Source of the DNA: a virus
Taxonomy: Duplodnaviria > Heunggongvirae > Uroviricota > Caudoviricetes
Length of the DNA: 64,000 nt
Reading direction: 5' to 3' (one strand)
IMG/VR virus record: IMGVR_UViG_2799112330_000002
Coordinates: 346,107 to 410,106 of that record
The position numbers and the translations under genes are program-made. Numbering within the stretch: position 1 is the stretch's first letter; every line of letters begins with the position of its first letter. Positions 1 to 64,000 of this stretch are shown here, in pieces. The notes below the pieces were generated by a model. The model searched no databases. It was not told where the DNA came from and worked only from the letters and a program-made list of their open reading frames with translations.

Positions 1-1
1 T

Positions 2-577
2 AATCCTGATGGAGCATTGTATGTAAAAGGCGCAGAAAACATTGTCAAGCCTATTATTGATTATGTAAAGAAGAACAAGGCAACTATTGATCAGATCATT
101 TTTACAAGAGACTGGCATTTGAACAAAGATGAGTCATTCAAGAAAAATGGTGGTATCTGGCCTGTTCATTGTGTACAGAATACTGAAGGTGCTAACATCA
201 ATAAGGAATTGTATGACGCATTGATTCAGACAAGAATTCCTGTAAAGATTGTCAATAAGGGAACAACATTCAATCATGAAGAATATGGAGCGTTTGAACA
301 CTGTGGAACTTTCCATCATCTTTATCCTAATAGTACTCCAACTGTAAGCAATTGCTATTTTGCTAACTATGAGTCTTCTTCAGGAACAAGAATTGTCAAT
401 GAAGATGTAGTTGTATGTGGAGTTGCTGGTGACTATTGTGTAAAAGAGACAATTAAGAATCTTATTAAGCACTGGAAAAACTTCAAGATTGAGGTCTTTA
501 TGGATGGTATTGCTTCTATTGATGATGGTACTTCTTTGATGGAACTTATTGAAGATAAAAATTTGAAAGTGATCTAA
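2..577 (+). CDS. pncA: nicotinamidase / isochorismatase-family hydrolase (PncA-like), 5'-truncated at window edge
   Basis: Reading frame is open back to base 2 (NPDGALYVKGAE...). Nicotinamidase-like catalytic Cys motif VCGVAGDYCV and the ...DWH... pattern typical of the isochorismatase/PncA fold. The track start at 17 is a TTG. Confidence 0.65.
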   Translation, partial: NPDGALYVKGAENIVKPIIDYVKKNKATIDQIIFTRDWHLNKDESFKKNGGIWPVHCVQNTEGANINKELYDALIQTRIPVKIVNKGTTFNHEEYGAFEHCGTFHHLYPNSTPTVSNCYFANYESSSGTRIVNEDVVVCGVAGDYCVKETIKNLIKHWKNFKIEVFMDGIASIDDGTSLMELIEDKNLKVI

Positions 578-670
578 AGTATCATATAGTAAACTTTAAG
601 GCACTTTTTATATCATAAAGTATCATATAATAACTATTATTTAATAAGTTTAATATAAAAAATATTTACA

Positions 671-1861
671 ATGATTTATTCTATTCTTGACACAGATCTG
701 TATAAGTTCACTACAAGTTATGCTTATATGAAATTGTTTCCAAATGCTGAATGTACTTTCACTTTCAAAGACAGGAACAATGTAAAACGTACTCCACAGT
801 TTCTTAAAAGATTCAAAGCAAAGCTTAAAGAGTTCTGTGAGAATGCTTGTCTTACATCTACTGAATATTATTTGCTTAAAGAATCTCATCGTAGTGATTT
901 CATTCCAACATATTATTGGGAGTGGTTGTATTCATTCCGATTTGATTATGGCAAGATCAAAGTATATCTTAATGAAGATGATGTACTTTGTATGGAGGTA
1001 ACTGATAAATGCTATAAATGTACCTTATATGAGATTCCTTGTATGTTCCTTATTTCAGAGGTCAATAATGAAGACAAAGTTATTGATTGGGAACTAACAA
1101 TGAATAAACTCAGAGAAAAAATTGATTTAGCTAATGAAAATGGAATGCTGTTCTCTGAGTTTGGTACACGTCGTAGATTCAGTCAAGAAGTTCAAGATCA
1201 GGTTTGCTGTATTTTAAAACAATATGCAAAGACTTGTGTAGGAACATCAAACGTATATTTCGCTCTTAAGTATGGAATGAAGCCAATTGGTACACATCCA
1301 CATGAATGGTTTATGTTCCATGGAGCACAGTATGGATATAAGCAGGCTAATTATATTGCTCTTGAGAATTGGGTAAATGTGTATGATGGAGATCTTGGTA
1401 TTGCTCTTTCTGATACATATACATCAGATGTGTTCTTCAATAACTTCTCATTAAAACAGGCTAAGCTTTTTGATGGGGTTCGTCAAGATTCAGGAGATGA
1501 AATTGAATTTATCAAAAAGACTATTGAATTCTACAAGGGAAAGGGAATTGATTATAGTAACAAAACAATTGTATTCTCTAATGCTCTTGATTTTCCTAAA
1601 GCAGTAAAAATTAAGACATATTGTGATAATAGAAATATTAAATGTTCATTTGGAATCGGCACAAATCTTACATGCGATGTATATGATAAAAATGGTGAAA
1701 ATTATCCACATGAAAATATCGTAATGAAGATGTCTCAATGTAGAATGAATGAACATAGTTTATGGCATCCGGCAATTAAGATTTCTGATGATTTTGGAAA
1801 GCATATGGGAAATAATAAAGAATTTGAACATGCATGCTATGAATTGAACATTGTTATTTAA
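671..1861 (+). CDS. pncB: nicotinate phosphoribosyltransferase
   Basis: N-terminus SILDTDLYKFT resembles the PncB signature (LLDTDxYK). Length 396 aa and the GTHPHEW region are consistent with NAPRTase. Confidence 0.7.
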   Translation: MIYSILDTDLYKFTTSYAYMKLFPNAECTFTFKDRNNVKRTPQFLKRFKAKLKEFCENACLTSTEYYLLKESHRSDFIPTYYWEWLYSFRFDYGKIKVYLNEDDVLCMEVTDKCYKCTLYEIPCMFLISEVNNEDKVIDWELTMNKLREKIDLANENGMLFSEFGTRRRFSQEVQDQVCCILKQYAKTCVGTSNVYFALKYGMKPIGTHPHEWFMFHGAQYGYKQANYIALENWVNVYDGDLGIALSDTYTSDVFFNNFSLKQAKLFDGVRQDSGDEIEFIKKTIEFYKGKGIDYSNKTIVFSNALDFPKAVKIKTYCDNRNIKCSFGIGTNLTCDVYDKNGENYPHENIVMKMSQCRMNEHSLWHPAIKISDDFGKHMGNNKEFEHACYELNIVI

Positions 1862-1886
1862 ATTATAAATAATATATAAGTTTTAT

Positions 1887-1912
1887 CCCAGAAATATTGA
1901 ATTATTTCTGGG
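1887..1912 (+). terminator. stem-loop (cccagaaata/atttctggg) whose loop carries TTGAATT, followed by a T-rich run; overlaps the next promoter
   Basis: 9-bp inverted repeat read directly from sequence after the pncB stop. Confidence 0.5.
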
Positions 1913-1938
1913 ATTTACTATATTATAACTGTAATTAA
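1897..1938 (+). promoter_or_regulatory. conserved phage promoter motif TTGAAT-N16-CTATATTATAACTGTAATTAA
   Basis: Member of a >=12-copy intergenic motif family; sigma70-like -35 and -10 spacing. Confidence 0.5.
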
Positions 1939-1950
1939 AAATATAAGAAT

Positions 1951-2193
1951 ATGTTAAAGTATAAATCATCAGATGTTCAAAAGATGGTTGATATTTTTGC
2001 TAAAATTAGTGAAAATAAAGACAATCAGACAAAAGTAATGGATGAACTTAAGAAATTAGTTGACTATCCAGAAAACGTTATTCTAGAATTCTTGCATTGT
2101 ATAGAAATTCTTAATGATAAAGATGAAACTTATCTTAAGGAAAACTACTGGGGAATTATTGGTTATATTACAATGAGGTTGAATTTTTCTTAA
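1951..2193 (+). CDS. hypothetical protein
   Basis: ORF of 80 aa immediately downstream of the promoter motif. Confidence 0.4.
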   Translation: MLKYKSSDVQKMVDIFAKISENKDNQTKVMDELKKLVDYPENVILEFLHCIEILNDKDETYLKENYWGIIGYITMRLNFS

Positions 2194-2206
2194 ATTATAT
2201 ATTAAT

Positions 2207-2530
2207 ATGTTTGCATTAATTAGAGGTACTGGCATGCTAGTTGGAATCTTTTCCACTAAAGAGCATATGAAAGTTGTCATTGAAGAACTGATTGAAAATG
2301 AATATCAGACTTCAGGAGCACATGGTGATTATAATTTCAGATATATTGAATTTGAAATTAATGAACCTTGGTTTAGTGATGATGAATATAATAAAGAAGT
2401 TGGTCAAGCACTATTCAGTCTGTCAACAATGCATACTGAGTATTTTAAGCATTGTATAAAGACAGATTGGTCTACTGGACAAATTCTTGATATGGATTCA
2501 GACAATACTACAAATATAAATGAAAGATAA
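2207..2530 (+). CDS. hypothetical protein
   Basis: ORF of 107 aa, tightly packed. Confidence 0.4.
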   Translation: MFALIRGTGMLVGIFSTKEHMKVVIEELIENEYQTSGAHGDYNFRYIEFEINEPWFSDDEYNKEVGQALFSLSTMHTEYFKHCIKTDWSTGQILDMDSDNTTNINER

Positions 2531-2532
2531 TT

Positions 2533-2805
2533 ATGAAAGTTTATATTGTATCAACTCAGGTATTTTTCAAAGAGAATGGAATTGAATATGCAATGGCTGT
2601 AGATCTCGATGATGATCTAAAACTATTTAGTGACTATTCTAGAGCTGTTAATGAATATAATTCTGTCATTAATAATCTTAGAAATAATTTTATGGATCAT
2701 GAAGAGGAAATTGTTAGACCATCTGAAGACTTGGGAACAGTTCTATATAATAAGTATGAAACTGTCAGTTATGTTGTCAAACTAACATCTAAAGACGTCT
2801 ATTGA
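2533..2805 (+). CDS. hypothetical protein
   Basis: ORF of 90 aa, abuts neighbours. Confidence 0.4.
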   Translation: MKVYIVSTQVFFKENGIEYAMAVDLDDDLKLFSDYSRAVNEYNSVINNLRNNFMDHEEEIVRPSEDLGTVLYNKYETVSYVVKLTSKDVY

Positions 2806-2806
2806 T

Positions 2807-3217
2807 ATGAAAGAAAAACTGTTTTTTATTAGTTTAGCATGCATATTATCAGGTATAATAATTTATCTATTGGGTGGACTTATTTTCAGTTCTCGTCCAG
2901 TTGTTGTGAAAGAAACAAAAGACTACATTTATGTAAAGAAATATGCATTATATAATAGGGATTCTACAGTTTATAAATATCATCAGCCAATAAAGTATGA
3001 TGGTATTGTGACAAGAAAGTATAAATATGGATCTTGGACTGGATTACCCGGTAAGGGTGGTGTTTTTGTATATCATTATAATGTTGATGTTCAGTTCAAT
3101 AATACTACACATAGATTATATGGCAGAAATTATTATGATATGTTTAATGAAGGCAATAAAGTAATTGTAATAGAAAAGTTCTGGCCACGTAATGATTATG
3201 AATACATATTAAAATGA
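2807..3217 (+). CDS. membrane-anchored protein, paralog of 17599..18030
   Basis: N-terminal TM helix. Shares K(Y/F)H(Q/K)PI(K/Y)YDG...G(L/I)PGKGG...(E/K)(K/T)F(W/Y)PR with ORF 17599..18030. Confidence 0.5.
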   Translation: MKEKLFFISLACILSGIIIYLLGGLIFSSRPVVVKETKDYIYVKKYALYNRDSTVYKYHQPIKYDGIVTRKYKYGSWTGLPGKGGVFVYHYNVDVQFNNTTHRLYGRNYYDMFNEGNKVIVIEKFWPRNDYEYILK

Positions 3218-3240
3218 TAATATATAATTACTGTATTTTA

Positions 3241-3289
3241 TTGTGAATTTTTATGGGTTAATTACTATATTTATAACGTAATTAAAATT
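3241..3289 (+). promoter_or_regulatory. promoter motif variant (TTGTGAAT...CTATATTTATAACGTAATTAAAATTT)
   Basis: Matches the recurrent intergenic motif, more degenerate. Confidence 0.35.
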
Positions 3290-3298
3290 TATCAATAT

Positions 3299-4621
3299 AT
3301 GGGTACATATGTACATTTTTCAATCGGAGAAAATCTTGGCAAAGTTCTTCTTGATATTGCTCAAGAACATATTTTGAATGGAGAACCTCAAGAGGCTATT
3401 GAAACATACGTAAAAAGTTTTAATGGTATGAATGAATCCTATGCATTGCAAATTCTTAGGAACAATTTTGTCATTGAGACTTGTGAAGATGGTGTAAACA
3501 TCAATCTTACAAATGATAAAAACGTAAGATTCCAGAATGCTGAATACATCTATGATTGGCAAAAACTTATGAATGACAAGATCAAAGATTTACAAGGTTA
3601 TGTTGAAAGTTATCATGAAATTGTAAAACAGTTTAATAAGCATTCAAATTATGCTATCTATGATGCAAATATTACAGAAATTGTAAAGCGATATTATGGA
3701 GAGGAAAACATGTCTGATGTTGGTATTCATAATATTGCTGCAAAACTTATTGGAGGAGATGATTTTGCATGGAATCTTTATTCAAATGGTTCTAATGTCT
3801 GGTCTCATTTAGAAGGAGATGTTGAAAGTGGTGATGCTAAACCTTATCAATATGCACTGTATTTCATTGTAAAGTATGTCAATCTTATCAGATCAATGTA
3901 TAAGGATTATGTCAAGTTTGAAAAATCTTATATATGGCTTTTAGATAAGATGTTTATCAAGCGTATTCCATTAGTTGAATCAGATATTGAAAATGTATTA
4001 GACATCATTAAAGAATTTTGTAATCCAAATACAGGATATTATCATCCAATGTGCGACGAAAAGATTACAGATCTTAAAGAGACTATCTATGATGAAATTC
4101 TTAAGACATCTTGGGGAAAGGAATATCTACAGAATGGAATCATAAAGAAGAATATTATGGATGGTTATGATGCTGGTTGGCTGTCTCCAGATGGTGAATT
4201 CTATGGAGGTAATGGTCCAACTTCCGCTATGATTCATATGAATATTGCTGAACAGATCTTCAAGGGAAATAATATATATGCTAATAGAATGGCAAAAGAT
4301 GGTGTATCTATTTGGAGTGGAAGTAATTCACCTGACTATTGGCTCGAAAAGGATGGCTGGGTTAAGATCCATCATAATGATTGTTACGGAGCATTCATTG
4401 GTGAAAGAAATCCTGAAAACAGAACACCAGATTTTCCTTATGCATATAAGCCCACAGATATTCAGATCAAAATGATTTGCGACTATGCAGACAAATTTTA
4501 TGGAGGAAAGTTCTATACAGAAGCAAATACACTTAGTAGAGACACACATCCAGATCCCTTTACAACTTATAAGGTTAGACAAATGGATGAATTCAAATTA
4601 CATGAGATTTTTGGAAGATAA
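3299..4621 (+). CDS. hypothetical protein (440 aa)
   Basis: Long ORF with coding-like composition; no motif recognised. Confidence 0.55.
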   Translation: MGTYVHFSIGENLGKVLLDIAQEHILNGEPQEAIETYVKSFNGMNESYALQILRNNFVIETCEDGVNINLTNDKNVRFQNAEYIYDWQKLMNDKIKDLQGYVESYHEIVKQFNKHSNYAIYDANITEIVKRYYGEENMSDVGIHNIAAKLIGGDDFAWNLYSNGSNVWSHLEGDVESGDAKPYQYALYFIVKYVNLIRSMYKDYVKFEKSYIWLLDKMFIKRIPLVESDIENVLDIIKEFCNPNTGYYHPMCDEKITDLKETIYDEILKTSWGKEYLQNGIIKKNIMDGYDAGWLSPDGEFYGGNGPTSAMIHMNIAEQIFKGNNIYANRMAKDGVSIWSGSNSPDYWLEKDGWVKIHHNDCYGAFIGERNPENRTPDFPYAYKPTDIQIKMICDYADKFYGGKFYTEANTLSRDTHPDPFTTYKVRQMDEFKLHEIFGR

Positions 4622-4651
4622 CAATGTCTATTTTAATTATAAAGTAAAGTT

Positions 4652-4807
4652 ATGACACAAGAGGATAAAGAAAAAATAACAAAGTTTTTGAAGACTAATT
4701 TGCATACCCATACGGATTGGACTGGAACATATGTTGAAACTCAATATAAATGTGAGAGTGTTGAGAAGTTTATTGAAATATTTTTTAATTCAATTGAAGA
4801 AAAATAA
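4652..4807 (+). CDS. short member or N-terminal fragment of the MTQE(D/E)K tandem family
   Basis: Begins MTQEDKEK, preceded by the same gttATGacacaagaggataaa DNA start as 5040. Confidence 0.3.
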   Translation: MTQEDKEKITKFLKTNLHTHTDWTGTYVETQYKCESVEKFIEIFFNSIEEK

Positions 4808-4834
4808 AAATCTAAAATAATAAAATAAGAAATA

Positions 4835-5026
4835 ATGGAAAGCAAATTTAAACTTGGTGACATATTCACTAAAAAACATACACGAGATACAATACCTATA
4901 GAAATATATGAAATATCTTATGATGCAAATGAACCAATATATAAGCTAAAACCCATTAGATTATGTGGTGATGATGTTATATTAGGAGAAGAAGCATTAA
5001 TAGAATTATATAATAAAATCAACTAA
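4835..5026 (+). CDS. hypothetical protein
   Basis: ORF of 63 aa. Confidence 0.3.
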   Translation: MESKFKLGDIFTKKHTRDTIPIEIYEISYDANEPIYKLKPIRLCGDDVILGEEALIELYNKIN

Positions 5027-5039
5027 TATTTAATGAATT

Positions 5040-5504
5040 ATGACACAAGAGGATAAAAAACTATTATTGCAAGATCTTAGTGCAAGGCTGTCGTATGGTG
5101 TAATTGTAAGTACCCCTAAAGGTAATGGTCATCTTTGTACAATCAATCAAACCATATTTGGAAATGAATATGGGGTGAATATTGAAGCCACAAAAAGAGA
5201 CAACTTTAATGATAATGAATGCGACATCAAACCTTATCTTTGCCCAATATCAAGTATGACGAAGAAAGAAACTAAAGAATTATTTAAAGAGATTGGTTTT
5301 GAATTCACTTGTAATACTTGGAGAATTCCCGCACATTATAATTATGAGTTTGCCAAACAGATTAAAGGAATTCCAACTATCACTAATGTTGAATTCGTAA
5401 AGATGATTGATTGGCTTAATGCTCATCATTTTGATTATAGGGGACTTATTGAAAAGGGTCTTGCTATTGCTGTTACAGAAGAAAATAATCCTTATAAAGA
5501 ATAA
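5040..5504 (+). CDS. tandem paralog family A member (MTQEDKKLLLQDLSARL...DWLNAHHFDYRGLIEKGLAIAVTEENNPYKE)
   Basis: Shares N- and C-termini with the two following genes. Confidence 0.5.
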   Translation: MTQEDKKLLLQDLSARLSYGVIVSTPKGNGHLCTINQTIFGNEYGVNIEATKRDNFNDNECDIKPYLCPISSMTKKETKELFKEIGFEFTCNTWRIPAHYNYEFAKQIKGIPTITNVEFVKMIDWLNAHHFDYRGLIEKGLAIAVTEENNPYKE

Positions 5505-5508
5505 AGTT

Positions 5509-5889
5509 ATGATACAAGAAGAAAAACAATTACTGTTGAAGGACCTTAGTGCAAGGTTGATGTATGGAATAATCTGTAAATGCTTACATAGTAATAATGT
5601 TAAAGCAACAGCAATTGATACAGAAGATTCATCAGTATATTATTTTGATTGTGATGAATGGGAATCTATTGAATATTGCAAGCCATATCTCCGTCCAATG
5701 TCTTCAATGACTGATGAAGAGAAAAAAGAATTATTTGAGATTGGTTGTGAAGGAAATATTGAATATCCTTATGGTATGTACTTTAGATGTCAAGACTGGC
5801 TTAATGCTCATCATTTTGATTATCGTGGACTTATTGAAAAGGGTCTTGCTATTGCTGTTACTGAAGAAAATAATCCTTATAAAAAATAA
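5509..5889 (+). CDS. tandem paralog family A member
   Basis: ATG at 5509 gives MIQEEKQLLLKDLSARL...; the C-terminal 30 aa are almost identical to the previous gene. The track ORF extends upstream into the previous gene in a different frame. Confidence 0.5.
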   Translation: MIQEEKQLLLKDLSARLMYGIICKCLHSNNVKATAIDTEDSSVYYFDCDEWESIEYCKPYLRPMSSMTDEEKKELFEIGCEGNIEYPYGMYFRCQDWLNAHHFDYRGLIEKGLAIAVTEENNPYKK

Positions 5890-5893
5890 AGTT

Positions 5894-6304
5894 ATGACAC
5901 AAGAAGAAAAACAACTATTGATCCAAGACCTTTCAACAAGGTTGCCATACAAAACGTATGTTAAAACAACAAAAGGCATTGGCTATGTCTATGCTATAAA
6001 TACCTCTCAATTAGTTGAATTAAGCGTTGCTAATGATTCTGAATATTGGTCAGAAGTATTTAATATTGAGAAAATAAAACCATATCTCCGCTCAATGTCA
6101 AGTATGACTGAGGAAGAGACTATTGAATTTATAAATCTTACAGATAGTATTATAAAATTTGTAAATAAGCATTATGCGGTATTAAGTCTTCAACAAATTG
6201 ACTGGCTCAATGTACATCACTTTGACTATCAGGAATTAATTCCAAAAGGTCTTGCCATTGAGGTAACAAAAGATAATAATCCTTATGAAAAACAATACAG
6301 TTAA
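5894..6304 (+). CDS. tandem paralog family A member
   Basis: ATG at 5894 gives MTQEEKQLLIQDLSTRL...DWLNVHHFDYQELIPKGLAIEVTKDNNPYEK. Confidence 0.5.
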   Translation: MTQEEKQLLIQDLSTRLPYKTYVKTTKGIGYVYAINTSQLVELSVANDSEYWSEVFNIEKIKPYLRSMSSMTEEETIEFINLTDSIIKFVNKHYAVLSLQQIDWLNVHHFDYQELIPKGLAIEVTKDNNPYEKQYS

Positions 6305-6602
6305 GCAAATACGAGTATGTCTTGAAGAAGTTGCATCTTCAATTAATGAGTTTATTGACGAAATAATTGAAGATTTTAAATTAAAAGAAGCATATAAGAA
6401 TGGTGAAGAAGTAGAGATACAATATAGAGGAATTGGGCTTAACGGGGATTTTCATGAAGACATTCATCGTTCTGATGACGAGATAATCTATATACTTCAT
6501 AATGACAAAACTGTTGGAATAATAATTGAAAGACGTACATCTTTCAATAATGCTGAACTTACATTCATAAAAACATCAAAAAGAAAATTTAGAAAACTAT
6601 GA
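6285..6602 (+). CDS. hypothetical protein
   Basis: ORF of 105 aa. Confidence 0.4.
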   Translation: MKNNTVKQIRVCLEEVASSINEFIDEIIEDFKLKEAYKNGEEVEIQYRGIGLNGDFHEDIHRSDDEIIYILHNDKTVGIIIERRTSFNNAELTFIKTSKRKFRKL

Positions 6603-6994
6603 AAATTAATGAAAACATTAAGACTGAATTACCTTGTCCTCCTGATATGGATAAGCAATGTATAGAATTATATTATCTTTTGAATAGTCTGCCTGACACA
6701 CATACATTTGAATCTTGTTGTGGGCATGAAAGAGAAGTATATATGATGTTCTTCAGATGCTTTAATATTGGTGTATTATCAAGATTAGGAAGGGCTGTTT
6801 CAAGAAACTATTCTGACGGCAATTGGGAGATTGTCATTGATATAACAGACACAATGCCTTATGGGTGCTTCTGGCTTAGGACAACAAGTGTCCTTAAAAA
6901 GGATGAACTTGATGAAAGTCTTAAGGGGCTTATTGATAACATCCAATATTGGTTCAATGATGAGTTTGACAATTATTTCAGTATAGACAAATAA
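6599..6994 (+). CDS. hypothetical Cys/His-containing protein
   Basis: ORF of 131 aa; 4-nt overlap with the upstream gene. Confidence 0.45.
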   Translation: MKINENIKTELPCPPDMDKQCIELYYLLNSLPDTHTFESCCGHEREVYMMFFRCFNIGVLSRLGRAVSRNYSDGNWEIVIDITDTMPYGCFWLRTTSVLKKDELDESLKGLIDNIQYWFNDEFDNYFSIDK

Positions 6995-7007
6995 TCTATA
7001 AGAATCA

Positions 7008-7051
7008 ATTGAATTTTCTGAAGATTGTTCTATATTATAATTGTAATAATT
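7008..7051 (+). promoter_or_regulatory. conserved promoter motif TTGAAT-N16-CTATATTATAATTGTAATAATTAA
   Basis: Motif family. Confidence 0.5.
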
Positions 7052-7202
7052 AAAAATTGAATATATTATGTATACAAGAGCAGAATTGTTAGAAATGGGA
7101 ATGGATGAGCTTGAGCAGCTTTATGAAGAGTCTGCTGGAGACTATGATTCAGTAGAAGATCTTATGGAGTCTAATGGATTAATTTAGGTAATAATTAAAT
7201 TT

Positions 7203-7514
7203 TTGAATATGAAGTTTACAATTGGAATTAAGCCTACTATTCTAACGGGATATGGAACAACAAAGGCCGCAAAGGAAAGAGTTAGAAGTTCAGTAAATCA
7301 GTGTTTTAGTTATTCATCTATAGGAAATGGGTGGATGAATTCAAAATATGTTTATGGATATAATATTGAGGTTTATAAACGTGGAAAGCATCGTCACAAT
7401 AAGCATTATATTGTTTATAAATATACATTTCCCATTGAAATGTTTAAGCTTATGAATGTTGAAATTTCACAAGGTCCCAGAACATTTAAGATTACCAGAA
7501 AAAAAATAATATAA
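7203..7514 (+). CDS. hypothetical basic protein
   Basis: ORF of 103 aa. Confidence 0.35.
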   Translation: MNMKFTIGIKPTILTGYGTTKAAKERVRSSVNQCFSYSSIGNGWMNSKYVYGYNIEVYKRGKHRHNKHYIVYKYTFPIEMFKLMNVEISQGPRTFKITRKKII

Positions 7515-7641
7515 TGGAAATTGATTATCAAAAACTGTTTCAAGATGCTGCTATAGCATGGCAGGAAAATGATTATAAACCAATTCACATTAGTAATAGA
7601 TTTCTTAATATTATAAATAAACATTGTAAAAATAGATAGTT

Positions 7642-8532
7642 ATGGACTACGCAAAAGTTTTTGAAACAATGGTTAATGAGACACAGAAATATCTTGAGTC
7701 AAATAATCTTCAAGCAATGATTTTGGGTATTTCTGGCGGATTAGACTCAACAGTTACAGCTGCAATTTGTCATGAGGTTGAGAAACGAAATCCAGAGCTC
7801 AAGTTTATTGGTATTTCTCTTCCATGTTCCTCAAATTCTGAAGAAGAAAATGATTCCGCAAAAATTTGCATGAAGGCATTTTGTAAGTCAGGACAATGGT
7901 GGACAGAGAATCTTCAGAAGGAATATATGCTTATGCGAGCTACTTGTTCACAAAGACATCTTATGACAACAATTGGTCAGGGAAATATCAAGGCTCGTCT
8001 TCGTATGACATATCTTTATAATGAAGCTAATTATTTCAACGGTCTTGTAATGGACACTGACAATCTTACAGAGCATTATCTTGGATTCTTCACAATTCAT
8101 GGAGATGTTTGTGACTTCAATCCAATCGGTGGCCTTTGGAAGCATGAAGTATATTATCTTGCAGAGTATCTTTATACAGATTATTATGATGCTCCGTTTG
8201 GTCCTGATGGAGAAAGACATTTGGCTTTAGAACATGCTTTGAAGATCACTCCTACAGATGGAAACGGAGTAAATGATCTTGGAGACATGGGACAGATTGC
8301 TCCTGAATTTGCTTATTGTAAGAATATGGATGCTTATGAAAAGGTAGACAATATTATCAGGACATATCTTTATGGCATTCAGAGTCATCCTGAGGTATTT
8401 CAGGCAAGCATGCAGACATTATATGATACATATACACCAGAAACAGTAGATGGTATTATCAGAAGAATAAAATCTACAGAATACAAACGTAAGAAACTTC
8501 CTATTGTAGTTGGCAGAAAAAAATATGAATAA
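7642..8532 (+). CDS. nadE: NH3-dependent NAD+ synthetase
   Basis: PP-loop ISGGLDSTV (SGGxDS) near the N-terminus; 296 aa, typical NadE size. Confidence 0.7.
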   Translation: MDYAKVFETMVNETQKYLESNNLQAMILGISGGLDSTVTAAICHEVEKRNPELKFIGISLPCSSNSEEENDSAKICMKAFCKSGQWWTENLQKEYMLMRATCSQRHLMTTIGQGNIKARLRMTYLYNEANYFNGLVMDTDNLTEHYLGFFTIHGDVCDFNPIGGLWKHEVYYLAEYLYTDYYDAPFGPDGERHLALEHALKITPTDGNGVNDLGDMGQIAPEFAYCKNMDAYEKVDNIIRTYLYGIQSHPEVFQASMQTLYDTYTPETVDGIIRRIKSTEYKRKKLPIVVGRKKYE

Positions 8533-8701
8533 TATTTAAGAAGATAATTAAAATTTTTGAATTATGGCTTATGTGATTTCAGATGAAGAGTTAGATAGAA
8601 TTTGTGAAAGGTCAGAACAGACTTGTGGATGTGATTGCAAGAACTGTGAAGCATTCTGGGCAAATTATCGGTATAATAATCAATAAAAAAGAATAAGTAT
8701 T

Positions 8702-8923
8702 ATGAAAAAGAAATTTGGTATTATAACAATTATTATGGTTTTTGTTATTGGGTTTATGATTGGCGTATTTACAAATTCAGTAAAAGCAGTCAAATCTCCA
8801 GATCCAGTACCAGCAGTCAATAATGTACAAAGATATAGTGTAGATGTTCAAAGTGTCTATTACAATGGAAGAACATATGTAGTATTCACTTCATCAGCTC
8901 CAAGTATGTGTGTTAGACCATAA
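8702..8923 (+). CDS. small membrane/secreted protein
   Basis: N-terminal hydrophobic helix. Confidence 0.4.
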   Translation: MKKKFGIITIIMVFVIGFMIGVFTNSVKAVKSPDPVPAVNNVQRYSVDVQSVYYNGRTYVVFTSSAPSMCVRP

Positions 8924-8942
8924 ATCAATTAAAGTATAGAAT

Positions 8943-9218
8943 ATGGAGACAGTAAAAGTAGAAAATAGTCAGACAGATAAGATCAATGAGTTCAAGAAAC
9001 TGCTTCATTCAGGTATTGTGGAATTCAAATATACAAAGAAGAATGGAGAAGTTAGGGATGCTCGTGGTACATTGTCTATTGATGTAATGGGAAAAGAGAA
9101 TGAGCCTAAGGGAGGTGGAAAAGAATATCCGGAGAATGTTGTAAGATATTATGACTTGAATTCTGAAGGATGGCGTTCATTTGTCTTTGAAAACTTGATT
9201 GAATACAAAAAGACATAA
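8943..9218 (+). CDS. hypothetical protein
   Basis: ORF of 91 aa. Confidence 0.4.
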   Translation: METVKVENSQTDKINEFKKLLHSGIVEFKYTKKNGEVRDARGTLSIDVMGKENEPKGGGKEYPENVVRYYDLNSEGWRSFVFENLIEYKKT

Positions 9219-9241
9219 ATATATCAATTAAAGCATAAGTT

Positions 9242-9442
9242 ATGAATCGTCTTAAAGCATTATGGAGAGTACTTATATCTGATGAGTTCTTTGTTATGAC
9301 AACTCATCAGATAATTGAAAGTGACTATAATCATCACGAATTAGAATATAAATGTATCAAGAACACTCATAGAGAAGGTTTTAAATATTATCTATACAGG
9401 TGGTTGCATGATCATGAAGCCTCTTTCTATGATGATATGTAG
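9242..9442 (+). CDS. hypothetical protein
   Basis: ORF of 66 aa. Confidence 0.3.
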   Translation: MNRLKALWRVLISDEFFVMTTHQIIESDYNHHELEYKCIKNTHREGFKYYLYRWLHDHEASFYDDM

Positions 9443-9668
9443 TCAATGTTCTTTTATATATATTTATTTGTAATAAAAGAAAACTATTTATATGAAAATG
9501 TTTTATTATTTTATAACAAATATATATAATAAATAGACTTAATGAAACCAGTTGAGAAATTTCAAAGAATTAGAGACTATATAGATTCCCAGAATATTTG
9601 TGATTTTCTTATTGAATATATGAGTGATGATGAGCTTGAGAATCTATGTCATGAATTAGAAGAAGAAT

Positions 9669-9896
9669 TTGATGTACAATATGACGATGAATACGAAGAA
9701 TATGAATATTAAAGAACAATTAAACAAGCTTATACTTGATACAGCTGAAGCTAATGCAAAAGAAGCTATAAGTCAATTGAAGGAATCAAAGTTTGGAGAT
9801 CTTGAGAAATCACTTATGATTGTCTTAAAGAATCTTTACATCAAAGGTATAAATGACGGTGCTCAATTAACACTTCAGAGTAAACCTGAAAAGTAG
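9669..9896 (+). CDS. hypothetical protein
   Basis: ORF of 75 aa. Confidence 0.3.
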   Translation: MMYNMTMNTKNMNIKEQLNKLILDTAEANAKEAISQLKESKFGDLEKSLMIVLKNLYIKGINDGAQLTLQSKPEK

Positions 9897-10015
9897 AAGT
9901 CAAGTATACAGGAATAATTCACACAGATGGCCGCAGAATGACCCAGACTCATCTCAATATAAAGAGTAATAAAATTATATATCCTTAGAAAAACAGTTTA
10001 GTAGAGTTCATCAGA

Positions 10016-10363
10016 ATGTCTCAGAATGCAATTAATACTTTTAACATTTCTATCTATCAAGAGTTATTGAAAAGATATGATTATGGATTAAGACAAATGA
10101 AGAAGTATAATATGATCTATGATAAGATGAGAGGATATTATACTGCTAAAGACATAAAGTATATTATGGGAGTATATAAAGATGATCTCATAGACATAAT
10201 AAACAGTAATTTGTTCAGTCTTTTTGTTCCTGACAAAGTAAAGAAAGATATATTGAAATTTATTCCAATTATTGAATCAACATATTTACAGAAGCATTAT
10301 GATTCAGTAATTGACAAGTTTGAAAAGATTAAATCAATGTTTTTCATAACAATAAACCCTTGA
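10016..10363 (+). CDS. hypothetical protein
   Basis: ORF of 115 aa followed by a strong hairpin. Confidence 0.45.
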   Translation: MSQNAINTFNISIYQELLKRYDYGLRQMKKYNMIYDKMRGYYTAKDIKYIMGVYKDDLIDIINSNLFSLFVPDKVKKDILKFIPIIESTYLQKHYDSVIDKFEKIKSMFFITINP

Positions 10364-10388
10364 TAGTACGCTATCAAGGGTTTTTATT
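10354..10388. terminator. bidirectional intrinsic terminator (13-bp stem aaacccttgatag / ctatcaagggttt, loop tacg)
   Basis: Perfect inverted repeat flanked by A-run upstream and T-run downstream; lies between convergent genes. Confidence 0.7.
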
Positions 10389-10421
10389 AGTGTTTTCATA
10401 GTTTTCAAAAATACTTAGTTT

Positions 10422-10754
10422 CTATATAATAAATAGAAGCAATAATGCAAATACTACTGCAGCAACGCCACCATATAGAACATTCTTCCAATTGAAATTG
10501 AAGTCTATCATCAAGCATTTGAAGCCTTCAGCTGCTGCTGACATACAGATTCCTGCACATGCACCTAATCCAAATAGATTCCAGAATCCGACACCACTAT
10601 TGCCGTCCCATACTTCTTGCATGATACCGAAGAAAGCGGTCAATACTGCAATAAGAATGTTAAACCAATATGACTTAAATAATTCTATCATAATATTTAG
10701 TTTTATATATTTATTTTTTAATAATAAAACTTTCATATTGAATTCTACAAACAT
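10422..10754 (-). CDS. small integral membrane protein (real start possibly at an internal Met, MIELFKSYW...)
   Basis: Two or three hydrophobic helices; the only minus-strand gene in this block, ending at the bidirectional terminator. Confidence 0.4.
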   Translation of the reverse strand: MFVEFNMKVLLLKNKYIKLNIMIELFKSYWFNILIAVLTAFFGIMQEVWDGNSGVGFWNLFGLGACAGICMSAAAEGFKCLMIDFNFNWKNVLYGGVAAVVFALLLLFII

Positions 10755-10844
10755 ATTTACTATTTTTTATCATTATAATATATAAATAACAATATGAAGA
10801 AAACAATAATTAGAAATTAATAATTTATTAAAATTAAAAGAAAG

Positions 10845-11318
10845 ATGATTGGAACATTAACATTTAAGAAGTTTACTGGAGAGAAGCTAGAGAACGTAGA
10901 GGAATATGTAAAGAACTATTGTGAGGAGCATAAGAATGACAATATTGAGATTCTTGTTGGAACAGACTCACAGAACAAGAGAAGCTATACTACATATTCA
11001 ACAGTAATAGCAATGTATACACCAGGACATGGCGCTCATTGCATATTCAAGAGATGGAGAACTCCAAAAGAGAGAATCCGTAATACAAGACTTTTGAAAG
11101 AGGTAGAAGAAAGCTTAAACATTGCCGAAAGTCTTGTTAAATACGGATGTCCAAAGCCAAAGTATATTGATATAGACATAAACCCAAATCCAAAATATAA
11201 GTCAAATGAAGTATATCAGGCAGCAAGAGGCTGGATTGAGGGAATGGGCTATGAAGTGAGATACAAAACATTAGCACCATTGGTTACTACAGTAGCTGAC
11301 TGGCTAGTAAAATCATAA
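10845..11318 (+). CDS. hypothetical protein, possibly YkuK/DUF458-like RNase H-fold
   Basis: Motifs VGTDSQ...GHGAH...DINPNPKYKS, recalled from memory as resembling the YkuK family; unverified. Confidence 0.45.
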   Translation: MIGTLTFKKFTGEKLENVEEYVKNYCEEHKNDNIEILVGTDSQNKRSYTTYSTVIAMYTPGHGAHCIFKRWRTPKERIRNTRLLKEVEESLNIAESLVKYGCPKPKYIDIDINPNPKYKSNEVYQAARGWIEGMGYEVRYKTLAPLVTTVADWLVKS

Positions 11319-11350
11319 GGGAAATCTTAAAGACTTCCCTTTTTTGTTTT
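11317..11350 (+). terminator. intrinsic terminator (aagggaa...ttccctt plus T-run)
   Basis: 7-bp stem followed by ttttttgtttt directly after the stop codon. Confidence 0.55.
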
Positions 11351-11430
11351 AATATTTGATTGAATTTCAGAATTATTTTACTATATTAAATATATATAAT
11401 TTTTAATACATAACTTAAATAATATATAAT

Positions 11431-12405
11431 ATGATTAAAGAATTTAAAACTCGTACTGGGGCAATTTATTGTGATACTGATAAGACTATGGAGTATCTTT
11501 ATGTTGGAGATTATGGTCAGGAAAATAATATTAAGGCTGATTTTCTTGGATTCAAGAAGGAAATCAACTCTGTTCCCCATCATAAAGTAGACCTAAAAGA
11601 TAAGATGGTTGTCACAATCTCAACACAGAAAGGCTGTCCAATGAAATGTATGTTCTGTGACTGTCCCAAAGTAAAATTTGGAGGTAATATCTCTAGAGTA
11701 GAACTTGCAGAAGAGGTTACTCAGGCTATTGCTTTTAGTGGTTGTAAGTACACAAGAAGATTTAATCTTCATTTAGCAAGAATGGGAGAGCCTTCTTTTA
11801 ATGCTAGAAATGTTCTTGATTTCTTAAAGTATGACCTTCGTGGTTTAGTAAATAATATGATGAAGGCAGACACTATTCATCCAGTATTTACGACAATGTG
11901 TCCAAAAGGAATCGGAAAAGAAAAGTTGGCAAGTATTCTTCAAGAATTCTGTTCTATTAAGAATGATGATTATAATGGAGAAGCTGGACTGCAGTTATCT
12001 ATTAATTCAACCGATGAAGCTCAAAGAAATCAGTTATTCAGGGGTTGTTCATTAACACTTCAAGAAATTTCCGATATTGCTAAAGAGCTTCCAATGCCAA
12101 AAGGTAGAAAATATACATTAAACTTCCCAGTTACAGATACAATAATATTAGATCCTAAGGAGTTAAGCAGATTGTTTGATAAAGACAAGTTCATTGTAAA
12201 GATTACTCCAATTCATGAGACTAATGAAGCTAATGAAAATGGAATCGGAACTCCAGAAGGATATTATAAGTATGATGTATATAGACAATTTGAGCAGCCA
12301 CTTTTGGCAGAAGGTTGGCAAGTAATTGTATTCATACCATCTAAGGAAGAAGATGAAGATCGCATTACTTGTGGAAATGCATTATTATCAATGGAAGAAA
12401 AATGA
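11431..12405 (+). CDS. radical SAM enzyme, RlmN/Cfr-like RNA adenine methyltransferase family
   Basis: STQKGCPMKCMFCDC (CxxxCxxC cluster; compare RlmN SSQVGCAMGCSFCAT). MGEPSFN matches the MGMGEPL SAM motif. C-terminal ITCGNAL matches the RlmN/Cfr catalytic AaCGQL cysteine. Confidence 0.6.
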   Translation: MIKEFKTRTGAIYCDTDKTMEYLYVGDYGQENNIKADFLGFKKEINSVPHHKVDLKDKMVVTISTQKGCPMKCMFCDCPKVKFGGNISRVELAEEVTQAIAFSGCKYTRRFNLHLARMGEPSFNARNVLDFLKYDLRGLVNNMMKADTIHPVFTTMCPKGIGKEKLASILQEFCSIKNDDYNGEAGLQLSINSTDEAQRNQLFRGCSLTLQEISDIAKELPMPKGRKYTLNFPVTDTIILDPKELSRLFDKDKFIVKITPIHETNEANENGIGTPEGYYKYDVYRQFEQPLLAEGWQVIVFIPSKEEDEDRITCGNALLSMEEK

Positions 12406-13085
12406 AATTCATATTTGTAAATAGCTCTCCAAAGAATGAAGATTCCTGTGTTGAACGAGCATTTGATGAAATAAAGAATGTTCTTAAGTCAAATGGGCAT
12501 ACAGTGACAAGTTTCTATATTCATGTATTTGAAGATTGTAGAAACTGTAGAAACTGTAAGAATGGATTGCCATGCCCACTGAAAGACGCAAATATAATTG
12601 ACAATTTTATGGAAGAATCTGAAACTGCTGATGGGATAATATTTGGGTCACCTGTCTATTATGGAGGAATAACAAGTCAGATGAAAGCATTTCTGACCAG
12701 ACTGTTCTTTTCAAATCCAAAAGCATTAATGCTCAAGCCAATAGCAACTGTTGTTTCATCAAGACGTGCAGGTAGTACAACAGCTTTATCAGAATTCAAT
12801 CTTCCATTCTTAATGCATTCATGTATTCTTGTTGGATCTCAATATTGGAATGAAGTTCATGGTGACACCCAAGAAGATGTTGAATTGGATTATGAGGGTC
12901 TTCAATGTATGCGAACATTAGCACAAAATATGATGTTTGTTGCAGATGCATTAAAAAACAAAGAACACCCACAACATGAAGTCAAAAAGCATTTGAATTA
13001 TATATCACGTGAATATAAAGCATATATTAATAATGATAAAGAAATGAAAGAGCTTTATGATATGATTTCATCTTCATATGAATAA
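12402..13085 (+). CDS. flavodoxin-like NAD(P)H-dependent FMN reductase / iron-sulfur flavoprotein
   Basis: MKFIFVNSSPK...IFGSPVYYGGITSQMKAFLTRL is typical of the FMN_red/Isf family. Cys cluster CRNCRNCKNGLPC. ATG at 12402 overlaps the upstream stop (ATGA), implying translational coupling. Confidence 0.6.
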   Translation: MKFIFVNSSPKNEDSCVERAFDEIKNVLKSNGHTVTSFYIHVFEDCRNCRNCKNGLPCPLKDANIIDNFMEESETADGIIFGSPVYYGGITSQMKAFLTRLFFSNPKALMLKPIATVVSSRRAGSTTALSEFNLPFLMHSCILVGSQYWNEVHGDTQEDVELDYEGLQCMRTLAQNMMFVADALKNKEHPQHEVKKHLNYISREYKAYINNDKEMKELYDMISSSYE

Positions 13086-13103
13086 AAATATTTACTTTAT
13101 ATA

Positions 13104-13976
13104 ATGTTCGGTAAATTAAGATATAATGTAAACCCTTGTGATCATGGATTTAGTGAGTTTATTGTGCATTTGACAAAATCATGTGAAAACAAATGCCCAT
13201 TTTGTATTGCTGCTAAATATGATGACAAAGGATATATAAAGCCAAATATAAAAGCTATATGTGAAACGCTTAAAAAATATGAAGGAAAATCTCCGTATGT
13301 AACAATTGGTGGTGGTGAACCTTTGCTATTTCTTGATGAAGTCATTGAACTTATTGATTGGATAAGAGCAAACATGCAACTTGAAATATATATTGTAACT
13401 TCAATTCCATACACCTGTTACAAGAATCCTGATAAGTTCATGTATATTGTAAATCATGTTGACAACTTTCAGATAACTACTCAGCATTATGATGAAAAAA
13501 TAGCAGATGAAATAAGAGGTAGCAAATCTAAGTTTAGTCATAATGAATTTCTAAGATCAATTCCAAACAAAGACAAGATCATATTGAATGTGAATGCATG
13601 TGCCCCATATATAAAGACTAAACAAGACATCATAGATAATATCAAGTTCTTTTATTATATGGGATATAAGAACTATAGATTGGTTGAAATCAAAGATCAC
13701 CCAGATATGTTTGTTGATATCCCAAAGACTCTTGGTGTAAAGATTAAGCCATTATTTGGGTGGGGCTGCAAGCAAGAAGTTGATTTTTCACAATTCATTC
13801 CAGGATTTGATGGCAAAGTCATAATGAATATGTCATGTTTCCTGAGGGATAAGCATCGTAAAGCAAATATATGGGATATGATTAAGTCTATGACACGTCC
13901 ATTATTTAGTAAGAAACATTTCTTTGGTGTCATATATGAAGATGGTTCAATATATCCATATTGGTTATCTAAATAG
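13104..13976 (+). CDS. radical SAM enzyme (second), function unknown
   Basis: CENKCPFC (CxxxCxxC) near the N-terminus; TIGGGEPLLF glycine-rich SAM motif. Confidence 0.6.
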   Translation: MFGKLRYNVNPCDHGFSEFIVHLTKSCENKCPFCIAAKYDDKGYIKPNIKAICETLKKYEGKSPYVTIGGGEPLLFLDEVIELIDWIRANMQLEIYIVTSIPYTCYKNPDKFMYIVNHVDNFQITTQHYDEKIADEIRGSKSKFSHNEFLRSIPNKDKIILNVNACAPYIKTKQDIIDNIKFFYYMGYKNYRLVEIKDHPDMFVDIPKTLGVKIKPLFGWGCKQEVDFSQFIPGFDGKVIMNMSCFLRDKHRKANIWDMIKSMTRPLFSKKHFFGVIYEDGSIYPYWLSK

Positions 13977-14026
13977 TTTTTTATTTTTATATATAAGAAA
14001 TAGAAAAAAATATATTTGAACATATA

Positions 14027-14380
14027 ATGAAAGACTTAATTACAAAATTATCTGAGCATTTTTCTTCTAAATATGCATATGTAACTAATGATAATGAAAT
14101 ATATGAAATAAATGAGGAAGAACTTGAGGATCTTCGTGATAAAAGAATTGCTGAACTTGAAGCAACAATCAAATCAATGCAAGATGAATTGAAATTATTA
14201 AAGGATGATAATAAATCATTAAAAGAAGTTACCACTAAGCAGAAAAAAAGTGAAGCTGCAAAGAAAGCAGCAAAAGCAAGATCAGAACGAAGAGCTGCGG
14301 CAGATAATGCTAGATGGACTCCACCAGTATGGGGATATGGAGGATGTGGCTATTCTAGAAATAATTATGGAGGATGCTAA
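14027..14380 (+). CDS. coiled-coil protein with Lys/Ala-rich C-terminus
   Basis: ORF of 117 aa with heptad-like EELEDLRDKRIAELEATIKSMQDELKLLK. Confidence 0.4.
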   Translation: MKDLITKLSEHFSSKYAYVTNDNEIYEINEEELEDLRDKRIAELEATIKSMQDELKLLKDDNKSLKEVTTKQKKSEAAKKAAKARSERRAAADNARWTPPVWGYGGCGYSRNNYGGC

Positions 14381-14406
14381 CTCAAAATTCACATATAAAA
14401 TATATA

Positions 14407-14438
14407 AATCTGGAAATGCAAGTTTCCAGATTTTTTTG
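14407..14438 (+). terminator. intrinsic terminator (aatctggaaa / tttccagatt plus T7)
   Basis: 10-bp stem followed by ttttttt. Confidence 0.65.
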
Positions 14439-14467
14439 TCTTTATATTCAATTAAATTAAACAATAA

Positions 14468-14510
14468 TTGAATTTTTCAAAAATGTAACTATATTATTAA
14501 TGTAATAATA
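14468..14510 (+). promoter_or_regulatory. conserved promoter motif
   Basis: TTGAAT-N16-ACTATATTATTAATGTAATAATA. Confidence 0.5.
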
Positions 14511-14540
14511 TTGATTGTTTAACTTAATTATATTAAAGAT

Positions 14541-14864
14541 ATGAACAAGAATTTTGCAGAAGTAGATTTTAACAATGTTATTGGTACTTCATTCCATTAT
14601 GGCGTCATCTATAATACTGCCGAAGAGATCTCAAATGTCTTGGGAACATATTTTACTGGAGATAAAGACAAGGTATGGAGAGAGTGGATGAGGGTTACTG
14701 ATGATGGTACAGTCTTCACAGTATATGACTGGAAAGATGGTTATGTCTCAGAAACTAAGCCTCTCTACTATCATATCGGAACACATACAGCAGAAGAGAC
14801 TAAAAAGATTGTAGAAATTCTTAAGGAGGCAGGTCTTAATGCTTCTATTGACAAACTTTTCTAA
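14541..14864 (+). CDS. hypothetical protein
   Basis: ORF of 107 aa. Confidence 0.45.
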   Translation: MNKNFAEVDFNNVIGTSFHYGVIYNTAEEISNVLGTYFTGDKDKVWREWMRVTDDGTVFTVYDWKDGYVSETKPLYYHIGTHTAEETKKIVEILKEAGLNASIDKLF

Positions 14865-14879
14865 TTTATATATATTAAT

Positions 14880-16769
14880 ATGACTCAAAAGGAAAAACTG
14901 GAGCTTTACAATAAAGCAAAAGAGGCTTATTACAATGGTCAGGAGATTATGACTGACTATGAGTTTGACCAATTGGAGAAGGAGCTTGGTCTTGAGAACA
15001 AATCAAATGTCGGTTCTAAGCATAATCCTTCTTATACCGTCAAGCATCCATTCATTATGGGTTCTCTTTCAAAAGTACAGATCCATAAAGACAAGGATGG
15101 CAACATTGACTGGAAAAAATACAATGAGCAGGTTGCTAACTATATTGATATGGAGAATTCTTTTCATGTTATCATTACTCCTAAATTTGATGGTTGCTCA
15201 TTTGAATGTGAAATCAACAATGACAAGATCCAGTCAATTTCTTCAAGAGGAGATGGCAAATGGGGTAAAGACTTAATGAATCATCTAATCAATTTCATTC
15301 CAAGTGAATATGTACATTTAGAGGGCCATTATGTACTTCGTGGAGAGGTATTGGTGAAGAAGTCAATATTTGAACAGAAATATGCAGAGAAGTTTACTAA
15401 TCCCCGTTCGTTTGTTTCTGGTGTTTTGAACCGAGATTATAGTGGATTAGATAAAGAATTTCTTGAAATGCTTAATGATCTTTCAATTGTTATTTATGAC
15501 TATAGATCTGAGCGTTATGGGACTTGGATTGATCATGAGTTTACTGAGCTTCCTTATAATAATGTTCTTCCTTCTTATTATAATAGAGATGCTTCAATTT
15601 ATGAATCTGATGCTCTTGAGAAAGTATATAATGCATATGCTGATTATCGAAAGACCTGTGAATATGCTTTGGATGGAATTGTAATCAAACCTATTGTTAA
15701 GAATCGTAGAAATAATCTTACTGAACATCGTCCTAAGGATTGTGTAGCAATTAAATTCATTCCCATGCTTCAGGAAACAGAAGTCGTGAATATCACCTGG
15801 AACCTCGGTAAGACTCATGAATTCATTCCTATTATTTGGGTAAAACCTGTAGAGATGGATGGCCGAATGGTACAGAAGTGTTCAGGTCATAATCTTGGTT
15901 ATCTTCGTCAAAAAGGAATTACTGTTGGTGCAAAGATTATTATGAGTTTGGCTGGTGACATTATTCCATTTATGTACAAGGTGACTCAAGAAAATCCTGA
16001 TGGAGAAATCCCAATGCCAACTACTTATGGTTATTATGAGGATGACATCCACCTGATGGCACTTATGGAGATGAAAGACAGAATCAGAATGCAATTCTTG
16101 TCTTCAGTAACATCACTTAATATCCCAACAATTGGTAATCAAACTGCAAAAGAAATATGGGAATATTTAGACAATACTGATGAACAAACTATGGAGTTTT
16201 TTGAAGTGGAGAAAAAAGAAATGCCATTCAATATTCTGCTTTGCTCACCTGAGGAAGTTTATTTTGGCGCTGGTTGTGGAAAACTTGGAGAAAATGCCAA
16301 GAAAGCATTTAAGAACATTCTTGATAATCTCACTCTTAATGACATTGTCAAATCATGTAATTTTCCATTCTGTGGTCCAAAAGTTGCAGAACAGGTTGTA
16401 AATCATCTTCTTGGTGAAATTCCTAATTGGGCTCATCTTGCAACAGAAGGATATCTTTGGGTATATGATACTAATTCATGGCAATATCAAAATGTTATGA
16501 AGATTCTGAATCATCTTGGAAAGAATTTTGATGACTTCAAGTTCCAACATCAAGAAGCTGTCAAAGAATCATCCAATCAGATTCCAGTCATTCTTACTGG
16601 TGAACCTGTCAACTATAAGTCAAAGGGAGAGTTCTTGAAGCTTAACCCACAATATAGAAATACAGGATCATGGAAAGAGGTACAGATTGTATTTACCAAT
16701 TCTATGGATAGTAATACAGGCAAGATGAAGAAAGCAAGAGAGAAGAACATTGAAATTAGATTATATTAA
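14880..16769 (+). CDS. ligA: NAD+-dependent DNA ligase (LigA-type)
   Basis: N-terminal Ia-like AYYNGQEIMTDYEFDQLEKEL. Adenylation motif ITPKFDGCS (KxDG). 629 aa, LigA size. Confidence 0.65.
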   Translation: MTQKEKLELYNKAKEAYYNGQEIMTDYEFDQLEKELGLENKSNVGSKHNPSYTVKHPFIMGSLSKVQIHKDKDGNIDWKKYNEQVANYIDMENSFHVIITPKFDGCSFECEINNDKIQSISSRGDGKWGKDLMNHLINFIPSEYVHLEGHYVLRGEVLVKKSIFEQKYAEKFTNPRSFVSGVLNRDYSGLDKEFLEMLNDLSIVIYDYRSERYGTWIDHEFTELPYNNVLPSYYNRDASIYESDALEKVYNAYADYRKTCEYALDGIVIKPIVKNRRNNLTEHRPKDCVAIKFIPMLQETEVVNITWNLGKTHEFIPIIWVKPVEMDGRMVQKCSGHNLGYLRQKGITVGAKIIMSLAGDIIPFMYKVTQENPDGEIPMPTTYGYYEDDIHLMALMEMKDRIRMQFLSSVTSLNIPTIGNQTAKEIWEYLDNTDEQTMEFFEVEKKEMPFNILLCSPEEVYFGAGCGKLGENAKKAFKNILDNLTLNDIVKSCNFPFCGPKVAEQVVNHLLGEIPNWAHLATEGYLWVYDTNSWQYQNVMKILNHLGKNFDDFKFQHQEAVKESSNQIPVILTGEPVNYKSKGEFLKLNPQYRNTGSWKEVQIVFTNSMDSNTGKMKKAREKNIEIRLY

Positions 16770-16781
16770 TATTAAAAAATT

Positions 16782-17141
16782 ATGATTATGACAATTCCTT
16801 TACATTTTATTATTTGTGGTGCCTTTGTTATCTTGGTAATTGGCCTTTTACTTGGTAATAAGATTGGACAGATGGGTATGACTAAATTCAATATCAATGC
16901 TGATTTAATTGTAAAACCTGATGGTTTTCTAGGACCCGAATTTAAGGTAGTAAAAGTTGAAGAAGCATGTGAGAAACATAAAATAGATAGGTTGAAGACT
17001 AATGAACATGGATATACTACAAAGATTGCAAAATATACAATCCAGAATTCTTTCTATTCATGGAAAAAAGACATATATATTTTCTATGATAAACTCGGAC
17101 AATATAATGTCGGTGATATACTTTATTTAACAAAATATTAA
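16782..17141 (+). CDS. membrane-anchored hypothetical protein
   Basis: N-terminal TM helix. Confidence 0.4.
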   Translation: MIMTIPLHFIICGAFVILVIGLLLGNKIGQMGMTKFNINADLIVKPDGFLGPEFKVVKVEEACEKHKIDRLKTNEHGYTTKIAKYTIQNSFYSWKKDIYIFYDKLGQYNVGDILYLTKY

Positions 17142-17145
17142 ACAT

Positions 17146-17544
17146 ATGAAATACAAAGATGATTTGAAAATTGAATTCAGGGCCGTTCCTTATGCATCTG
17201 AGCATGTATTAGAATATAGGATTAGTCCAGACCAAGACTTGACATATTATAATGAATATTCTTTTCTTAAGTTCTTCACATTTAGAATAAAGAAGAAATA
17301 TGATACTAATTGGAATAAAGCATGGCGATTTTTAAATTATGCAACAGCTTATCGCTATCCTGAATCTGAAGTTGATCCTCATCCAATATTCATATATAAA
17401 CAATTAGATCTTGAATCATTCAAAATTAATTTTCCAACAATTGGACAATTTTTTAAGTATCTTGATGATATTAGCGATAAAGAAAGAGAAGAATATAAAA
17501 AAGCAAGAGAAAAGTATTTAAAGGATCATACTGTCTGGTATTAA
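17146..17544 (+). CDS. hypothetical protein
   Basis: ORF of 132 aa. Confidence 0.4.
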   Translation: MKYKDDLKIEFRAVPYASEHVLEYRISPDQDLTYYNEYSFLKFFTFRIKKKYDTNWNKAWRFLNYATAYRYPESEVDPHPIFIYKQLDLESFKINFPTIGQFFKYLDDISDKEREEYKKAREKYLKDHTVWY

Positions 17545-17547
17545 TAA

Positions 17548-17590
17548 TTGAATTTTTTGCAAACATAACTATATTAATATTGTAATTAAA
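17548..17590 (+). promoter_or_regulatory. conserved promoter motif
   Basis: TTGAAT-N16-ACTATATTAATATTGTAATTAAA. Confidence 0.5.
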
Positions 17591-17598
17591 ATAAAATT

Positions 17599-18030
17599 AT
17601 GAGCAAGTTTGAAAAAATTTTATGCAGTATTGGTCTATTAGTTATCTTAGGTTTTGGAAGTTATGCTATTATGACGCCATCTGATAAGCTTATCAGAGAA
17701 GACGGAAACTATTTGTATTATATGCAGTACACTACATGGGGATTTGATTCTGCTATTCATAAGTTTCATAAGCCAATTTATTATGATGGATATGTCGCAG
17801 ACATAGATATTAATGAACATATAATTGGCATTCCTGGAAAAGGTGGTCACTGGGAAACAGATATTAAAGTTATTATTTCATATGACAACAGAACATATAC
17901 ATATGAAGATGATAAATTTGGTTATGGTAGAACTTCAACTTATCATAATGGTGATATAATTAATAAAGGAGATAAAGTGAAGGTTATTGAAACATTTTAT
18001 CCAAGATATGAAGTTACATTTTTCAAATAA
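17599..18030 (+). CDS. membrane-anchored protein, paralog of 2807..3217
   Basis: See 2807..3217. Confidence 0.5.
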   Translation: MSKFEKILCSIGLLVILGFGSYAIMTPSDKLIREDGNYLYYMQYTTWGFDSAIHKFHKPIYYDGYVADIDINEHIIGIPGKGGHWETDIKVIISYDNRTYTYEDDKFGYGRTSTYHNGDIINKGDKVKVIETFYPRYEVTFFK

Positions 18031-18032
18031 TA

Positions 18033-18075
18033 TTGAATTTTTCTTATAAATAACTATATTATAATTGTAATTATT
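18033..18075 (+). promoter_or_regulatory. conserved promoter motif
   Basis: TTGAAT-N16-ACTATATTATAATTGTAATTATTG. Confidence 0.5.
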
Positions 18076-18278
18076 GCAAATTAAATTTATAAATTTATAA
18101 TAAAATATTTATATATGAGACATTGGAAAGTACAGATTAAAGAACGTGGAAATAATCATATTTTGACTCCTGAATTGGTTGGCAATTATGATGAAAAGGA
18201 CTGCATTAAGTTTTTTGGGCTTGATGAGCCTGATGTAGAGTGGTATAAGTTAGAGGAAGTCACAAAATAATTTCTATT

Positions 18279-19043
18279 ATGGCAGCAATTGACAAGATTT
18301 ATGTAAAAACCAGAGACCAGTATCTTCAGTTTAAAGAATGGTGTGAGAAACAGCCAACATTTACTGATAAGTATGGAAAGACTACAAGGCTTATTGATTA
18401 TGTCTATAAGCATAATGAAGATTGGGATGGTGGTGTTGCCTTTATGGGCCCTTATTATCTTGATGCTTATCTAATCAAGAATTGTCCATTTGATTTTATT
18501 CAGAAAGAGCTAATGGTCAATTATGGGCATTGGTCTCAGGAAAAAATTGATGATGCTTATAATTGTGTAATGCATCGTACGGAAGAAAATAAAGATTTCT
18601 ATAGTTGGCTTACTCCTGATGATTTTGTCATTGTTGATGGTGTTATTACTATGCCTAATCTTGAAGTTTCCGACTATCAATTAATCAAAGAAGGCAAGCT
18701 ATATAATAAGCCAACAACTAATAAAGAATATGTTGTTGGTAAGCATTTCAAATGTATTAGGCATCCATATATCAAATATAATACTCCGTTTGGTATTAAG
18801 AACTGGTGGATTGATATTGATCCTCCTAAAGATTTGGGTTATATGTGGTATCATTCTGAGTATAATTCATGGGATTTCTGTGATGAGTTTGTTATTGCTG
18901 ATTGGTCTAGTTCAACTGCGCATTGTCATACCGTTAAAGCATTGAAAAGATTGATGCTTAAATGGAAACTTCCTGTTGGAACTATTGTAAGAGCAACTGG
19001 AAGATATATTCCAGAAACTTATGAGTTTAGAATTACAAAATAA
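18279..19043 (+). CDS. hypothetical protein (254 aa)
   Basis: Long ORF. Confidence 0.5.
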   Translation: MAAIDKIYVKTRDQYLQFKEWCEKQPTFTDKYGKTTRLIDYVYKHNEDWDGGVAFMGPYYLDAYLIKNCPFDFIQKELMVNYGHWSQEKIDDAYNCVMHRTEENKDFYSWLTPDDFVIVDGVITMPNLEVSDYQLIKEGKLYNKPTTNKEYVVGKHFKCIRHPYIKYNTPFGIKNWWIDIDPPKDLGYMWYHSEYNSWDFCDEFVIADWSSSTAHCHTVKALKRLMLKWKLPVGTIVRATGRYIPETYEFRITK

Positions 19044-19212
19044 TTATTTATAAGTGATTTATACTGATATGAAAAGTTATATCAATATGAAAGAAATTAT
19101 AAGAAATTTAGGTGAGCATATTAATAATTATCCTCATACTAAAGCGCAAGAAAACATTTATTATCTCCTTTGTAAAATTGTTTATGGAAAATAAAAATTA
19201 AACTATAAGATT

Positions 19213-20691
19213 ATGAACTACGAAGAATTTAACAAAGGTTGTTTTGAAGAAGCAAAAAGACTTTATAAAACAGCTAATGCAGATCAAAGATATGTACTTG
19301 AAAAACTTTTCCCAGAACTCAAAGAGTCCGAGGATGAGAGGGTAAAGAAAACATTAATTGAATATTTTAATGCTTATCCTAAAGATTATTATGGGGAACT
19401 TAAAAAGAGTCATATTCTTGCTTGGCTTGAAAAGCAAGCTGAGAATAATAAATGGAAACCATCTAAAGATGAAATGGATGCTTTATATGGATTGGCATAT
19501 ATAACCAATAAAATGGATGACAAAAAAGATGAAGCGATTACAAAATTATATCAAGACTTAAAAAGGGAATTCTTTAATGGAGTTAGTTATGAGAATATGT
19601 TTCCTTCAAGTCCGGTAGATGCTCCAATAATAAATGGAAACCAAGATGAACAGAATCCCCCTGATAATGTTGAACTAAAGTTTAAGGTTCATGATTGGGT
19701 AGTGTTTAATAATAAACATCAATCTACTTATCAAGTAGAAAAAATAGAAGATGGGTATTATATTCTTAGACATACACATGGTGGAACATTTAGAGTATGT
19801 GTACTACATGATGAAAGTCTTAGACTTTGGGATATTACCAAAGATGCAAAGGATGGTGATGTGCTTTCATTTAAGAATGATATATGTGGTATAATTATTT
19901 GTAAATCTCCTACTGATTATGATACAGGAAGTTATTGCAGACTTGTAAATGATAATTTTATAAATATAGAAGAAAGTGGATGGGATTCTACATTACTTGT
20001 TCCAACTACCAGAGAACAGTGTGTTCTTTTATTTGAAAAAATGCATGAAGCAGGATATGAATGGGATGATATGAATAAAAAGTTGAAAAAAATTGAGCAG
20101 GCGTCTGTTGATAAAGTTAAACCTATATTTAATGTTGGTGATAAAATACAACACTTAAAAGATTGTGGGACTATTATGACTATTGAAAAAATAGAAAATG
20201 ATGAATATATATTTGCCAACAACATGGGCCATACTACTATTGAAAACGGAAATAAATGGTATCTTGTAGAGCAGAATCCTATTTGGGGTGAAGAGGATGA
20301 ACATAGGATTAAAGATATTGTTTATTTCCTTGAAACAGCTAAGAAACATTATGCAAGTACGGAAGAATTAGATGCTTGTATTAATTGGCTCAAATCCCTC
20401 AAATATATTAATAAACATTCATATACATTTGATGAAATAGATAAAGAAATATTGAATGCCGCTATTTTATTTGCTATGAATAGTACTGATGAATTTGCTT
20501 GCAATGGTGTAAATAAAGAAGATGTTATTGATTGGCTCAAATCCCTCAGACCTCAGAACCATTGGAAGCCAAGTGATGAGCAGATGAGAATACTTGACCT
20601 TGCAATAAGAGGTGGAATAAACCACGGAACGAGAGAAGAAACTACTCTTGTATCATTACTTAATGATTTAAAGAAACTAAAGGAGGAGTAA
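19213..20691 (+). CDS. family B repeat protein (FPEL(K/T)ESEDE ... LWDI.KDAKDGDVL ... PxT(K/R)EQ..L(F/M).KM.EAGYEWD ... NWLKS(L/I)K)
   Basis: Shares N-terminal, internal and C-terminal blocks with 31029, 32600 and 37220. Confidence 0.55.
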   Translation: MNYEEFNKGCFEEAKRLYKTANADQRYVLEKLFPELKESEDERVKKTLIEYFNAYPKDYYGELKKSHILAWLEKQAENNKWKPSKDEMDALYGLAYITNKMDDKKDEAITKLYQDLKREFFNGVSYENMFPSSPVDAPIINGNQDEQNPPDNVELKFKVHDWVVFNNKHQSTYQVEKIEDGYYILRHTHGGTFRVCVLHDESLRLWDITKDAKDGDVLSFKNDICGIIICKSPTDYDTGSYCRLVNDNFINIEESGWDSTLLVPTTREQCVLLFEKMHEAGYEWDDMNKKLKKIEQASVDKVKPIFNVGDKIQHLKDCGTIMTIEKIENDEYIFANNMGHTTIENGNKWYLVEQNPIWGEEDEHRIKDIVYFLETAKKHYASTEELDACINWLKSLKYINKHSYTFDEIDKEILNAAILFAMNSTDEFACNGVNKEDVIDWLKSLRPQNHWKPSDEQMRILDLAIRGGINHGTREETTLVSLLNDLKKLKEE

Positions 20692-20892
20692 CTATGAAGA
20701 AATACATATCACCAAATACAGAAATAGTAGTATGTGGGCATTCAACAATTCTTACTGCAAGTATCATAGCAAGATGTAATACTTGGTGTAAGATGTGGCA
20801 TATATGTCGTGATAGAGAAAATGGTAAACCTTGTGAAGACTTTATATTAAAATAACTTAAACAATTAAAGAAACTAAAGGAGGAAGAAAATT

Positions 20893-21246
20893 ATGATTAC
20901 CGAAGATTATGTATCTGTTGATGTAGCTAAGCTACTCAAAGAAAAGGGGATGGATAAATCTTATTTCAAACATTATGTACAAAAAAACAATAATGATGGA
21001 ACAAGTGAAGCAGTAATTGTTTGTACTCATCAGGCTGCTATGAAGTGGTTGAGAGAAAAGCACAACATCTGCATCTCCATATATCCTGATAAAGGAAACA
21101 GATATGAAGCGGTTCTTTACAACATTAAAGATGATGTAGAAATTATACTACAATCTTTTGGGATTTATGGTAGTCATATCTTTGAAGATTCTTATGAAGA
21201 AGCTGTTGAAGCTGCATTGAAATATTGTCTTGAAAATTTGATTTAA
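20893..21246 (+). CDS. family C paralog (constant MI(T/K)EDYVS(F/V)(E/D)VAKLLKEKG N-terminus, AMKWLRE core, E(E/Q)A(V/I)EAALKY.LENLI C-terminus)
   Basis: One of four copies. Confidence 0.5.
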   Translation: MITEDYVSVDVAKLLKEKGMDKSYFKHYVQKNNNDGTSEAVIVCTHQAAMKWLREKHNICISIYPDKGNRYEAVLYNIKDDVEIILQSFGIYGSHIFEDSYEEAVEAALKYCLENLI

Positions 21247-21484
21247 TTTTTCTGTATTTGTTTCTATTTTATATTTATAATATAAATAACAAGTTATGGT
21301 TTGTAAGAATATTTCAACACAAATAGAATATAGGTATACATTTGTTGAGAATGGAAATGTAAGACTTGTAGATAAAGATTCAAATGAAATTATTGAGTCT
21401 TATGAGAATTGGTGTGCAGATTATTATATAACAGATAAATGGAGAAATACACCCCGATAATAAAAATACATAAAAATTACATTA

Positions 21485-21916
21485 ATGGAGGTTAAAGACT
21501 TTAGTTTAAAAGATAATGAAATATTGACTGCCAAAGATTTAGAATTGGGAGATTGGGTATATAATGAAAAGAATGAGATATGTAAAGTACATTCAATATC
21601 TCAGATATTTGATTCTAATATTCATCTTGATAATTATTCAAAACCTAATGATGGAACATTTGAGTTTGCTTTTGAAGTCTATCCGATTCCACTTACTGAA
21701 GATATCTTTAATAAGAATTTTAGTGATGATATAATATCTTGGCGTTCTGTAGATTATCCAACAAAATTATTTGTTATTATATATACAGAAGAAGGAACTG
21801 ATGCAAATGATGTAATAATAACAATAGAATACGTTCATGAACTTCAACATTTATTAAGGCTTCTTAAGATTGAAAAGAAAATTGTATTAGATTTTTTAAT
21901 AGACAATAATAATTAA
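21485..21916 (+). CDS. hypothetical protein
   Basis: ORF of 143 aa. Confidence 0.4.
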   Translation: MEVKDFSLKDNEILTAKDLELGDWVYNEKNEICKVHSISQIFDSNIHLDNYSKPNDGTFEFAFEVYPIPLTEDIFNKNFSDDIISWRSVDYPTKLFVIIYTEEGTDANDVIITIEYVHELQHLLRLLKIEKKIVLDFLIDNNN

Positions 21917-21923
21917 TATATAT

Positions 21924-22406
21924 ATGAGTACCAAGAACAAACTACACAAAATTTCAGTAGATTATGATATGAATAAAGATCTATTAGAAGGTGTGCATAA
22001 CTGGTGTTATAATAACATTTCATATACAGACTTAGTAAAAATACTTCGTAAAATTAATACAAATCGTCACAAAATAGTTCATGAGTTCACATTAGAAAAG
22101 AACTATTTGGTCAATGACACTATTGATAATATTATTGAATATCTAAAAGATTTGAAAGAAAAAGGATATGATTCAATTGGAGAAGAATGGTCTGGTTATG
22201 AAGATAATTATTTTGTTGCATATAAGCATGATGATGAAGAAACCGATGAAGAGTATTACAAGAGACTTGCACATGAAGCAGATCATCTATATATAGAATT
22301 GAGAAATAATCTAAAGAAAAAAGAAGAAAAAATCAATGAATTGAATAAGTTAAAAGAACAGATCAAAAATATAGAAAATGAATTATTGAATTATGAGGAA
22401 ATATAA
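21924..22406 (+). CDS. hypothetical protein with coiled-coil C-terminus
   Basis: ORF of 160 aa. Confidence 0.4.
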   Translation: MSTKNKLHKISVDYDMNKDLLEGVHNWCYNNISYTDLVKILRKINTNRHKIVHEFTLEKNYLVNDTIDNIIEYLKDLKEKGYDSIGEEWSGYEDNYFVAYKHDDEETDEEYYKRLAHEADHLYIELRNNLKKKEEKINELNKLKEQIKNIENELLNYEEI

Positions 22407-22552
22407 GACATTTTGTTACCCAGAAAGTGTTATTAGATTTTTGGATGAATTAGAAAACAAGGGAGTTTTACCACAAAATATTCATATTACTGAATCTGAT
22501 AGAATCTTCACCGTTTTCTATAAAGACAAACCAACAAGAACAAATTTATAGA

Positions 22553-22828
22553 ATGATTGATATGAAAGAGAAAATACTTAAAGAAATTGATAGTTTTGTC
22601 AACATATGCTATACAATGCTCAGGATCGGCGCAGGTAATTTTGCTAAAGAGAATTTTCCAAGACTAGTAGAGAATTTCTATGATGAAAACAGATCTGATG
22701 AAGAAAACTATAAAGCAATAAAAGATATGTTTGAATTGAATATTGTATTTAATCAGGAAACCAATGAAGAAGTTGCAAAAACTATTCAAATATTCTTAGA
22801 AGGTTGGTATGACAAAATTAAGATATAA
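22553..22828 (+). CDS. hypothetical protein
   Basis: ORF of 91 aa. Confidence 0.4.
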   Translation: MIDMKEKILKEIDSFVNICYTMLRIGAGNFAKENFPRLVENFYDENRSDEENYKAIKDMFELNIVFNQETNEEVAKTIQIFLEGWYDKIKI

Positions 22829-22833
22829 TTAAT

Positions 22834-22860
22834 CCAGAAATTGAATTTTCTGGATTTTTT
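22834..22860 (+). terminator. hairpin ccagaaa-TTGAATT-ttctgg plus T7; the loop is the -35 box of the next promoter
   Basis: Read from sequence; an identical element occurs at 34521. Confidence 0.5.
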
Positions 22861-22882
22861 TCTATATTATAATATGTAATAT
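22841..22882 (+). promoter_or_regulatory. conserved promoter motif
   Basis: TTGAAT-N16-TCTATATTATAATATGTAAT. Confidence 0.5.
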
Positions 22883-22896
22883 TAACATATTTAATT

Positions 22897-23295
22897 ATGA
22901 TTAAAGAAGACTATGTATCATTTGAAGTAGCCAAATTACTTAAAGAGAAAGGGTTTGATGAATATTGCTTGAAAAATTATTGGAGTTCTGATAAAGAACT
23001 TCATGATTGGAAATGGGAATTAAGCTATAAACGAAATAGTGATGGAAATCGTAATACAAAAGATTGTGCAGCACCAACACTTCAAATGGCAATGAAGTGG
23101 TTGAGGAAGGAACATAACATATTATTATTTCCCCTTCCAGCACAAGAAAATGGAAAACTTGTATATCTTGTAGAAGTTTGGACTTGGAATGAAGAAGAAG
23201 GTATATATGAATGTGCTTATGCTCCTATGCCAAGAAAAGAACCAGAGCAAGCTATTGAAGCTGCTATTAAATATTCACTTGAAAATTTGATTTAA
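22897..23295 (+). CDS. family C paralog
   Basis: MIKEDYVSFEVAKLLKEKGF...AMKWLRKEHNI...EQAIEAAIKYSLENLI. Confidence 0.5.
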   Translation: MIKEDYVSFEVAKLLKEKGFDEYCLKNYWSSDKELHDWKWELSYKRNSDGNRNTKDCAAPTLQMAMKWLRKEHNILLFPLPAQENGKLVYLVEVWTWNEEEGIYECAYAPMPRKEPEQAIEAAIKYSLENLI

Positions 23296-23313
23296 AAAAT
23301 AGGAGAATAGATT

Positions 23314-23502
23314 ATGGCACAAGAAGATAAAGATCTGTGTAAGACATGTGAACATTATTGGAAAGATTTTCCATACCCATTGGAATATGTTGTATCTCAT
23401 TGTGAAATTCTTGATAAAAGGGATGGCTTATCTGCAAATATGAATGAAAAGGTGCCTTATCCTTGTTTGAAATGCCCATTTAATAGTTATAAGAAAAAAT
23501 AA
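23314..23502 (+). CDS. small Cys-rich (CxxC...CxxC) protein
   Basis: CKTCEHYW ... CLKCPF. Confidence 0.35.
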   Translation: MAQEDKDLCKTCEHYWKDFPYPLEYVVSHCEILDKRDGLSANMNEKVPYPCLKCPFNSYKKK

Positions 23503-23506
23503 TTAT

Positions 23507-23902
23507 ATGATTACTGAAGATTATGTATCTTTTGAAGTGGCTAAGCTGCTCAAAGAGAAAGGGTTTTTTAAAGATGTAGATTTGAGAATGATTCAAAATT
23601 TGTCATTTTACGATAATATTGGTTTATCTCATAATCTTAACAAATGGTATGATAGTTTAATTCAAGATAAAATAGATTTTGTAGTTGCTCCAACTCATCA
23701 AATGGCAATGAAATGGCTGAGAGAAGAAAAAAGAACATCAATCATTATTGAATTTGACGTTACAAAAAGAGGATATTGCCCTTATGTTCATCAACTTGAT
23801 TATGATATGGATTGGGTGGTTAAATGGAGAATTAATATTCCGATGAAATATGAAGAAGCTGTTGAAGTTGCACTTAAATATACACTTGAAAATTTGATTT
23901 GA
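23507..23902 (+). CDS. family C paralog
   Basis: MITEDYVSFEVAKLLKEKGF...AMKWLREEK...EEAVEVALKYTLENLI. Confidence 0.5.
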   Translation: MITEDYVSFEVAKLLKEKGFFKDVDLRMIQNLSFYDNIGLSHNLNKWYDSLIQDKIDFVVAPTHQMAMKWLREEKRTSIIIEFDVTKRGYCPYVHQLDYDMDWVVKWRINIPMKYEEAVEVALKYTLENLI

Positions 23903-23908
23903 ATAACT

Positions 23909-24133
23909 ATGGCAACAGGTAGAAGACTATTAGAGGAATCAATGCCTCACAATTATAAGCAAGGATGTCTATATCCTACACACTATTTAGAGACTGAAGA
24001 GAAGCCTTATGGAGGAACAAAGAAACGTAATGTCAGACATGTTCGTAAGATGGGCCAATCAAAAGTCAGAAAACAGTTAAAGAAGGATTTAGAAAAGGAA
24101 TTAGAAAATATTGAAGAGGAGACAAAATTATGA
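23909..24133 (+). CDS. small basic protein
   Basis: Lys/Arg-rich ORF of 74 aa. Confidence 0.35.
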   Translation: MATGRRLLEESMPHNYKQGCLYPTHYLETEEKPYGGTKKRNVRHVRKMGQSKVRKQLKKDLEKELENIEEETKL

Positions 24134-24486
24134 TTAAAGAAGATTTTGTATCTTTCGAAGTGGCTCAGTTGCTAAAAGAGAAAGGACTTAATATGCCACT
24201 TAATAGTAAAGATTGGATATGTTGTATGTATGATGAAAATGGAAATATTCATTGGGGTATGTATGCTGAAAACTGGTATTTTAGAATAACTCATCAAGTA
24301 GCAATGAAATGGTTGAGAGAAGTGCATAATATTAACATTGAAATTAGGTGCTATAAAAACATTGTAGAAGCATTCATTATGACAATTGAAGATCTTCCTA
24401 AATGCTTGGTTAGGGGTATATCATCAAATAAATATGAAGAAACCGTTGAAGCAGCACTAAAACATTGTCTTAAAAATTTGATTTAA
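24130..24486 (+). CDS. family C paralog
   Basis: MIKEDFVSFEVAQLLKEKGL...AMKWLREVHNI...EETVEAALKHCLKNLI. Confidence 0.5.
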   Translation: MIKEDFVSFEVAQLLKEKGLNMPLNSKDWICCMYDENGNIHWGMYAENWYFRITHQVAMKWLREVHNINIEIRCYKNIVEAFIMTIEDLPKCLVRGISSNKYEETVEAALKHCLKNLI

Positions 24487-24503
24487 AAATATAAGGATAA
24501 GTT

Positions 24504-24578
24504 ATGGCAACAATTAAAAGTTATATAGATATAGAACATAGCAAGAAGTTGACAAAGTTTTTTCAAAATTTGATTTGA
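24504..24578 (+). pseudogene. 24-aa remnant carrying the family C C-terminal tail (...KLTKFFQNLI*)
   Basis: DNA ...caaaatttgatttga repeats the 3' end of the family C genes. Confidence 0.3.
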
Positions 24579-24838
24579 ATATGGGAAAGAAAATAATTTT
24601 GTTTGTATTTATACTCTTAGCATTTACCGGGTGTGATGTAACAATGGGACGATTAAATGTGACAAATGGGACTAAATACATAGTTACATCAAAGAAGAAA
24701 AAGGTAGATGATTATTACTATACTTATCATCTTATTAAAGAAGGAGAAGATACACTGTATAATTATCATTATATAGACACTGCTAATTTTAACATTGGGG
24801 ATACGTTAGTTTTAACCATCAAAGTAAAAGGAGAATAA
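24575..24838 (+). CDS. small lipoprotein
   Basis: Signal peptide plus LAFTGC lipobox. Confidence 0.4.
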   Translation: MNMGKKIILFVFILLAFTGCDVTMGRLNVTNGTKYIVTSKKKKVDDYYYTYHLIKEGEDTLYNYHYIDTANFNIGDTLVLTIKVKGE

Positions 24839-24841
24839 GTT

Positions 24842-25273
24842 ATGAAAAGTTATACTGATTTAGATCAAAGTAAGAAGTTGGCAGAGATACTGGCGATTGA
24901 AAGCGCAGATTATCATTATATTGCACAAGGAGAAACAGCATATGTCTATCCATATACTTTGTCAAGTGATGCTATAGAACAATATAAAAATATTAAGTAT
25001 ATTCCTTGTTGGAGTCTTGCTGCATTAATGAATCTATTGCCAAGTGAATTTACAGAAAAAGGTGAATATTCTGAAACTACATATAAAATAGACATTCGTA
25101 AATATGCATTAACCGATGATGTAGATATTTATCAGATTGCGTATGGTAATTATCGTTGGTTTAAAGATGGGAGTAATATATGGGTCGATATGGTTAATAG
25201 TGGTGAAAGAGAAGAGTTAATTGATGCTGTATTCCAAATGATTTGTTGGTTAAAAGAAAATGATAAGTTATGA
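24842..25273 (+). CDS. family D paralog (MK(G/S)YT(N/D)L(E/D)QSKKLAEIL ... WSLAAL(L/M)N ... DA(C/V)..MI.KLKE)
   Basis: One of three tandem copies. Confidence 0.5.
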   Translation: MKSYTDLDQSKKLAEILAIESADYHYIAQGETAYVYPYTLSSDAIEQYKNIKYIPCWSLAALMNLLPSEFTEKGEYSETTYKIDIRKYALTDDVDIYQIAYGNYRWFKDGSNIWVDMVNSGEREELIDAVFQMICWLKENDKL

Positions 25274-25488
25274 TTGATACAGAAGAACTACTAAATAGAT
25301 TATACAAAAGAGCAGAAGAAGGATATTATGATGATAAGCCCGCGTATCAGTTTTCTAAAGATGAACTGAACTTGATGCATTATCTTGGATGGATGGATGA
25401 AGCAAGTTACAATATTAAGAAACAAAAATTAGAACAGAGAATTGATGAGTATTATTGTCTTGAACAACATTATTTATTAGTAATATGA
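25270..25488 (+). CDS. hypothetical protein
   Basis: ORF of 72 aa; overlaps neighbours by 4 nt. Confidence 0.35.
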   Translation: MIDTEELLNRLYKRAEEGYYDDKPAYQFSKDELNLMHYLGWMDEASYNIKKQKLEQRIDEYYCLEQHYLLVI

Positions 25489-25859
25489 AAGGTTATACAA
25501 ATTTAGAACAAAGTAAGAAGTTGGCAGAGATTCTGCCGTTTGAAAGTGCGGATATGCATTGGCAATATATTGAAGAAGATAATGGACAACTACAATGGTT
25601 TTGTTTTCCAAAAGATTTTTCAATTAATCAACATGATACAATTTCAGCTTGGAGTCTTGCAGCATTGCTTAATGTCATTCCTAAGAAAATAAAAGATTTT
25701 AATGTATTGAGAATTGATATAGGTGAAAGTACTTTTGCTATATGGTATGATGAAATTGGGTATGGAGTCAATAGGGAATTACCTGATATAGAAATGAAGG
25801 AACCGGTTGATGCATGTGTTGAAATGATATTGAAATTAAAAGAAAAAAATCAGATATGA
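25485..25859 (+). CDS. family D paralog
   Basis: MKGYTNLEQSKKLAEILPFESADM... Confidence 0.5.
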   Translation: MKGYTNLEQSKKLAEILPFESADMHWQYIEEDNGQLQWFCFPKDFSINQHDTISAWSLAALLNVIPKKIKDFNVLRIDIGESTFAIWYDEIGYGVNRELPDIEMKEPVDACVEMILKLKEKNQI

Positions 25860-26278
25860 AAGGTTATACAAATTTAGAACAAAGCAAAAAGTTGGCAGAG
25901 TTTTTGTCACTTAAAAGTGCAGATATGTGTCTGACTTTTGTAAATAAGGTATGGAATCCTGTATGGGGTAAAGCGGATGATATTTATCAACTTCAAAAAA
26001 AATGTTATGAACCTGATTATACTAAAGATAACTATGTTGATATTGATGAATTTGAACCAAAAGTGGTTCCTTGTTGGAGTCTTGCAGCACTGCTTGGTGT
26101 TTTGCCTGATACTATAACAAGTAATGACGGAATTGCTTTCAAGTTAAATATCAAAAAGAACATTATTGAATATTCCAATCCTCCTTTATATCTTATATAT
26201 AAATCTGTTAAATCAGATAATATTGTTGATGCTTGCTATGAAATGATATTTAAATTACATGAATTAAATTTATTGTAA
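25856..26278 (+). CDS. family D paralog
   Basis: MKGYTNLEQSKKLAEFLSLKSADM... Confidence 0.5.
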   Translation: MKGYTNLEQSKKLAEFLSLKSADMCLTFVNKVWNPVWGKADDIYQLQKKCYEPDYTKDNYVDIDEFEPKVVPCWSLAALLGVLPDTITSNDGIAFKLNIKKNIIEYSNPPLYLIYKSVKSDNIVDACYEMIFKLHELNLL

Positions 26279-26280
26279 CT

Positions 26281-26619
26281 ATGGATAAGAAAGAAATATA
26301 TTTTTGTGTTGATTATTTTAGCAAATATTATTTTCCTTTAGAAGGTATTTGGGATGCTACTAATTATGAAGATACTGAATATGCTATTAAGAATAATATG
26401 CCAATAATTGTAACATATTCTATGGCTCATTTATCTTTTGATCTCATTAATCTTGGATATGACATATATCTTTGCTATAGAGATAAAAAAGTAAAAATTG
26501 AACCTCACATGGATTTATCAGGAATTGGTGAACCCTGTAAAGATCTGAAATTTGGTCATAACATATTCAAATTGTTCAGAGCTGGTGTTTTTAATGAACT
26601 TTTAGGAATTAATGACTAA
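26281..26619 (+). CDS. hypothetical protein
   Basis: ORF of 112 aa. Confidence 0.4.
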   Translation: MDKKEIYFCVDYFSKYYFPLEGIWDATNYEDTEYAIKNNMPIIVTYSMAHLSFDLINLGYDIYLCYRDKKVKIEPHMDLSGIGEPCKDLKFGHNIFKLFRAGVFNELLGIND

Positions 26620-26648
26620 TTATAATAAACTATTGACAGGTAGAGAGT

Positions 26649-26900
26649 ATGAATAAAAAGAAATTTGAAACAAAAGAAGAATATCTTGAATATTGTAAGA
26701 AATATGAGATATTGAACATTCCATCAAACTATGGATCCCAATACACTTATATAAATGAAGGAATAAAAAGAGATACTTATTTTGGTGAACGATATATTTC
26801 TTATGAGCCAAAGTCTTATCCTTGTATTATGATTTGGGAAGATAATGGAGCATCAATTAATGGTGTGTTTGTCTATGAATCTGATTTCAATAATAACTAA
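26649..26900 (+). CDS. hypothetical protein
   Basis: ORF of 83 aa. Confidence 0.4.
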   Translation: MNKKKFETKEEYLEYCKKYEILNIPSNYGSQYTYINEGIKRDTYFGERYISYEPKSYPCIMIWEDNGASINGVFVYESDFNNN

Positions 26901-26930
26901 TATTAATATATATAATTAAAACAAATAATT

Positions 26931-27584
26931 ATGAGTACTTGGACATGGACATTTATTAAGCCTGAATATTTATCAAAGACGGCTATTGAAAACTTATTGA
27001 ATGATGCTATCAAACATTGTGGTGGTATTTATTATGAAAACTATAAAAAGTATGGGTGGGATTATGAATTGAAAGATTGGCTTGATATGCATAAAGAGGA
27101 ATATGATTATTTTGTTAATATATGTGGTGTTCCTGAAGAAAAAATGACTGAAGAATACCTTACTGAAGAGTTGAAGAAAAGAATTGAAAAATGCGAGGAA
27201 TATGTAAAATATTATCAAATGGTTCTTGATGGTAAGATGACATTCAGAGAGATGCTTGAAAAAACAAAAGACAAAAAACAACCATCAAAACCACATTTGA
27301 TGAACTATGGATATAGTCGTGATTTTTATGTTATTGAACGTCATGGGGATATATATGTTAATATAAAATTTGAATGGTGGAGAAACCAAAGAGATTCAGA
27401 AAATGAGTTTTATACTGTAGATAGTCTTATTGAAGAAGTAAAGAAATCAAGATATCTAAGTTATTATGATTATGAACTTGGTGAATATGTTAGTGAAAAT
27501 GAATTGACACCAAAGCTTGAAAAGAAATTACGAGAATATTATGGGGCAATTGGAGACAATAATTTTTACGTTCATTTCGGATAA
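26931..27584 (+). CDS. hypothetical protein (217 aa)
   Basis: ORF. Confidence 0.45.
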   Translation: MSTWTWTFIKPEYLSKTAIENLLNDAIKHCGGIYYENYKKYGWDYELKDWLDMHKEEYDYFVNICGVPEEKMTEEYLTEELKKRIEKCEEYVKYYQMVLDGKMTFREMLEKTKDKKQPSKPHLMNYGYSRDFYVIERHGDIYVNIKFEWWRNQRDSENEFYTVDSLIEEVKKSRYLSYYDYELGEYVSENELTPKLEKKLREYYGAIGDNNFYVHFG

Positions 27585-27631
27585 TATAATATTAAATAAG
27601 TGAATGTCAAATAATTTAATAACTAATTAAT

Positions 27632-27862
27632 ATGGAAACAATCAATTTTTCTTGGAAACCGATAACTGAGATTCCGACAAAACATTGGGCAAATAATTAT
27701 GCAATAAGCCCTTTATATTTAGTACGTTGTGGAGAAAAGGATGGTGTATCTATTCTTGGATATTCTCACTATAGTTTTGCTACAAAAACTTGGATAGATT
27801 GTTTTAACGCAACAGCTGCAGGAGTACATAAAGTTACGGAATGGACAGATATTAAAATATAA
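27632..27862 (+). CDS. hypothetical protein
   Basis: ORF of 76 aa. Confidence 0.35.
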   Translation: METINFSWKPITEIPTKHWANNYAISPLYLVRCGEKDGVSILGYSHYSFATKTWIDCFNATAAGVHKVTEWTDIKI

Positions 27863-28131
27863 TGCCTATGTCACATAAAGATCTATTAATAAGATGTCAT
27901 CATCAAATAGGAAGTTTCAAATATATTATAGTAAAAAGAAAACAAGATAATAAGTTGGTTCCATTACGAGTATATTTGAATGAGGTACAAGCAAATGCAA
28001 CATCTTATGATAAAGATTCTATAGTAGTTTCAGTAAAGTATAAGATTCGCTATTGTGGAAAAACAAAATGGATAAATGAAGATAATATCTATGACACAAA
28101 AGAAGAAGCATATAAAATAATATTAAAATAA
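27862..28131 (+). CDS. hypothetical protein
   Basis: ORF of 89 aa. Confidence 0.35.
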   Translation: MPMSHKDLLIRCHHQIGSFKYIIVKRKQDNKLVPLRVYLNEVQANATSYDKDSIVVSVKYKIRYCGKTKWINEDNIYDTKEEAYKIILK

Positions 28132-28315
28132 TAAATTATGACTGAAGAAGATGTAAGAAAACAAATGCAAGAAGGATTTGCAAAGGTACAACCCAAAGTT
28201 GTGGAAATGACAAATATTATTATGGATGCTTATCAAGAAGGATTCAAAACATGTTTTAAGTTATTAACTGGGCAAGAATTTAATTAAATATAATAAATAT
28301 AATTTTTAATACATT

Positions 28316-28642
28316 ATGATTTATAAAGGAAAAACATATAATACATTTGGCGAAGTATTTAATTTGGGGTTGAAACTCGCTAAGGAAAATAATGAGGAAG
28401 CACAAGAATTCTTCAAAGAGTATATTAAGTATATTGTTACATGTAATAATTGTTCAATAGATGAAGCTACAGAAATTGCTCAGAGAAACTTTGGGTATTT
28501 TGCAGGATATTATAATCAAGATGTATGCGATATTATTTATAAAACTTATGGTACTTCACATCCAATATTTGGAGACAAACCATTTGAAGTGAGTCCTGAG
28601 AAAGCATATCAAACTGGATTAGAAATTGGAAAAAGCCTATGA
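28316..28642 (+). CDS. hypothetical protein
   Basis: ORF of 108 aa. Confidence 0.4.
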   Translation: MIYKGKTYNTFGEVFNLGLKLAKENNEEAQEFFKEYIKYIVTCNNCSIDEATEIAQRNFGYFAGYYNQDVCDIIYKTYGTSHPIFGDKPFEVSPEKAYQTGLEIGKSL

Positions 28643-29058
28643 TTTATATATTATTAAGTATATTTATATTATATACAATTTGTTGTTGTCTTGATGGACC
28701 AGATCTTAAGCCTAAGTGGCAAGATTGGTTAGGTGGCAAATTACATCAATATGGGAATCAATTTGTAAAATACATTCCATATTATCCATTAGATTTTTCT
28801 CCTATGAATGTTAAGATATATGAACAACATATAGAACCTATACAACTAAAAAATAGAAGTTATGTTTCTGAATTTGATTTGTTGCATAATGGTTATAATA
28901 AAGATATATATATGGATCATCTTGTAAAGTCTAGTCATAGGCAATTATTTGATGAAATTGAAAAGAATAATCTTATTACAACAGAAATTATTCAGAATCC
29001 TTATAATCATTCAATAGAAATCGAAAGTAGATTAGAAGTATGTAAAAACGTCATTTAA
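28639..29058 (+). CDS. membrane-anchored hypothetical protein
   Basis: N-terminal hydrophobic segment. Confidence 0.4.
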   Translation: MIYILLSIFILYTICCCLDGPDLKPKWQDWLGGKLHQYGNQFVKYIPYYPLDFSPMNVKIYEQHIEPIQLKNRSYVSEFDLLHNGYNKDIYMDHLVKSSHRQLFDEIEKNNLITTEIIQNPYNHSIEIESRLEVCKNVI

Positions 29059-29208
29059 ACAAAATATTATTATGAAAAGTTGGACAGCATCAGATCATGG
29101 AAAGGTTGAAGAAATTAAGATTGCTCTTCTACAACTTGAAAAAGAACATCTTATTTCATATAGTGAGGAAATGGAATGGTTAGATAATCTTAAATACAGA
29201 GAATAATT

Positions 29209-29676
29209 ATGAATATATTTAATTTTATAAAACAGATATTTTGCTCTCATAATTATGTTTTTAGACAAAATATTTATGGGGATGAAATTAATGAACATAA
29301 TGGAAATCGTTCTATATGGCAATGCACAAAATGCGGAAAGATAATCTATAAAAAGGATCAAAAGTTAGATATAGATAATACATTATCATTAGATACTGAA
29401 TTATCTAATTTAACTGATATTTATTATAGAAACATTGAAAAGGAATGGGAAAAATCTCATGCTAAACTTATAAACTACACAATAGCTGGTTTAAAATGTA
29501 ATGCTAAAAAAGGTTTAAATAGTTGGGAAGGATATGTTATATTAAAAAATGATGATGTTAAATATTTTAGAGACTTTTTTCAAAAACAATATTTAGAAAT
29601 TGAGATGAAAACGAACACTAAAAGTGATGTTGACACAAAGGAATATTATGTAAAAATTTATTGGGGTAAACTTTAG
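29209..29676 (+). CDS. hypothetical protein
   Basis: ORF of 155 aa with a CxxC pair. Confidence 0.4.
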   Translation: MNIFNFIKQIFCSHNYVFRQNIYGDEINEHNGNRSIWQCTKCGKIIYKKDQKLDIDNTLSLDTELSNLTDIYYRNIEKEWEKSHAKLINYTIAGLKCNAKKGLNSWEGYVILKNDDVKYFRDFFQKQYLEIEMKTNTKSDVDTKEYYVKIYWGKL

Positions 29677-29681
29677 ATATT

Positions 29682-29879
29682 ATGATTAAGAAATTTGAGT
29701 TGAATGATACTGAATATCAAAGGGCAGTAGAATTTGAAAAGAAACATAGACATTATTCTGGTGCAATAGGTGGACATATATCTGTTGAGTTTTCATTAAC
29801 AGGTCTTGGTTGTGCTAAAACGGTAAAATGCTTTATTTGTGATGAATCTGAAAATATAACTGATTATTCTCACTGGTAA
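29682..29879 (+). CDS. hypothetical protein
   Basis: ORF of 65 aa. Confidence 0.3.
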   Translation: MIKKFELNDTEYQRAVEFEKKHRHYSGAIGGHISVEFSLTGLGCAKTVKCFICDESENITDYSHW

Positions 29880-29882
29880 ATT

Positions 29883-30689
29883 ATGGATAACATACATACA
29901 ATAGTAATTCCTGATGTTCATGGTAGAACATTTTGGAAAACAGTTTTTGAAAAATATACTAAGGAAGACTATCCAGATATTGTTATAGTCTTTCTTGGTG
30001 ATTATGTTGATCCTTATTCATTTGAAGGGATTGATAAAGAATCAGCAATTGACAATTTCAAAGAAATCATAGATGTAGCCAAAGCTGACAATAGAGTGCA
30101 TCTTCTTTTTGGAAATCATGATATGCATTATTGGTATGATGCTCCTTATAAATGTAGGGTAGATAATAAGAACTATGATATTATCAAAAAGATATTCTTG
30201 GATAATTTTGATATGTTCAATGTTGCATATGAAGAAATAATTGATGATGAAAAGTTCTTATATACTCATGCTGGTGTCACACAATATTGGTTGAATCATC
30301 TTCAGTTTCATGGTAAGATGGGCTTAGAAACTAATTTTGGAAAGATGAAAGAGTCTCAAATTCCTTTTTGTGAAATGCTTAGAGACATGACACCTGATGC
30401 AGACAAGTTGAACAAACTAAAAGGTAATTTCCAAGGTGAAGCAAATCTTTGGATGGCATCTTATTCACGTGGTGGTGATTATTCAGATGGAAGTTGTATA
30501 TGGGCAGACTTATCAGAATGGTTTTATAATGGAGCTGAAATTTCAGGAATATGGCAAGTATTCGGTCATTCACGTTGGTCTAAAAATGATCCAGATAACT
30601 TATATATTGACTATGATAGAAAGTTTGCTTGTGTAGATACAGGTAGTTCTTGGATAATTACTAATGGCAAACAATTTATTAAAGTCTAA
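29883..30689 (+). CDS. calcineurin-like metallophosphoesterase (Ser/Thr phosphatase or ApnA hydrolase-like)
   Basis: DVHG ... GDYVD ... GNHD motif series. Confidence 0.6.
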   Translation: MDNIHTIVIPDVHGRTFWKTVFEKYTKEDYPDIVIVFLGDYVDPYSFEGIDKESAIDNFKEIIDVAKADNRVHLLFGNHDMHYWYDAPYKCRVDNKNYDIIKKIFLDNFDMFNVAYEEIIDDEKFLYTHAGVTQYWLNHLQFHGKMGLETNFGKMKESQIPFCEMLRDMTPDADKLNKLKGNFQGEANLWMASYSRGGDYSDGSCIWADLSEWFYNGAEISGIWQVFGHSRWSKNDPDNLYIDYDRKFACVDTGSSWIITNGKQFIKV

Positions 30690-30707
30690 TATTTTAACAT
30701 ATTATTA

Positions 30708-30750
30708 TTGAATTTTTTCATATCTTTACTATATTATTATTGTAATTAAT
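30708..30750 (+). promoter_or_regulatory. conserved promoter motif
   Basis: TTGAAT-N17-ACTATATTATTATTGTAATTAAT. Confidence 0.5.
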
Positions 30751-30767
30751 ATTAAAATTTTAAAGAT

Positions 30768-30998
30768 ATGAAGTCATTAGTATTTTCTTTCGGTTTCTAT
30801 TTTTTGTTGGTAATGAATCTTATTGCTATCAGTAATCCTCTTTCATTGTGGATGCTGACAGCAATTTTCTTTGATCTGGTTGCGCTTTATTTCTCAAAGA
30901 ACATCTCAAGTAAAATGATTTACAAGATTTCCGGAATCAGCTATCTTCAGAAGATGTTCAAAAATAATCCGGTAATTATGGAAATGACTAATGAGTAA
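30768..30998 (+). CDS. small membrane protein
   Basis: Two hydrophobic helices. Confidence 0.35.
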   Translation: MKSLVFSFGFYFLLVMNLIAISNPLSLWMLTAIFFDLVALYFSKNISSKMIYKISGISYLQKMFKNNPVIMEMTNE

Positions 30999-31028
30999 AC
31001 TTATTTAAATAATTAAAAGATAAGTGAT

Positions 31029-32261
31029 ATGAACTACGAAAAGAAATACAACGAGGCTCTTGACAGAGCAAAAATGGAAATGTCTAAAGATGGCATGAAG
31101 AATGATGTAATAGCCATACATTTAGCAGAGACTATATTTCCTGAGCTTAAAAAAGATGAGAATGAGATGATAAAGGAAGAACTTATTAAACACCTAAAGG
31201 AAGGTGCTGAAGGTTATGAACCAGCGGGCAGCAACAGTGATTATAAACGATGGCTTACTTGGTTTGAAAAGCAAGATGAATTAGTTAATTCTTTATCAAA
31301 AGGATTAGATAATGCACATGAACGGATTGATAAACTTATACAGAAAAATAATGAATTATGTGTCAAACTTGAAAAGCAAAGTGAGAAGAAACATAAATTC
31401 AATATAGGAGATATTATCTCAGATGGCCAGGCAGTATTCCGTGTTGATAATATTACAAAGAATTGTATTGGACAAGATTGTTATTTTCTTGTTAATGTAG
31501 AATCCGAGAAAAAAGGAATTCGATACCTTCAACTTACTGATTCACAAGGAAACCGTCATAATTTTGGAGAAATAACTTGGTTATGTGAACAAGTTGATGC
31601 AAAATTTGAAAAGCAAGACAAGCAGAAATCTGTTGATACAGTTAAACCTAAGTTTGAGATTGGTGATTGGGTTATCAATAGAACCAACGCTATTATCATG
31701 CAGATTATAAATAATAAAGATTTTTATGAATCTGTTGAAATAAATGGACAAAGAAGAACAGATAGCTATGATTATGCAGACCGGGATTTTAGACTTTGGA
31801 CTATTCAGGATGTAAATGATGGTGATGTTCTTGTTGGGAGTTATGGAACTTTCATTTTTATGAGTAAAAGTTATGGTTATTGTGGCATATTAAGTGATAA
31901 CACATTTATAAGAAGTACAGGAAATAATGAGTGGACAGAAGATCTGCATCCAGCCACCAAAGAACAGCGTGATCTTTTATTTAAAAAGATGAAGGAAGCA
32001 GGATATGAGTGGGATGGTGAAAAGAAGGAGTTGAAGAAGTTTCATGTTATTGATGAAGGCAAACCTGAAATGGACTATTGTTTCACTAAAATGATGAATG
32101 ATGAAAAAGTAAGTTCTGCGTGGAGTGAAGAAGATACATTTAAGGTACAAAGAATATGTAAGTATTTGGATGAAGGCAAGAAGTATTATGCTGATATTAC
32201 TGAAGTTAGAGAATGTATGAATTGGCTCAAATCCATTAAAGAAAGATTAGGAGGAAAATAA
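31029..32261 (+). CDS. family B repeat protein
   Basis: FPELKKDENEMIKEEL ... LWTIQDVNDGDVLV ... PATKEQRDLLFKKMKEAGYEWDGEKKELKKF ... MNWLKSIKERLGGK. Confidence 0.55.
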   Translation: MNYEKKYNEALDRAKMEMSKDGMKNDVIAIHLAETIFPELKKDENEMIKEELIKHLKEGAEGYEPAGSNSDYKRWLTWFEKQDELVNSLSKGLDNAHERIDKLIQKNNELCVKLEKQSEKKHKFNIGDIISDGQAVFRVDNITKNCIGQDCYFLVNVESEKKGIRYLQLTDSQGNRHNFGEITWLCEQVDAKFEKQDKQKSVDTVKPKFEIGDWVINRTNAIIMQIINNKDFYESVEINGQRRTDSYDYADRDFRLWTIQDVNDGDVLVGSYGTFIFMSKSYGYCGILSDNTFIRSTGNNEWTEDLHPATKEQRDLLFKKMKEAGYEWDGEKKELKKFHVIDEGKPEMDYCFTKMMNDEKVSSAWSEEDTFKVQRICKYLDEGKKYYADITEVRECMNWLKSIKERLGGK

Positions 32262-32263
32262 TT

Positions 32264-32446
32264 ATGGTATTGATATTTAGTATTATATTTATTTTATGTA
32301 TTATTTGGATATATTGGTTAGAACGTGATATCTATTGTCCAAAATGTGGTAATAAACTTAGAAAAGTAGGTAATCATAGGTGTTGTGATTGGTGTAATTC
32401 TTGGTATTTTGTGAATGCTTTAGGAATTATTAAAAAATGGAAATAA
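32264..32446 (+). CDS. small TM plus zinc-ribbon protein
   Basis: CPKCGN...CCDWCNSW; AGGAGG ribosome-binding site upstream. Confidence 0.3.
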   Translation: MVLIFSIIFILCIIWIYWLERDIYCPKCGNKLRKVGNHRCCDWCNSWYFVNALGIIKKWK

Positions 32447-32599
32447 TAAAGTTATGACAAGAGAAGAATGGAAAATTGTATTTAGCAAAGCATCTGTTAA
32501 TATGACTCAAGAAATTTGTGACGGAATTGGGCATAATGTTTTGCCATCACAAGAAAAATTAATAGCACAAGAAATTATAAACCAAATATTTAAAGCTTT

Positions 32600-33958
32600 A
32601 TGAAAACATTGGAAAAAAAGGCAAGAGCCTATGATGAGGCTATTAGAAAAGCAGCAGCATTATACAAAGCATCAGAGCCTATGAGCGGCTGTAATGTTAT
32701 AATTGAAACTCTTTTCCCAGAACTCAAAGAGTCAGAGGATGAGATGATAAGGAAAGAGCTTTTGGAACATTGTAAGATTCTAGCTAAACCATATATTCAA
32801 ACAGGAAATAAATGTCCTCAAATTCAATCTTGGATTGCTTGGCTTGAAAGGCAAGGTGAGTTGCCCATTTATAATATTCCTTCAAAGGAAATTATTCTTG
32901 CTATATGGGATTTAGGCAATGAATGGAAAGAACTTACAGGTAGTTCTATATCAACAGAATATGATACCCAGCTTAATTATATTCAAAATCATTGGCATGA
33001 AAGCGAATACTATTTAAGAGCAATGCAAAACGAGCAGAAACTTATTGATAAGGATGAACTAAAGTCAAAGTTTAAGGTTGGTGATTGGGTAGTAGATAAG
33101 AATGGAACCATTCAACAAATCTTATCCTACAAGGATGGTATATATAAGCATACAAATGGCTATTCTTCAAAAATGTTTGAAGATGAGTGGAGGTTATGGG
33201 ACATTATCAAAGATGCAAAGGATGGTGATGTACTTGCTACAGATGATGGTAATATTTGTATTTTTGATGGTACAGTTAAAGATGGTAAATATCCTTTTGC
33301 TTATTGTGGATTTACAAAACATAGATTTGAATTTTATGATAGAAGACTGCCATTTACCAATAATAATATTTATCCCGCAACCAAAGAGCAATATGATACT
33401 CTAATGAAGGCAATGTCTAATACTGGATATACTTTTGACTTTGAGAAGAAAGAATTAGTAAATTATGGAAAAGATGATATTGATAAACCAAATTTCAATA
33501 TTGGAGATTGGATTACTAATGGGATTGATGTTGACAAAATAATTGGAATAGATTTAGAAGATGAAAACTATTTGTTTGAAAATGGTAGAAAATCAGATAT
33601 TTCATTAGTTGATAGTAATAGTCATAACTGGACTATTCAAGATGCAAAGGATGGTGATATACTTGCGGTTGAAGATAAAAACTTTATAACTCCATTTGTT
33701 GCTATTTACAAAGAGCGTGGTTTAGACTTCTTTAATTCACGTTGTTTTATCGGATTTGATGGAAATTTCTATAAAAGTGAACAAGGACATGATATAGAAA
33801 ATATTCATCCAGCTACTAAAGAACAATGTATTTTCTTGTTCCAAAAAATGCATGAAGCAGGATATGAATGGGATGATGAGAAGAAAGAATTAAAGAAGAT
33901 TAAAGTAAATGAAGCAATGTATGATGATGATAAATTAAGAGAAGCAATATGTGAATAA
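32600..33958 (+). CDS. family B repeat protein (two internal repeat units)
   Basis: FPELKESEDEMIRKEL; LWDIIKDAKDGDVLA and WTIQDAKDGDILAV; PATKEQ...GYTFD and PATKEQCIFLFQKMHEAGYEWDDEKKELKKI. Confidence 0.55.
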   Translation: MKTLEKKARAYDEAIRKAAALYKASEPMSGCNVIIETLFPELKESEDEMIRKELLEHCKILAKPYIQTGNKCPQIQSWIAWLERQGELPIYNIPSKEIILAIWDLGNEWKELTGSSISTEYDTQLNYIQNHWHESEYYLRAMQNEQKLIDKDELKSKFKVGDWVVDKNGTIQQILSYKDGIYKHTNGYSSKMFEDEWRLWDIIKDAKDGDVLATDDGNICIFDGTVKDGKYPFAYCGFTKHRFEFYDRRLPFTNNNIYPATKEQYDTLMKAMSNTGYTFDFEKKELVNYGKDDIDKPNFNIGDWITNGIDVDKIIGIDLEDENYLFENGRKSDISLVDSNSHNWTIQDAKDGDILAVEDKNFITPFVAIYKERGLDFFNSRCFIGFDGNFYKSEQGHDIENIHPATKEQCIFLFQKMHEAGYEWDDEKKELKKIKVNEAMYDDDKLREAICE

Positions 33959-34114
33959 AAACATAATAATTATAAATAATGTGTACAATAAAAGAATTCA
34001 TAGAGAATTATGTAAAGATAAAGAATAAAGAAACAGGAAAAGAAGAATCAATTAAATTATTACCATATCAACTACAGTTTATAAATCAGTGGAAATTAAC
34101 AAGAAAAAATAAGC

Positions 34115-34519
34115 ATGAAGAAAATGATTAAGATTGTTCCAGATTATCCAGATGTTGTCATAGGTTCAAGAACTGTTACTGAATCAAAGTTTCAGGTTTT
34201 GAATTTTATGAATTTGATTTATGATTGCATTGTAAATGAAAAGGATCATAATTCAACTGGTTATTCAAATCTTAGACCGCGGTCAGATAACTTGACATAT
34301 GAAATTGCAAGACTTGTAAAAAATGAAGAAATTTCAAAGATCTATTATTATGACATCAATAAACATATATATAATTTGATTGAAGCAATAAGAGTAAATC
34401 TTGAAACATCTTCTTCTAATGAAACAAGAAAACTATGCATAGAAATTTGGAAGAATCTTCTTAAGGAGCTCACAAAATTATTTGATCTTAAATATACATT
34501 GAAATATGAAAATAAGTAA
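34115..34519 (+). CDS. hypothetical protein
   Basis: ORF of 134 aa. Confidence 0.4.
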   Translation: MKKMIKIVPDYPDVVIGSRTVTESKFQVLNFMNLIYDCIVNEKDHNSTGYSNLRPRSDNLTYEIARLVKNEEISKIYYYDINKHIYNLIEAIRVNLETSSSNETRKLCIEIWKNLLKELTKLFDLKYTLKYENK

Positions 34520-34520
34520 T

Positions 34521-34550
34521 CCAGAAATTGAATTTTCTGGATTTTTTTCT
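34521..34550 (+). terminator. hairpin ccagaaa-TTGAATT-ttctgg plus T7 (duplicate of the 22834 element)
   Basis: About 40 nt identical to 22831-22870. Confidence 0.5.
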
Positions 34551-34572
34551 ATATTATATATGTAATTAATAA
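34527..34572 (+). promoter_or_regulatory. conserved promoter motif
   Basis: TTGAAT-N16-TCTATATTATATATGTAATTAATAATTAA. Confidence 0.5.
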
Positions 34573-34588
34573 TTAAAACTTAAAGATT

Positions 34589-34870
34589 ATGAATGAGCGT
34601 AAAGAAGTTTTGAGTTTCATGATTTACATGTGGAACCGGTGGTCAATGACCGAAGCAGCAATCGTATTCAATGGGTATGATAACACCAATACCGATAAAT
34701 GGGAGTACTCTCTTGGTCATCATATGTGGGAGAAATGGTTATATAACTGTAAGAATTATGGAACTATGGGGTCCGCCGAAAGAATGGTTGCAGAACTTGA
34801 CATGGAGAATCTTAATAAGCTTGTAGAGCGAGCATGCTCATTGTATTGCGGAAGAGAATCTAAAAAATAA
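34589..34870 (+). CDS. hypothetical protein
   Basis: ORF of 93 aa. Confidence 0.4.
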   Translation: MNERKEVLSFMIYMWNRWSMTEAAIVFNGYDNTNTDKWEYSLGHHMWEKWLYNCKNYGTMGSAERMVAELDMENLNKLVERACSLYCGRESKK

Positions 34871-34887
34871 ATAATTATATAAAAACT

Positions 34888-35160
34888 ATGACAACATTAA
34901 TTTATATTTTGGCTGTTCTGTTATTGATTGTAATGATTGTACATGTATCAATAGAGATCTATGCTTATATTATCAATAGAAAATCAGATGCGGCTTTCAT
35001 AAAGCTTCAAGAAACATTTAATAATGTCCAGCAAGATTTTGCTAATGAGAAAGCAAATTTTAGAAAAATTATTGAATCTAAGAATGAAGAGATTAAAATT
35101 TTAGCTACTGAAATCCACAGATTAAAACTTGAGCTTTTAAAATCCGGAAAACAATCATAA
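34888..35160 (+). CDS. membrane-anchored coiled-coil protein
   Basis: N-terminal TM helix followed by a heptad-like region. Confidence 0.4.
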   Translation: MTTLIYILAVLLLIVMIVHVSIEIYAYIINRKSDAAFIKLQETFNNVQQDFANEKANFRKIIESKNEEIKILATEIHRLKLELLKSGKQS

Positions 35161-35177
35161 CATAAATCTTAGAAACA

Positions 35178-35837
35178 ATGCAAAAAGAATTAATTAACAA
35201 ACGAATTGATCTTCTATTATCTATAACCGAAAGAGCCGGAAAATATAGAAACAATAGACCATATAAAGCATGGCTTCCAGAAAATGTAACAGATGCAACT
35301 GCTTCTCAAAATGATTATGTAAAATATCTCTGTAAAGGAACTCCAAAGACTATTTATGATGGAAGATTTGTTGCAGTATCAGGATTCATTTTTGCAGTTG
35401 TAGATGGTAAATATTCTATCTTAGCTAATCTTCGTGGTCAAGGTACTCCAGACTATCAAGGCTATTGGAATGCCCCTTGTGGTTATCTTGAACGATTTGA
35501 AAATTCTAAACAAGGTATTCAACGAGAGATCTTTGAGGAATGTGGCTTTATTATTGATACAAAAGACCTGAAGATCAAACATGTAGAGACAGAACCTGAG
35601 GAATGCAATAATGGAAATGTAACAATCAGACATACCGCATTCCTTGGAAAGATCAAACCAGAATATGTCAATAAGACAGGTGGAGAAGAAAATGAAGTTG
35701 ATTCTGTAAAATGGATTCCTATTGATGAATTAGACAATTATAAATGGGCATTCAACCATCGTAAGACAATTGAGAAATATGCTCCTAAAAAATGGAAACG
35801 TAAGTTGGTTGAATTCTATTATGCATCATTATTTTAA
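35178..35837 (+). CDS. Nudix hydrolase
   Basis: Perfect Nudix box GYLERFENSKQGIQREIFEECGF (Gx5Ex7REUxEExGU). Confidence 0.65.
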   Translation: MQKELINKRIDLLLSITERAGKYRNNRPYKAWLPENVTDATASQNDYVKYLCKGTPKTIYDGRFVAVSGFIFAVVDGKYSILANLRGQGTPDYQGYWNAPCGYLERFENSKQGIQREIFEECGFIIDTKDLKIKHVETEPEECNNGNVTIRHTAFLGKIKPEYVNKTGGEENEVDSVKWIPIDELDNYKWAFNHRKTIEKYAPKKWKRKLVEFYYASLF

Positions 35838-36035
35838 TATATATAATAACTATGAAGCCAACATATATGACCGCTGAAAAAATCATATCAAGAATCAGAG
35901 AAGAGATTGATAAGATCTATGAGAAATATGAAGGTCACCCATTAATTGAAGAAGATGATCTATTAGAAGGTTTTGAAGATATTATTAATGATTATTATGA
36001 AGATATAAGTCCAATGTAATAAAAATAATTTGAAA

Positions 36036-36080
36036 ATTGAATTTTCAAGATTTTTTACTATATTATATATGTAATAATTA
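36036..36080 (+). promoter_or_regulatory. conserved promoter motif, preceded by an all-AT inverted repeat ttgaaaa/ttttcaa
   Basis: TTGAAT-N16-ACTATATTATATATGTAATAATTA. Confidence 0.45.
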
Positions 36081-36094
36081 TAATAATTAGAAAT

Positions 36095-36505
36095 ATGAAA
36101 AAGATTTTGAAGAATTGGATTAAGAAGTATTTGAAAAAGCATCTGAACGTTCATCCGAAGAACTATTATTTTTTGCGTTGGCTAGCAGATATAGGGAAGA
36201 ATGAGAAACAGATGGATGATGTTTGTGCTGGTGTGGCTCGATGGATGTATGACACAGATGAGACTAATTTATTGGGTCATTTGAATGATTTGTTTGTGGT
36301 TGATAATAATATCTACATTGTAACATTCCGTCCTGGTCTTTGGATTGGTAAAGGTGGCCAGACAGTTGAAAGTCTTAAGCATTCACTGAACTACAATATT
36401 GATGGTGAGAAGATAAATGATTATGACATACGATTTATTGAGGTACATAAGCAACCATATTCAGAAGTTTTGTCCTATGCTTATATGTATGCTAACAATT
36501 GGTAA
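36095..36505 (+). CDS. hypothetical protein with KH-like GxxG segment
   Basis: WIGKGGQTVESLKHSL resembles the KH-domain IGxxGxxI loop; weak. Confidence 0.4.
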   Translation: MKKILKNWIKKYLKKHLNVHPKNYYFLRWLADIGKNEKQMDDVCAGVARWMYDTDETNLLGHLNDLFVVDNNIYIVTFRPGLWIGKGGQTVESLKHSLNYNIDGEKINDYDIRFIEVHKQPYSEVLSYAYMYANNW

Positions 36506-36532
36506 ATATCATTTAGAAATTAATATATAAAT

Positions 36533-36796
36533 ATGAAAAAGATTTTATTTTGTTTATTTGCAGTATTTTGTTTAGCTTCATGTGAGCAGTATGTCAGTCG
36601 CGTAGCTGGTGGAAATGTAACTATTAAGCTACAGCCTGGCGAAAAACTTGTAGAAGCTACATGGAAAGATGATGCTAACTTATGGTATCTTGTTGAACCT
36701 ATGGATTCTGATTATGTTCCTAAGACAAAGAAATTCAAAGAAAGCTCTTTGTTCGGTGTAATGCAAGGATCTGTAACATTTGTTGAGTCTAAGTAA
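36533..36796 (+). CDS. small lipoprotein
   Basis: Signal peptide plus LASC lipobox. Confidence 0.45.
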   Translation: MKKILFCLFAVFCLASCEQYVSRVAGGNVTIKLQPGEKLVEATWKDDANLWYLVEPMDSDYVPKTKKFKESSLFGVMQGSVTFVESK

Positions 36797-36817
36797 TCAA
36801 ATAATAATTAATGCAAT

Positions 36818-37201
36818 ATGAAATTCTTTAAGTATTTTTCTTATTCTGAATTGAAGCTTATTTGCAAGTTGCTTGATAAAGAGAGTTGTTATTTTCGTAA
36901 TACTCAGAAGCATTTTATTAAGTGCTTAGGTGAGACAATTGTCAATCTTCTACTATGGGGAGGATGTCTTAAAGAAAGTCCATCTACTGGAATGCCTTGG
37001 GATTATAAAGAAGATTGTTATGAATTTACAAAGAAATTCCGTAGAGTTTTTAATTTTATGACTTGCCCATTTTGGCTATGGGTTAAAATCTATGTATTGA
37101 ATTTCTATTGGTTCAAACATCAATGGGAAAAACTGAGAATTGCATGTGGTCATCATTATGATTGGCAAGATTATCTGGGATATGATATTGAAACAGATTA
37201 A
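36818..37201 (+). CDS. hypothetical Trp/Cys-rich protein
   Basis: ORF of 127 aa. Confidence 0.4.
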   Translation: MKFFKYFSYSELKLICKLLDKESCYFRNTQKHFIKCLGETIVNLLLWGGCLKESPSTGMPWDYKEDCYEFTKKFRRVFNFMTCPFWLWVKIYVLNFYWFKHQWEKLRIACGHHYDWQDYLGYDIETD

Positions 37202-37219
37202 AATAAAAAATAGAAAATT

Positions 37220-37744
37220 ATGGACACATATGAAAATAAATATAAAGAAGCTCTTGAAATAGCAATGGTTGCTTATAAAGATGAAGACCGACATCTTAAA
37301 GCAACATTGGAAAGAATCTTCCCTGAACTCACAGAATCTGAGGATGAGAAGATAAGGAAAAAAATAATAGATTACTTTAGAGGTAGTGTTGGATTAGGAG
37401 TTGCAATTGGCGGAGTTTCAGTAAAAGATATGGTATCTTGGCTTGAAAAACAAGGTGAGAAGAAAGCCAAATGGACTGATAATGATAGAACAATGGCTTT
37501 TACTTTAATGCGGGATGTAGACCAAATGTCTTATATTAGTAAAGAAGGAAAGGATGAACGAATTGGGTGGCTTAATTCTCTTGATGAAAAGTTTACTTCA
37601 ACAGAACCTGCTTGGAGTGAAGAGGATTCATTCAGAACGAAAACTTTAATATCGGTAATCAAGTCAGGTGGTAATATAAGATCCGAATTGAGAAATGAAT
37701 TTGTAAATTGGCTCAAATCCATTAAAGAAAGAATCATAAAATAA
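37220..37744 (+). CDS. family B short member (N- and C-terminal blocks only)
   Basis: FPELTESEDEKIRKKI ... FVNWLKSIKERIIK. Confidence 0.5.
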   Translation: MDTYENKYKEALEIAMVAYKDEDRHLKATLERIFPELTESEDEKIRKKIIDYFRGSVGLGVAIGGVSVKDMVSWLEKQGEKKAKWTDNDRTMAFTLMRDVDQMSYISKEGKDERIGWLNSLDEKFTSTEPAWSEEDSFRTKTLISVIKSGGNIRSELRNEFVNWLKSIKERIIK

Positions 37745-37757
37745 ATTATATATAAAT

Positions 37758-37943
37758 ATGAGTAAAAAATTAACATTAGGAGATGACAAGGTATTTGGCG
37801 GAGTATGTTCTGGGCTTGCAGAATACTTCAATATGGATATCGTATTAGTCAGGATTATATATCTAGTTTTGACTTGTGCAACAACATTTCCTGGGCTATT
37901 GGTTTATTTGATAATGTGGATATGTATGCCACATAAATATTGA
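37758..37943 (+). CDS. PspC-domain small membrane protein
   Basis: LTLGDDKVFGGVCSGLAEYFNMDIVLVRIIYLVL matches the PspC N-terminal domain plus TM pattern. Confidence 0.55.
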   Translation: MSKKLTLGDDKVFGGVCSGLAEYFNMDIVLVRIIYLVLTCATTFPGLLVYLIMWICMPHKY

Positions 37944-37947
37944 TTTT

Positions 37948-38439
37948 ATGAAGACTATAAAAGTATTATCTCAGAAGCTATTTGATATTTATTGTGCATA
38001 TATTGGTCTTAATGATTCAAATATTGAAGACAACAAAGACTATGCATATATATCAATTATAGGTACTTCTGAGTGTCTTAACTACTATCTTGATGAAGGT
38101 GATACTTGTCATTATTTCTCAAGTGACCATGAAAATGTAATCAATCTTGAGTTTGATGATATATCCACAGATGAGATGGAGTATAATGGACATATTTTTA
38201 CAGGATTGACAATGAATCAGGCTGAGAAGCTTTTCAAGTTCATTGAGAAAAACATTGACAAAAACTTCATCATTCATTGTAGAGCAGGTAAGAGCAGAAG
38301 TCAAGCTGTAGGATCATTTATTATGAATTTCTATCCTGACTTTACTTCAGATACAATACTTCCTTATTGTAATAAAGATGTCTATCGGAAACTAAGTAGA
38401 TGCTATTATAAGAAATATAACCCAGAATATGAAACATAA
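37948..38439 (+). CDS. dual-specificity / protein-tyrosine phosphatase family protein
   Basis: IIHCRAGKSRSQAVG contains the HCx5R(S/T) P-loop. Confidence 0.6.
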   Translation: MKTIKVLSQKLFDIYCAYIGLNDSNIEDNKDYAYISIIGTSECLNYYLDEGDTCHYFSSDHENVINLEFDDISTDEMEYNGHIFTGLTMNQAEKLFKFIEKNIDKNFIIHCRAGKSRSQAVGSFIMNFYPDFTSDTILPYCNKDVYRKLSRCYYKKYNPEYET

Positions 38440-38444
38440 AAAGT

Positions 38445-38630
38445 ATGAAATACATTGAGAAATATTTAGAGGAGGTTGTAAAAGTCAAGCCTCTTGGTAA
38501 AGTCACTGTTAAAGATGAATATTTTGGAGATTTGTCTGGAAATATGGTTTATATTGATGATCATTGTTCAGATATTTTTGTCTCACATGCGGATTATGCA
38601 AATTGGTTGGAAAATAAAATAAAATTATGA
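38445..38630 (+). CDS. hypothetical protein
   Basis: ORF of 61 aa. Confidence 0.3.
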   Translation: MKYIEKYLEEVVKVKPLGKVTVKDEYFGDLSGNMVYIDDHCSDIFVSHADYANWLENKIKL

Positions 38631-38633
38631 AAT

Positions 38634-38894
38634 ATGAATAATCTAACATCTTTATTGAATATACTTGCTGTTATATTGGTATGTTTATTTAGCTATTTAG
38701 TCATAGGATATTATATATTTATAATATTTAATGGAGAATTTGAAAATTTTCGTAAACGTCTAAGTAAACGTCAAAGAGTGACAATAAATACTTTAGCATG
38801 TATATTATGGCCAATAGCTTTAGTAATATTACTATTTAAAACTATTGTGGAAATAATGATATACTTATATAAAGACATAAAGGAATTATCATAA
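38634..38894 (+). CDS. small two-helix membrane protein
   Basis: Hydrophobic helices. Confidence 0.4.
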   Translation: MNNLTSLLNILAVILVCLFSYLVIGYYIFIIFNGEFENFRKRLSKRQRVTINTLACILWPIALVILLFKTIVEIMIYLYKDIKELS

Positions 38895-38934
38895 AAGAAT
38901 TATAATAAAGTTTAATCTAAAAAAATATTAAGTT

Positions 38935-39756
38935 ATGAAGAAGATTTTTAGTTTTTTGATTTTGTGTATGTTTGTTATGAGTATGACTTCTTGTAGGAAG
39001 GTTGCTCCCAATGTTGGTGAGGAATGCGTATTAACGTATAAGCCATGGTTCTTTGGGCATGGTGGTATTGATATGACTCCTGTAGAATCTGGTCTTACTT
39101 GGTGTGCAATCACAACTTATGCCGATACCTTTAAGATCATCCCAGTAAAATGGCAAGTGAATATGGAGGATCTTGTTAGTGATGATAATACTCCTTTGGA
39201 TTTTCATACTGTTATTATCACTCAGATTGAAGCAGGAAAGTCACCTGTTCTTTTGAAAAACTATGGTAAGCAATGGTTTATGACAAACTTGTATAATTAT
39301 TACTGTAATATTGTGCGAGATCATATTTCACAACATAGCCCATTTGATTTGATGAGCAATAGACAGATCTTGAATGATATTGATGCAAAGGTATTGAAAC
39401 AGATGCAGGATTTTGTTGCTGAGTTGTCAAAGAATAAAAAATTCCCTGTAGTGATCAAACAGGTAACAATTGGTAAAGCTTTGCCTAATACGGAACAGTT
39501 AGCAGAAATGAACAGAACGGCAAAAGCAGTACAAGCAAAACAAACACAGGAGCGAGAAGCAGAAGTACAGATGGCAAGAGAGAAAGCTGAACGTCAGAGA
39601 GCAAAAGCAGATAAAGCATATATGCAGGAAATGAATCTTAATCCTCAGGACTTCATTCAACTTAAATGGATTGAAACAATCAACAACAAGTCTGGAGCTA
39701 ATATTGATGTCATGGTAGGTTCTCCTTCTACATCAATGTGGAATATTCGAAGATAA
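38935..39756 (+). CDS. lipoprotein with C-terminal charged coiled-coil, possibly SPFH/band-7-like
   Basis: Signal peptide plus MTSC lipobox; EREAEVQMAREKAERQRAKADKA tail. Confidence 0.45.
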   Translation: MKKIFSFLILCMFVMSMTSCRKVAPNVGEECVLTYKPWFFGHGGIDMTPVESGLTWCAITTYADTFKIIPVKWQVNMEDLVSDDNTPLDFHTVIITQIEAGKSPVLLKNYGKQWFMTNLYNYYCNIVRDHISQHSPFDLMSNRQILNDIDAKVLKQMQDFVAELSKNKKFPVVIKQVTIGKALPNTEQLAEMNRTAKAVQAKQTQEREAEVQMAREKAERQRAKADKAYMQEMNLNPQDFIQLKWIETINNKSGANIDVMVGSPSTSMWNIRR

Positions 39757-39772
39757 ATGATATAACAAATAA

Positions 39773-39801
39773 AAGGAAGAACTTAAGTTCTTCCTTTTTT
39801 G
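39773..39801. terminator. bidirectional intrinsic terminator (aaggaagaac ttaa gttcttcctt plus T-run) between convergent genes
   Basis: Perfect 10-bp stem flanked by A-run and T-run. Confidence 0.7.
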
Positions 39802-39802
39802 A

Positions 39803-42478
39803 TTATATGATTTTCTTGAATGTGAATGTACATGATGTATTTGATATACTATTAGTTTCACATGCAATTTGTAATTTATTTCCGATTGTTCTTAAATATA
39901 ATCTATTTGTACCATTACCACCATGCAACATTATTTCATCTGTATAATTACCAGATAGATTTGGATTTATTGTCATTGTTCCAGAATAATAACCACAAGT
40001 TGTAGAATATAATAGAGCAGAATATAATCCTGTTGTAAATGTATTATTAAATGTGTATGCATCTTTCCAATTAGTTTCTATTGTTAATGTTGTAGTAACA
40101 GTAATTTTTTCATAGTTTTCATCTGTAGAAATTTCAATATTGTTATTTGATTTTGATATAGAAATACCATTACCTGATTTTATATAAGCATATGTGCCAT
40201 CCGTTGTTAATAAATAACTTGAATTGTTAGCAGATAGAATTCTTACACCATCTTGGACTTCCAAAATACCTGATACTGTATCATATTGTAATTTATTTTG
40301 AAGGATATAACCATAAGATAGATCATTTGGATTAGAACCTGTAAGCATTAAATATGCTGTAGCATTAGATCCACCATTGAATGATTTGATTTCAACCTTA
40401 TGATCACCATTAAATGTATCTATAGCTTTTGTAGTTCCATTATCAAGAAGAACATTATTTCCAGTTCCTCCTTTCTTTATAAATGAATTAGCATATGCAT
40501 ATCCAGTAGCTACAATATTTTCACTAACATAACTTGATCCTTCAACATATGATTTTCCTGTTACCTTTAATCTATAATTTGTTTGATTATTACCATTTAT
40601 TGTAAGATAATTAATATTAGCAAGATAATTACCATCAGTTGAAATTGATGTATTTGTAATTGTATCTTTAGATGTATAAAATGATAATCGGCTAGCTTGT
40701 CCTGTATTAACATTAGATTTAAGTTCATATGTCATTATAGTTGGAACACCATTATTAAAATATATACCTTTAGTAGCAGATCCAGCTGAACCAGTATATG
40801 TACCTATAATATTATCATTTGTATAGAAAGCAAAATGATCAGTTTGTCCTGTATTAACATGAGATTTAAGTTCATATGTCATTACAGTTGGAACACCGGC
40901 ATTAAGATACATTCCCTTTGTTGTTGATCCAATTGTTGTTTCATATGCTGCTATAGTATTGTTTTCTTTATAGTAAGTTAAATGATATTTAGTACCAGCA
41001 TAAGTATAAGCATATGTAGCATATTGACATGCAGCAAATGATGACCCATTCCAATAAGCACCTTGATATTTAGATCCAATAGCAGTAGATGGTGTATGTA
41101 GGAAATCATTAAATGTGATACCACCATCAGCATTCAATAAATAAGTAGATCTATTATTATCTATAGATAGAATTCTTACACCATCTTGGACTTCTAAAAT
41201 ACCTGCTTGTGTATCATATTGTAATTTATTTTGAAGGATATAACCATAAGATAGATCATTTGGATTAGAGCCCGTAAGCATTAAATATGCTGTAGCATTA
41301 GATCCACTATTGAATGATTTGATTTCAACCTTATGATCATCATTATTTATAGAAGAAAGTAATACATATGTTCCATCTGCTTTCAATATATAGTTTTCAC
41401 TATTTGCTAAATTAGCAATTTGAAGACCACCATTTGTTGAAATAAATTTTTGTGATGTTGTAACTGATCCATTTGCATTAATAGCATTTACATCTAAATT
41501 ATTAGCAACTGTCAGTTTTCCATTCAAATATGATGTTCCATTTACTTTTAAGGTATATGAATCACTATCCATCGCACAGTTTAATGAAACACTTCTAAAT
41601 TGGGGTGTTGCACTAGTATTGGCAGTTTCTGATAGACGCATATTAGCCCAATATGCTGTTGCATATTCAACAAGATTAGATCTATCAAATACCTCACCAT
41701 TTGCTAATAATATTTGAATGTTTGTACCTCCATGTTTAATGAATTTATTTGCATGTGATGATTGAATAGTGTATGTTGTTTGAGCATAAGAAGTTCCATT
41801 TATATAACTATTTCCATTTACATAAGTATTTCCATCTGCATATAATATTGGAATATAAGTATTAAGTGTATTTAGGCCTATACTATTAGATGAGCGAGAC
41901 AATAAAATGACATTATTAGAGTCAGATGTTCCTAAATTTGTTATCTTAAACTCTGGACAATAACATAGTTTTCCATTAGGTAACCCAAATATCATATACA
42001 TTTTATTTTTGTCATTCTGGGTTAATGGTTGTAGAAATGAATTTGACTTGAAATTAGTCAATATGACATTATACGTATATCCTTTAAGATATGTTATATA
42101 GCCTTCAGCAAAATAATTAAGACTATTTCCAATATTATAGTTATTAGATGTTTTTGGTATTATATTGTAGACATTTGATATATTACCTTGAACATCAATA
42201 TTACCCTGTATGTCATTAAACTTGCCAGTTAGACTGTCATAAGAAAATTGTTGTCCCCAAATATGAGTACTTGTCAATAGATTAGGTATATTATTGATAC
42301 TATCAGCAACACTATTAAATCTTGATAACCCAATCCCAACATATGAATTTGTCAATGGCTGCCAAATTTGTTGTTCTTTTCCAACTATAATTAATGAATT
42401 TTCAAATTCATCTCCAATAGGATTTGTTGGTGGATTATATGAATATGCAAATATTTTATCAGTTACTTTTGTAGACAT
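39803..42478 (-). CDS. putative tail fibre / receptor-binding protein with internal duplications
   Basis: 891 aa, Asn/Thr/Gly/Tyr-rich. A block of about 60 aa, DHKVEIKSFN(S/G)GSNATAYLMLTGSNPNDLSYGYILQNKLQYDT..GILEVQDGVRILS, occurs twice, as does GVPT(V/I)MTYELKS(H/N)VNTGQ. Located in the late/structural minus-strand block. Confidence 0.5.
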   Translation of the reverse strand: MSTKVTDKIFAYSYNPPTNPIGDEFENSLIIVGKEQQIWQPLTNSYVGIGLSRFNSVADSINNIPNLLTSTHIWGQQFSYDSLTGKFNDIQGNIDVQGNISNVYNIIPKTSNNYNIGNSLNYFAEGYITYLKGYTYNVILTNFKSNSFLQPLTQNDKNKMYMIFGLPNGKLCYCPEFKITNLGTSDSNNVILLSRSSNSIGLNTLNTYIPILYADGNTYVNGNSYINGTSYAQTTYTIQSSHANKFIKHGGTNIQILLANGEVFDRSNLVEYATAYWANMRLSETANTSATPQFRSVSLNCAMDSDSYTLKVNGTSYLNGKLTVANNLDVNAINANGSVTTSQKFISTNGGLQIANLANSENYILKADGTYVLLSSINNDDHKVEIKSFNSGSNATAYLMLTGSNPNDLSYGYILQNKLQYDTQAGILEVQDGVRILSIDNNRSTYLLNADGGITFNDFLHTPSTAIGSKYQGAYWNGSSFAACQYATYAYTYAGTKYHLTYYKENNTIAAYETTIGSTTKGMYLNAGVPTVMTYELKSHVNTGQTDHFAFYTNDNIIGTYTGSAGSATKGIYFNNGVPTIMTYELKSNVNTGQASRLSFYTSKDTITNTSISTDGNYLANINYLTINGNNQTNYRLKVTGKSYVEGSSYVSENIVATGYAYANSFIKKGGTGNNVLLDNGTTKAIDTFNGDHKVEIKSFNGGSNATAYLMLTGSNPNDLSYGYILQNKLQYDTVSGILEVQDGVRILSANNSSYLLTTDGTYAYIKSGNGISISKSNNNIEISTDENYEKITVTTTLTIETNWKDAYTFNNTFTTGLYSALLYSTTCGYYSGTMTINPNLSGNYTDEIMLHGGNGTNRLYLRTIGNKLQIACETNSISNTSCTFTFKKII

Positions 42479-42561
42479 ATAAAAATGTACAAATTATATT
42501 TAATATATAATTAAAAATAAAGAGAAATACTCATATAATAAGTACTTCTCTTATATTTTAT

Positions 42562-42861
42562 TTATAGCTTTGGAATAGATACCTTAGGTAATGAGCTTTG
42601 AGCATTCTTATACATACTATTGAAGTTTGTATTCATTTTTGATTTACTCATCATATTATCATATTGCTCTCTTTCTTCCTTACTCTTCTTTTCTTGTTCT
42701 TTATTGAACTCATTGATATCTTCCAGCATTTGTTCATATTCAAAATAAACCAGTCTATCTATTTCTGATGGCGCTATATGCCAATCTCTAGATATGTATA
42801 GTTTATTTTTTACCAAATTTCTTAAATTTACTCTCCATAGCAAATAAAGAGCTTGGTCCAT
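42562..42861 (-). CDS. hypothetical protein
   Basis: ORF of 99 aa; 59-nt overlap with the upstream gene. Confidence 0.35.
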   Translation of the reverse strand: MDQALYLLWRVNLRNLVKNKLYISRDWHIAPSEIDRLVYFEYEQMLEDINEFNKEQEKKSKEEREQYDNMMSKSKMNTNFNSMYKNAQSSLPKVSIPKL

Positions 42862-43894
42862 CTGGAAATCGGATAAGTGAAGTTACTTCCTCACCACAAG
42901 TTGGACATTTTTGTATAAGCTTTGTATCAGGTGTTACAATAATATTTGTAATGACATCATCCATAAATTTAAATGTATCAATATCCCATGAATCAAATTT
43001 ACGTTTGAATTCTCTTATTTGTCTTTGAGCTATTGTATCATCCTTAGATATCTTTGGTAAGAACCATGGCAAGAATCTTATCAATACTGGATCAAAATTA
43101 CGATCTGGTTTTTCTTGATATCTAGTTGCTAACCATTGTCTAATATTGATATCCTTTTCAAGTGTTGGTAACCATAGAGTAATTACGCCTTGCATTGGTA
43201 ATCCATACTCTTCAGGATCAATTTCCCATATACGTTTGCTTCTATTATACATAGGCATTACATCAGGATCAGGCATATCAAACAACAGATTACCAGAAGT
43301 CAATGTAAATGTTACTGGATTATCACAGTTAGGACAATCTTCACTATATTCAATCTTACTATCACCATTGATAAATGTATATTCTCTAATCAATAAGATA
43401 AAGAAGAATCTATCCCAAGCATTAATATTGTACCATGGGAGTGGTCCTGTACTTGTTTGTATAGCAAAACAGCTCTTTAAGATCTCATTAAATACTCTAT
43501 CAACAGAATTTGCGTTCTCATCATCAATTGTAGACCAATTACGTATAGCTTCTACAGTTGCAGGACGAATCTTAAACTGCCAGTCCTCAGGATAGAATAC
43601 ATCTCTTTCACCTAAGTATTGTCTATCTACATCCATCCAGCCGTCACGAATTTCTGCATTCTTGAATATTGACTCACCAAGTCTTGATATATGATGTTCT
43701 TGATTGAACTTGTCTTCGGCATCCTTATCAATCCGTGGGCCCATACTTGGCAAATGAATATCATCAACATGTATTTTCTTTGGTTTTTGTTCTTCAGCTG
43801 GCTTAGGAGCTTCTGGAGCTTCTGGAGCTTCTTCAACATATTCAGGAATTTGTCCTTGTAGTTGTTGTTCTAAATTATTTTCATTCTCTATCAT
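42803..43894 (-). CDS. hypothetical protein with acidic EAPEAPEAP N-terminus and two CxxC pairs
   Basis: 363 aa; CPNCDNP and CPTCGEE. Confidence 0.5.
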   Translation of the reverse strand: MIENENNLEQQLQGQIPEYVEEAPEAPEAPKPAEEQKPKKIHVDDIHLPSMGPRIDKDAEDKFNQEHHISRLGESIFKNAEIRDGWMDVDRQYLGERDVFYPEDWQFKIRPATVEAIRNWSTIDDENANSVDRVFNEILKSCFAIQTSTGPLPWYNINAWDRFFFILLIREYTFINGDSKIEYSEDCPNCDNPVTFTLTSGNLLFDMPDPDVMPMYNRSKRIWEIDPEEYGLPMQGVITLWLPTLEKDINIRQWLATRYQEKPDRNFDPVLIRFLPWFLPKISKDDTIAQRQIREFKRKFDSWDIDTFKFMDDVITNIIVTPDTKLIQKCPTCGEEVTSLIRFPDGPSSLFAMESKFKKFGKK

Positions 43895-43987
43895 AATTAA
43901 AATTTAATATATAATTATTATGTGTTTTTCTAATTAACATCTTTATTTATTTAATAATATTATTTTATTGTGATTTTTGAGTAATTT

Positions 43988-45694
43988 CTAAAAGATTTTT
44001 TCATATTTTGATGAATAAATAATGATAGGTTCATCTTTTTGTGTAAGTTTCTTAGTTTCAAGTTTGACTCTTATCTTATGATCAAAGAAATCATCTGACA
44101 TTTCTGCATGATTTACTACAAAAATAGTACGATTATCTTTAAGATTATTCTTCAATAGATCAAGCATTATATTACGGCTTTCACTATCCATATTAGAAAA
44201 CAATTCATCTAAGAAGAATATATTGAATTCGACATTTGATATGACATTAGCAATAATTCCAAAGATAATTCCGATATCCAATGATTTCTTTTGTCCTGTA
44301 GAAAGATCTGAATAACTTATTTCTTTAGGATTACCATCAAAATAGATATGAGGTTTAAACTCCTGATCATATTCAACATTATATAGCTGATTAAGTTTGT
44401 TCATATAATATTTGATTGATTTGTTGATGTGTGGTATCAATGTGTCTAATAATGAATATCTCAAAGTCTTGCTAAACAATTCATTCATATCATTCCATTC
44501 CCCAATATCTTTGTCCGATACTCTAATCTTATCTTGTAATACGATATTTTTCTCTTCATATTCTTTTATTAGTTCATCATAGTTGTCTTGCAATAACTGT
44601 ACAGAATCATTATATGACTTTATACTTGCATCAATATTAGATATTTCTTTTCTAAGACTGTCCATTTGTTCATCATAATGTTCTATTTGAGTATTGGATT
44701 CATTAAGAAAAGTTGATTTCTGGGATTCTATTTCCTTTTTGTCTGCTTCATATTTTCTATAGTCATCTGCCAATTGGTTCATAGTATCTTTATAAGTATT
44801 GATCTGGTTAGGATCTATGTCATGACCGCATGTAGGGCATTTACCAAATTTGAATGTATTGAAATTGTCTTTTGCTTGTTTACCAAGTGTAGCAACTTCA
44901 ATCATCTTCTTTTGTAAGTTCTTTATATTAGTATCAAATTCTTTTACTTTCTCATCTCTTTTCTGAATATCATTATTCTTCTGGTTCTTTAGATTTACTC
45001 CTTCTTCTATCAATTTCTCTCTTTTGTTTTTTATTCCATTGATGTCTATTGATGTTTCCAATTGTAATGTTTGTGTGAGTTTCTTAGACTTAAGATTTTC
45101 TATTTGATTAAGATTTTCATTTAATATAGCATTCAATTGGGCATTTTCATTTATTTGATTTTTTCTTTCAATAACAATTTGATTATTATATTCCGTGAAA
45201 GTCTTAAATCCAAAAATATCATCTAAGAATTGTCGAGTCTCTCCCGGATTCATTGCTGCTAAACTGTTTTTGAATGCATTAAATGATATGATACACATTT
45301 TCTCTACAGCCAATCTTGGTACATCATAGAATTCTTCTTCCAATATTTCTTGAGTATCTCTTTTGTTAGATGCTGCAATTTGTTTTCCATTTACTGTAAC
45401 TTCTAATGGAGCTGTCATTGATCTATTTATATGGATTTCTTTGTTTTTAGATATGAGATTAAGCTCAACACCACAAGTATTAGACTTTGTATGCCAAGCA
45501 ACTAAATCCCCATTACGATGCTCTTTTACTTTGCCATATAGACCCCATAAGATTGCTTCACCAACAGTTGTCTTACCACTACCTATAATACCAGATAGTT
45601 TAATAAGTCCTTCTAGATCCTCAAAATTAAAAAACTGTTCTCCGTATATACTTCTAAAATTATTTATTTTGATATTCTTTATTCTCATACCCAT
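43988..45694 (-). CDS. SbcC/Rad50-like ATPase (T4 gp46-like recombination nuclease subunit)
   Basis: Walker A SGIIGSGKTT; central coiled-coil with CPTCGH zinc hook-like motif; ABC signature LSTGQKK; Walker B FFLDELFSNMD. Confidence 0.65.
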   Translation of the reverse strand: MGMRIKNIKINNFRSIYGEQFFNFEDLEGLIKLSGIIGSGKTTVGEAILWGLYGKVKEHRNGDLVAWHTKSNTCGVELNLISKNKEIHINRSMTAPLEVTVNGKQIAASNKRDTQEILEEEFYDVPRLAVEKMCIISFNAFKNSLAAMNPGETRQFLDDIFGFKTFTEYNNQIVIERKNQINENAQLNAILNENLNQIENLKSKKLTQTLQLETSIDINGIKNKREKLIEEGVNLKNQKNNDIQKRDEKVKEFDTNIKNLQKKMIEVATLGKQAKDNFNTFKFGKCPTCGHDIDPNQINTYKDTMNQLADDYRKYEADKKEIESQKSTFLNESNTQIEHYDEQMDSLRKEISNIDASIKSYNDSVQLLQDNYDELIKEYEEKNIVLQDKIRVSDKDIGEWNDMNELFSKTLRYSLLDTLIPHINKSIKYYMNKLNQLYNVEYDQEFKPHIYFDGNPKEISYSDLSTGQKKSLDIGIIFGIIANVISNVEFNIFFLDELFSNMDSESRNIMLDLLKNNLKDNRTIFVVNHAEMSDDFFDHKIRVKLETKKLTQKDEPIIIYSSKYEKIF

Positions 45695-45750
45695 TAATAC
45701 AATAAATTTTATTTACCATTAATGGGCAATTCATATTACAACTACTGTTT

Positions 45751-46776
45751 CTATTCATCTTTTATTTCCTTTATATTTATTTTGTCTTTTATGATTGTAT
45801 ATTTATTTGTCAAATATTCAGGTACATTCTCTTCAATATACTTATCAATATTAGCATTGAAATAACTAAGCTCCAATGTCTCTCCCTGTGAATTATCAAT
45901 GATTTGTATTCTTATATTATATTCTGCATATTTAGATTTGATCTCTTTTATTCTTTCAATATATTTTGCTTTGTTTATATTAGTATTGAATATGCATAAC
46001 TGAACATAAGCATTCTTGAAATCTTCCTCACCCAAATCAAATATAGATTCATTGAAATATCTTTTGAATTTGGGAGTAGTTATGTTTTCAATTTTTTCTA
46101 CCACATTATTGTCATCTAATATATAGACATATCGTTTTGAATTTACATCATTGAAATTGAACGCAAATGCTGCCCCAAGATTATAAAGATTCTTATTAGG
46201 TTGAGCATTAATGAAATGAATATGTCCTGACCACACCTTTGTATCTTTAAGCATCACTTGTCTAGAATAATCCCATTTACTGAGATCATCATGACAAAAA
46301 ATATTTTTTATTGGATCATCTATTTGGTAGAATATATCCGAAAAATTCTGAAAATTCTCAGTATAATACCATGGAAGATATAAGTCACCATTTTCAAAAT
46401 ATGGCTCATTATTAATGAATCTTACATTTGGATGACATTTTACAAATTCTTCTCCAAAAATAAGTTCATAAGAATTATAGGTATGAAACTCTTCCAATGG
46501 ACTATAATAATCATGATTACCTGCTAAAAAGAAAAATTGAATATTATTGAATTGATCAGATAGCTTTCGTATTAGATTCTTAAGTTCAATTCCAACTTGT
46601 TGATTAACTGAGTATCTTATGTCTGTCAAATCTCCAAGAAACACAACTCTATCAATATCTTTAGTTTCCAATACTTCTACAATTTGTGTATTGAAAAATC
46701 TTAATTGATTTTCTAACCATGTTACAGAATTTGAACCTGTACCAAAATGACAATCACCAATTAAAAGTTGTCTCAT
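45751..46776 (-). CDS. SbcD/Mre11-like nuclease (T4 gp47-like)
   Basis: Phosphoesterase motifs GDCHFG, FLGDLTD, GNHD, GHIH. Confidence 0.7.
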   Translation of the reverse strand: MRQLLIGDCHFGTGSNSVTWLENQLRFFNTQIVEVLETKDIDRVVFLGDLTDIRYSVNQQVGIELKNLIRKLSDQFNNIQFFFLAGNHDYYSPLEEFHTYNSYELIFGEEFVKCHPNVRFINNEPYFENGDLYLPWYYTENFQNFSDIFYQIDDPIKNIFCHDDLSKWDYSRQVMLKDTKVWSGHIHFINAQPNKNLYNLGAAFAFNFNDVNSKRYVYILDDNNVVEKIENITTPKFKRYFNESIFDLGEEDFKNAYVQLCIFNTNINKAKYIERIKEIKSKYAEYNIRIQIIDNSQGETLELSYFNANIDKYIEENVPEYLTNKYTIIKDKINIKEIKDE

Positions 46777-46874
46777 TAAGTGTCTTTTTTAGTATATTTT
46801 TTTGATAATTATAAAATAGTTAAAGAATGTTTAAAAATTCAATGATTTTATTAACATATTTTACTTAGTTTATA

Positions 46875-46915
46875 TTGAATTTTTCTGATATTTTACTATA
46901 TTATTATTGTATATT
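46875..46915 (+). promoter_or_regulatory. conserved promoter motif (the track ORF begins at this TTG; probably not coding here)
   Basis: TTGAAT-N16-ACTATATTATTATTGTATATTAATAA. Confidence 0.5.
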
Positions 46916-46937
46916 AATAACAACAAATACATATAAT

Positions 46938-47282
46938 ATGAATATTTTACACAATCCTTCAGATTTCAAGGTTTTGGATTTCTACCACTATCCAACTGCT
47001 GTAGTAAATAGAATTGTAGAATGGGATGAAGGATTCCACGAGGGTGCTCCAGGTCTTAATGAAGACGTCAAAGATCTTTTTGATGCACTCATTGATGATT
47101 TGGAGACATTATTGGGGAAGAGATTAAGAGACAATAAGATTGCCATGAAAGTCTTGCATGTTCCCACAAACACTATTTTCTATCTTGGATATAAAGACTG
47201 GAATTGGTGCTTAGGTCTTTCACTTAATCCCTATATGACAGGTAAAAGAATGATTGGAAAGAACTTTGATATGAATAGTTAA
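46938..47282 (+). CDS. hypothetical protein (start moved to ATG at 46938, MNILHNPSDFK...)
   Basis: The track start is a TTG inside the promoter motif; the first ATG lies downstream. Confidence 0.4.
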   Translation: MNILHNPSDFKVLDFYHYPTAVVNRIVEWDEGFHEGAPGLNEDVKDLFDALIDDLETLLGKRLRDNKIAMKVLHVPTNTIFYLGYKDWNWCLGLSLNPYMTGKRMIGKNFDMNS

Positions 47283-47492
47283 CAAAATTTTATTTTATAT
47301 TAAATAATTATGAAAATGAACTACAAGGAGGCTGAGACAAAGAAGAATCGTAAGCCCAAGCATTCAACAGCAAAAACAGAGTATTCACGTAAAGGAAAGC
47401 ATAAGTTCAATCCAGATAATACTGAAGACTATTGAAATGTTTTAAGTAAGATACTATTTTAATTATAGAAAAATATGTAATAAAGAATATTC

Positions 47493-48062
47493 ATGGAAAA
47501 TGATTCTTTAGTAGCAATAAATATATATAATAAAGACACCAAAGAACTTTATAATAATAAAGAAACACCAATACTTTACTATTGGAATGGTGATGGAGAT
47601 CTTTTACAATGCATATTAAATGACAAGCAATTCAAAGACAACTATATTAGTAAGATAAATAATATTGATATTTATTGCAATATGAAGATGTCTTATTTCT
47701 ATTTTTGTTATGATGAAGACAATAATGAACAATATGTTGATAATTCTGTCTTGTTAAGTGATTACATTTCATTAAACAGTTTTGAATCATATTCAATTGT
47801 TTTGAAAATAATTATCAATCATTTGTATGATCTTTATTCAAAAGCATTCAATGGTAAGTCTTATGAGAAATTAAATGTATTCAATGAAGACATCATTATT
47901 GATATCTATGATGAAATCAAAAATAAATATAAAGAAAGACTGTTGAAAAATACATTAATCAATTGGGTAAGATCTGAAATAAGTAAGAAAGAAAAATTGA
48001 ATGAAGAAAATGAAAACTATATAATAGATACATTAACAAACATTTTAAAAAATAAAGAATAA
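47493..48062 (+). CDS. hypothetical protein
   Basis: ORF of 189 aa. Confidence 0.45.
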   Translation: MENDSLVAINIYNKDTKELYNNKETPILYYWNGDGDLLQCILNDKQFKDNYISKINNIDIYCNMKMSYFYFCYDEDNNEQYVDNSVLLSDYISLNSFESYSIVLKIIINHLYDLYSKAFNGKSYEKLNVFNEDIIIDIYDEIKNKYKERLLKNTLINWVRSEISKKEKLNEENENYIIDTLTNILKNKE

Positions 48063-48064
48063 TT

Positions 48065-48475
48065 ATGGAATATACAGATTTTAAGTTTGCTATCCCTTAT
48101 ATCAATTGTTCAAATTTCAAAGAAAAAGATACCGTTGTTCTGCGAAATATCATTAAGGGAGCAAGAATTGGAGACATGCTTAAGTTCTCAGGCTATGGAA
48201 ACATTAATTTTAGTGAAGATGATGTACCGCATTGGCATCCTGTTATTACGGAATTAGATTCATTTACAAGATCTAAGACTAACTGTATGATCTTTGATAT
48301 TGATAGTAATTGTCAATATAATAAGATGTTTTTATATCATACAATTTTGCCTCAACATGGGTTTTATGGTTTATTATTATATAACTCAAATATAAATAAG
48401 TTCTTACACATATACAATATTGGTTATGATGTAAATAATCTTGTAATTAAAATGTTCAAGATAATCAACAAATAA
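48065..48475 (+). CDS. hypothetical protein
   Basis: ORF of 136 aa. Confidence 0.45.
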   Translation: MEYTDFKFAIPYINCSNFKEKDTVVLRNIIKGARIGDMLKFSGYGNINFSEDDVPHWHPVITELDSFTRSKTNCMIFDIDSNCQYNKMFLYHTILPQHGFYGLLLYNSNINKFLHIYNIGYDVNNLVIKMFKIINK

Positions 48476-48499
48476 CAAATATATTTATAAAGAGCAAAT

Positions 48500-48757
48500 A
48501 TGCCAGATACAGATATTGTACCTCAACAACAAAGTTCATTTGATGGCGTAATAAAACAATGGCCTGGTGAAGGTGGTGATGTTGCCTTAGGTACCACAAT
48601 TGCAAAAGACCGAATTGCATTTATAAGACAAGCAGCATTAACGTTATTTGCAGCACAATATATTGAAAATGATAAGAAGGCTAAAGAAATATGTCGTAAG
48701 GCAGTAAAATATGCCACTATAATAGCAAGTGAATTAGAAAGTAGAGGTTACTTATAA
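48500..48757 (+). CDS. hypothetical protein
   Basis: ORF of 85 aa. Confidence 0.4.
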   Translation: MPDTDIVPQQQSSFDGVIKQWPGEGGDVALGTTIAKDRIAFIRQAALTLFAAQYIENDKKAKEICRKAVKYATIIASELESRGYL

Positions 48758-48775
48758 ATATATATATGAAGTGAA

Positions 48776-49420
48776 ATGAAAAAGATCTTAATGTTTTTTA
48801 TTGGAATGATGCTTATGTTTTCTTTCCAATCATGTGTAGTAGGAACATATGCAACAACTCAAGATGATATTTATGTTGAAGCTGAAGCAGATGTTGTATA
48901 CACAAATGTAGATTTTGGTGTAGTTATAAGATATGGTACTCCATATTACTATAACGGTGATCTTTTATATTATATCTATAATGGACTTTATTATTACCCA
49001 TTTTACTATGATAACTATTGGTATGTAAGAGTATATAGACGTCCATTTAATCATCTTTATCATAGACCTTATTTCAGACCTAATCGTCATGATCATAGAT
49101 TTGCTCCTGGTGTTCATCGTGGTTTTGATAGACCTGTAGGAGGACATAGACCAGACAATAGAGTAGGTGGTAGACAACATTCTACTAATCATAGACCAGA
49201 CGTAAGGCCAAATGATAGAACACGTCGTCCTGATAACAGAGTTTCTAGACCTGTTGAGAACAGACCAGTAGCAAGGCCAAATACACAAACAAGACCTCAG
49301 CCACAAGCTAGACCAAACACTCAGTCTAGAATGGGATCTGTTGGTGTTCGACCTTCTGCTCCTGCTTCAAGACCAAGTTCCGGAAATTCAGGTGGCGGCC
49401 GCTTCGGAGGAAGAAGATAA
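48776..49420 (+). CDS. secreted or lipoprotein with Tyr-rich then Arg/Pro/Asn low-complexity tail
   Basis: Signal peptide plus FQSC; YYYNGDLLYYIYNGLYYYPFYY; RPDNRV-type repeats; locally elevated GC over 49060-49420. Confidence 0.45.
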   Translation: MKKILMFFIGMMLMFSFQSCVVGTYATTQDDIYVEAEADVVYTNVDFGVVIRYGTPYYYNGDLLYYIYNGLYYYPFYYDNYWYVRVYRRPFNHLYHRPYFRPNRHDHRFAPGVHRGFDRPVGGHRPDNRVGGRQHSTNHRPDVRPNDRTRRPDNRVSRPVENRPVARPNTQTRPQPQARPNTQSRMGSVGVRPSAPASRPSSGNSGGGRFGGRR

Positions 49421-49452
49421 ATTAAACAAATATATTTAACTTAAAAGAACAA

Positions 49453-49632
49453 ATGAAAAAGACAATTTTTAGTATTATGTTCGCAATGATCCTTGGTAGC
49501 TTTATTGCTTCATGTGATTCTAAAGTAGCTACTACAGGTGCTGAAGTTGATAGTACTTTAGTTGATTCAATTGAGCTTGTTGACACTGTTAGTGTTGATT
49601 CGGTTGCTATTGATTCAGTTTGCGCAGAATAA
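49453..49632 (+). CDS. small lipoprotein with VDS repeats
   Basis: MKKTIFSIMFAMILGSFIASC...; about 59 aa, below the track threshold. Confidence 0.3.
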   Translation: MKKTIFSIMFAMILGSFIASCDSKVATTGAEVDSTLVDSIELVDTVSVDSVAIDSVCAE

Positions 49633-49664
49633 TCGTTTAGTATTAAGACTTTAATGTGAGTGTA

Positions 49665-49700
49665 ATGCTAGAAATCTTAAGATTTCTAGCATATTTTTTG
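49665..49700 (+). terminator. intrinsic terminator (14-bp palindromic stem atgctagaaatctt/aagatttctagcat plus T6)
   Basis: Read from sequence. Confidence 0.7.
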
Positions 49701-49782
49701 ATGTCATTTTTATCGTTATTTTTTATCATTTTGTCAAAATTTAACTATATTATTATATATAAATATATAGTAGATTATTAAT

Positions 49783-50868
49783 ATGATGAAGCAATCAAAG
49801 CTCACATTAATAATTGATGGAAATTGGCTTTTAATGTCACGTTTCGCAGTATTATCAAATCAATATAAAGATGATAAAGAATTATGTGAACAAATTCAGT
49901 TATTAATGTTGAAATCAATTAGTCTGGTATTAAGAACATTTCCAGATATAGATAATATAATATTCATATCAGATGGAGGTTCTTGGCGATCAAATGTTGA
50001 TATACCACAATTCATATATGATGAGCTTGAAGAAGGCCAACCAGCTACTTACAAAGGACAAAGACATCTATCAGATGAATTCAACTGGAAAATGATATTC
50101 CAATATTATGAAGAACTGATGGAAAAACTTAATGAAAATGGTATAACAACATGCAGATTACCAAACATAGAAGGTGATGACTGGTGCTGGTATTGGTCAA
50201 ACAAACTTAATCAAGAAGGTACAAACTGTATTATCTGGTCAATGGACAAAGATCTTACACAATTAGTAAATATCAATAGTCAAGATTCAGTATTTACAGT
50301 ATGTTGGGAATCTAAGATGGGATTGACTTGCCCAGTACTAAATAAAGAGGAAGAGGATCCTTTACAATTTTTCTTTAATGATATAACAAAAGAATATAAT
50401 AACAGGATTTTTAGAAACATCTATGACAAATGTAAGAAGGTCAATGAAATCAATCCACAGGAGATTCTTATAGACAAGATCATTAGGGGAGATGCTGGTG
50501 ATAATATTTTTCCAATTATATTAAAGAATGCAAGTAATCCAGAATCAAAGAAAAAGTTTAGGGTTGCTATGAAAGATATTGATTTCAATCTTAATATAAA
50601 AGATGATCATGATATACGAGAATATATTCATAATGTTATGTCATCAAAGAAATATGCAGATAAAGTAAAGAAAAGTGAAGAGAATATCTTTGAGCATTTT
50701 AAGTATAACTATAAACTAGTAGTATTAGATAAGAACAACTATCCTGATGATGTATTGAATAGCATGAACAGTTATACAGATTACTATGTAAACAATAACA
50801 TTCAACCAGTATTGTCTTATTATACTGCAAAAACTACAAATATTGATAACATACTAGAAAGTATATAG
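49783..50868 (+). CDS. 5'-3' exonuclease / flap endonuclease (T4 RNase H / T5 D15-like, PIN-FEN fold)
   Basis: LTLIIDGNWLLMSRFA (compare LLLIDGxxLAxR); acidic EGDDWCWYW; SMDKDLTQL (DKDxxQL). Confidence 0.6.
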   Translation: MMKQSKLTLIIDGNWLLMSRFAVLSNQYKDDKELCEQIQLLMLKSISLVLRTFPDIDNIIFISDGGSWRSNVDIPQFIYDELEEGQPATYKGQRHLSDEFNWKMIFQYYEELMEKLNENGITTCRLPNIEGDDWCWYWSNKLNQEGTNCIIWSMDKDLTQLVNINSQDSVFTVCWESKMGLTCPVLNKEEEDPLQFFFNDITKEYNNRIFRNIYDKCKKVNEINPQEILIDKIIRGDAGDNIFPIILKNASNPESKKKFRVAMKDIDFNLNIKDDHDIREYIHNVMSSKKYADKVKKSEENIFEHFKYNYKLVVLDKNNYPDDVLNSMNSYTDYYVNNNIQPVLSYYTAKTTNIDNILESI

Positions 50869-50875
50869 AATAAAA

Positions 50876-50902
50876 AAGGAAGATCTTAGATCTTCCTTTT
50901 TG
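50876..50902. terminator. bidirectional intrinsic terminator (aaggaagatc tta gatcttcctt plus T-run) between convergent genes
   Basis: Perfect 10-bp stem with A-run and T-run flanks. Confidence 0.7.
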
Positions 50903-50921
50903 TTTGTTATATATTTATATA

Positions 50922-53744
50922 TTATAGATTAGTTACCCATAGATGCTTCTTATTAATTAACTTTGAATAATATTTGTAATTCAAGTCAACTGCTTTAATA
51001 AGAATATGCCAATCATAATTATATATATTATTGAAAGTATACTTGTTGATCATTGGGGCTGAATATTTTGCAACATTATCTTCTGTAATTGTTCTATTCA
51101 TTTCAATAACAGCTATTTTACAACCATCAAAAGCATTGTCTGTTATTCTTAATTCTTTACTTCCAAATGTATTGTCAATTGTGAATCTTGAAATGTTTTT
51201 AGCTACATAAACAATAATATCATATTCTTCATTACCAGTATATACAATACAATTATCATTTACTGATTTGAAATCATTACCTTCTGTTAATATAATATTA
51301 CTTAATTTAGGACAGTTATTGAATGCAGATAGATTGAATTCATAGTTTTCATTTTCATCAACAGTAAATTCTATATTTATTGGTTTTGTAAATTCTATTG
51401 ATTGAAGAGATGTACAATTACTGAAGAGTTTATCAGGAATCTTTTCTGTAAATGCTGTATTGATTTTTATTTGCGTTAATGATGAACAATTACTGAATGC
51501 GCCTTCATCTATTGTACAATCTTCTGGTAAAGCATAATGACCATTAGTTGTATTACTTATTTTGAATTCTGATATTGATGCACAATTATTGAAAGCATAT
51601 TTACCGATTTTCTTGAAATTAGCTGCATTAATTACTTCAGGTAAGTTCTTACAACCAACAAAACTATAGTTACCAATTTCTTCCAATAAATTAATTTTGT
51701 TATATTCAAGTTTTGAACAATTATAGAACATGTAATCACCAACCTTTGTTAATGCAATGTCTGTATCTACTATATTATTAGCTGATGATATTCTTCCTAA
51801 TGTTCTAAGATTTTCACAATTCATAAATATACCTGTTCTATTTGAAAGATCAGTTATACTACTTGGTAGATTTACAGAAACTAACTTAAAGCAATTTTCA
51901 AATGAATAAGAACCAATATTTGTACAATTTGAAAGATTAATAGATGTTATCTTTTCACAATTCTTGAATCCAAACTTAAGAACAGAAGTAAGATTTTCTG
52001 GTACATCAGTTAATGCAGTACAATTACAGAATGATCCAACACTTACCTGAGATATGTTATTCATAAATGAAACATCTGTAAGATTATAACATCCATTGAA
52101 TAAATTATTAGGCATTATATAGTTTGCACTACCAGCACCAAACAACATATTTCCTTTCTTTGATGATTTTGTATTCTTTGCTCCAAATGTTTCTTGCGGT
52201 TTAACATAGAATTTCAATGTATTGTCTGCTATAGATTTACATTTATACCATCTACTTTGAAGACTAGTTACATCCGCTTCTGAAGCTGTATTTTTCCAAG
52301 TATGATCTCCAGTATCTTCATAACCAACAACAGAAAAATCAATATTGTATACAGTATAATACATTGTTCCTCCAGTGTTTTCATTTACAAAGTCATTATC
52401 AATAATGAACTTAATATTATCTGAATTACTTAAATCAAAATCATTAAGCGATACTTCTGTTCCATCTAACAACTCAATAGAAAGATTTCTTTTTGTATTT
52501 TCAGGATCACTATTATTTGTTTTTATTGTTTCAAGGACTGATGGCTCTAGATAATATAATATTTTATTGTTATTTTGACTATTTGCTCTAACAAGATAAT
52601 AGTTTAGCTCTGTTATTATCTTAATAGCATCAGTATCTTCACCTTCTATTCTTTCAAAAGTATATTCTTCAGAGCATGGGTTCTCAATATCATATACAGC
52701 AACAATTTCATTTTGATTTGCTTGAATGTCATTATTCATATAACCACGATTTTTTTCAAATGCATTAAATGTTGTATAAGACTTATATTGCTCATTAGTA
52801 TTTTTAAAGTTGATAACAACCTGTAGATCCTCTTTTAGTATATAGCATATTTGCCATTCATTTTCCTCATAAGATTCAGAAAGTCTATCATCATTTATAA
52901 TGTTTTCTAATGAGAATTCACCTTCTTCATTATAAAATAGAGTTACCTCTGAAATATCATTATTTGAGTAATTATTCTCTAACAAAACATTTTGTTTTAT
53001 AATTGGTTCTTCTTCACCACCACCACTTGGTACATCATCATCAATACCATCATTTATCTTATAATTTGATGGAGAATTTGATAATGATGGAGATACTTTT
53101 ACTTTTCTTAATGATGAACAACCAGCAAACGTTTCATCAGACAAATATGTGATGTTTTCATTTACAAATTCATATAAATTCTTACAATTACTAAATAGTC
53201 CCTTTGGTAATCCAATCAATGAATTATTTAATGAAACTGCTTTTATTCCACAATTTGCTAATGCATACTCTGAGAAATTTAATATATTACTAAGACTAAT
53301 CCCTGTTAATTTATGACAACCATCAAATACATAAGATCCTAATTTTGTAACTGATGGGAAATAGATACTTGATAGTTCAGAACAATTATTGAAAGCACTA
53401 TTACCAATTTCTTTAATGTTAGCTGGTAATTTAATACTATTTAATGTTACAGCATTCGCAAAAGCTTGTTCTGGTAAAACTGACAAATTTGTTATAAGTT
53501 CATATAATACCATAAAACTCATATCAGTATTCAAGTTTTCTAATTTATATAGACTAATATTATCAGCATTATTGTATACAATACTATTTATATATTGTTT
53601 CAATATATTGTCTATAAGTACATTCTTTTTGCTATTAACATATTTACAAAAAATTCCATTAATGTCTCCCATTAATAATGAAGTAGGTTCATCACCAATT
53701 TTAGAGATATTAATGACTAAGTTTTTTGATAAAGAATTATCCAT
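50922..53744 (-). CDS. BspA-type leucine-rich-repeat protein (940 aa), probable virion surface / host-adhesion protein
   Basis: Repeated units of the type IGNSAFNNCSELSSIYFPSVTKLGSYVFDGCHKLTGISL at both ends (LRR_5/BspA pattern); central Asn/Asp-rich beta-rich region. Confidence 0.55.
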   Translation of the reverse strand: MDNSLSKNLVINISKIGDEPTSLLMGDINGIFCKYVNSKKNVLIDNILKQYINSIVYNNADNISLYKLENLNTDMSFMVLYELITNLSVLPEQAFANAVTLNSIKLPANIKEIGNSAFNNCSELSSIYFPSVTKLGSYVFDGCHKLTGISLSNILNFSEYALANCGIKAVSLNNSLIGLPKGLFSNCKNLYEFVNENITYLSDETFAGCSSLRKVKVSPSLSNSPSNYKINDGIDDDVPSGGGEEEPIIKQNVLLENNYSNNDISEVTLFYNEEGEFSLENIINDDRLSESYEENEWQICYILKEDLQVVINFKNTNEQYKSYTTFNAFEKNRGYMNNDIQANQNEIVAVYDIENPCSEEYTFERIEGEDTDAIKIITELNYYLVRANSQNNNKILYYLEPSVLETIKTNNSDPENTKRNLSIELLDGTEVSLNDFDLSNSDNIKFIIDNDFVNENTGGTMYYTVYNIDFSVVGYEDTGDHTWKNTASEADVTSLQSRWYKCKSIADNTLKFYVKPQETFGAKNTKSSKKGNMLFGAGSANYIMPNNLFNGCYNLTDVSFMNNISQVSVGSFCNCTALTDVPENLTSVLKFGFKNCEKITSINLSNCTNIGSYSFENCFKLVSVNLPSSITDLSNRTGIFMNCENLRTLGRISSANNIVDTDIALTKVGDYMFYNCSKLEYNKINLLEEIGNYSFVGCKNLPEVINAANFKKIGKYAFNNCASISEFKISNTTNGHYALPEDCTIDEGAFSNCSSLTQIKINTAFTEKIPDKLFSNCTSLQSIEFTKPINIEFTVDENENYEFNLSAFNNCPKLSNIILTEGNDFKSVNDNCIVYTGNEEYDIIVYVAKNISRFTIDNTFGSKELRITDNAFDGCKIAVIEMNRTITEDNVAKYSAPMINKYTFNNIYNYDWHILIKAVDLNYKYYSKLINKKHLWVTNL

Positions 53745-53801
53745 GTTAAGTTATATATATAATATTTTATTAAAAATAAAAAAGAGTAACATAAGTTACT
53801 C

Positions 53802-54032
53802 TTATATATTTGTTGATATGTAATCTAAATCAAAGGTATTTTCTATATACTTTTTTACTTCTGATAACTGTTCATTTTCATTGATGTTTTCAACTAATAG
53901 ATTTAATTGTCCATTGTCTTCATCATATTCCGATATTATACCAAAGTTATCTTTAATATAAAACATTGCTTCAGTTATCTTCTTATCTAAATCAACAATA
54001 TTCTTTGCAAATTTATATTCATAGGTATTCAT
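53802..54032 (-). CDS. hypothetical protein
   Basis: ORF of 76 aa. Confidence 0.35.
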   Translation of the reverse strand: MNTYEYKFAKNIVDLDKKITEAMFYIKDNFGIISEYDEDNGQLNLLVENINENEQLSEVKKYIENTFDLDYISTNI

Positions 54033-54070
54033 AAATTAAAGGTTAGACATAATATATTTAAACACTAAAT

Positions 54071-54706
54071 TTAAGATATATGGACTTTTAAGTATTCTAC
54101 TAATTTATTAGATAATGATTCTTTGTCTAAATAATTATCAATAATATAGTCACATATATCTTTAATCGGCACGTCTAATATATTGACTAACATATTAAAC
54201 TCTTTGAATGGCCATTCTTCTTCAACTATTTCAAAATTAATTGTTCTGTCAATTGGATATTTATCAAATACTTTCTTTATTAAACTATAGTTTTTATTTT
54301 CTTCTGGTTTTTCTTCTGTGTTGTCTGTAACAATTTTTATTGATGAATTGTTTCCAAGCCCTCTAGTCAATATAACATTCTTATCATCAGAAATAGTATT
54401 TTTATTATTACTAGATGTATCAATCTTGATTTGGTCTTCTTTGTCAATGCCCTGATTGATCATGCTTATAAGACTTGGATTAGGACCACCATTATTTCCG
54501 TATAATTGAGATATATCAGGTACTCCTTCAAATTCTTCTGCCTGTATATATTGGGAAAATTCTTTCATATCTAGTTGACCTTTATCAGTCAATACTAACA
54601 TTCGATCACCATCTATGACAGAATCTCTAACAAATACTTCTTCTCCTGTATTCTTATTAAACCATTTTCCTGGTTGTATCATGGTTCCACCACCAGTATT
54701 ATTCAT
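54071..54706 (-). CDS. hypothetical protein
   Basis: ORF of 211 aa. Confidence 0.45.
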   Translation of the reverse strand: MNNTGGGTMIQPGKWFNKNTGEEVFVRDSVIDGDRMLVLTDKGQLDMKEFSQYIQAEEFEGVPDISQLYGNNGGPNPSLISMINQGIDKEDQIKIDTSSNNKNTISDDKNVILTRGLGNNSSIKIVTDNTEEKPEENKNYSLIKKVFDKYPIDRTINFEIVEEEWPFKEFNMLVNILDVPIKDICDYIIDNYLDKESLSNKLVEYLKVHIS

Positions 54707-54751
54707 AATATAAAATATTAAAAAATGTTTTTATATTAAAAAATAGTTTAA

Positions 54752-55291
54752 TTAAGAATAAATTTCAATTAGTTCACCTCTTTTTTCACTATTTATCAAA
54801 TATTCTACAATAACATCCATTATTTCAATTGGAGATTTGTCTAGAAAATATAAGTATTTTAGTTTTTCTGATTCAAGTTTTTCAACAAAGTAATTTGTCT
54901 CTTTTATTTCTTTATTGATATTTGGATTGTTTTTATGGTTTTTAGTATCAACCCATATTATAATAAGATCATCATTGTTTTGATTAAATACTTTATTAGA
55001 TATGTTATTGAAATTTTCTGTATTCATAAACATAACATTATTATTATAGAAAGATTCTAATGTAATTCCTTCACTAATATAGTCATCAGTATTTACATAT
55101 AATAAAGCATTGTTCTTATAGCAAATATTCAATTCTTCATTTGACAGGAAATAATGATAGTCATCATATACAGTTTCCTTTTTTGTAGTGAATATCTTTG
55201 CTATTGTAAATAAGTCTTTATTGACTAATAATGTATTTACTATTTCATATTTATCAATGTTTGATGCTCCAACAATTAAAAACTTTATCAT
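54752..55291 (-). CDS. hypothetical protein
   Basis: ORF of 179 aa. Confidence 0.45.
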   Translation of the reverse strand: MIKFLIVGASNIDKYEIVNTLLVNKDLFTIAKIFTTKKETVYDDYHYFLSNEELNICYKNNALLYVNTDDYISEGITLESFYNNNVMFMNTENFNNISNKVFNQNNDDLIIIWVDTKNHKNNPNINKEIKETNYFVEKLESEKLKYLYFLDKSPIEIMDVIVEYLINSEKRGELIEIYS

Positions 55292-55323
55292 TTACTTATA
55301 TATTCTAATATTTTTTATATATA

Positions 55324-57876
55324 TTATATTATTGTGATATTTGTAGGTAATTTCCAAATTGATCTGAGTGTATCTGCACAACATTCATTAATTGTAATTG
55401 TCAATTTATCTGAAGATGATGCTAAATCACCAGCTATATTAATGTCAAGTTTATTGCCCATAAATAATTTTAATTTTGTTTCTACTCGTATACCTGTTTC
55501 AGTTTCTGATGTACTTGCAATTGTTATAAATTTTGATAATGCATTTCCGTTTGAAACAAGAAACATTGGTGTATCATTAACAGTAATAATATCATTAGTA
55601 TTTGAATAAATTTCAACATTTCTAGATGATGATATTCCTAAATATTTCAATAGCTTACTAAGTATAATTAAATCATTGTATTTATAATAATATACAACAT
55701 TATCAAATCTTGTTGATAATATAATATTACAATACATATTTAATCCATCAATATTGGTAGAACTCTCATTTGTTATACTACGAACTAATTTACGCATATC
55801 TTGTTCAATAGTTTCAAGATTAATAACTGAAAATAATGCACTAGTATTATTATTATTTGCTGTTACTTCAAAATATTTGAATTGAGGATTGAATGAAGTT
55901 GAATAATATATATTTCCATCACTTAAAGTTCTAATATCCCATTTAAGATTATGGAAATATGACATGCCAGATACATTTAGTTCTTGTTTAGCATTTAATC
56001 TACCAACAACATCTGTTACATTAAAATCAAGACTTAGTTTATCATGACGTTTAAGTTGTGTCTTGCCTTTAGCATTTGTTAATGAATATTCTCCTAAGTT
56101 AATATTATGAGTGCCAGTTCCTATATGAAATGTAGATTTATCAAAATTATCAAATGATGTTCCAATATAACCATAATATGTTACTCCATAATTATCAAAA
56201 GAAAGAATATTTTGTCTGTTTATAATATTTGAATCTCTCTGGAGGAATTCACTCATATCAAAAACAGGAACATTATAATTAGGAATATATTCATTATAAT
56301 AGTTTGTTCTGTTGTTTTCTACATATTTATAAATAGAATTAGTTATAGTATTAATTCCGTTTGATTCATTATTATTTATTTGTAGAAATTGTGAAGATGA
56401 AGTATTATGTACTTGTTTAATTTCTTTACCAGCAGTTCCAGTAAAACTATTTACATATCTTAAAGAGAAATTAAGATTGTTGATATATCTATTATCATAA
56501 TCAGAACCACTTATGTTTTGTAATACTGGATATAGGTGTTGAGAATTCTCATCATGCTTATTTCCTTTTAAGATCTGATCAAATATCAAATAAGTGAACA
56601 AGAAGTTATCAGGTTCTATTTGATTGATTAATGATAATTGGTATTGAATAATATCATTTAATGTTGAGAGATTATTAAATACTAATGCATATGTGTCATC
56701 AATCATTAATGGATCATAAGGTTTATCGGTATTTGATCCATTCCATTTCCATAATGTTATAATTTGACCATTTGATAATGTATTAAGTAATATATTGTCA
56801 GGTAATCCGATTTGAGTAACATTACTAATAAGCATTATCAATGAATTCTTAAGTAATGCTGCTTCATCTATTGCAATATTATTTGGTGATATATAAGGTA
56901 ACTTAAATTGACAGCTATACCCATTATTGTCTATCCATTTAATGAAAGCAGTATGAGTTGAACTTGTAACTTCTTTATTAGTATAATCATTAAGACCAGA
57001 TAGTATTTTAACTTGTTGACTATCATTAGTTTGTAATGCAACAACAATATTAAGATTAATGGCATTCTTCGCTTCTGCACTTATACCACTATCTATATCA
57101 TTAATCCACCATACTTTATTTTCCGTATTATTACTGCTATTTGTAATATAAGGTAAAGAATACTTTGTAAAGCTAATCTCATCATTATTATCAATTTCAA
57201 AACTATAGGCAGAAAACTTTACATAATTATTATGTTGCCATACTACATTAACACAATTTTCATCATATGATGGAATTTCACCAGAATTTGTCATTAACTG
57301 ATAATAGACAAATATTGGATCATTAGAACCATATATTAGAGTATCATTAATACCGTTTTGAATAAAAGATATTCTAAAATCAAGATAAATATAAGAATCA
57401 AATATTGTTTCATTATCATTAACATTTTTAGCTATTTGACTAAATTCATTATTATATATCTCTTTTAATAAGTTTTCTACTATTGCTATTTTTTTCTTTA
57501 ATATGACAGAAGCATTATCTATTTTATTGTTCAAAATTGAACTTGCAAACAACGGAGCATTATCATTATAGTTATCTTCATTAATGACAAACTTAATACC
57601 ATTAGAAATTGACTTACATCTTATATTTACCATCCTATTATCAGTGATTTCATTTAATATATTATTGTAAGCAACAAATTCTGGTTCAATATAAGCTGCT
57701 AGTTCTGTAAAAATTTCTCTTAATGTAAATGATGAAAACTTTACTAATTCTTCTCTTGTATTTCTTTGTCCAAGATTAGCTAAAGCTTCATTATAGTATT
57801 TTGTAATATAATTTGAATTTTCTAGATAAGATAAAACTTCTTGATCTGTCAATCCATTGATATTCTTTATAGCCAT
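55324..57876 (-). CDS. large Asn/Ile/Tyr-rich hypothetical protein (850 aa), probable virion component
   Basis: Uninterrupted long ORF in the late block; no catalytic motif recognised. Confidence 0.55.
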   Translation of the reverse strand: MAIKNINGLTDQEVLSYLENSNYITKYYNEALANLGQRNTREELVKFSSFTLREIFTELAAYIEPEFVAYNNILNEITDNRMVNIRCKSISNGIKFVINEDNYNDNAPLFASSILNNKIDNASVILKKKIAIVENLLKEIYNNEFSQIAKNVNDNETIFDSYIYLDFRISFIQNGINDTLIYGSNDPIFVYYQLMTNSGEIPSYDENCVNVVWQHNNYVKFSAYSFEIDNNDEISFTKYSLPYITNSSNNTENKVWWINDIDSGISAEAKNAINLNIVVALQTNDSQQVKILSGLNDYTNKEVTSSTHTAFIKWIDNNGYSCQFKLPYISPNNIAIDEAALLKNSLIMLISNVTQIGLPDNILLNTLSNGQIITLWKWNGSNTDKPYDPLMIDDTYALVFNNLSTLNDIIQYQLSLINQIEPDNFLFTYLIFDQILKGNKHDENSQHLYPVLQNISGSDYDNRYINNLNFSLRYVNSFTGTAGKEIKQVHNTSSSQFLQINNNESNGINTITNSIYKYVENNRTNYYNEYIPNYNVPVFDMSEFLQRDSNIINRQNILSFDNYGVTYYGYIGTSFDNFDKSTFHIGTGTHNINLGEYSLTNAKGKTQLKRHDKLSLDFNVTDVVGRLNAKQELNVSGMSYFHNLKWDIRTLSDGNIYYSTSFNPQFKYFEVTANNNNTSALFSVINLETIEQDMRKLVRSITNESSTNIDGLNMYCNIILSTRFDNVVYYYKYNDLIILSKLLKYLGISSSRNVEIYSNTNDIITVNDTPMFLVSNGNALSKFITIASTSETETGIRVETKLKLFMGNKLDINIAGDLASSSDKLTITINECCADTLRSIWKLPTNITII

Positions 57877-57881
57877 AATAG

Positions 57882-60800
57882 TTATAATAATTTATATTTG
57901 ATTCTTAATGTATAAGTATGTAGTTTCAATTCCCTTTGGGAGTAATATTCTATTTTGTATTTATTATATAAAAATAATATTTTATTATTTCTTTCATTTT
58001 CAGAATAATCATTAAGATTACTATTTCTTAAATAAATGTAGTTAAAGAATATATTGAAGACATTCTTTTCATTATTTTGCCATTCGGCTAACTCCTTTTC
58101 AGAATGGAATGTTTGAGAGCATCTTACTTCAATTTCATTTGGTATGTTATAATATATATTATCATTAAGATATTTATATTCTGTAGGAATAAATTTATGT
58201 GTATTATGATTAATGTCAAAATATGATATTCCATTAAATATTGACAAATACATCATACTTGGATTATCTGGAATAATATATGATATATTCTTTTGAGATA
58301 ATTCTGGTTCAATGATTCTTTCCGTATTCTTAAAGTATAAATTATATGTTATAAGATAATTTGTCTTGTATAAATAAGGAGTAATATTATCAAAGTATCT
58401 TATTAATTCAATATTATTTGTATCATTAAGATAATATAATGTATAAGTGCTATTTGTCTCATATTGTCTATGATGATTGGTCATCTTATAATTGTTTGGT
58501 TGTATAATCACCTCAATATTGTCTAAAGCTGTCTTTACTATATTACTTGTCTTAAGATAAGGAATGATATGAGGATAGACTTTATTGAGAAGCTCATAAC
58601 TAGTATCATTATAGATATCTTCAACAGGAATACTATCTATATAATCAACACAATTTATATTTTGATATAAATCATTCTTAATGTTTAATGTATGTTTAGT
58701 ATTGTCAAATGATGATTTAATTATATAGAATCCATAGTTTGTCCCATTATAAGTATAACAAAGCATATTTGTATTAGACTGATATAGCTTGTTTTTATCA
58801 GTAACAATATCATCTACATTATCATAGTTAAGAATAATATCTGTATTTATATTAGATGCAATTTTTACATCATCATTATTAATGAAAAAGTCTATATTAT
58901 GATTATTATATCTGTAGACATGACTTATATGACTAATATCACTATCACTTGTTTGTATCTCTGTAATATTATTCAAGAAATAGTCAGAATATATTCTTGT
59001 ATTGATTTGTTCTTCTTCCCAAACATCATTAAAATAAGGTTCAAGAGGAAGTTCTAGATGTCTATCATTTAATAATGCTGTAATAGATCTTGTTACCTCA
59101 GCCTCGTCTTCATATATTGGAATCCAAGCAGATGATTCATCTTCAAAATAGATAGTATTATAATATAGTTCATGATTTACTGAATCATAGTTAGACAAAT
59201 GATATAGATAAAGATCTTTATAATTATACTTGTTTATTGCTAGTATTAATCCATATAGTTCTTTATTCAATCTCATCATTTTTTTCTTGAAACATAGATC
59301 AAAATCTAAGATTGTATCAACATCTATAGTATTAGTTATTTGTATTTTCTTACCAGTTGGTTTTAATAACTCACTATCTGTATATAAATTATACTTTATA
59401 TAATTATAATTGTTTTCATCATCTTTTATCTTTACTCCTATTTCTATGTTTGGAGTAATATAATAGACTTCATTATTGTTTTTATTTATTAATTTTATAT
59501 ATGAATCTGTTATTGTTGCATTATATTTTACATTTTCTGAATAACCAGCTTGATTATATACAATTGTATCATATATTGGAATCATGTCAATAAAATATTT
59601 CTTTGATAATGAGAAATAACCATTGTCATTATATTCTATATAATTGATAAGATCATTAAATGATATTATTCCAAGATCTGTTATATTTATATATTTGTTC
59701 AATACTATTAGTGAATTATTGAAGTTAGTGTTATTTGATCTGTCTACAACAATATTATGTGCTGTCAATATATTTATATAGATAGTATTCAGAATTTGTC
59801 TTTCATTTTCGAGACTAATTGTTGTGTTTATATTAGTCTTATATAGTTTTTTGAAATATAAATAGAGATGAGTAAGATTCAAGAACTTACAATAGAATTC
59901 TTTAGATTTACTACTAATTATACTAATGTCATCATCGGTCAACTGTTGCCCATAATATTTTCTATATACATATTTGATATTATATGGATCTACCCAAATT
60001 ATATTGTCATCTCCATCATAGTTGTCTCCATAATTGCATGTTAAGTCATTTATTTCATTGAATACTGGAATAGTATAGATGATATTGTCTTCAGTATTAT
60101 ATAGACCACTACTATAATAATATTTATGGAATTCAAAGGATGGGCTTTCTTCATTAGAATTTGCAAAGAACAATTTGATGAAATCACTTAGAGCAACATC
60201 CGCATTTGATTGGGGATTATCTAATGATTGTTTTGTTTTTCTCAAGAAATCTAAGAAATCTTTTCCTTGAACAAATTTTGATTTGAGATAAACATTTACT
60301 TTTAATTGTGTTGTATTATATAATAGATTATAGTTGTCTATTAGATTATATAATGTTTTGTTTGGATATATTGAAAAGAACAATAGATCCTTTGCCCAAT
60401 ATAATGATTCAATTGACATTACTCTTCTTTCTCTAAAGAACATGCCAGAATCATTAGATTTGTCTGTCAAATAATATAATTCTGCTAAGTCTTTATAGAC
60501 TTCATTCAATATGTTGTCTTTATTATATATATTTAATACTCTATATCCATCAATGATCTCTTTGTCATACTGGTCATACAGACTATTTGAGACATTATAT
60601 AGATGTGACAATACATAGATATCATTAAAGTCATAATATTCATTTGATAAGTATTGCTTAACATTAGGATATTTCTGATCTGTCAATTGTATTGTCTCAT
60701 TATTTGTTATGAATTCAGAATTGTCATTATAGAATTTATAGAAATCTATATTCCTGATGTTTGTATCATTAAAGCTTAATTGTTCATTTTTATCAATATC

Positions 60801-62354
60801 TTTATTATATACATATTTGCATGTCTTGAAAGTACTAAGATAATCAGCTGAAGATATATAACTAAATTCTGGAAGTACAAACAATGAGAACTTATCTATT
60901 CTTGGATAGTCCTTTTCATTATTATATATCTTATTGAAATCATATAGAATGCCTTTATAGTATAACTTGTTGTCTTCATTTACATCTGCCCAGTATTCAT
61001 CATGAGCAAATATGTCTTCATTTTTGTTTAATATATTGAAGAATGAAGATATATGATTGTTACTATAAAGCTTCTTGTATTTTTCTGTTTGACTTATCAG
61101 AACATTTATATTATTATATCTTTCAACAAAGTCAAATTTTAGATCATATCCGTTAGAAAGATTATTATTGTTTACATTTTCACATATATTGTATATTGGA
61201 GTATACATTAATGGAAAGTCTTTATACATATAGAGAGAATTCTGATTCTTAGAGAATGCAAAATTAGCATTTATGATATATGGATTGTCATCATCAGAAT
61301 ACTTTAGTTTCCATCTGTTATAGTTCTTGTTGACAGTATTTATGAATTTGAAATTAGTGAGTTGTGATTCATTGAACGCTGGAAAACCGACATTCATAAT
61401 GTTTATGTCAGTATCATAATAGTCAATATTTCCGAATATATTCATTCTATATATTTTTTCATAATAAGAATTATAGTTGTCTGAAAAACTATAGAAAGGT
61501 AGTTCTTCACCATTCATGAACCATTTTCCAGATATCATGATTGATCCTACACTATATGCTTGCAACTCATAACTATTCAACAATTCATATGGGTTAAACA
61601 TAAAACTTAATGCAAGAATCTGCTTCATCATAATTCTGTTTCTTTTGAACCCATTATTCAATAAAGCATCAAAGTCATTTATTGGGAGATACTTATTATA
61701 TATTAACGCACTAATATTGTCTTCTATCTTTAAAAATCCTCCTCTAAGTAAATTGATTCCATAATATATGTTTTTATATGAACTTGAAAGATAGATCACT
61801 TTATCATCAATCTTATTGACATATCTATAGACATAATCATGAAGATAGTTTTCTTTTATTGTATCATCTAAATATATCTTAAGCTTCTTCTCTTTTATAA
61901 GATTGTTTTTCTTGAATATACATGTTATTTCAAAATACAAATCATTCAGATCTTTTGCATCATCAATATAGATAGGCGCAAAGAACTCTACTTGCTTACC
62001 ATATCGGATATAAGATATTCTTTTACAACCATAGAGAAAATCATTGTTTGTGTCATTTATAGGATTTGCATAATCAAGAATAGGGATATTTACCTTGGAA
62101 TAGTTGAAACATGTATTATAGAATGTATCTGAATAATATCTATAAAAATTCTTTACATCATATTCAAAAGCATTATTTTTAAGATTCACATCAATATTAT
62201 TGTCATATAGAGAATCTGTCAAACTTATCAATTTTGCTCTTTGTATACTACAATTATATATGTTGTTGCTTTCCATCTTGTAGTCATCACAAAAACAAGA
62301 TAACTTCATGTTTCCTGATAGACTTGGTATAACCCTTAATAGTGGTTTTAACAT
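57882..62354 (-). CDS. giant Asn/Tyr/Ile-rich hypothetical protein (1490 aa), probable virion component
   Basis: Uninterrupted 4.4-kb ORF; heads the minus-strand late operon. Confidence 0.55.
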   Translation of the reverse strand: MLKPLLRVIPSLSGNMKLSCFCDDYKMESNNIYNCSIQRAKLISLTDSLYDNNIDVNLKNNAFEYDVKNFYRYYSDTFYNTCFNYSKVNIPILDYANPINDTNNDFLYGCKRISYIRYGKQVEFFAPIYIDDAKDLNDLYFEITCIFKKNNLIKEKKLKIYLDDTIKENYLHDYVYRYVNKIDDKVIYLSSSYKNIYYGINLLRGGFLKIEDNISALIYNKYLPINDFDALLNNGFKRNRIMMKQILALSFMFNPYELLNSYELQAYSVGSIMISGKWFMNGEELPFYSFSDNYNSYYEKIYRMNIFGNIDYYDTDINIMNVGFPAFNESQLTNFKFINTVNKNYNRWKLKYSDDDNPYIINANFAFSKNQNSLYMYKDFPLMYTPIYNICENVNNNNLSNGYDLKFDFVERYNNINVLISQTEKYKKLYSNNHISSFFNILNKNEDIFAHDEYWADVNEDNKLYYKGILYDFNKIYNNEKDYPRIDKFSLFVLPEFSYISSADYLSTFKTCKYVYNKDIDKNEQLSFNDTNIRNIDFYKFYNDNSEFITNNETIQLTDQKYPNVKQYLSNEYYDFNDIYVLSHLYNVSNSLYDQYDKEIIDGYRVLNIYNKDNILNEVYKDLAELYYLTDKSNDSGMFFRERRVMSIESLYWAKDLLFFSIYPNKTLYNLIDNYNLLYNTTQLKVNVYLKSKFVQGKDFLDFLRKTKQSLDNPQSNADVALSDFIKLFFANSNEESPSFEFHKYYYSSGLYNTEDNIIYTIPVFNEINDLTCNYGDNYDGDDNIIWVDPYNIKYVYRKYYGQQLTDDDISIISSKSKEFYCKFLNLTHLYLYFKKLYKTNINTTISLENERQILNTIYINILTAHNIVVDRSNNTNFNNSLIVLNKYINITDLGIISFNDLINYIEYNDNGYFSLSKKYFIDMIPIYDTIVYNQAGYSENVKYNATITDSYIKLINKNNNEVYYITPNIEIGVKIKDDENNYNYIKYNLYTDSELLKPTGKKIQITNTIDVDTILDFDLCFKKKMMRLNKELYGLILAINKYNYKDLYLYHLSNYDSVNHELYYNTIYFEDESSAWIPIYEDEAEVTRSITALLNDRHLELPLEPYFNDVWEEEQINTRIYSDYFLNNITEIQTSDSDISHISHVYRYNNHNIDFFINNDDVKIASNINTDIILNYDNVDDIVTDKNKLYQSNTNMLCYTYNGTNYGFYIIKSSFDNTKHTLNIKNDLYQNINCVDYIDSIPVEDIYNDTSYELLNKVYPHIIPYLKTSNIVKTALDNIEVIIQPNNYKMTNHHRQYETNSTYTLYYLNDTNNIELIRYFDNITPYLYKTNYLITYNLYFKNTERIIEPELSQKNISYIIPDNPSMMYLSIFNGISYFDINHNTHKFIPTEYKYLNDNIYYNIPNEIEVRCSQTFHSEKELAEWQNNEKNVFNIFFNYIYLRNSNLNDYSENERNNKILFLYNKYKIEYYSQRELKLHTYTLRIKYKLL

Positions 62355-62519
62355 CTTATTAAACTTTTTCTATATATATTATATAATTAAAAATAATTTT
62401 TCAAATTCACTATCAAAAGAAAATTTACTATTAATGTGAAAAAATATGAAAGAATTGTGAATTTTTAATAGCCAAATTACTAATTTATAATTATTATTAA
62501 TCAAATATAAAACAAATAT

Positions 62520-62603
62520 CGCGGTCTAGTCTAATGGTAAGATGCAAGGCTCATAACCTTGAGACAGAAAATGCAAGTCCTGGTTCGATTCCAGGGGCCG
62601 CAA
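62520..62603 (+). tRNA. tRNA-like gene, anticodon CAT (Met/fMet or Ile2), atypical: C1.A72 mismatch and a 17-nt unpaired extra region
   Basis: Hand-folded. Acceptor cgcggtc/ggccgca, U8, D-arm with GG, anticodon arm caagg-ctCATaa-ccttg, T-arm cctgg-ttcgatt-ccagg. An extra agacagaaaatgcaagt lies between the anticodon and T arms with no stem. No CCA encoded. Confidence 0.45.
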
Positions 62604-62916
62604 CTAAAAAATTAAGTAGTCATAATAAGAGTTACATCGTAAATAACAATTGTATAGTATTAATAGATCCAGTATTTTTGTCTCTTATTAGTAATTCTCT
62701 TAATTAAAAATATTTATTATTATATAGAAAAAGAAAACATAAAAATCAAAAGAATATGAAGAATCTATTTTCACATAACAGCCAAATTAGTTTTTCAGAA
62801 CGACCAAGTTTTGAAGGATGCGGCATGTGGTCTATTAGATGCTTGAATATATATTCTGGAGATATGGAAGTATAAGTTATATATAATAATACAAAAACTA
62901 AACTATATATAGAATG

Positions 62917-62956
62917 AATCTCCAGAGCTTAATAAAAAGTTTTGGAGATTTTTTTA
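62917..62956 (+). terminator. weak terminator (aatctcca...tggagatt plus T6) after a 39-aa ORF
   Basis: 8-bp stem with a long loop. Confidence 0.35.
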
Positions 62957-62965
62957 TATAAAAGA

Positions 62966-63002
62966 TTGAATTTTTCTAAAATGAAACTATATTAATAATA
63001 CA
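62966..63002 (+). promoter_or_regulatory. conserved promoter motif upstream of tRNA
   Basis: TTGAAT-N16-ACTATATTAATAATACAT. Confidence 0.45.
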
Positions 63003-63034
63003 TAAAACAATAAATAATAGTTCTTTGAAATAAT

Positions 63035-63124
63035 GCTGCGTTCGACTAGTGGCTTAGGTCACCACACTTTCAATGTGGTAGCTGGTGTGAAGCCGGCACA
63101 GGGGTTCGAATCCCCTACGCAGTA
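63035..63124 (+). tRNA. type-II-architecture tRNA (long variable arm) with anticodon TTC as folded; isotype uncertain
   Basis: Acceptor gctgcgt/acgcagt (G1.U72), D-arm gact-agtggctta-ggtc, anticodon arm ccaca-ctTTCaa-tgtgg, 21-nt variable arm with a 5-bp stem, T-arm agggg-ttcgaat-cccct. Confidence 0.55.
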
Positions 63125-63223
63125 CTTTACAAGATTGAGAATCAAGTATTCAGAAATGAATCAAAACATTGATCTTTGACATATTCAATTCAAAAGAATT
63201 GAGGTTATCAAAGAATTGATCTT

Positions 63224-63252
63224 TGACATATTGGTACAACAAAAAATATATA
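63224..63252 (+). promoter_or_regulatory. consensus-like sigma70 promoter TTGACA-N17-TATATA (second copy of an 18-nt direct repeat)
   Basis: attgatctttgacatatt occurs at 63168 and 63215; the second copy has a TATATAAAT -10 element at the correct spacing. Confidence 0.45.
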
Positions 63253-63257
63253 AATTA

Positions 63258-63905
63258 CCTGTACTGGTCAACGATTCTAAGGTACAGAGGGGTACAGGTT
63301 GTAAGTCATAAACTCTCAGAACGCTGTTGAAACATAACAGATGCGTCAAGTGCCAGCTACTGAGCAGTCGTAACGGGTTTATGAGATTTATTTTCAAATA
63401 TAACTTCCGAGGGCGAAGATTAATTCTTCAATGGGCATACTGAATTGACAGTTGGAAGACCTTGTAGTGGCAAACACGTGATTGAGGTCAGCGCGATTGG
63501 TAAAGCAACCAAATGGAGACTGTGAAAGGGAAAAGCAGTGAGAATCTGCACCGTATTTTTGAATTTAATGTTCAAGGAGTTTGGTTAATTGCTCTATGAC
63601 AGATGTAGGAAGTTATTTTAATAAAATGATATGTCGAATCAAGTTTAAGAAAAAATTTCGTAAGACTAAGGTTCGGGATGTATAGAAAGGCATAGTAAAA
63701 GCATCATGGGTATTGACATCCTATGCGAGAAATGAGTCGGGAAATCCGAATGATACTCAGAAAGTCCTATAAGCATATGATATTCTAATAAATGATTATA
63801 TGTTGTTAACAGGTTTGAAGGGACCCCAAGGTGAAGGTAACGACTTCAGGACGCTTCAGTAATCGACTGTGAAACTCAGTTAAGCTTTTGCATATCATTT
63901 TAATT
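63258..63905 (+). ncRNA. candidate large structured non-coding RNA (about 650 nt, GC-elevated, ORF-free) between two tRNAs
   Basis: GC about 40-45% against about 27% for the window. No ORF on the + strand. Multiple local helices visible (acctgtac/gtacaggt, gaagaTTAAttcttc, gcagTGAGAATctgc). Lies downstream of a strong promoter and directly upstream of tRNA-Ser. Confidence 0.4.
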
Positions 63906-63907
63906 TT

Positions 63908-63994
63908 GGAGGTATGTGATAATTGGTAGTCGGGCGGTCTTGAAAATCGTTGGTCGTGATGAGCGGCTTGGGGGTTCGAGTCCCTCTGCCTCCG
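63908..63994 (+). tRNA. tRNA-Ser (anticodon TGA), type II
   Basis: Acceptor ggaggta/tgcctcc, U8, anticodon arm gcggt-ctTGAaa-atcgt, variable arm with a 5-bp stem, T-arm ggggg-ttcgagt-ccctc, discriminator G. Confidence 0.65.
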
Positions 63995-64000
63995 CAAAAA

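Follow-up and report, generated by a model that had tools for sequence, protein, structure and literature searches.

Genes for nicotinamidase, nicotinate phosphoribosyltransferase and NAD+ synthetase in a phage genome: probable members of a phage-specific NAD+ salvage module

Why does a phage carry enzymes that lead from nicotinamide towards NAD+, and do these enzymes act together for the benefit of the virus? The question is raised by a stretch of 64,000 nucleotides (positions 346,107 to 410,106 of the IMG/VR record IMGVR_UViG_2799112330_000002), which we refer to as the window. A preliminary description had claimed that it encodes PncA, PncB and NadE, three of the four enzymes converting nicotinamide to NAD+ by the deamidated (Preiss-Handler) route, together with an NAD+-dependent DNA ligase and a Nudix hydrolase, and that the phage could use them to restore NAD+ destroyed by host defence. 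The relevant features are the following.

2-577, + strand: PncA, nicotinamidase; the window holds residues 26-216 of 216, with 25 codons cut off upstream
110-112 (D62), 116-118 (H64), 167-169 (H81), 257-259 (K111) and 437-439 (C171), + strand: key residues of PncA
671-1861, + strand: PncB, nicotinate phosphoribosyltransferase, 396 aa (NAPRTase, NAPRTase_N, TIGR01514)
1951-7514, + strand: about 12 small or unknown ORFs between PncB and NadE, without Pfam matches
7642-8532, + strand: NadE, NAD+ synthetase, 296 aa (NAD_synthase, TIGR00552, PP-loop)
14880-16769, + strand: NAD+-dependent DNA ligase (DNA_ligase_aden and DNA_ligase_OB)
35178-35837, + strand: Nudix hydrolase (Pfam NUDIX; intact Nudix box)

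Profile searches bore out the three assignments: all three ORFs match their families far beyond chance, the genes are intact, and every catalytic motif looked for was found (triad and metal site of PncA, GTHPHEW of PncB, PP-loop of NadE). The edge of the window truncates pncA to its 191 C-terminal codons, and in this form the protein stayed below the Pfam Isochorismatase cut-off (24.7 vs. 27). The complete 216-aa pncA was recovered from contigs with an identical PncB (L001, 9257-9907); the full-length protein scored 44.9 bits against the same cut-off of 27, and matched solved nicotinamidases (2h0r, 2.9e-23; 1ilw/1im5, 1.2e-22). Its score remained below the strict nicotinamidase cut-off of NCBIfam (74 bits vs. 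174), which counts against the pathway reading. The catalytic triad consists of D19, K111 and C171, with Asp19 located just beyond the upstream edge of the window, and the metal site of D62, H64 and H81. Among 78 viral homologs D19, D62, H64 and H81 are invariant wherever the alignment reaches (76-77 sequences), C171 is kept in all 78, and K111 in 73, the remaining five having Tyr at this position.

PncB was recognized by Pfam (NAPRTase, 4.5e-54; NAPRTase_N, 2.8e-19) and by NCBIfam TIGR01514 (363 bits vs. a cut-off of 269.55), its top solved-structure match was 2im5 (E=1.7e-97), and the GTHPHEW motif (1289-1309) is unchanged across 80 viral homologs. In a neighbour-joining tree the phage PncBs form one viral clade, and they are 56-60% identical to the chromosomal PncBs of Bacteroides, Phocaeicola, Paraprevotella and Parabacteroides. 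The exact proteins of the window are present in cow-rumen assemblies of PRJEB21624, carried on contigs of 0.2-1 Mb. The virus appears to be a rumen jumbo phage, with a PncB closest to those of Bacteroidales.

NadE matches Pfam NAD_synthase (5e-39) and TIGR00552 (129.5 bits vs. a cut-off of 63.65), and contains the PP-loop SGGLDS at 7732-7749. In the alignment to NCBIfam PRK13981, a family of two-domain enzymes, residues 4-289 cover model positions 266-522 of 546, which form the synthetase half; the phage protein corresponds to this half alone of the two-domain enzymes which are best matched at full length. NadE is a single-domain enzyme of the ammonia type, without a glutaminase domain. In its C-terminal half 32 columns are at least 90% conserved among 59 distinct viral homologs.

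The fourth enzyme, NadD, was said to be absent from the window, and this holds: none of the window ORFs of at least 60 aa matched Pfam CTP_transf_like, and an HMM of phage NadD (52 distinct sequences) found nothing in the window. The same HMM was also negative with the flanks, 9.3 kb upstream (L001) and 8.35 kb downstream (L084), which makes about 81.7 kb in total. Without NadD, these 81.7 kb do not encode the whole pathway.

Related phages present a more compact picture. Genes for PncA, PncB, NadE, NadD and Nudix follow each other in this order within 4.1-7.4 kb in 70 of the 80 IMG/VR loci which have a PncB relative. A NadD-family gene accompanies the homologous NadE in 72 of the 80, and the one cassette NadD that was scanned is a true NadD (TIGR00482, 146.9 bits vs. 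a cut-off of 112.45). SLOG/DprA-like proteins are interleaved in some of these cassettes. PncA adjoins PncB in all five of the closest relatives by PncB (74-77% identity). Four of these five, whose NadE is 63-69% identical to that of the window (contigs of 158-435 kb), have a PncB-NadE gap of 0.7-2.6 kb, and these jumbo relatives retain PncA, PncB and NadE while nearly all neighbour genes differ. The enzyme families themselves are common to the phages and to the Preiss-Handler (PncA-PncB) salvage of Bacteroidales; however, in 78 of 80 Bacteroidales loci no relatives of PncA, NadE, NadD or this Nudix were present within 5 kb of pncB. As Bacteroidales chromosomes lack clustering around pncB, the clustering is a phage invention.

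In the window genome, by contrast with the compact module of the relatives, the NAD genes are dispersed, with 5.8 kb between PncB and NadE and 27 kb between NadE and Nudix, and this counts against the module reading. The ORFs separating PncB from NadE (1951-7514) are not members of the pathway; Pfam recognized none of them, and the one PHROG match was weak and to a family without assigned function. Three of these ORFs are tandem paralogs (5040-6304), and another is a 440-aa ORFan (3299-4621), of which no homolog was found in any related locus. On the other side of the locus, a family-B DNA polymerase is encoded directly upstream of PncA, and a YAcAr protein of the SLOG family some 8 kb upstream.

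Both additional enzymes of the preliminary description were found. The ligase matches DNA_ligase_aden (1.1e-15) and DNA_ligase_OB (2.9e-13) of Pfam, and its protein is 80% identical to the ligase of a close relative (L180). In L180 NadD lies directly 3' of the NAD-dependent ligase, the stop codon of the ligase gene overlapping the NadD start, and it is at the ligase stop codon that the DNA homology between the window and L180 ends. The ligase is a phage consumer of NAD+. The by-product of NAD-dependent ligases is NMN, not nicotinamide, therefore ligase demand alone leaves the PncA/PncB entry point unexplained. The Nudix protein was recognized by Pfam (NUDIX, 4.2e-10), its Nudix box (35481-35549) is intact, and it shares 48% identity with the Nudix in the cassette of locus L013. 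The best solved matches to a profile of 14 phage Nudix homologs were NrtR 3gz8 (6e-11), 2fml, and NadM-Nudix 2qjt (8.5e-8). These similarities suggest that it is of the ADP-ribose or NAD-metabolism type; it is the counterpart of the Nudix closing the NAD cassette of the relatives.

The explanation that we favour, with a probability of roughly 0.6, is that the three ORFs are functional PncA, PncB and ammonia-dependent NadE, and that they are part of a phage-specific NAD+ salvage module which keeps the NAD+ pool up. PncA would convert nicotinamide to nicotinate and ammonia, PncB would form NaMN from nicotinate and PRPP, NaMN would be adenylylated to NaAD by the host NadD, or possibly by a phage copy outside the approximately 82 kb examined, and NadE would make NAD+ from NaAD and free ammonia. 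The Nudix enzyme would probably hydrolyse ADP-ribose to AMP and ribose-5-phosphate. Taken together, these steps would maintain the NAD+ pool of the infected cell, supplying phage NAD+ users such as the ligase and buffering NAD+ breakdown. The module stands in a replication context, as seen from the family-B DNA polymerase, the NAD-dependent ligase and the NadD at the ligase stop in L180, and general NAD+ provisioning for replication would fit this context equally well as counter-defence.

Dedicated counter-defence is possible, but we consider it rather doubtful. By analogy, the genes would be a deamidated counterpart of NARP2, recycling the nicotinamide left by a TIR, SIR2, DSR or SEFIR NADase, with the Nudix enzyme disposing of or recycling ADP-ribose, so that the cell regains its NAD+ and the phage evades abortive infection. 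What makes this plausible is that PncA and an ADP-ribose-type Nudix suit two NADase products: entry by nicotinamidase and the Nudix partner match the products of NAD+ glycohydrolysis, but not NMN, the product of ligase. At least 70 viral contigs keep the cassette, a similar gene cluster occurs in the unrelated cultured jumbo phage Phosso, and the SLOG/DprA-like proteins inside some cassettes and the YAcAr protein of the window genome point in the same direction. NARP1, NARP2 and NARP3 show that NAD+ rebuilding can beat such defences (10.1101/2024.02.11.579819; PMC13464706). However, our literature search found no paper testing the deamidated route in this role, and its four steps are a costlier way to outrun an NADase, because the route consumes PRPP and, at NadD and NadE, ATP (the extra cost is discussed in PMC9316036). 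NadD is absent from 81.7 kb of the window genome, and the surroundings are replication genes rather than anti-defence islands.

The missing NadD could also mean that NadE acts on NaMN as an NMN synthetase, as in Francisella; PncA, PncB and NadE would then suffice to reach NMN, with no need of NadD, and the last step would fall to an NMN adenylyltransferase. The Francisella NadE (3fiu) was indeed the third-best solved match (4.1e-16), but ordinary ammonia-dependent NAD synthetases match better (3p52, 6.8e-24; 1xng, 9e-19), the homologous NadE is regularly accompanied by a NadD-family gene in the related loci, and no NMN adenylyltransferase of the NadM or NadR type was seen in the window, which makes this reading very improbable. 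We give hardly any credence to a decaying or incidental cassette remnant without pathway function, or to a PncA merely clearing nicotinamide, e.g. relieving product inhibition of NAD+-consuming enzymes: the unrelated ORFs splitting PncB from NadE, the displaced Nudix and the missing NadD would agree with decay, but the three ORFs are intact with all catalytic motifs, and the trio is kept in four other jumbo relatives despite near-total turnover of their neighbours.

It is instructive to compare a module maintaining NAD+, as we propose it, with the phage systems already described. Preiss-Handler pncB-nadD-nadE clusters of gut 'NAD-jumbo phages' have been reported, with mention of phage pncA, mainly from the Bacteroidota-infecting 'Kuafu' clade, e.g. 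Kuafu_71 with pncB-nadD-nadE (Li et al. 2024, Microbiome, PMC11662467). The window phage has in common with them the gut or rumen habitat, jumbo size, a Bacteroidota link, pncB, nadE and an NAD-dependent ligase as NAD consumer, and differs by including PncA as entry step. PMC11662467 takes a complete pathway as its criterion, whereas the 81.7 kb examined here yielded no NadD. In human gut viral contigs nadE, nadD and pncAB were listed as viral metabolic genes (2025, PMC11780533). Phosso, a cultured jumbo phage of Sinorhizobium, thus of an alphaproteobacterial host, has packed into 6 kb (PV764938.1, 268.3-274.4 kb) the genes for NadE, PncB, a Nudix of the MutT type, an adenylyltransferase and a hydrolase resembling PncA; the proteins are 26-32% identical to those of the window, the gene order differs, and the adenylyltransferase, annotated as NMNAT, gave no match with the phage-NadD HMM. 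The deamidated gene set is therefore already known in phages, from gut and jumbo phages and from the Phosso annotation. The compact five-gene cassette, known from IMG/VR viral contigs 64-188 kb long and from GenBank MT835470 (human faeces), has homologous genes with 32-45% (PncA), 51-57% (PncB), 35-43% (NadE) and 34-49% (Nudix) identity; its genes are contiguous, with a median span of 5.0 kb, and include a true NadD, whereas the window genes are scattered and NadD is missing.

The preliminary description regarded the route as distinct from the NamPRT+Nmnat and Adps+Namat pathways described in phages. This is correct with respect to the experimentally described NARP1, NARP2 and NARP3, which are all amidated, but the deamidated set had already been published (PMC11662467, PMC11780533). 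NARP1 (Adps and Namat; bioRxiv 10.1101/2024.02.11.579819) and NARP3 (PnuC and NadR; PMC13464706) are, like the window module, phage strategies rebuilding NAD+, but with unrelated enzymes and substrates (ADPR-PP ligation and import of nicotinamide riboside, respectively), and no homologs of them were seen in the window. NARP2 (Nampt and Nmnat; bioRxiv 10.1101/2024.02.11.579819) is represented in the Vibrio phage KVP40 by NadV/Nampt and NatV, the latter an Nmnat fused to Nudix. It takes two amidated steps via NMN, whereas the window route would take four deamidated steps via nicotinate, NaMN and NaAD, and it is backed by biochemistry and counter-defence evidence, whereas the window module is known from its sequence. 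Both would nevertheless lead from nicotinamide to NAD+ by phage-encoded enzymes, and both are accompanied by a Nudix protein of the probable ADP-ribose type.

The first 8532 nucleotides of the window contain 14 ORFs on the plus strand, three of which match NAD-metabolism families. For the rest of the window, the ORFs were concatenated and scanned with Pfam, and the matches were mapped back to window coordinates.

Annotated features of the window (window coordinates)
2-577, plus strand: PncA, 5' part cut off by the window edge; the whole gene (216 aa) is L001 9257-9907, taken from contigs with identical PncB
671-1861, plus strand: PncB, 396 aa; Pfam NAPRTase 4.5e-54, NAPRTase_N 2.8e-19
7642-8532, plus strand: NadE, 296 aa; Pfam NAD_synthase 5e-39
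10845-11318: RNase H-like protein (Pfam)
12369-13085: FMN reductase, NADPH-dependent FMN reductase-like (Pfam)
13104-13976: radical-SAM protein (Pfam)
14880-16769: NAD-dependent DNA ligase (Pfam)
35178-35837: Nudix hydrolase (Pfam)
43988-46776, minus strand: SbcC/SbcD-like pair (Pfam)
49783-50868: 5'-3' exonuclease (Pfam)
50922-53744: LRR protein

Judged from its sequence, PncB is unambiguously a nicotinate phosphoribosyltransferase. Besides containing both Pfam domains, it scored above the cut-offs of two NCBIfam models (TIGR01514, 363.2 bits vs. 269.55; NF003704, 384 vs. 379), and the best matching solved structure was 2im5 (E=1.7e-97), an enzyme from Porphyromonas gingivalis. The GTHPHEW motif (residues 207-213), whose His is presumably the autophosphorylation site, going by Salmonella PncB, is intact, aligns with the same motif of 2im5 and 1yir, and was invariant across 80 viral homologs. 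We rejected the possibility that the gene codes for a nicotinamide phosphoribosyltransferase (Nampt), because the match to the PHROG 'nicotinamide PRT' family was weak (2.7e-9), whereas the NAPRTase model TIGR01514 gave 363 bits.

Full-length PncA scored 44.9 bits with Pfam PF00857 (cut-off 27; the window fragment alone gave 24.7), and matched solved nicotinamidases with E values of about 1e-23. In the alignment with the P. horikoshii enzyme 1im5 the triad Asp19/Lys111/Cys171 corresponds to D10, K94 and C133, and is conserved among the viral homologs; the D19 codon lies just beyond the window edge. Also present is the metal-binding Asp/His/His site, by which nicotinamidases are told apart from other hydrolases of the isochorismatase family: Asp62/His64/His81 align with D52, H54 and H71 of 1im5, and none of them was changed in the 77 viral homologs whose alignment reached these residues (77/77). 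The score with the NCBIfam equivalog model for nicotinamidase/pyrazinamidase was below the cut-off (NF008623, 74.1 bits vs. 174). As far as its sequence tells, PncA is a divergent, phage-specific branch of the nicotinamidases. The best PHROG family, phrog_19305 (1.3e-23), carries the label 'unknown function'; judging from the catalytic and metal-site residues, it could be annotated as nicotinamidase.

NadE exceeded the cut-off of TIGR00552 about twofold (129.5 bits vs. 63.65), and has the PP-loop SGGLDS at residues 31-36, in agreement with the SGGxDS consensus. There is no glutaminase domain; over its full length the protein is best matched by the synthetase part of two-domain enzymes (PRK13981, 266-522, aligned with NadE residues 4-289). 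Pfam and the solved structures align with residues 1-178 only, PRK13981 and phrog_36784 to about residue 289. The C-terminal half contains 32 highly conserved columns in an alignment of 59 distinct viral homologs, which have kept the motifs PTDG.G, Y..VD and KR...PI. We predict NaAD rather than NaMN as the substrate on the sole ground that in 72 of the 80 related loci NadE occurs together with a gene of the NadD family. PncA, PncB and NadE had all been named in the preliminary description, and these assignments were borne out, just as were the NAD+-dependent ligase and the Nudix hydrolase.

No NadD, NadM or NadR was found in the window, in the 9.3 kb upstream of it (contig L001) or in the 8.35 kb downstream (contig L084). 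The earlier remark that NadD was missing from the window was upheld by the Pfam scan, which detected no cytidylyltransferase-like domain among the window ORFs, and by an HMM based on 52 distinct sequences of phage NadD, which had no match in the window or in either flank. A complete phage-encoded deamidated route requires the full set of four enzymes (PncA, PncB, NadD and NadE), of which NadD is lacking in the scanned span, thus the NadD step must be performed by the host enzyme or by a product encoded in another part of the phage genome. To our knowledge, NadD is nearly universal in bacteria.

To find the phage's own NadD, we followed up homologs of a NadD-like gene in the relative L004; two candidates were rejected. 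The candidate P0011 is on a 441-kb rumen scaffold, where the neighbouring genes are 88-96% identical to those of the related loci L004/L005 and are not represented in the window, therefore this scaffold belongs to a different phage. The candidate P0017 comes from a closer relative with an 80% identical ligase; the window has another gene at that place and no remnant of NadD. In this related rumen lineage (L180 2764-5249, also L178, L179 and L181-L184) a NadD of 201 aa begins at the stop codon of the NAD-dependent ligase. The DNA homology between the window and the L180 lineage stops exactly at the ligase stop codon, and the matching position in the window is occupied by an unrelated ORF of 119 aa (16782-17141). 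The arrangement in the L180 lineage ties NAD+ synthesis directly, at the level of the genome, to a replication enzyme that uses NAD+. NadD also adjoins a PncB of the phage clade in L086 and L087 (CAMJMP010000002.1 and CAMJOB010000004.1), two contigs assigned to 'Tenericutes' and 'Firmicutes' MAGs but probably mis-binned phage contigs.

The genes that are dispersed in the window form a compact cassette in most relatives. A scan of IMG/VR based on PncB yielded 80 loci, 70 of which have PncA, PncB, NadE, NadD and Nudix in that order, within 4.1-7.4 kb (median 5.0 kb). The NadD of one such cassette scored above the equivalog cut-off (TIGR00482, 146.9 bits vs. 112.45). PncA and PncB are adjacent in all five of the closest relatives by PncB (74-77% identity); four of these (contigs of 158-435 kb) encode, within 0.7-2.6 kb, a NadE 63-69% identical to that of the window, and in three of the five a NadD-like gene lies no more than 10 kb away. 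Among the closest relatives that keep NadE nearby, almost every neighbouring gene differs. The window Nudix is 48% identical to that of the compact cassette of L013 (9394-14404) and has an intact Nudix box; the profile of its family comes nearest to NrtR and the Nudix part of NadM-Nudix, an ADP-ribose-binding branch tied to NAD metabolism.

The closest cellular PncBs, with 56-60% identity, are from Bacteroides, Phocaeicola, Paraprevotella and Parabacteroides. The viral PncBs formed a single clade apart from the cellular ones in a neighbour-joining tree constructed without bootstrap support. In 78 of 80 Bacteroidales-type chromosomal loci no relatives of PncA, NadE, NadD or Nudix were found within 5 kb of pncB, therefore the clustering is specific to phages, an argument that the pathway is under selection as a unit.

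Several other genes recur in these neighbourhoods. A YqeY-like protein (L013 14787-15230; Pfam 5.5e-27) is encoded just 3' of the cassette in L013 and in 70 other related loci, and was not found in the window. SLOG-type proteins are repeatedly found near the NAD genes of phages: a YAcAr protein (L001 959-1588; Pfam 2.2e-10, with a DprA-like match) is encoded about 8 kb upstream of PncA, and the L013 cassette proteins 12261-12866 and 14401-14787 are of SLOG type, matching phrog_768 or phrog_289. Pairwise BLAST between the 201-aa cassette protein and the upstream YAcAr protein was not significant, though both match phrog_768. The 144-aa cassette protein showed no similarity to the nucleoside deoxyribosyltransferase that neighbours the cluster of phage Phosso, and was rejected as such an enzyme.

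A family-B DNA polymerase is encoded directly upstream of PncA. About 12 ORFs between PncB and NadE had no informative matches in Pfam or PHROG. Three of the ORFs in this interval (5040-6304) are tandem, partly overlapping paralogs with the common C-terminus DWLNAHHFDYRGLIEKGLAIAVTEENNPYK, whose sole match was a weak one to phrog_10841, a family of unknown function. A small paralog family (2807-3217, 17599-18030 and L001 14-424), whose proteins of about 136-143 aa combine the motif G(I/L)PGKGG with an N-terminal membrane helix, has homologs adjoining NAD genes in the jumbo relatives L004-L007. The radical-SAM gene adjoins the FMN reductase-like gene, and ORF 11431-12405 is a second radical-SAM candidate, 23% identical to a radical-SAM-like ORF of 297 aa upstream of the L013 cassette, with homologs in 27 related loci. 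The segment 17000-42500 looks like a lineage-specific expansion: the distance from the ligase to the baseplate-like and SbcCD block is about 3.4 kb in L179/L180 vs. about 26 kb in the window, and the gap contains three paralog families (19213-20691, 31029-32261, 32600-33958 and 37220-37744; 20893-21246, 22897-23295, 23507-23902 and 24130-24486; 24842-25273, 25485-25859 and 25856-26278). At the 3' end of the window there are three tRNA genes (Met, Glu and Ser; 62520-63995) in a cluster that runs on past the window (L084 1-10000), where a 5'-nucleotidase (NT5C) gene is also found farther downstream. A scan of 1-9000 for sigma-70 promoters and terminators gave counts near chance; in DNA this AT-rich, and with likely hosts whose promoters are of other types, it was uninformative.

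Proteins identical to those of the window are present in cow-rumen assemblies of PRJEB21624 and in the STEW18/STEW19 sets, and PncB, the Nudix and the 1490-aa protein of the window are found unaltered on contigs of 0.2-1 Mb; we therefore consider the source a putative jumbo phage from the rumen. A search for near-identical DNA among GenBank phages yielded one 150-bp match with 81% identity, thus the genome is not deposited there. The exact NadE (7642-8532) and ligase (14880-16769) products are absent from the assembly collection; the window and the indexed contigs may therefore represent slightly different strains.

According to established enzymology, enzymes of the PncA type deamidate nicotinamide to nicotinate with release of ammonia, PncB combines nicotinate with PRPP to give NaMN, NadD then forms NaAD and NadE NAD+. 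In the infected cell nicotinamide would be converted to nicotinate by the phage PncA and to NaMN by the phage PncB, the NaAD step would be carried out by the host NadD or by a NadD encoded in another part of the phage genome, and NAD+ would finally be made by the phage NadE with free ammonia. A glutaminase-less NadE depends on free ammonia, which is plentiful in the rumen; ammonia released by PncA may add to this supply. The Nudix enzyme probably hydrolyses ADP-ribose.

The statement best supported by these observations, to which we assign a probability of roughly 0.6, is that the module has a general role in NAD+ maintenance. It could supply NAD+ for phage replication: it is placed among replication genes, the phage encodes an NAD-dependent ligase and, in a relative, NadD directly follows the ligase, which makes replication provisioning a serious alternative to counter-defence. 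A dedicated counter-defence role seems rather doubtful to us. It would fit the entry substrate nicotinamide and a Nudix suited to ADP-ribose, both products of NAD+ glycohydrolases, unlike the ligase, which releases NMN. We found no published test of the deamidated route against NADase defences. It is similarly tentative that the cassette constitutes a fourth NAD+ reconstitution pathway, which would recycle nicotinamide (PncA, PncB) and ADP-ribose (Nudix) by the deamidated route, with NadE possibly reusing the ammonia from PncA, and would shield gut and rumen Bacteroidota phages against immunity of the Thoeris, SIR2 or DSR type. Should the module function as we infer, abundant phages of gut and rumen Bacteroidota convert nicotinamide back into NAD+ themselves, which would bear on how phages cope with NAD+-depleting immunity and on the reshaping of gut niacin and NAD metabolism.

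It is instructive to compare the module with systems described before. Li et al. 2024 reported 174 'NAD-jumbo phages' (genomes >200 kb) from animal guts, some with Preiss-Handler clusters (pncB-nadD-nadE) and these mostly from one clade whose predicted hosts are all Bacteroidota, and mentioned phage pncA as well (PMC11662467). Human gut viral contigs contain nadE, nadD and pncAB (PMC11780533), phage G has a PncA-like gene, and in phages Phosso and Atu_ph07 PncB is annotated together with partner genes. As a genomic observation, the deamidated gene set of gut phages has thus been published before. The present analysis adds two points that may be of use: the phage-specific clustering, absent from host chromosomes (78/80 loci without partners within 5 kb), and the NadD adjoining the NAD-dependent ligase in one lineage. 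The surveys of the Aravind group covered NadV, NadM and NadR systems only. The preliminary description had regarded the route as distinct from the described phage pathways; its gene observation was confirmed and its interpretation was borne out in part. A Preiss-Handler set had been reported in gut phages before (PMC11662467, PMC11780533). The distinction does hold for the counter-defence routes shown by experiment, NARP1 (Adps and Namat), NARP2 (Nampt and Nmnat) and NARP3 (PnuC and NadR), which are all amidated, whereas the route of the window is deamidated; as a fourth NAD+ reconstitution pathway it would be an incremental extension of these.

Follow-up and report, generated by a model that had tools for sequence, protein, structure and literature searches.

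The window analysed here, a 64,000-nucleotide stretch of viral DNA with 30% GC, has small genes of early type filling a block of 45 kb, and nearly every operon of that block is headed by the same three-block element. The element spans about 45 bases and is present in 13 strong and 2 weak copies, all on the plus strand (Table 1). Block 1 (A-TTGAATTTT) is followed by a fixed T-rich spacer of 16 nt, block 2 (aCTATATTA), four variable bases and block 3 (TGTAAT), and the three blocks lie on one face of the DNA. Some 23 positions hardly vary, among them the C immediately before TATATT. The spacer between TTGAAT and TATATT was 16 nt in 12 of 12 window sites and in 99 of 106 clade sites, and a control with the boxes in reversed order was flat; the element thus has two boxes at the fixed spacing of 16 to 18 nt general to the sigma70 family.

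With a cutoff of 10 bits, a scan of the window with a 46-nt position weight matrix gave 14 matches on the plus strand and 0 on the minus strand. Markov shuffles predicted 0.08 matches and reached a top score of 14 bits, compared with 30 to 50 bits for the real copies. A motif-blind repeat finder arrived at the element as well: its largest families of direct repeats consisted of copies of it (44 nt and 9 copies for D1, 63 nt and 6 copies for D2). A preliminary description had reported at least 12 recurrent copies, and all 12 of its sites were present, displaced by 0 to 2 nt. The scan added a strong TTGAAT copy at 11360 and weak copies at 2179 and 21242. A further, weaker copy proposed at 49731 had to be withdrawn: the site reads TTGTCA-N9-CTATATTA and therefore holds the core only, not a true bipartite copy. 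The proposal that a conserved block downstream of the -10 box belongs to the element was borne out by 130 sites retrieved without requiring block 3, of which 48% carried TGTAAT at +11 to +16 with at most one mismatch (1.3% by chance). The extra blocks are a possible phage-specific recognition sequence.

The copies are intergenic and face the downstream gene, beginning 3 to 90 nt past the preceding stop codon. The conserved G, located exactly 7 nt past the last T of TATATT, sits 17 to 48 nt ahead of the next ATG (166 nt for copy 7009); the median over the sites is 21 nt, with 94% of them lying between 10 and 60 nt. Such gene orientation and position, with the fixed bipartite spacing, agree with the earlier view of a promoter-like motif preceding genes, as does the predicted intergenic enrichment, since the element is present in 14 of the 25 plus-strand upstream gaps that measure 45 nt or more. 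The genes behind it include those for NAD salvage, ligase, PolB (weaker copies, on related contig L038), an SbcCD-like operon (variant copy) and many small ORFs. One copy precedes the tRNA cluster, as had been proposed, and a relative keeps this arrangement. The large minus-strand genes of the window do not carry the element, and a different AT-rich box was seen there.

Table 1. Copies of the three-block element and associated hairpins in the window. Copies are named by the first base of TTGAAT (GTGAAT in copy 3243) or by the scan position (weak copies).
Position	Strand	Copy	Feature	Score (bits)	Context
1885..1914	+		Terminator-like hairpin ATCCCAGAAATA-TTGAAT-TATTTCTGGGAT		12 bp, about -18 kcal/mol; after NAPRTase gene; loop is block 1
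1896..1938	+	1897	Putative promoter copy	39.7	Before 80-aa gene at 1951; TTGAAT (1897-1902) is hairpin loop
2178..2220	+	2179	Weak, doubtful copy	10.2	Overlaps end of gene 1951-2193
3242..3285	+	3243	Variant copy, GTGAAT, 17-nt spacer, ..CGTAAT		Before 440-aa gene at 3299
7008..7050	+	7009	Putative promoter copy	49.0	Heads operon containing NAD synthase
11359..11401	+	11360	Putative promoter copy, block 3 degenerate	30.4	Absent from earlier list; before 324-aa gene at 11431
14406..14433	+		Separate intrinsic-terminator-like hairpin and T-run		Next to copy 14468 (35 nt upstream) but not fused with it
14467..14509	+	14468	Putative promoter copy	46.3	Heads NAD-dependent DNA ligase operon
17547..17589	+	17548	Putative promoter copy	45.0	Block 1 begins 4 nt past preceding stop codon
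18032..18074	+	18033	Putative promoter copy	43.8	
21241..21284	+	21242	Weak variant, TTTAAT ... CTATTTTA	19.2	
22831..22882	+	22841	Putative fused terminator-promoter	38.8	Hairpin AATCCAGAAA-TTGAAT-TTTCTGGATT and T7 occupy spacer, then CTATATTATAATATGTAAT
30707..30749	+	30708	Putative promoter copy	46.7	
34518..34569	+	34528	Putative fused terminator-promoter	50.1	Stem identical to 22831 stem
36029..36078	+	36037	Fused AT-rich hairpin TTTGAAAAT-TGA-ATTTTCAAG and T-run, putative promoter	47.3	
46795..46842	-		Divergent variant TTGAATTTTT ... AACTATTTTATAAT, longer spacer		Before SbcD/SbcC-like operon
46874..46916	+	46875	Putative promoter copy	45.0	Orthologous site in relative L022: blocks kept, spacer diverged
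62965..63007	+	62966	Putative promoter copy, block 3 degenerate	34.8	47 nt before tRNA-Glu (63035-63125); arrangement conserved in L026

Several copies had been described as carrying TTGAAT in the loop of a terminator hairpin, an arrangement in which the signals for ending and starting transcription form one physical unit. The loop position was confirmed at 1897, 22841 and 34528. A fused hairpin with a T-run at a gene end, as expected of an intrinsic terminator, was detected in 4 of the 15 copies (1885-1914, 22831-22856, 34518-34543 and 36029-36049) and was not found in the other 11 window copies. Three relatives repeat the fusion with different stems and the same TTGAAT loop. Where genes lie this close together, the preceding operon's intrinsic terminator would be overlaid on the promoter: block 1 would become the hairpin loop, and the 3' arm and T-tract would fall into the sequence-tolerant spacer.

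About 100 element sites are conserved on related IMG/VR contigs, which reach 435 kb in length. A strict pattern matched 37 stretches on about 20 IMG/VR contigs, with only 65 to 78% identity to the window, in patches, and 61 unique sites in the relatives yielded the same consensus. At orthologous sites the blocks are retained and the spacers are divergent. The same element heads genes, including one for a compact sigma factor, on Bacteroidales contigs of 42 to 45% GC, which are binned as Bacteroidaceae, Muribaculaceae, Prevotella and Bacteroidales; PD-(D/E)XK and GmrSD-type nucleases abound in these islands. The element is in all likelihood a real promoter class, of a fairly ordinary kind, common to related viruses and some other Bacteroidales mobile DNA.

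The host was assessed indirectly. Shine-Dalgarno-like motifs precede only 7 of 106 genes, and A peaks at -3, -6, -12 and -13 upstream of genes, in agreement with the Bacteroidota translation signature (PMC6847099). Because of these two features, and consistent with the contig bins, the host is probably a member of the Bacteroidota, within the Bacteroidales. The PolB is gp43-like, the SbcCD proteins are gp46/47-like and the ligase is closest to those of Lak phages. Group 2 jumbo phages lack an RNA polymerase (RNAP) and rely on the host core polymerase and sigma factors (PMC7824862); the gp43-type PolB places the phage in this RNAP-less group. The source is best read as an uncultured cattle-rumen jumbo phage of about 30% GC, T4-like (group 2) and with a Bacteroidales host.

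The boxes had initially been labeled as sigma70 -35 and -10 boxes. The fixed spacing stands, but a plain Escherichia coli sigma70 label is unsupported, because generic TTGACA-N16-18-TATAAT matches were not enriched in the window (146 versus 131 ± 11 expected; 136 versus 136 ± 12). The element copies score 9 of 12 against TTGACA/TATAAT, like about 100 chance sites. Bacteroidota sigmaA uses TTTG/TAnnTTTG rather than E. coli-type promoters, with T-6 and G-5 nearly invariant (PMC6847099). Blocks 1 and 2 occupy the Bacteroidota -33 (TTG) and -7/-10 (TA..TT) positions: the element reads TTG-N19-TATATT, within the spacing of about 18 to 21 nt between TTG/TTTG and TA, and TTTG is found in 77% of the relatives' sites. 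Contig L337 carries both a canonical promoter, TTTG-N18-TACCTTTG, and the element, here TTG-N18-TAATATTA; the two are alike in spacing and spacer flavour. In contrast to the sigmaA(Bfr) promoter, however, the -7 box of the element is a variant without T-6 and G-5 in the correctly spaced register, and an invariant C and the TGTAAT block are added. The exact -7 box TAHHTTTG was found in 0 of 13 window copies, and it was not enriched in intergenic window DNA. A perfect TAnnTTTG occurs in about 45% of the relatives' sites, 5 nt further downstream, but this register puts the -33 box 24 nt away; the box is absent from the element copies on 42% GC contigs.

The element is probably a class-specific pre-replicative (early or middle) promoter of this T4-like group 2 rumen jumbo phage in Bacteroidales, with host sigmaA as the most likely sigma factor. 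We infer promoter activity, the start site and the identity of the reading sigma or polymerase from the architecture described above, according to which the element would be the standard transcription-start signal for about 15 gene groups. A sigma70-family holoenzyme on host core RNAP would bind block 1 through sigma domain 4 and block 2 through domain 2, and the sigma would most probably be host sigmaA. In the sigma70 family, transcription begins at a purine about 7 nt past the -10 box, and the conserved G of the element lies at 7 nt. Transcription is predicted to begin at or just past the conserved TG, so that block 3 spans the predicted start site, and the transcripts would carry short, A-rich leaders (median, 21 nt) without a Shine-Dalgarno sequence.

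The early promoters of T4, which are read by the host sigma70 holoenzyme, offer a close likeness. They too are many near-identical strong promoters that head small early operons and serve a tRNA cluster, and their conservation extends well beyond the two hexamers. The T4 host, however, belongs to another phylum and the consensus is unrelated, and the -7 box of the present element departs from the consensus of its own host. Homologues of the queried T4 transcription modifiers gp55, RpbA, ModA/B, Srd, Srh, Mrh and MotB were not found in the sampled DNA. In the middle promoters of T4, a MotA box takes the place of the -35 box, and sigma is appropriated with MotA and AsiA. A precedent from synthetic biology is P_BfP1E6: this strong promoter, derived from a Bacteroides phage, has UP elements, works with host RNAP in uninfected Bacteroides and far exceeds host promoters in strength. 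The -7 box of P_BfP1E6, a promoter compared here by description only, is the canonical TAnnTTTG, whereas that of the element is a variant.

The missing T-6 and G-5 argue against reading by host sigmaA, and the number of near-invariant positions exceeds the usual conservation of host promoters, which hints at a dedicated reader. A dedicated sigma factor (domains 2 and 4) encoded by the phage or a mobile element, redirecting host core RNAP to a middle-class promoter orthogonal to host sigmaA, is a serious rival to host sigmaA; we regard this dedicated factor as possible but rather unlikely. The -7 box is noncanonical for Bacteroidota, and the stretch of invariant sequence is longer than usual. 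All group 2 jumbo phages have been reported to carry genes for sigma factors, including some of RpoD-like type (PMC7824862). On the 42 to 45% GC contigs, the compact sigma2+sigma4 gene (PHROG 351 match, E = 2e-12; a 199-aa relative has Sigma70_r4 and a 4.2-type HTH) lies directly behind the same architecture, a classic layout, compatible with an alternative sigma that regulates its own gene. On L337 the element is confined to sigma genes, and the promoter of a neighbouring gene is of the canonical type, TTTG/TAccTTTG.

Against such a factor, an HMM of the compact sigma family had no match in 76 clade loci or in the window and its flanks, and the family is absent from IMG/VR. In the Pfam tables, and in the 25 PHROG families listed out of 37, the window proteins showed no sigma or transcription family. 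With a dedicated sigma, there would also have to be immediate-early genes of a class of their own, served by host-type promoters; no such class is visible here, as TAHHTTTG lacks intergenic enrichment. The element itself stands before nearly every operon of the early-type block. Because each clade genome was sampled only in part, its remainder may encode a phage sigma or RNAP. SPO1 gp28 and phiEco32 gp36 are phage sigmas with class-specific middle promoters for replication genes, and those promoters are, like the element, bipartite and off the host consensus. In the clade, by comparison, no cognate sigma was found, and the sole linked sigma is on the unrelated 42 to 45% GC contigs.

An early promoter for a virion-packaged phage RNAP of the phiKZ/AR9 type, which would not need host RNAP, is very improbable, because no RNAP was found: a beta/beta'-type gene or DxDGD signature was not detected in the window with 20 kb of flanks (84 kb) or in about 610 kb of clade loci from partial genomes. 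Phages of that type have split beta and beta' subunits and package one set in the virion. The AT-rich core TATATTAT does equal that of the AR9 early consensus, AAATATATATTAT-(6N)-G+1 (PMC5312081), and of the MarsHill early motif, and phiKZ early promoters combine an extended -10 box with an upstream T-rich motif and leaders of 31 to 40 nt (PMC8244752). AR9, MarsHill and phiKZ early promoters likewise have a conserved element of about 10 nt, a purine start a few nucleotides downstream, short leaders and many copies before jumbo-phage early operons. In the present element, however, the conserved G lies 4 nt downstream of TATATTAT and the base at 6 nt is A; the element also has an obligatory -35-like box at a fixed distance, a feature foreign to these virion RNAP promoters. 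RpoC is encoded by the Jug huge gut phages, which may be distant relatives of the window phage, and the window encodes three giant proteins of unknown function, but these have no catalytic-type motif, PDB sequence match or clade homologues. The motif was absent from at least 120 RNAP-signature loci in an NADFDGD scan, among the matches listed, and these loci and those of a second set, again among the matches listed, share no genes with the clade. The same promoter on 42 to 45% GC elements has no RNAP in the retrieved loci, and the window phage, with its gp43-type PolB of RNAP-less group 2 (PMC7824862), is T4-like rather than phiKZ-like.

The least credible reading is that the element is not a promoter at all but a dispersed site for a phage regulator or recombination protein, a leader or processing element acting in the RNA, or a miniature repeat that duplication has spread. 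In its favour, a cassette of about 45 nt is identical in copies 22831 and 34518, metagenome contig L166 is broken exactly where a copy lies, and block 3 would fall inside the transcript. It is opposed by the strict strand and gene orientation, the intergenic copies with their tight start-codon distance, blocks kept while spacers and flanks diverge even on unrelated 42% GC contigs, and a bipartite spacing equal to that of the canonical promoter on L337.

A stronger form of the dedicated-sigma proposal, which we consider doubtful, holds that the element is orthogonal to the Bacteroidales housekeeping sigma, combining a host-type -33 box and geometry with a private -7 box, CTATATTA, read by the compact sigma2+sigma4 protein of the mobile elements. 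If this is true, one transcription "language" would be common to rumen jumbo phages and to the 42 to 45% GC islands, chromosomal or mobile, that Prevotella, Muribaculaceae and Bacteroidaceae carry. The islands could then be activated by, or interfere with, jumbo-phage infection, as a satellite or an infection-sensing defence island.

All 12 copies of the element listed in the preliminary description were confirmed, with coordinates off by 0 to 2 nt. When aligned on TATATT, the copies gave the consensus A-TTGAATTTT / about 11 variable T-rich nt / aCTATATTA / taA. / TGTAAT-tAa, and the C preceding TATATT was invariant among the aligned window copies. We refer to the parts containing TTGAAT, TATATT and TGTAAT as blocks 1, 2 and 3 and name copies by the start of TTGAAT. 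The consensus proposed earlier stands as a degenerate motif but not as an exact full sequence, which had no match. The site at 49731, listed as a weaker copy, consists of the CTATATTA core alone, 9 nt from TTGTCA, and is not a bipartite copy.

A 46-nt weight matrix, trained on the copies with a 16-nt spacer and applied with a cut-off of at least 10 bits, detected 14 sites on the + strand of the window and none on the - strand. Markov shuffles gave an expectation of 0.08 sites at this cut-off, and the best shuffle reached 14 bits versus 30 to 50 bits in the real copies. The scan added one strong, previously unlisted copy at 11360 and two weak ones at 2179 and 21242. The element was also returned by a blind repeat finder, as the two largest direct-repeat families of the window. 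All copies are intergenic, with block 1 starting 3 to 90 nt past the previous stop codon, and the conserved G of TGTAAT lies 17 to 48 nt from the next ATG, except at copy 7009 (166 nt). Of the + strand upstream gaps that span 45 nt or more, 25 in all, 14 contain the element.

The strict pattern TTGAATTTT-N12-CTATATTA-N4-TGTAAT was found in 37 stretches on about 20 IMG/VR contigs, including contigs of 376, 435, 255, 200 and 170 kb. Their nucleotide identity to the window is patchy (65 to 78%), indicating that the contigs of this clade are related but distinct jumbo phages. The same consensus was obtained from 61 unique sites in these relatives, in which block 1 is more often TTTGAAT and the leader is A-rich. 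In a looser search requiring blocks 1 and 2 alone, 48% of 130 unique sites had at most one mismatch to TGTAAT at +11 to +16, versus 1.3% expected by chance. As block 3 was not required in this search, it is a genuine part of the element, bearing out the conserved downstream block of the preliminary description. Of 106 clade sites, 99 have a 16-nt spacer between TTGAAT and TATATT, and a reversed-order control had no preferred spacing. The distance from the conserved G to the ATG had a median of 21 nt in the clade and was 10 to 60 nt at 94% of sites. At orthologous sites, such as window copy 46875 and its counterpart on contig L022, the spacer and flanks have drifted and the blocks are kept.

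The element was absent from the Lak megaphages and from the 462-kb huge phage LR756500. A strand bias of CTATATTA in Lak was rejected as a signal of the element because it reflects coding bias, and locus L321, which passed the 22-bit threshold for the clade, was a false positive: it comes from a conventional T4-like phage that has an SD site and is unrelated. Among 596 Gb of species-representative genomes, the strict pattern had five matches. Two of them are misbinned clade contigs, whose proteins share 61 to 97% amino acid identity with clade ORFs; these jumbo-phage contigs lie in GTDB representatives, a Clostridia MAG from goat ileum (L334) and Methanobrevibacter RUG12316 (L335). A Rickettsiales MAG with 22% GC (L333) contained a single 32.7-bit copy and no gene in common with the clade. 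The other two matches are contigs with 42% GC binned to Bacteroidaceae and Muribaculaceae, on which 4 and 2 copies head consecutive small genes.

The operons headed by the element in the phage encode NAD salvage (NAPRTase, NAD synthase and NUDIX), ligase, an RNase H-like protein, radical-SAM and flavodoxin proteins, and many small ORFs. Its position ahead of the tRNAs was confirmed, and the order promoter, leader and tRNA is common to the window and locus L026. The PolB operon and the SbcCD-like operon are headed by weaker variants, and the large - strand genes are without the element. Several - strand genes carry an AT-rich box, AATTATATATTAAAT, 25 to 35 nt ahead of the ATG, often past a hairpin and T-run. 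This box is weakly enriched (13 matches versus 7.2 ± 2.8 expected) and may be a candidate late-class promoter. The element itself is real, highly non-random, clade-wide and class-specific. A promoter is by far the best reading of it, and as a predicted promoter it adds to the phage class-specific promoter consensus sequences, which are a known kind.

Coordinates of the element outside the clade and of features in and next to the window
Feature	Location	Strand	Remark
Element on contigs with 42 to 45% GC	L332 286-4800; L337 9945-12239; L340 436-3530; L339 522; L336 (two copies, -)
AATTATATATTAAAT box	window 42498-42512 and 43902-43916	-
Further AATTATATATTAAAT boxes	window 62374-62388 and 57652-57666
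Fused hairpin	window 1885-1914		12-bp stem, about -18 kcal/mol, loop exactly TTGAAT
Fused hairpins	window 22831-22856 and 34518-34543		10-bp stems, identical
Fused hairpin	window 36029-36049		9 AT-rich pairs
Unfused terminator ahead of promoter	window 14406-14433		before copy 14468
tRNA array, at least 20 genes	window 62520-63995; contig L041 1148-9835		runs 10 kb past the right end of the window
NAD set genes	window 671-1861, 7642-8532, 35178-35837; contig L038 9257-9907
Tandem or dispersed paralogous gene families	window 19213-20691, 20877-24486, 24842-26278, 31029-33958, 37220-37744, 4638-5944		early region
Repeats in the gene of the 891-aa protein	window 40232-40412 / 41165-41345 and 40673-40931	-

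The fusion of terminator and promoter described earlier was found in a minority of copies. In 4 of 15 copies, block 1 lies within a hairpin, behind which a T-run takes up the spacer. In three relatives, the stems are entirely different and the TTGAAT loop and the T-run before CTATATTA are kept, which lends covariation-like support to a functional fusion. The fusion occurs at 3 to 5 of 130 sites in the relatives. It is easy to form, because AAA-TTGAAT-TTT is a natural mini-palindrome and the spacer is constrained only to T-richness. Two further strong palindromic hairpins of 12 to 13 bp with T-runs on both strands (10354-10383 and 39771-39798) look like bidirectional terminators; the second is at the convergent junction between + and - strand blocks.

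The window has a GC content of about 30%, and a megablast search of 8 kb of it against GenBank phages gave no match. Its proteins recur on cow-rumen metagenome contigs (ERR2027895, PRJEB21624), some of the 0.2- to 1-Mb class. A family-B DNA polymerase just upstream of the window shares 22 to 23% identity with T4 gp43-type enzymes. The window itself encodes gp46/gp47-like SbcCD, a BspA-type LRR protein and an NAD-dependent ligase closest to that of Prevotella Lak megaphages (35% identity); a 1,490-aa protein had no relatives in phages or IMG/VR. The gene profile is that of group 2 in the scheme of Iyer et al., which is T4-like, takes in Bacteroidota phages such as Lak-B8 and is without its own RNA polymerase but always has sigma factors and gp33 (PMC7824862). 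Only 7 of 106 ORFs have an SD-like tetramer ahead of them, and A peaks upstream of the start codons at -3 (0.67), -6 (0.57), -12 (0.60) and -13 (0.65), positions at which A is characteristic of Bacteroidota, which initiate without SD (PMC6847099).

The Met, Pro, Ser, Gln, Gly and Leu genes of the tRNA array are duplicated, and one ARAGORN call has an irregular anticodon loop. The paralogues of the early region form repeat families D3-D5, D7-D9, D11-D15, D17 and D19. An 891-aa - strand protein, whose function was not assigned, has internal repeats of 181 nt at 96% identity and 112 nt at 79%. The NAD set of the phage comprises NAPRTase, NAD synthase, a NUDIX hydrolase and an isochorismatase/nicotinamidase-like protein, which resembles an NAD-reconstitution module. 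Such modules are used against NAD-depleting defences.

The host assignment matters because the sigmaA of Bacteroidota reads promoters with -33 TTTG and -7 TAnnTTTG, not E. coli-type promoters (PMC6847099). The sigma70 label of the preliminary description was not upheld. Matches to TTGACA-N16-18-TATAAT were no commoner than in shuffled sequence (146 versus 131 ± 11 and 136 versus 136 ± 12), and the copies score 9/12 on the E. coli consensus, as do about 100 chance sites, indicating that this resemblance carries almost no weight. The sites are marked by a phage-specific extended sequence. The element can be aligned onto the Bacteroidota consensus in two registers. Register A places TATATT at -12 to -7 and would make the conserved G +1. 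Block 1 then has its TTG at the correct spacing, 19 nt upstream; T-6 and G-5 of the consensus are missing. In register B, TAnnTTTG begins 5 nt later and is perfect in about 45% of the relatives' sites and in no window copy. This canonical reading was rejected, as its -33 box is 24 nt off and the TAnnTTTG box is absent from the window and 42% GC copies. Contig L337 carries TTTG-N18-TACCTTTG with the spacer '...GAAAAAAAGTTCG' at an ordinary gene and TTG-N18-TAATATTA with the spacer 'AGAAAAGTTGA' in the element. This comparison of sequences directly supports register A as the predicted alignment. The element follows the geometry of Bacteroidota promoters, has a variant -7 box and carries an additional block at the predicted start site; in place of the sigma70 label we propose "Bacteroidota-geometry promoter with a variant -7 box."

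The contigs with 42 to 45% GC that carry the element are binned to Bacteroidaceae, Muribaculaceae, Prevotella and Bacteroidales MAGs. One of them, L332, has a sigma-like gene immediately behind a copy (PHROG 351, E = 2e-12; weak Sigma70_r1_2 match). This gene has 11 relatives among 5.8 billion proteins (P0001-P0011), which are 78 to 97% identical and come from Prevotella and Bacteroidales MAGs. One of them, P0001, is 199 aa long and has region 2 and a region 4.2 HTH, indicating a compact sigma2+sigma4 factor. On L337, L339 and L340, the element architecture stands ahead of sigma genes and a few neighbours, and these loci adjoin PD-(D/E)XK and GmrSD-type nucleases, IS transposases and a GP88-family protein. 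Two copies on L339 (about 540-600 and 3375-3440) have a GC-rich insert of about 45 nt, CTTTG..GGCAAAGCGTCACGCTAACGCGATGCCGAGCG, between block 2 and a CGTAAT block. The insert sits at the predicted start site and may be a leader structure or a short element that has inserted there.

Blocks 1 and 2 are thus shared by two unrelated kinds of Bacteroidales mobile element, which speaks for one reader serving both, be it the host enzyme or a transferable sigma. We rank the candidates as host sigmaA first, a dedicated sigma of the phage or mobile element second and a virion RNA polymerase third. Reading by the host sigmaA holoenzyme is favoured, with a probability approaching one half, because of the phage type, the geometry and the early-type gene set behind the element, and because one very strong Bacteroides phage promoter, which has UP elements, is read by the host. 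A dedicated sigma is a possible but rather unlikely reader. The compact sigma gene right behind the element would suit an autoregulated alternative sigma, but its profile matched nothing in the window or the clade loci, and the family is absent from IMG/VR. Searches of the clade by phmmer with T4 gp55, RpbA, ModA/B, Srd, Srh, Mrh and MotB as queries gave no match; the family screens of the proteins cover the best 25 of 37 to 106 families, and a sigma could lie beyond these.

A phiKZ/AR9-type virion RNA polymerase is very improbable. In its favour, the core TATATTAT is the same as in the AR9 early consensus AAATATATATTAT-(6N)-G+1 (PMC5312081) and the MarsHill motif, phiKZ early promoters have an upstream T-rich part as well (PMC8244752), and the Jug huge gut phages, which have likewise been called T4-like, encode an RpoC. 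Against it, neither a beta/beta'-type gene nor a DxDGD signature was present in the window, the 20 kb flanking it or about 610 kb of clade loci, and the phage type falls in the polymerase-less group 2 (PMC7824862). The giant - strand proteins are without a catalytic-type motif or clade homologue and had no match among Pfam, PHROG or PDB sequences. Two DNA scans for the beta' motif NADFDGD gave at least 120 matches each, mostly in giant-virus bins. Among the matches listed, the IMG/VR loci with polymerase signatures are unrelated to the clade, no locus of the first scan carried the element, and no locus of either scan shared a gene with the clade. The supplements of the Jug preprint contain nothing on RNA polymerase or sigma.

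Metagenome contig L166 begins at window position 34529, inside a promoter copy whose 45-nt cassette is identical to that at 22831. Assemblies of these phages are probably fragmented at repeated promoter cassettes, which would account for some assembly breaks. Strong promoters are scarce for Prevotella or Bacteroides, and the element is a candidate expression part of about 45 nt for these genera, with a terminator version built in. For the uncultured jumbo phages that infect gut or rumen Bacteroidales, we know of no defined promoters. The consensus lets the operons and the early and late genome halves of such phages be annotated by sequence alone, and the variant -7 box, together with the link to a compact sigma, raises the testable question of how these phages direct the host polymerase.

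Follow-up and report, generated by a model that had tools for sequence, protein, structure and literature searches.

Several lines of described biology bear on the locus presented here. In E. coli RlmN, C355 (motif AACGQL) carries the methyl group, and a second catalytic cysteine, C118, located seven residues before the first cluster cysteine, resolves the enzyme-substrate adduct. Iron-sulfur flavoproteins (Isf) are known as ferredoxin-dependent reducers of O2 and H2O2, not as reductases of radical SAM enzymes. NAD+ depletion features prominently in bacterial immunity against phages. Phage pathways that reconstitute NAD+ have been described as NARP1, NARP2 and NARP3, the last consisting of PnuC and NadR, and the NARP3 paper makes no mention of a radical SAM enzyme, a flavoprotein or a Cys-tailed protein (PMC13464706). 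In C. difficile, an operon joins a transporter, a nucleosidase and a radical SAM lyase (the QueL system, with QrtT/QueT and QueK; PMC11477304, PMC11130926).

The g1-g4 unit and its NAD-gene surroundings

The locus lies within a 64,000-nucleotide stretch of a Caudoviricetes genome (hereafter the window), for which no DNA-level similarity to known phages was found. The three ORFs of the preliminary description are present on the + strand (g1 to g3, Table 1). That description missed g4, the lack in g1 of both a C118 equivalent and the RlmN N-terminal domain, and the NAD-salvage surroundings. The translational coupling it had proposed for all three genes holds for g1 and g2, where the stop codon TGA (12403-12405) and the start codon ATG (12402-12404) overlap as ATGA, but not for g2 and g3, which are 18 nt apart; 50 nt separate g3 from g4. 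An alternative TTG start listed for g2 at 12369 was judged less likely than the ATG at 12402. Two terminator-like hairpins flank the four genes: the first closes the upstream RNaseH-like gene and forms the 5' boundary, and the second the 3' boundary, of what is one unit. The promoter-like site upstream of g1 is weak evidence in this AT-rich DNA, and such sites in the region do not exceed the number expected from shuffling.

Table 1. Features of the window discussed in the text, with positions relative to its first nucleotide.
Feature	Position	Strand	Basis and remarks
Nicotinamidase-like isochorismatase-family protein	17-577	+	Signature IWPVHCVQNTEGA; Pfam 24.7 bits, just under the cut-off of 27
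NAPRTase (nicotinate phosphoribosyltransferase)	671-1861	+	PF04095 (E 5e-54), PF17767
NAD synthase (NadE-like)	7642-8532	+	PF02540 (E 5e-39)
Terminator-like hairpin, then T-run	11317-11346	+	gggaaatcttaaagacttccc followed by tttttt; the scan gave the - strand
Promoter-like site TTAATA-16-TATAAT	11403-11430	+	Just 5' of g1; 10/12 matches
g1	11431-12405	+	ORF, 324 aa; RlmN/Cfr-like (class-A-like) radical SAM enzyme of an uncharacterised family
g2	12402-13085	+	ORF, ATG start, 227 aa; FMN_red-family flavoprotein, candidate electron donor for g1
g3	13104-13976	+	ORF, 290 aa; second radical SAM enzyme, rare family
g4	14027-14380	+	ORF, 117 aa; coiled-coil/charged body and Cys-terminated tail; candidate g3 substrate or partner
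Terminator-like hairpin, 12 pairs, then T-run	14406-14433	+	Hairpin scan
NAD-dependent DNA ligase	14880-16769	+	ORF; directly 3' of the g1-g4 unit

The window encodes a Preiss-Handler-type set (PncA-like protein, NAPRTase and NadE), and neither PnuC nor NadR was found in it. Its NAPRTase is 49% identical to the NAPRTase adjoining a g1 homolog in locus L003, and its NadE is 44% identical to the one that comes after g1 and FMN_red in locus L010. A homolog of the ligase in locus L127 (77% identical) contains PF01653 (DNA_ligase_aden) and PF03120. The locus resembles NARP1-3 in its phage-borne NAD-rebuilding genes, and pairs like g3 and g4 recur inside the PnuC-NadR (NARP3) cassettes of other phages. 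Conversely, the NARPs were described without a radical SAM enzyme, a flavoprotein or a Cys-tailed protein. With the same reserve as the overall explanation given below, we read the first ~17 kb of the window as a block of NAD-replenishing genes in a large gut phage.

Relation of g1 to RlmN and Cfr

The CxxxCxxC cluster, MGEP motif and C-terminal cysteine ascribed to g1 by the preliminary description are all present (C69-x3-C73-x2-C76, RMGEP at 117-121, and C314-G315) and are invariant in an alignment of 71 family members, as are S64 and G68. The cluster motif aligns with C125/C129/C132 of RlmN, and profile alignment equates C314 with C355 (EDeigsnCGQ with GDDIDAACGQ, 'snCGQ' falling on AACGQ). 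g1 shares with RlmN/Cfr the cluster context S-x-Q-x-G-C-x3-C-x2-C, the SAM motif MGEP-x2-N, the C-terminal cysteine in CG(Q/N) and the need for a reductant. The family profile matches RlmN 6fz6 (2e-15), E. coli RlmN (8e-14) and Cfr (6e-13). The AF2 model of g1 (pLDDT 85) retrieves RlmN first among PDB folds (E 3e-10 to 9e-9, TM ~0.6) and Cfr next, with ~15% identity in the structural alignments; other radical SAM folds reach 4e-5 or weaker.

Beyond this kinship, three defining features of RlmN/Cfr are not found. Of the two catalytic cysteines, C355 has its equivalent in C314, but none of the 71 family members has a cysteine at the C118 position, which is occupied by T, I, N, L, V or M (T62 in g1); the family has four invariant cysteines and no further conserved one. 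The N-terminal RNA-binding domain of RlmN (~residues 1-95) is absent, HMM and PDB alignments beginning at model position ~95-99. In the AF2 model, residues 1-57 of g1 form three short strands and a low-confidence linker, and many family members begin directly at the core. Finally, g1 scores far under the curated cut-offs, with 34 bits against the RlmN model TIGR00048 (cut-off 290 bits) and 14-16 bits against the Cfr models (cut-offs 468-550 bits), and the best family member attains 66 bits against the RlmN model (cut-off 290). g1 itself matches PHROG 24834 (E 2e-90), which, like the domain matches of g2 and g3 given below, is well outside chance, and its homologs at E<=1e-3 number 6770; its family forms 582 separate clusters at 50% identity among 1.84e9 representatives. 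g1 has the RlmN/Cfr core fold, but with neither the C118 cysteine nor the RNA-binding N-domain, and with 34 bits where the cut-off is 290, it is not a member of the RlmN/Cfr family. The assignment to the RlmN/Cfr type in the preliminary description therefore stands in so far as RlmN and Cfr are the closest kin of g1 in sequence, profile and predicted fold, and fails for family membership. Without a counterpart of C118, g1 cannot go through the RlmN methylation cycle in its described form, so its chemistry may be other than methylation.

The retained methyl-carrying cysteine, together with the closeness to RlmN/Cfr in sequence, profile and fold, would suit a minimal RNA C-methyltransferase (tRNA A37 or 23S A2503-type) that serves translation takeover, with another domain or partner binding RNA and another residue resolving the adduct. 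We consider this unlikely. Besides the missing domain, the missing C118 equivalent (0/71) and the low model scores, family members are mildly acidic (median pI ~6), and no translation-linked gene was found among the neighbours and fusions of the family. Automatic annotation does name homologs RlmN, and the MTA/SAH nucleosidase fused to some relatives fits the release of SAH and 5'-deoxyadenosine; the three phage tRNAs all have A37, which is uninformative. In metagenomes, g1 homologs are automatically annotated as RlmN, '23S rRNA (adenine2503-C2)-methyltransferase'.

Partners of the g1 family

From its sequence, g2 is predicted to be an FMN reductase of the iron-sulfur-flavoprotein type. It matches FMN_red (PF03358; E 3e-18, 66.4 bits, cut-off 24) as well as WrbA-type structures, and like Isf/FMN_red (WrbA-like) proteins it has a compact N-terminal Cys motif, C46-x2-C49-x2-C52-x5-C58, which its homologs in L010, L019 and L127 retain. 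We take this CX2CX2CX4-7C motif to be the [4Fe-4S]-binding motif of Isf, as in Methanosarcina Isf. Unlike those proteins, g2 is encoded by a phage, and its start overlaps the stop of a radical SAM gene. Its homologs directly follow g1 homologs in the same three loci, and those of L010 and L019, also of Isf type, are only 36% identical to g2. g2 is plausibly the electron donor of g1, a link drawn from adjacency in a few lineages; a general function in redox balance or oxidative stress is the alternative for g2. The dedicated electron donor suggested by the preliminary description gains from the recurrence of partner flavoproteins in the g1 family, also as a fusion, and the electron flow itself we infer. 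Neither g1 nor g2 matched the PADLOC defence models.

In a cellular g1 subfamily (~30% identical), an FNR-like flavoprotein lies within 1.5 kb in 36 of 42 loci and an isochorismatase-family hydrolase in 31, and operons with a hydrolase and a reductase occur outside phages in both bacteria and archaea. We rejected thioredoxin reductase as the identity of the partner flavoprotein: 24 of 26 partners lack a CxxC, and the other two have it at an unrelated position. Gut bacterial operons have the order NAPRTase-PncA-rSAM-NadE-DUF5662-NrtR, and some phage g1 homologs neighbour either PncA and NAPRTase, in some cases with NUDIX, or an Isf-type FMN_red and NadE. In the flanks fetched (up to 6-8 kb each side), however, an NAD gene is lacking for about three in four of the close phage homologs. 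Between the cellular and the phage subfamily, the isochorismatase partners show only remote kinship and may not share a substrate. Fusions in the family join a flavoprotein to the radical SAM domain, the radical SAM domain to an isochorismatase, and an ECF S-component to the radical SAM domain and an MTA/SAH nucleosidase.

RlmN and Cfr have no such amidohydrolases, reductases, NAD-salvage genes or ECF component at their side. Because its family accompanies genes for electron donors and for vitamin B3/NAD recycling, g1 is more likely to take part in NAD rebuilding than in ribosome remodelling. The remodelling of host ribosomes or of tRNAs put forward in the preliminary description is thus not the best-supported role, given this company of amidohydrolases, NAD salvage and an ECF component.

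Phage accessory genes cluster whatever their function, and g1, g2 and the NAD genes might merely be co-located, with a host flavodoxin feeding g1, g2 serving oxidative stress or redox balance, and the NAD genes as coincidental cargo. The g1-g2-g3 order is indeed confined to near-identical phages, and most loci with a g1 homolog have no flavoprotein or NAD gene nearby. Chance proximity nevertheless appears improbable to us in view of the ATGA overlap, of the Isf-type FMN_red standing straight after g1 in L010 and L019 at such low identity to g2, and of the flavoprotein and isochorismatase fusions and the cellular operon; NrtR-regulated bacterial operons also contain a g1-family gene.

The ECF fusions bring a different substrate into view. 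In four representative clusters the g1-like domain is fused to an S-component whose best score is to QueT, at a marginal 30-40 bits against a cut-off of 33.7 (P0129 and P0131 above it), and two of the four add a C-terminal nucleosidase domain. With an S-component, a nucleosidase and a radical SAM domain in one chain, these relatives parallel the C. difficile operon, and g1 could be a 7-deazapurine (queuosine precursor) salvage enzyme, a functional analogue of QueL acting on an imported base or nucleoside. We regard this as very unlikely. QueL itself is rejected as the identity of g1: structure 6p78 is in the PDB library, yet neither phmmer with the g1 sequence (E<=1) nor the family profile retrieved it, and Foldseek did not place it in its top 50. 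QueL is classified in IPR006638 rather than as RlmN-like. By-product removal is the role suggested for the fused nucleosidase domain, which scores above the equivalog cut-off for MTA/SAH nucleosidase. A riboswitch, preQ1 or other, was found neither 5' of the gene for the ECF-rSAM-nucleosidase fusion nor in 12 loci of the cellular operon. Neither tgt nor que genes were observed beside g1 homologs, and the phage context is NAD.

RlmN/Cfr chemistry targets C2 or C8 of adenine, and g1 might thus C-methylate adenine in phage DNA as an anti-restriction hypermodification. Some homologs adjoin N6/N4 DNA methylases (L034-L036), neighbours that are common in phages anyway, and the homolog of Bacteroides phage Versailles lies among replication and recombination genes. 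g1 has no DNA-binding domain, and its family also occurs in non-phage bacterial and archaeal operons with a hydrolase and a reductase, which makes such a role extremely unlikely.

g3, g4 and the proposed role of the unit

The preliminary description had grouped g1, g2 and g3 as coupled genes. They are not a conserved module: the trio is limited to near-identical phages (86-93% identical to this phage), none of 36 IMG/VR and 80 genome loci with g1 homologs has g3 alongside, and g3 pairs with g4. g3 matches Radical_SAM (PF04055; E 1e-9, 39 bits, cut-off 29.5) and has the motifs C27/C31/C34 and GGEP (70-73). Three further invariant cysteines (C12, C222 and C245) may hold an auxiliary cluster. Homologs of g3 in viral contigs were found by an alignment-based scan, a single-sequence scan having given nothing. 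At least 12 lineages have, adjoining g3 homologs, a protein of 81-283 aa whose body is a coiled coil and whose Gly/Tyr/Ser-rich tail has Cys as its last residue; the g4 tail is Gly/Tyr/Ser/Cys-rich and likewise Cys-terminated (...WTPPVWGYGGCGYSRNNYGGC*). g3 is unrelated to g1 and g2. From adjacency only, g4 is a candidate substrate or partner of g3.

Known families did not account for g3. Viperin was rejected (NF038283, 31 bits against 180; TIGR04278, 20 against 450 and over the N-terminal core only), and the PADLOC pVip model gives 34 bits over residues 22-199. NrdG/PFL-AE was rejected as well (NrdG2, 32 bits against 131; PFLE, 29 against 174), and no glycyl-radical enzyme of the NrdD/PFL type was found among 30 window ORFs compared with Pfam, several long - strand ORFs lying outside that scan. 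In its three extra invariant cysteines g3 resembles radical SAM maturases (SuiB, CteB, SkfB, PqqE, MftC) and viperin/MoaA-type enzymes, and its constant pairing with an adjacent small tail protein recalls a maturase with its precursor. Unlike maturases, g3 has no SPASM/twitch HMM match, all its family scores are below cut-offs, and its 'precursors' are coiled-coil proteins of 81-283 aa whose conserved feature is the terminal Cys in the tail.

The explanation that we prefer, and hold tentatively, is a class-A-like radical SAM enzyme that receives electrons from a reductase and acts on a niacin/NAD-related small metabolite, and a separate pair of radical SAM enzyme and tail protein, within a phage NAD-replenishment island. 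g1 would direct RlmN-type radical chemistry at a small N-heteroaromatic metabolite of niacin/NAD salvage rather than at rRNA, using up two SAM and reducing equivalents, and the most likely outcome would be transfer of the Cys314-borne methyl to an sp2 carbon. Electrons would come from g2, as an FMN/[4Fe-4S] flavoprotein, and g3 would be a separate radical SAM enzyme working on, or with, g4. This explanation is built directly on fold, motifs, gene neighbourhoods and fusions, from which we infer the small-molecule substrate, the methyl transfer, the g2 electron flow and the relation of g3 to g4.

We know of no earlier example of a radical SAM reaction in NAD salvage, and our search of the literature on radical SAM enzymes in NAD salvage, NrtR regulons and phage RlmN-like genes found nothing relevant. 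A bolder and rather doubtful proposal is that the g1 family represents a new radical SAM step in niacin/NAD metabolism, such as C-methylation or another radical change of a pyridine or adenine ring in a compound from which NAD is made or into which it breaks down. Phages would then have taken this step over, together with a reductase of their own, for a new type of NAD+ counter-defence aimed at NAD-depleting immunity. g3/g4, with a Cys-tailed protein modified by a radical SAM enzyme, would be a second new component, accompanying PnuC-NadR cassettes.

To our knowledge, none of the three known phage NAD-reconstitution pathways involves radical chemistry. In the abundant gut phages considered here, NAD-salvage genes are accompanied by two distinct radical SAM enzymes, and in bacterial and archaeal phyla alike the g1 family also belongs to a conserved operon that includes a reductase and an amidohydrolase. 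The label '23S rRNA (adenine2503-C2)-methyltransferase' on genes of this family is probably wrong, and readers could take it for Cfr-like antibiotic resistance carried by phages. A functional link, if there is one, would point to an unrecognised reaction in the niacin/NAD or related heterocycle metabolism of anaerobes, and to a mechanistically informative reuse of the RlmN/Cfr catalytic core off the ribosome with one of its two catalytic cysteines.

The g1–g4 genes and their phage

The three genes of the preliminary description, encoding an RlmN/Cfr-like radical SAM protein (g1), a flavoprotein (g2) and a second radical SAM protein (g3), are real open reading frames at the positions in the table, and a small gene for a Cys-tailed protein (g4) begins 50 nt past g3. 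All three had been called translationally coupled. This holds for g1 and g2, where the g2 ATG shares bases with the g1 stop TGA in an ATGA overlap, but g3 is separated from g2 by 18 nt. Because two hairpins with T-runs bracket g1 to g4, the four genes likely form one unit.

Features of the window discussed in the text
Feature	Position	Strand	Remarks
Nicotinamidase-like	17-577	+	signature WPvHCVQnTeGA (WPVHCVQNTEGA); upstream of g1
NAPRTase	671-1861	+	upstream of g1
NAD synthase	7642-8532	+	upstream of g1
RNaseH-like protein	10845-11318	+	PF04308/DUF458, E 1e-20; PHROG 11311; just upstream of g1, own terminator-like hairpin
Hairpin + T-run	11317-11346		directly 3' of the RNaseH-like gene
g1	11431-12405	+	324 aa
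g2	12402-13085	+	227 aa; ATG at 12402
g3	13104-13976	+	290 aa
g4	14027-14380	+	117 aa
12-bp hairpin + T-run	14406-14433		3' of g4
NAD-dependent DNA ligase	14880-16769	+	629 aa; directly past g1-g4
Calcineurin-like metallophosphoesterase	29883-30689	+	
NUDIX hydrolase	35178-35837	+	33% identical to the NUDIX protein of locus L003
SPFH/Band-7 protein	38935-39756	+	
tRNA genes (3), near window end	62520-63995	+	Met-CAT, Glu-TTC, Ser-TGA; A at position 37 in 3/3; unusually long variable regions or overall lengths of 85-91 nt

The window has a G+C content of about 30% and no match to known phages at the nucleotide level. The best isolate match of g1 is from a Bacteroides phage (47%) and those of g3 are from Prevotella Lak megaphages (35-38%). 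IMG/VR contigs that carry homologs reach 361 kb, and the g3 cluster includes a 354-kb contig. We infer that the window comes from a large phage infecting Bacteroidota of the gut or rumen. In a sister phage (L127), an AAA_28 (ribosylnicotinamide-kinase-like) gene occupies the slot of the RNaseH-like gene.

The RlmN-like core of g1

In single-sequence searches, the RlmN matches of g1 are weak and confined to residues 53-134, with 34 bits to TIGR00048 (cut-off 290) and E 1e-4 to RlmN in the PDB; PHROG 24834, of unknown function, matches at E 2e-90. The g1 family comprises 6770 clusters at 90% identity (E≤1e-3) and only 582 at 50% identity among 1.84 billion representatives, and therefore differs from the bulk of RlmN. 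A family profile built from 71 sequences matches RlmN (2e-15 and 8e-14) and Cfr (6e-13) over the whole core. The ten best PDB folds for the AlphaFold model of g1 (pLDDT 85, pTM 0.86) are RlmN (E 3e-10 to 9e-9, TM 0.57-0.62), followed by Cfr at 1e-5 and by lipoyl and biotin synthases from 4e-5.

Exactly four cysteines are invariant across the 71 sequences, at positions 69, 73, 76 and 314. As the profile alignment places the family's '...EDeigsnCGQ' opposite 'GDDIDAACGQ' of RlmN, C314 corresponds to the methyl-carrying C355 (E. coli RlmN numbering). Of the two catalytic cysteines that the preliminary description proposed to align, only this one has an equivalent: cysteine occupies the position of the resolving C118 in 0 of 71 sequences, and g1 has T62. 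The N-terminal RNA-binding domain is also missing, since RlmN/Cfr model matches of the family begin at model position ~95-99; residues 1-57 are modeled as three short strands and a low-confidence linker. The RlmN/Cfr label thus stands for the fold and one catalytic cysteine but not for membership: g1 has a predicted RlmN-type active site, yet it falls short of three defining features, namely the C118 equivalent, the N-terminal domain and the TIGR00048 score. With its RlmN fold and C314, g1 could still be a true RNA methylase in minimal form, one working without C118 and the RNA-binding domain, which we consider unlikely.

Flavoproteins and NAD genes around the g1 family

The description of g2 as an FMN-reductase or iron-sulfur-type flavoprotein is borne out by a 66-bit match to FMN_red (PF03358) and by the motif C46-x2-C49-x2-C52-x5-C58, which is of the compact type that characterizes iron-sulfur flavoproteins. 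Its nearest solved relatives are WrbA-type quinone reductases, and the motif is kept in 36%-identical proteins directly after g1 homologs at loci L010 and L019. RlmN-type reactions use two reducing equivalents per turnover, and flavoproteins have repeatedly joined the g1 family, whether in an operon, through gene fusion or, in the window, through stop/start overlap; g2 is therefore a plausible dedicated reductant of g1.

A genome scan revealed a cellular g1 subfamily, ~30% identical and spread over many phyla, including Thermotogota, Aminicenantes, Elusimicrobia, Bacteroidales, Heimdallarchaeia and Thermoplasmata. Its conserved operon comprises an isochorismatase-family hydrolase, a flavoprotein and the radical SAM protein, with the flavoprotein at most 1.5 kb away in 36 of 42 loci and the hydrolase in 31 of 42. 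These flavoproteins lack the thioredoxin-reductase CxxC motif and are read as ferredoxin/flavodoxin-NAD(P) reductase-like electron suppliers. Family members are also fused to an isochorismatase or to a thioredoxin-reductase-like flavoprotein. The hydrolases of the cellular and phage subfamilies bear only remote likeness to each other. In Kosmotoga pacifica (L124, 5563-14954), the trio heads a same-strand run continuing with an M20 peptidase, an OTCase-like protein, two amidohydrolases, a DHO_dh/ferredoxin protein and a PLP enzyme, a set resembling anaerobic purine/pyrimidine breakdown clusters. This hints that the cellular and phage subfamilies may not act on the same N-heterocycle.

Gene order around g1 is not conserved: 83%-identical homologs are followed by isochorismatase, NAPRTase and NUDIX genes or by unannotated genes, and g3 lies beside g1 in none of 36 IMG/VR loci. 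That g1, g2 and the NAD genes are unrelated accessory genes, merely co-located, is a reading to which we give little credence. PncA-like and NAPRTase genes flank g1 homologs in phage and metagenome loci L003-L009 and L017, and Isf-type FMN_red and NAD synthase genes do so in L010 and L019. A gut bacterial MAG operon with ~60%-identical g1 homologs combines NAPRTase, PncA-like, radical SAM, NAD synthase, DUF5662 and NrtR, the Nudix-related regulator of NAD metabolism. NAD genes fall within the fetched flanks of 9/41 plus 4/38 close g1-homolog loci, a lower bound because those of the window itself sit 3-11 kb away.

In the window, the nicotinamidase-like, NAPRTase and NAD synthase genes make up a Preiss-Handler-type NAD salvage set; no NadD-like gene was recognized among the ORFs scanned. 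The DNA ligase is an NAD consumer beside these salvage genes. The NUDIX gene of L003 comes after PncA-NAPRTase genes beside a g1 homolog, and the window NUDIX and metallophosphoesterase are possible further NAD/ADP-ribose-handling genes. The DUF5662 protein (PF18907, E 4e-31), whose gene consistently follows NAD synthase and precedes NrtR where gut Alphaproteobacteria MAGs carry the operon with the g1 homolog (L060, L061, L063, L081), is a candidate for another uncharacterized NAD-metabolism gene. Distant g1 homologs (24-30% identity) adjoin an SPFH/band-7 gene in the crAss-like phage Kehishuvirus 'tikkala' (L002) and carry 'prohibitin family' annotations in Stenotrophomonas and Xanthomonas phages, which may reflect a distinct radical SAM-SPFH association.

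Four representative clusters fuse a radical SAM domain to an ECF S-component (QueT-like, borderline). In two of the four a nucleosidase domain follows at the C-terminus; that of P0131 passes the MTA/SAH nucleosidase cut-off. A QueL-like role for g1 in 7-deazapurine salvage is weakened because solved QueL (6p78) is matched neither in the sequence and profile searches nor among the 50 best folds, and because no preQ1 riboswitch was detected ahead of the fused ECF gene; we regard it as very unlikely. DNA hypermodification by g1 seems more doubtful still.

We tentatively favor g1 as a reductase-fed, class-A-like radical SAM enzyme acting on a small N-heteroaromatic metabolite tied to niacin/NAD salvage. 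The chemistry would most likely be methyl transfer via Cys314, with electrons supplied by g2. Both proteins would operate within a phage NAD-replenishment island, with g3 and g4 as a separate module.

The g3/g4 pair and its relatives in PnuC-NadR cassettes

The cluster motif and GGEP agree with the description of g3 as a second radical SAM enzyme; three further cysteines (C12, C222, C245) are invariant. All curated models score far under their cut-offs, and the predicted structure (pLDDT 82) is similar to many radical SAM cores, none of which stands out. The family is rare, with only 10 clusters in 5.8 billion proteins; more distant relatives occupy 15 full-length and 8 partial IMG/VR loci.

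Beside g3 homologs there is almost always an 81-283-aa protein with a Gly/Tyr/Ser-rich tail and cysteine as last residue, found in at least 12 lineages. In the window this is g4, whose coiled-coil/charged body is followed by a tail rich in Gly/Tyr/Ser/Cys and ending in Cys. Relatives occur in L127, L131, L132, L133, L135, L136, L137, L139-L144, L149 and L150. Tails reading up to the stop codon are ...WGYGGCGYSRNNYGGC (g4), ...GGYSGYGGGGRC (L131), ...YSGGCGNTYSGFSRSGGC (Lak-C1, L133), ...TYRYSYSGGC (L135), ...SYSYGSSCGGGSGNLSC (L136), ...YTFSGRGNRC (L137) and ...YSYNDRCGGGGGGCGSSNGRC (L142).

In at least three divergent lineages (L132, L137, L139-L144, L150), the g3/g4-like pair lies inside cassettes of PnuC and NadR-like (CTP_transf_like + AAA_28) genes, the latter combining NMNAT and ribosylnicotinamide kinase. 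L132 also has a WGR+PARP-like gene. PnuC and NadR together make up NARP3, an NAD+ reconstitution pathway described recently (PMC13464706). Compared with this two-gene pathway, the cassettes are a four-gene version. Given the recurrent Cys-tailed neighbor and this embedding, g3 and g4 look, from sequence, like an enzyme together with its substrate or a partner protein. The pair would be independent of g1/g2 and would likewise be linked to phage NAD reconstitution.

We found no literature on the g1 or g3 family. The novelty lies in the context. From Thermotogota to Asgard archaea, an RlmN-like core that has only one catalytic cysteine keeps conserved company with a reductase and an amidohydrolase, and phages have recruited this core beside NAD-salvage genes. 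PnuC-NadR cassettes are accompanied by a second radical SAM enzyme and its Cys-tailed partner protein.
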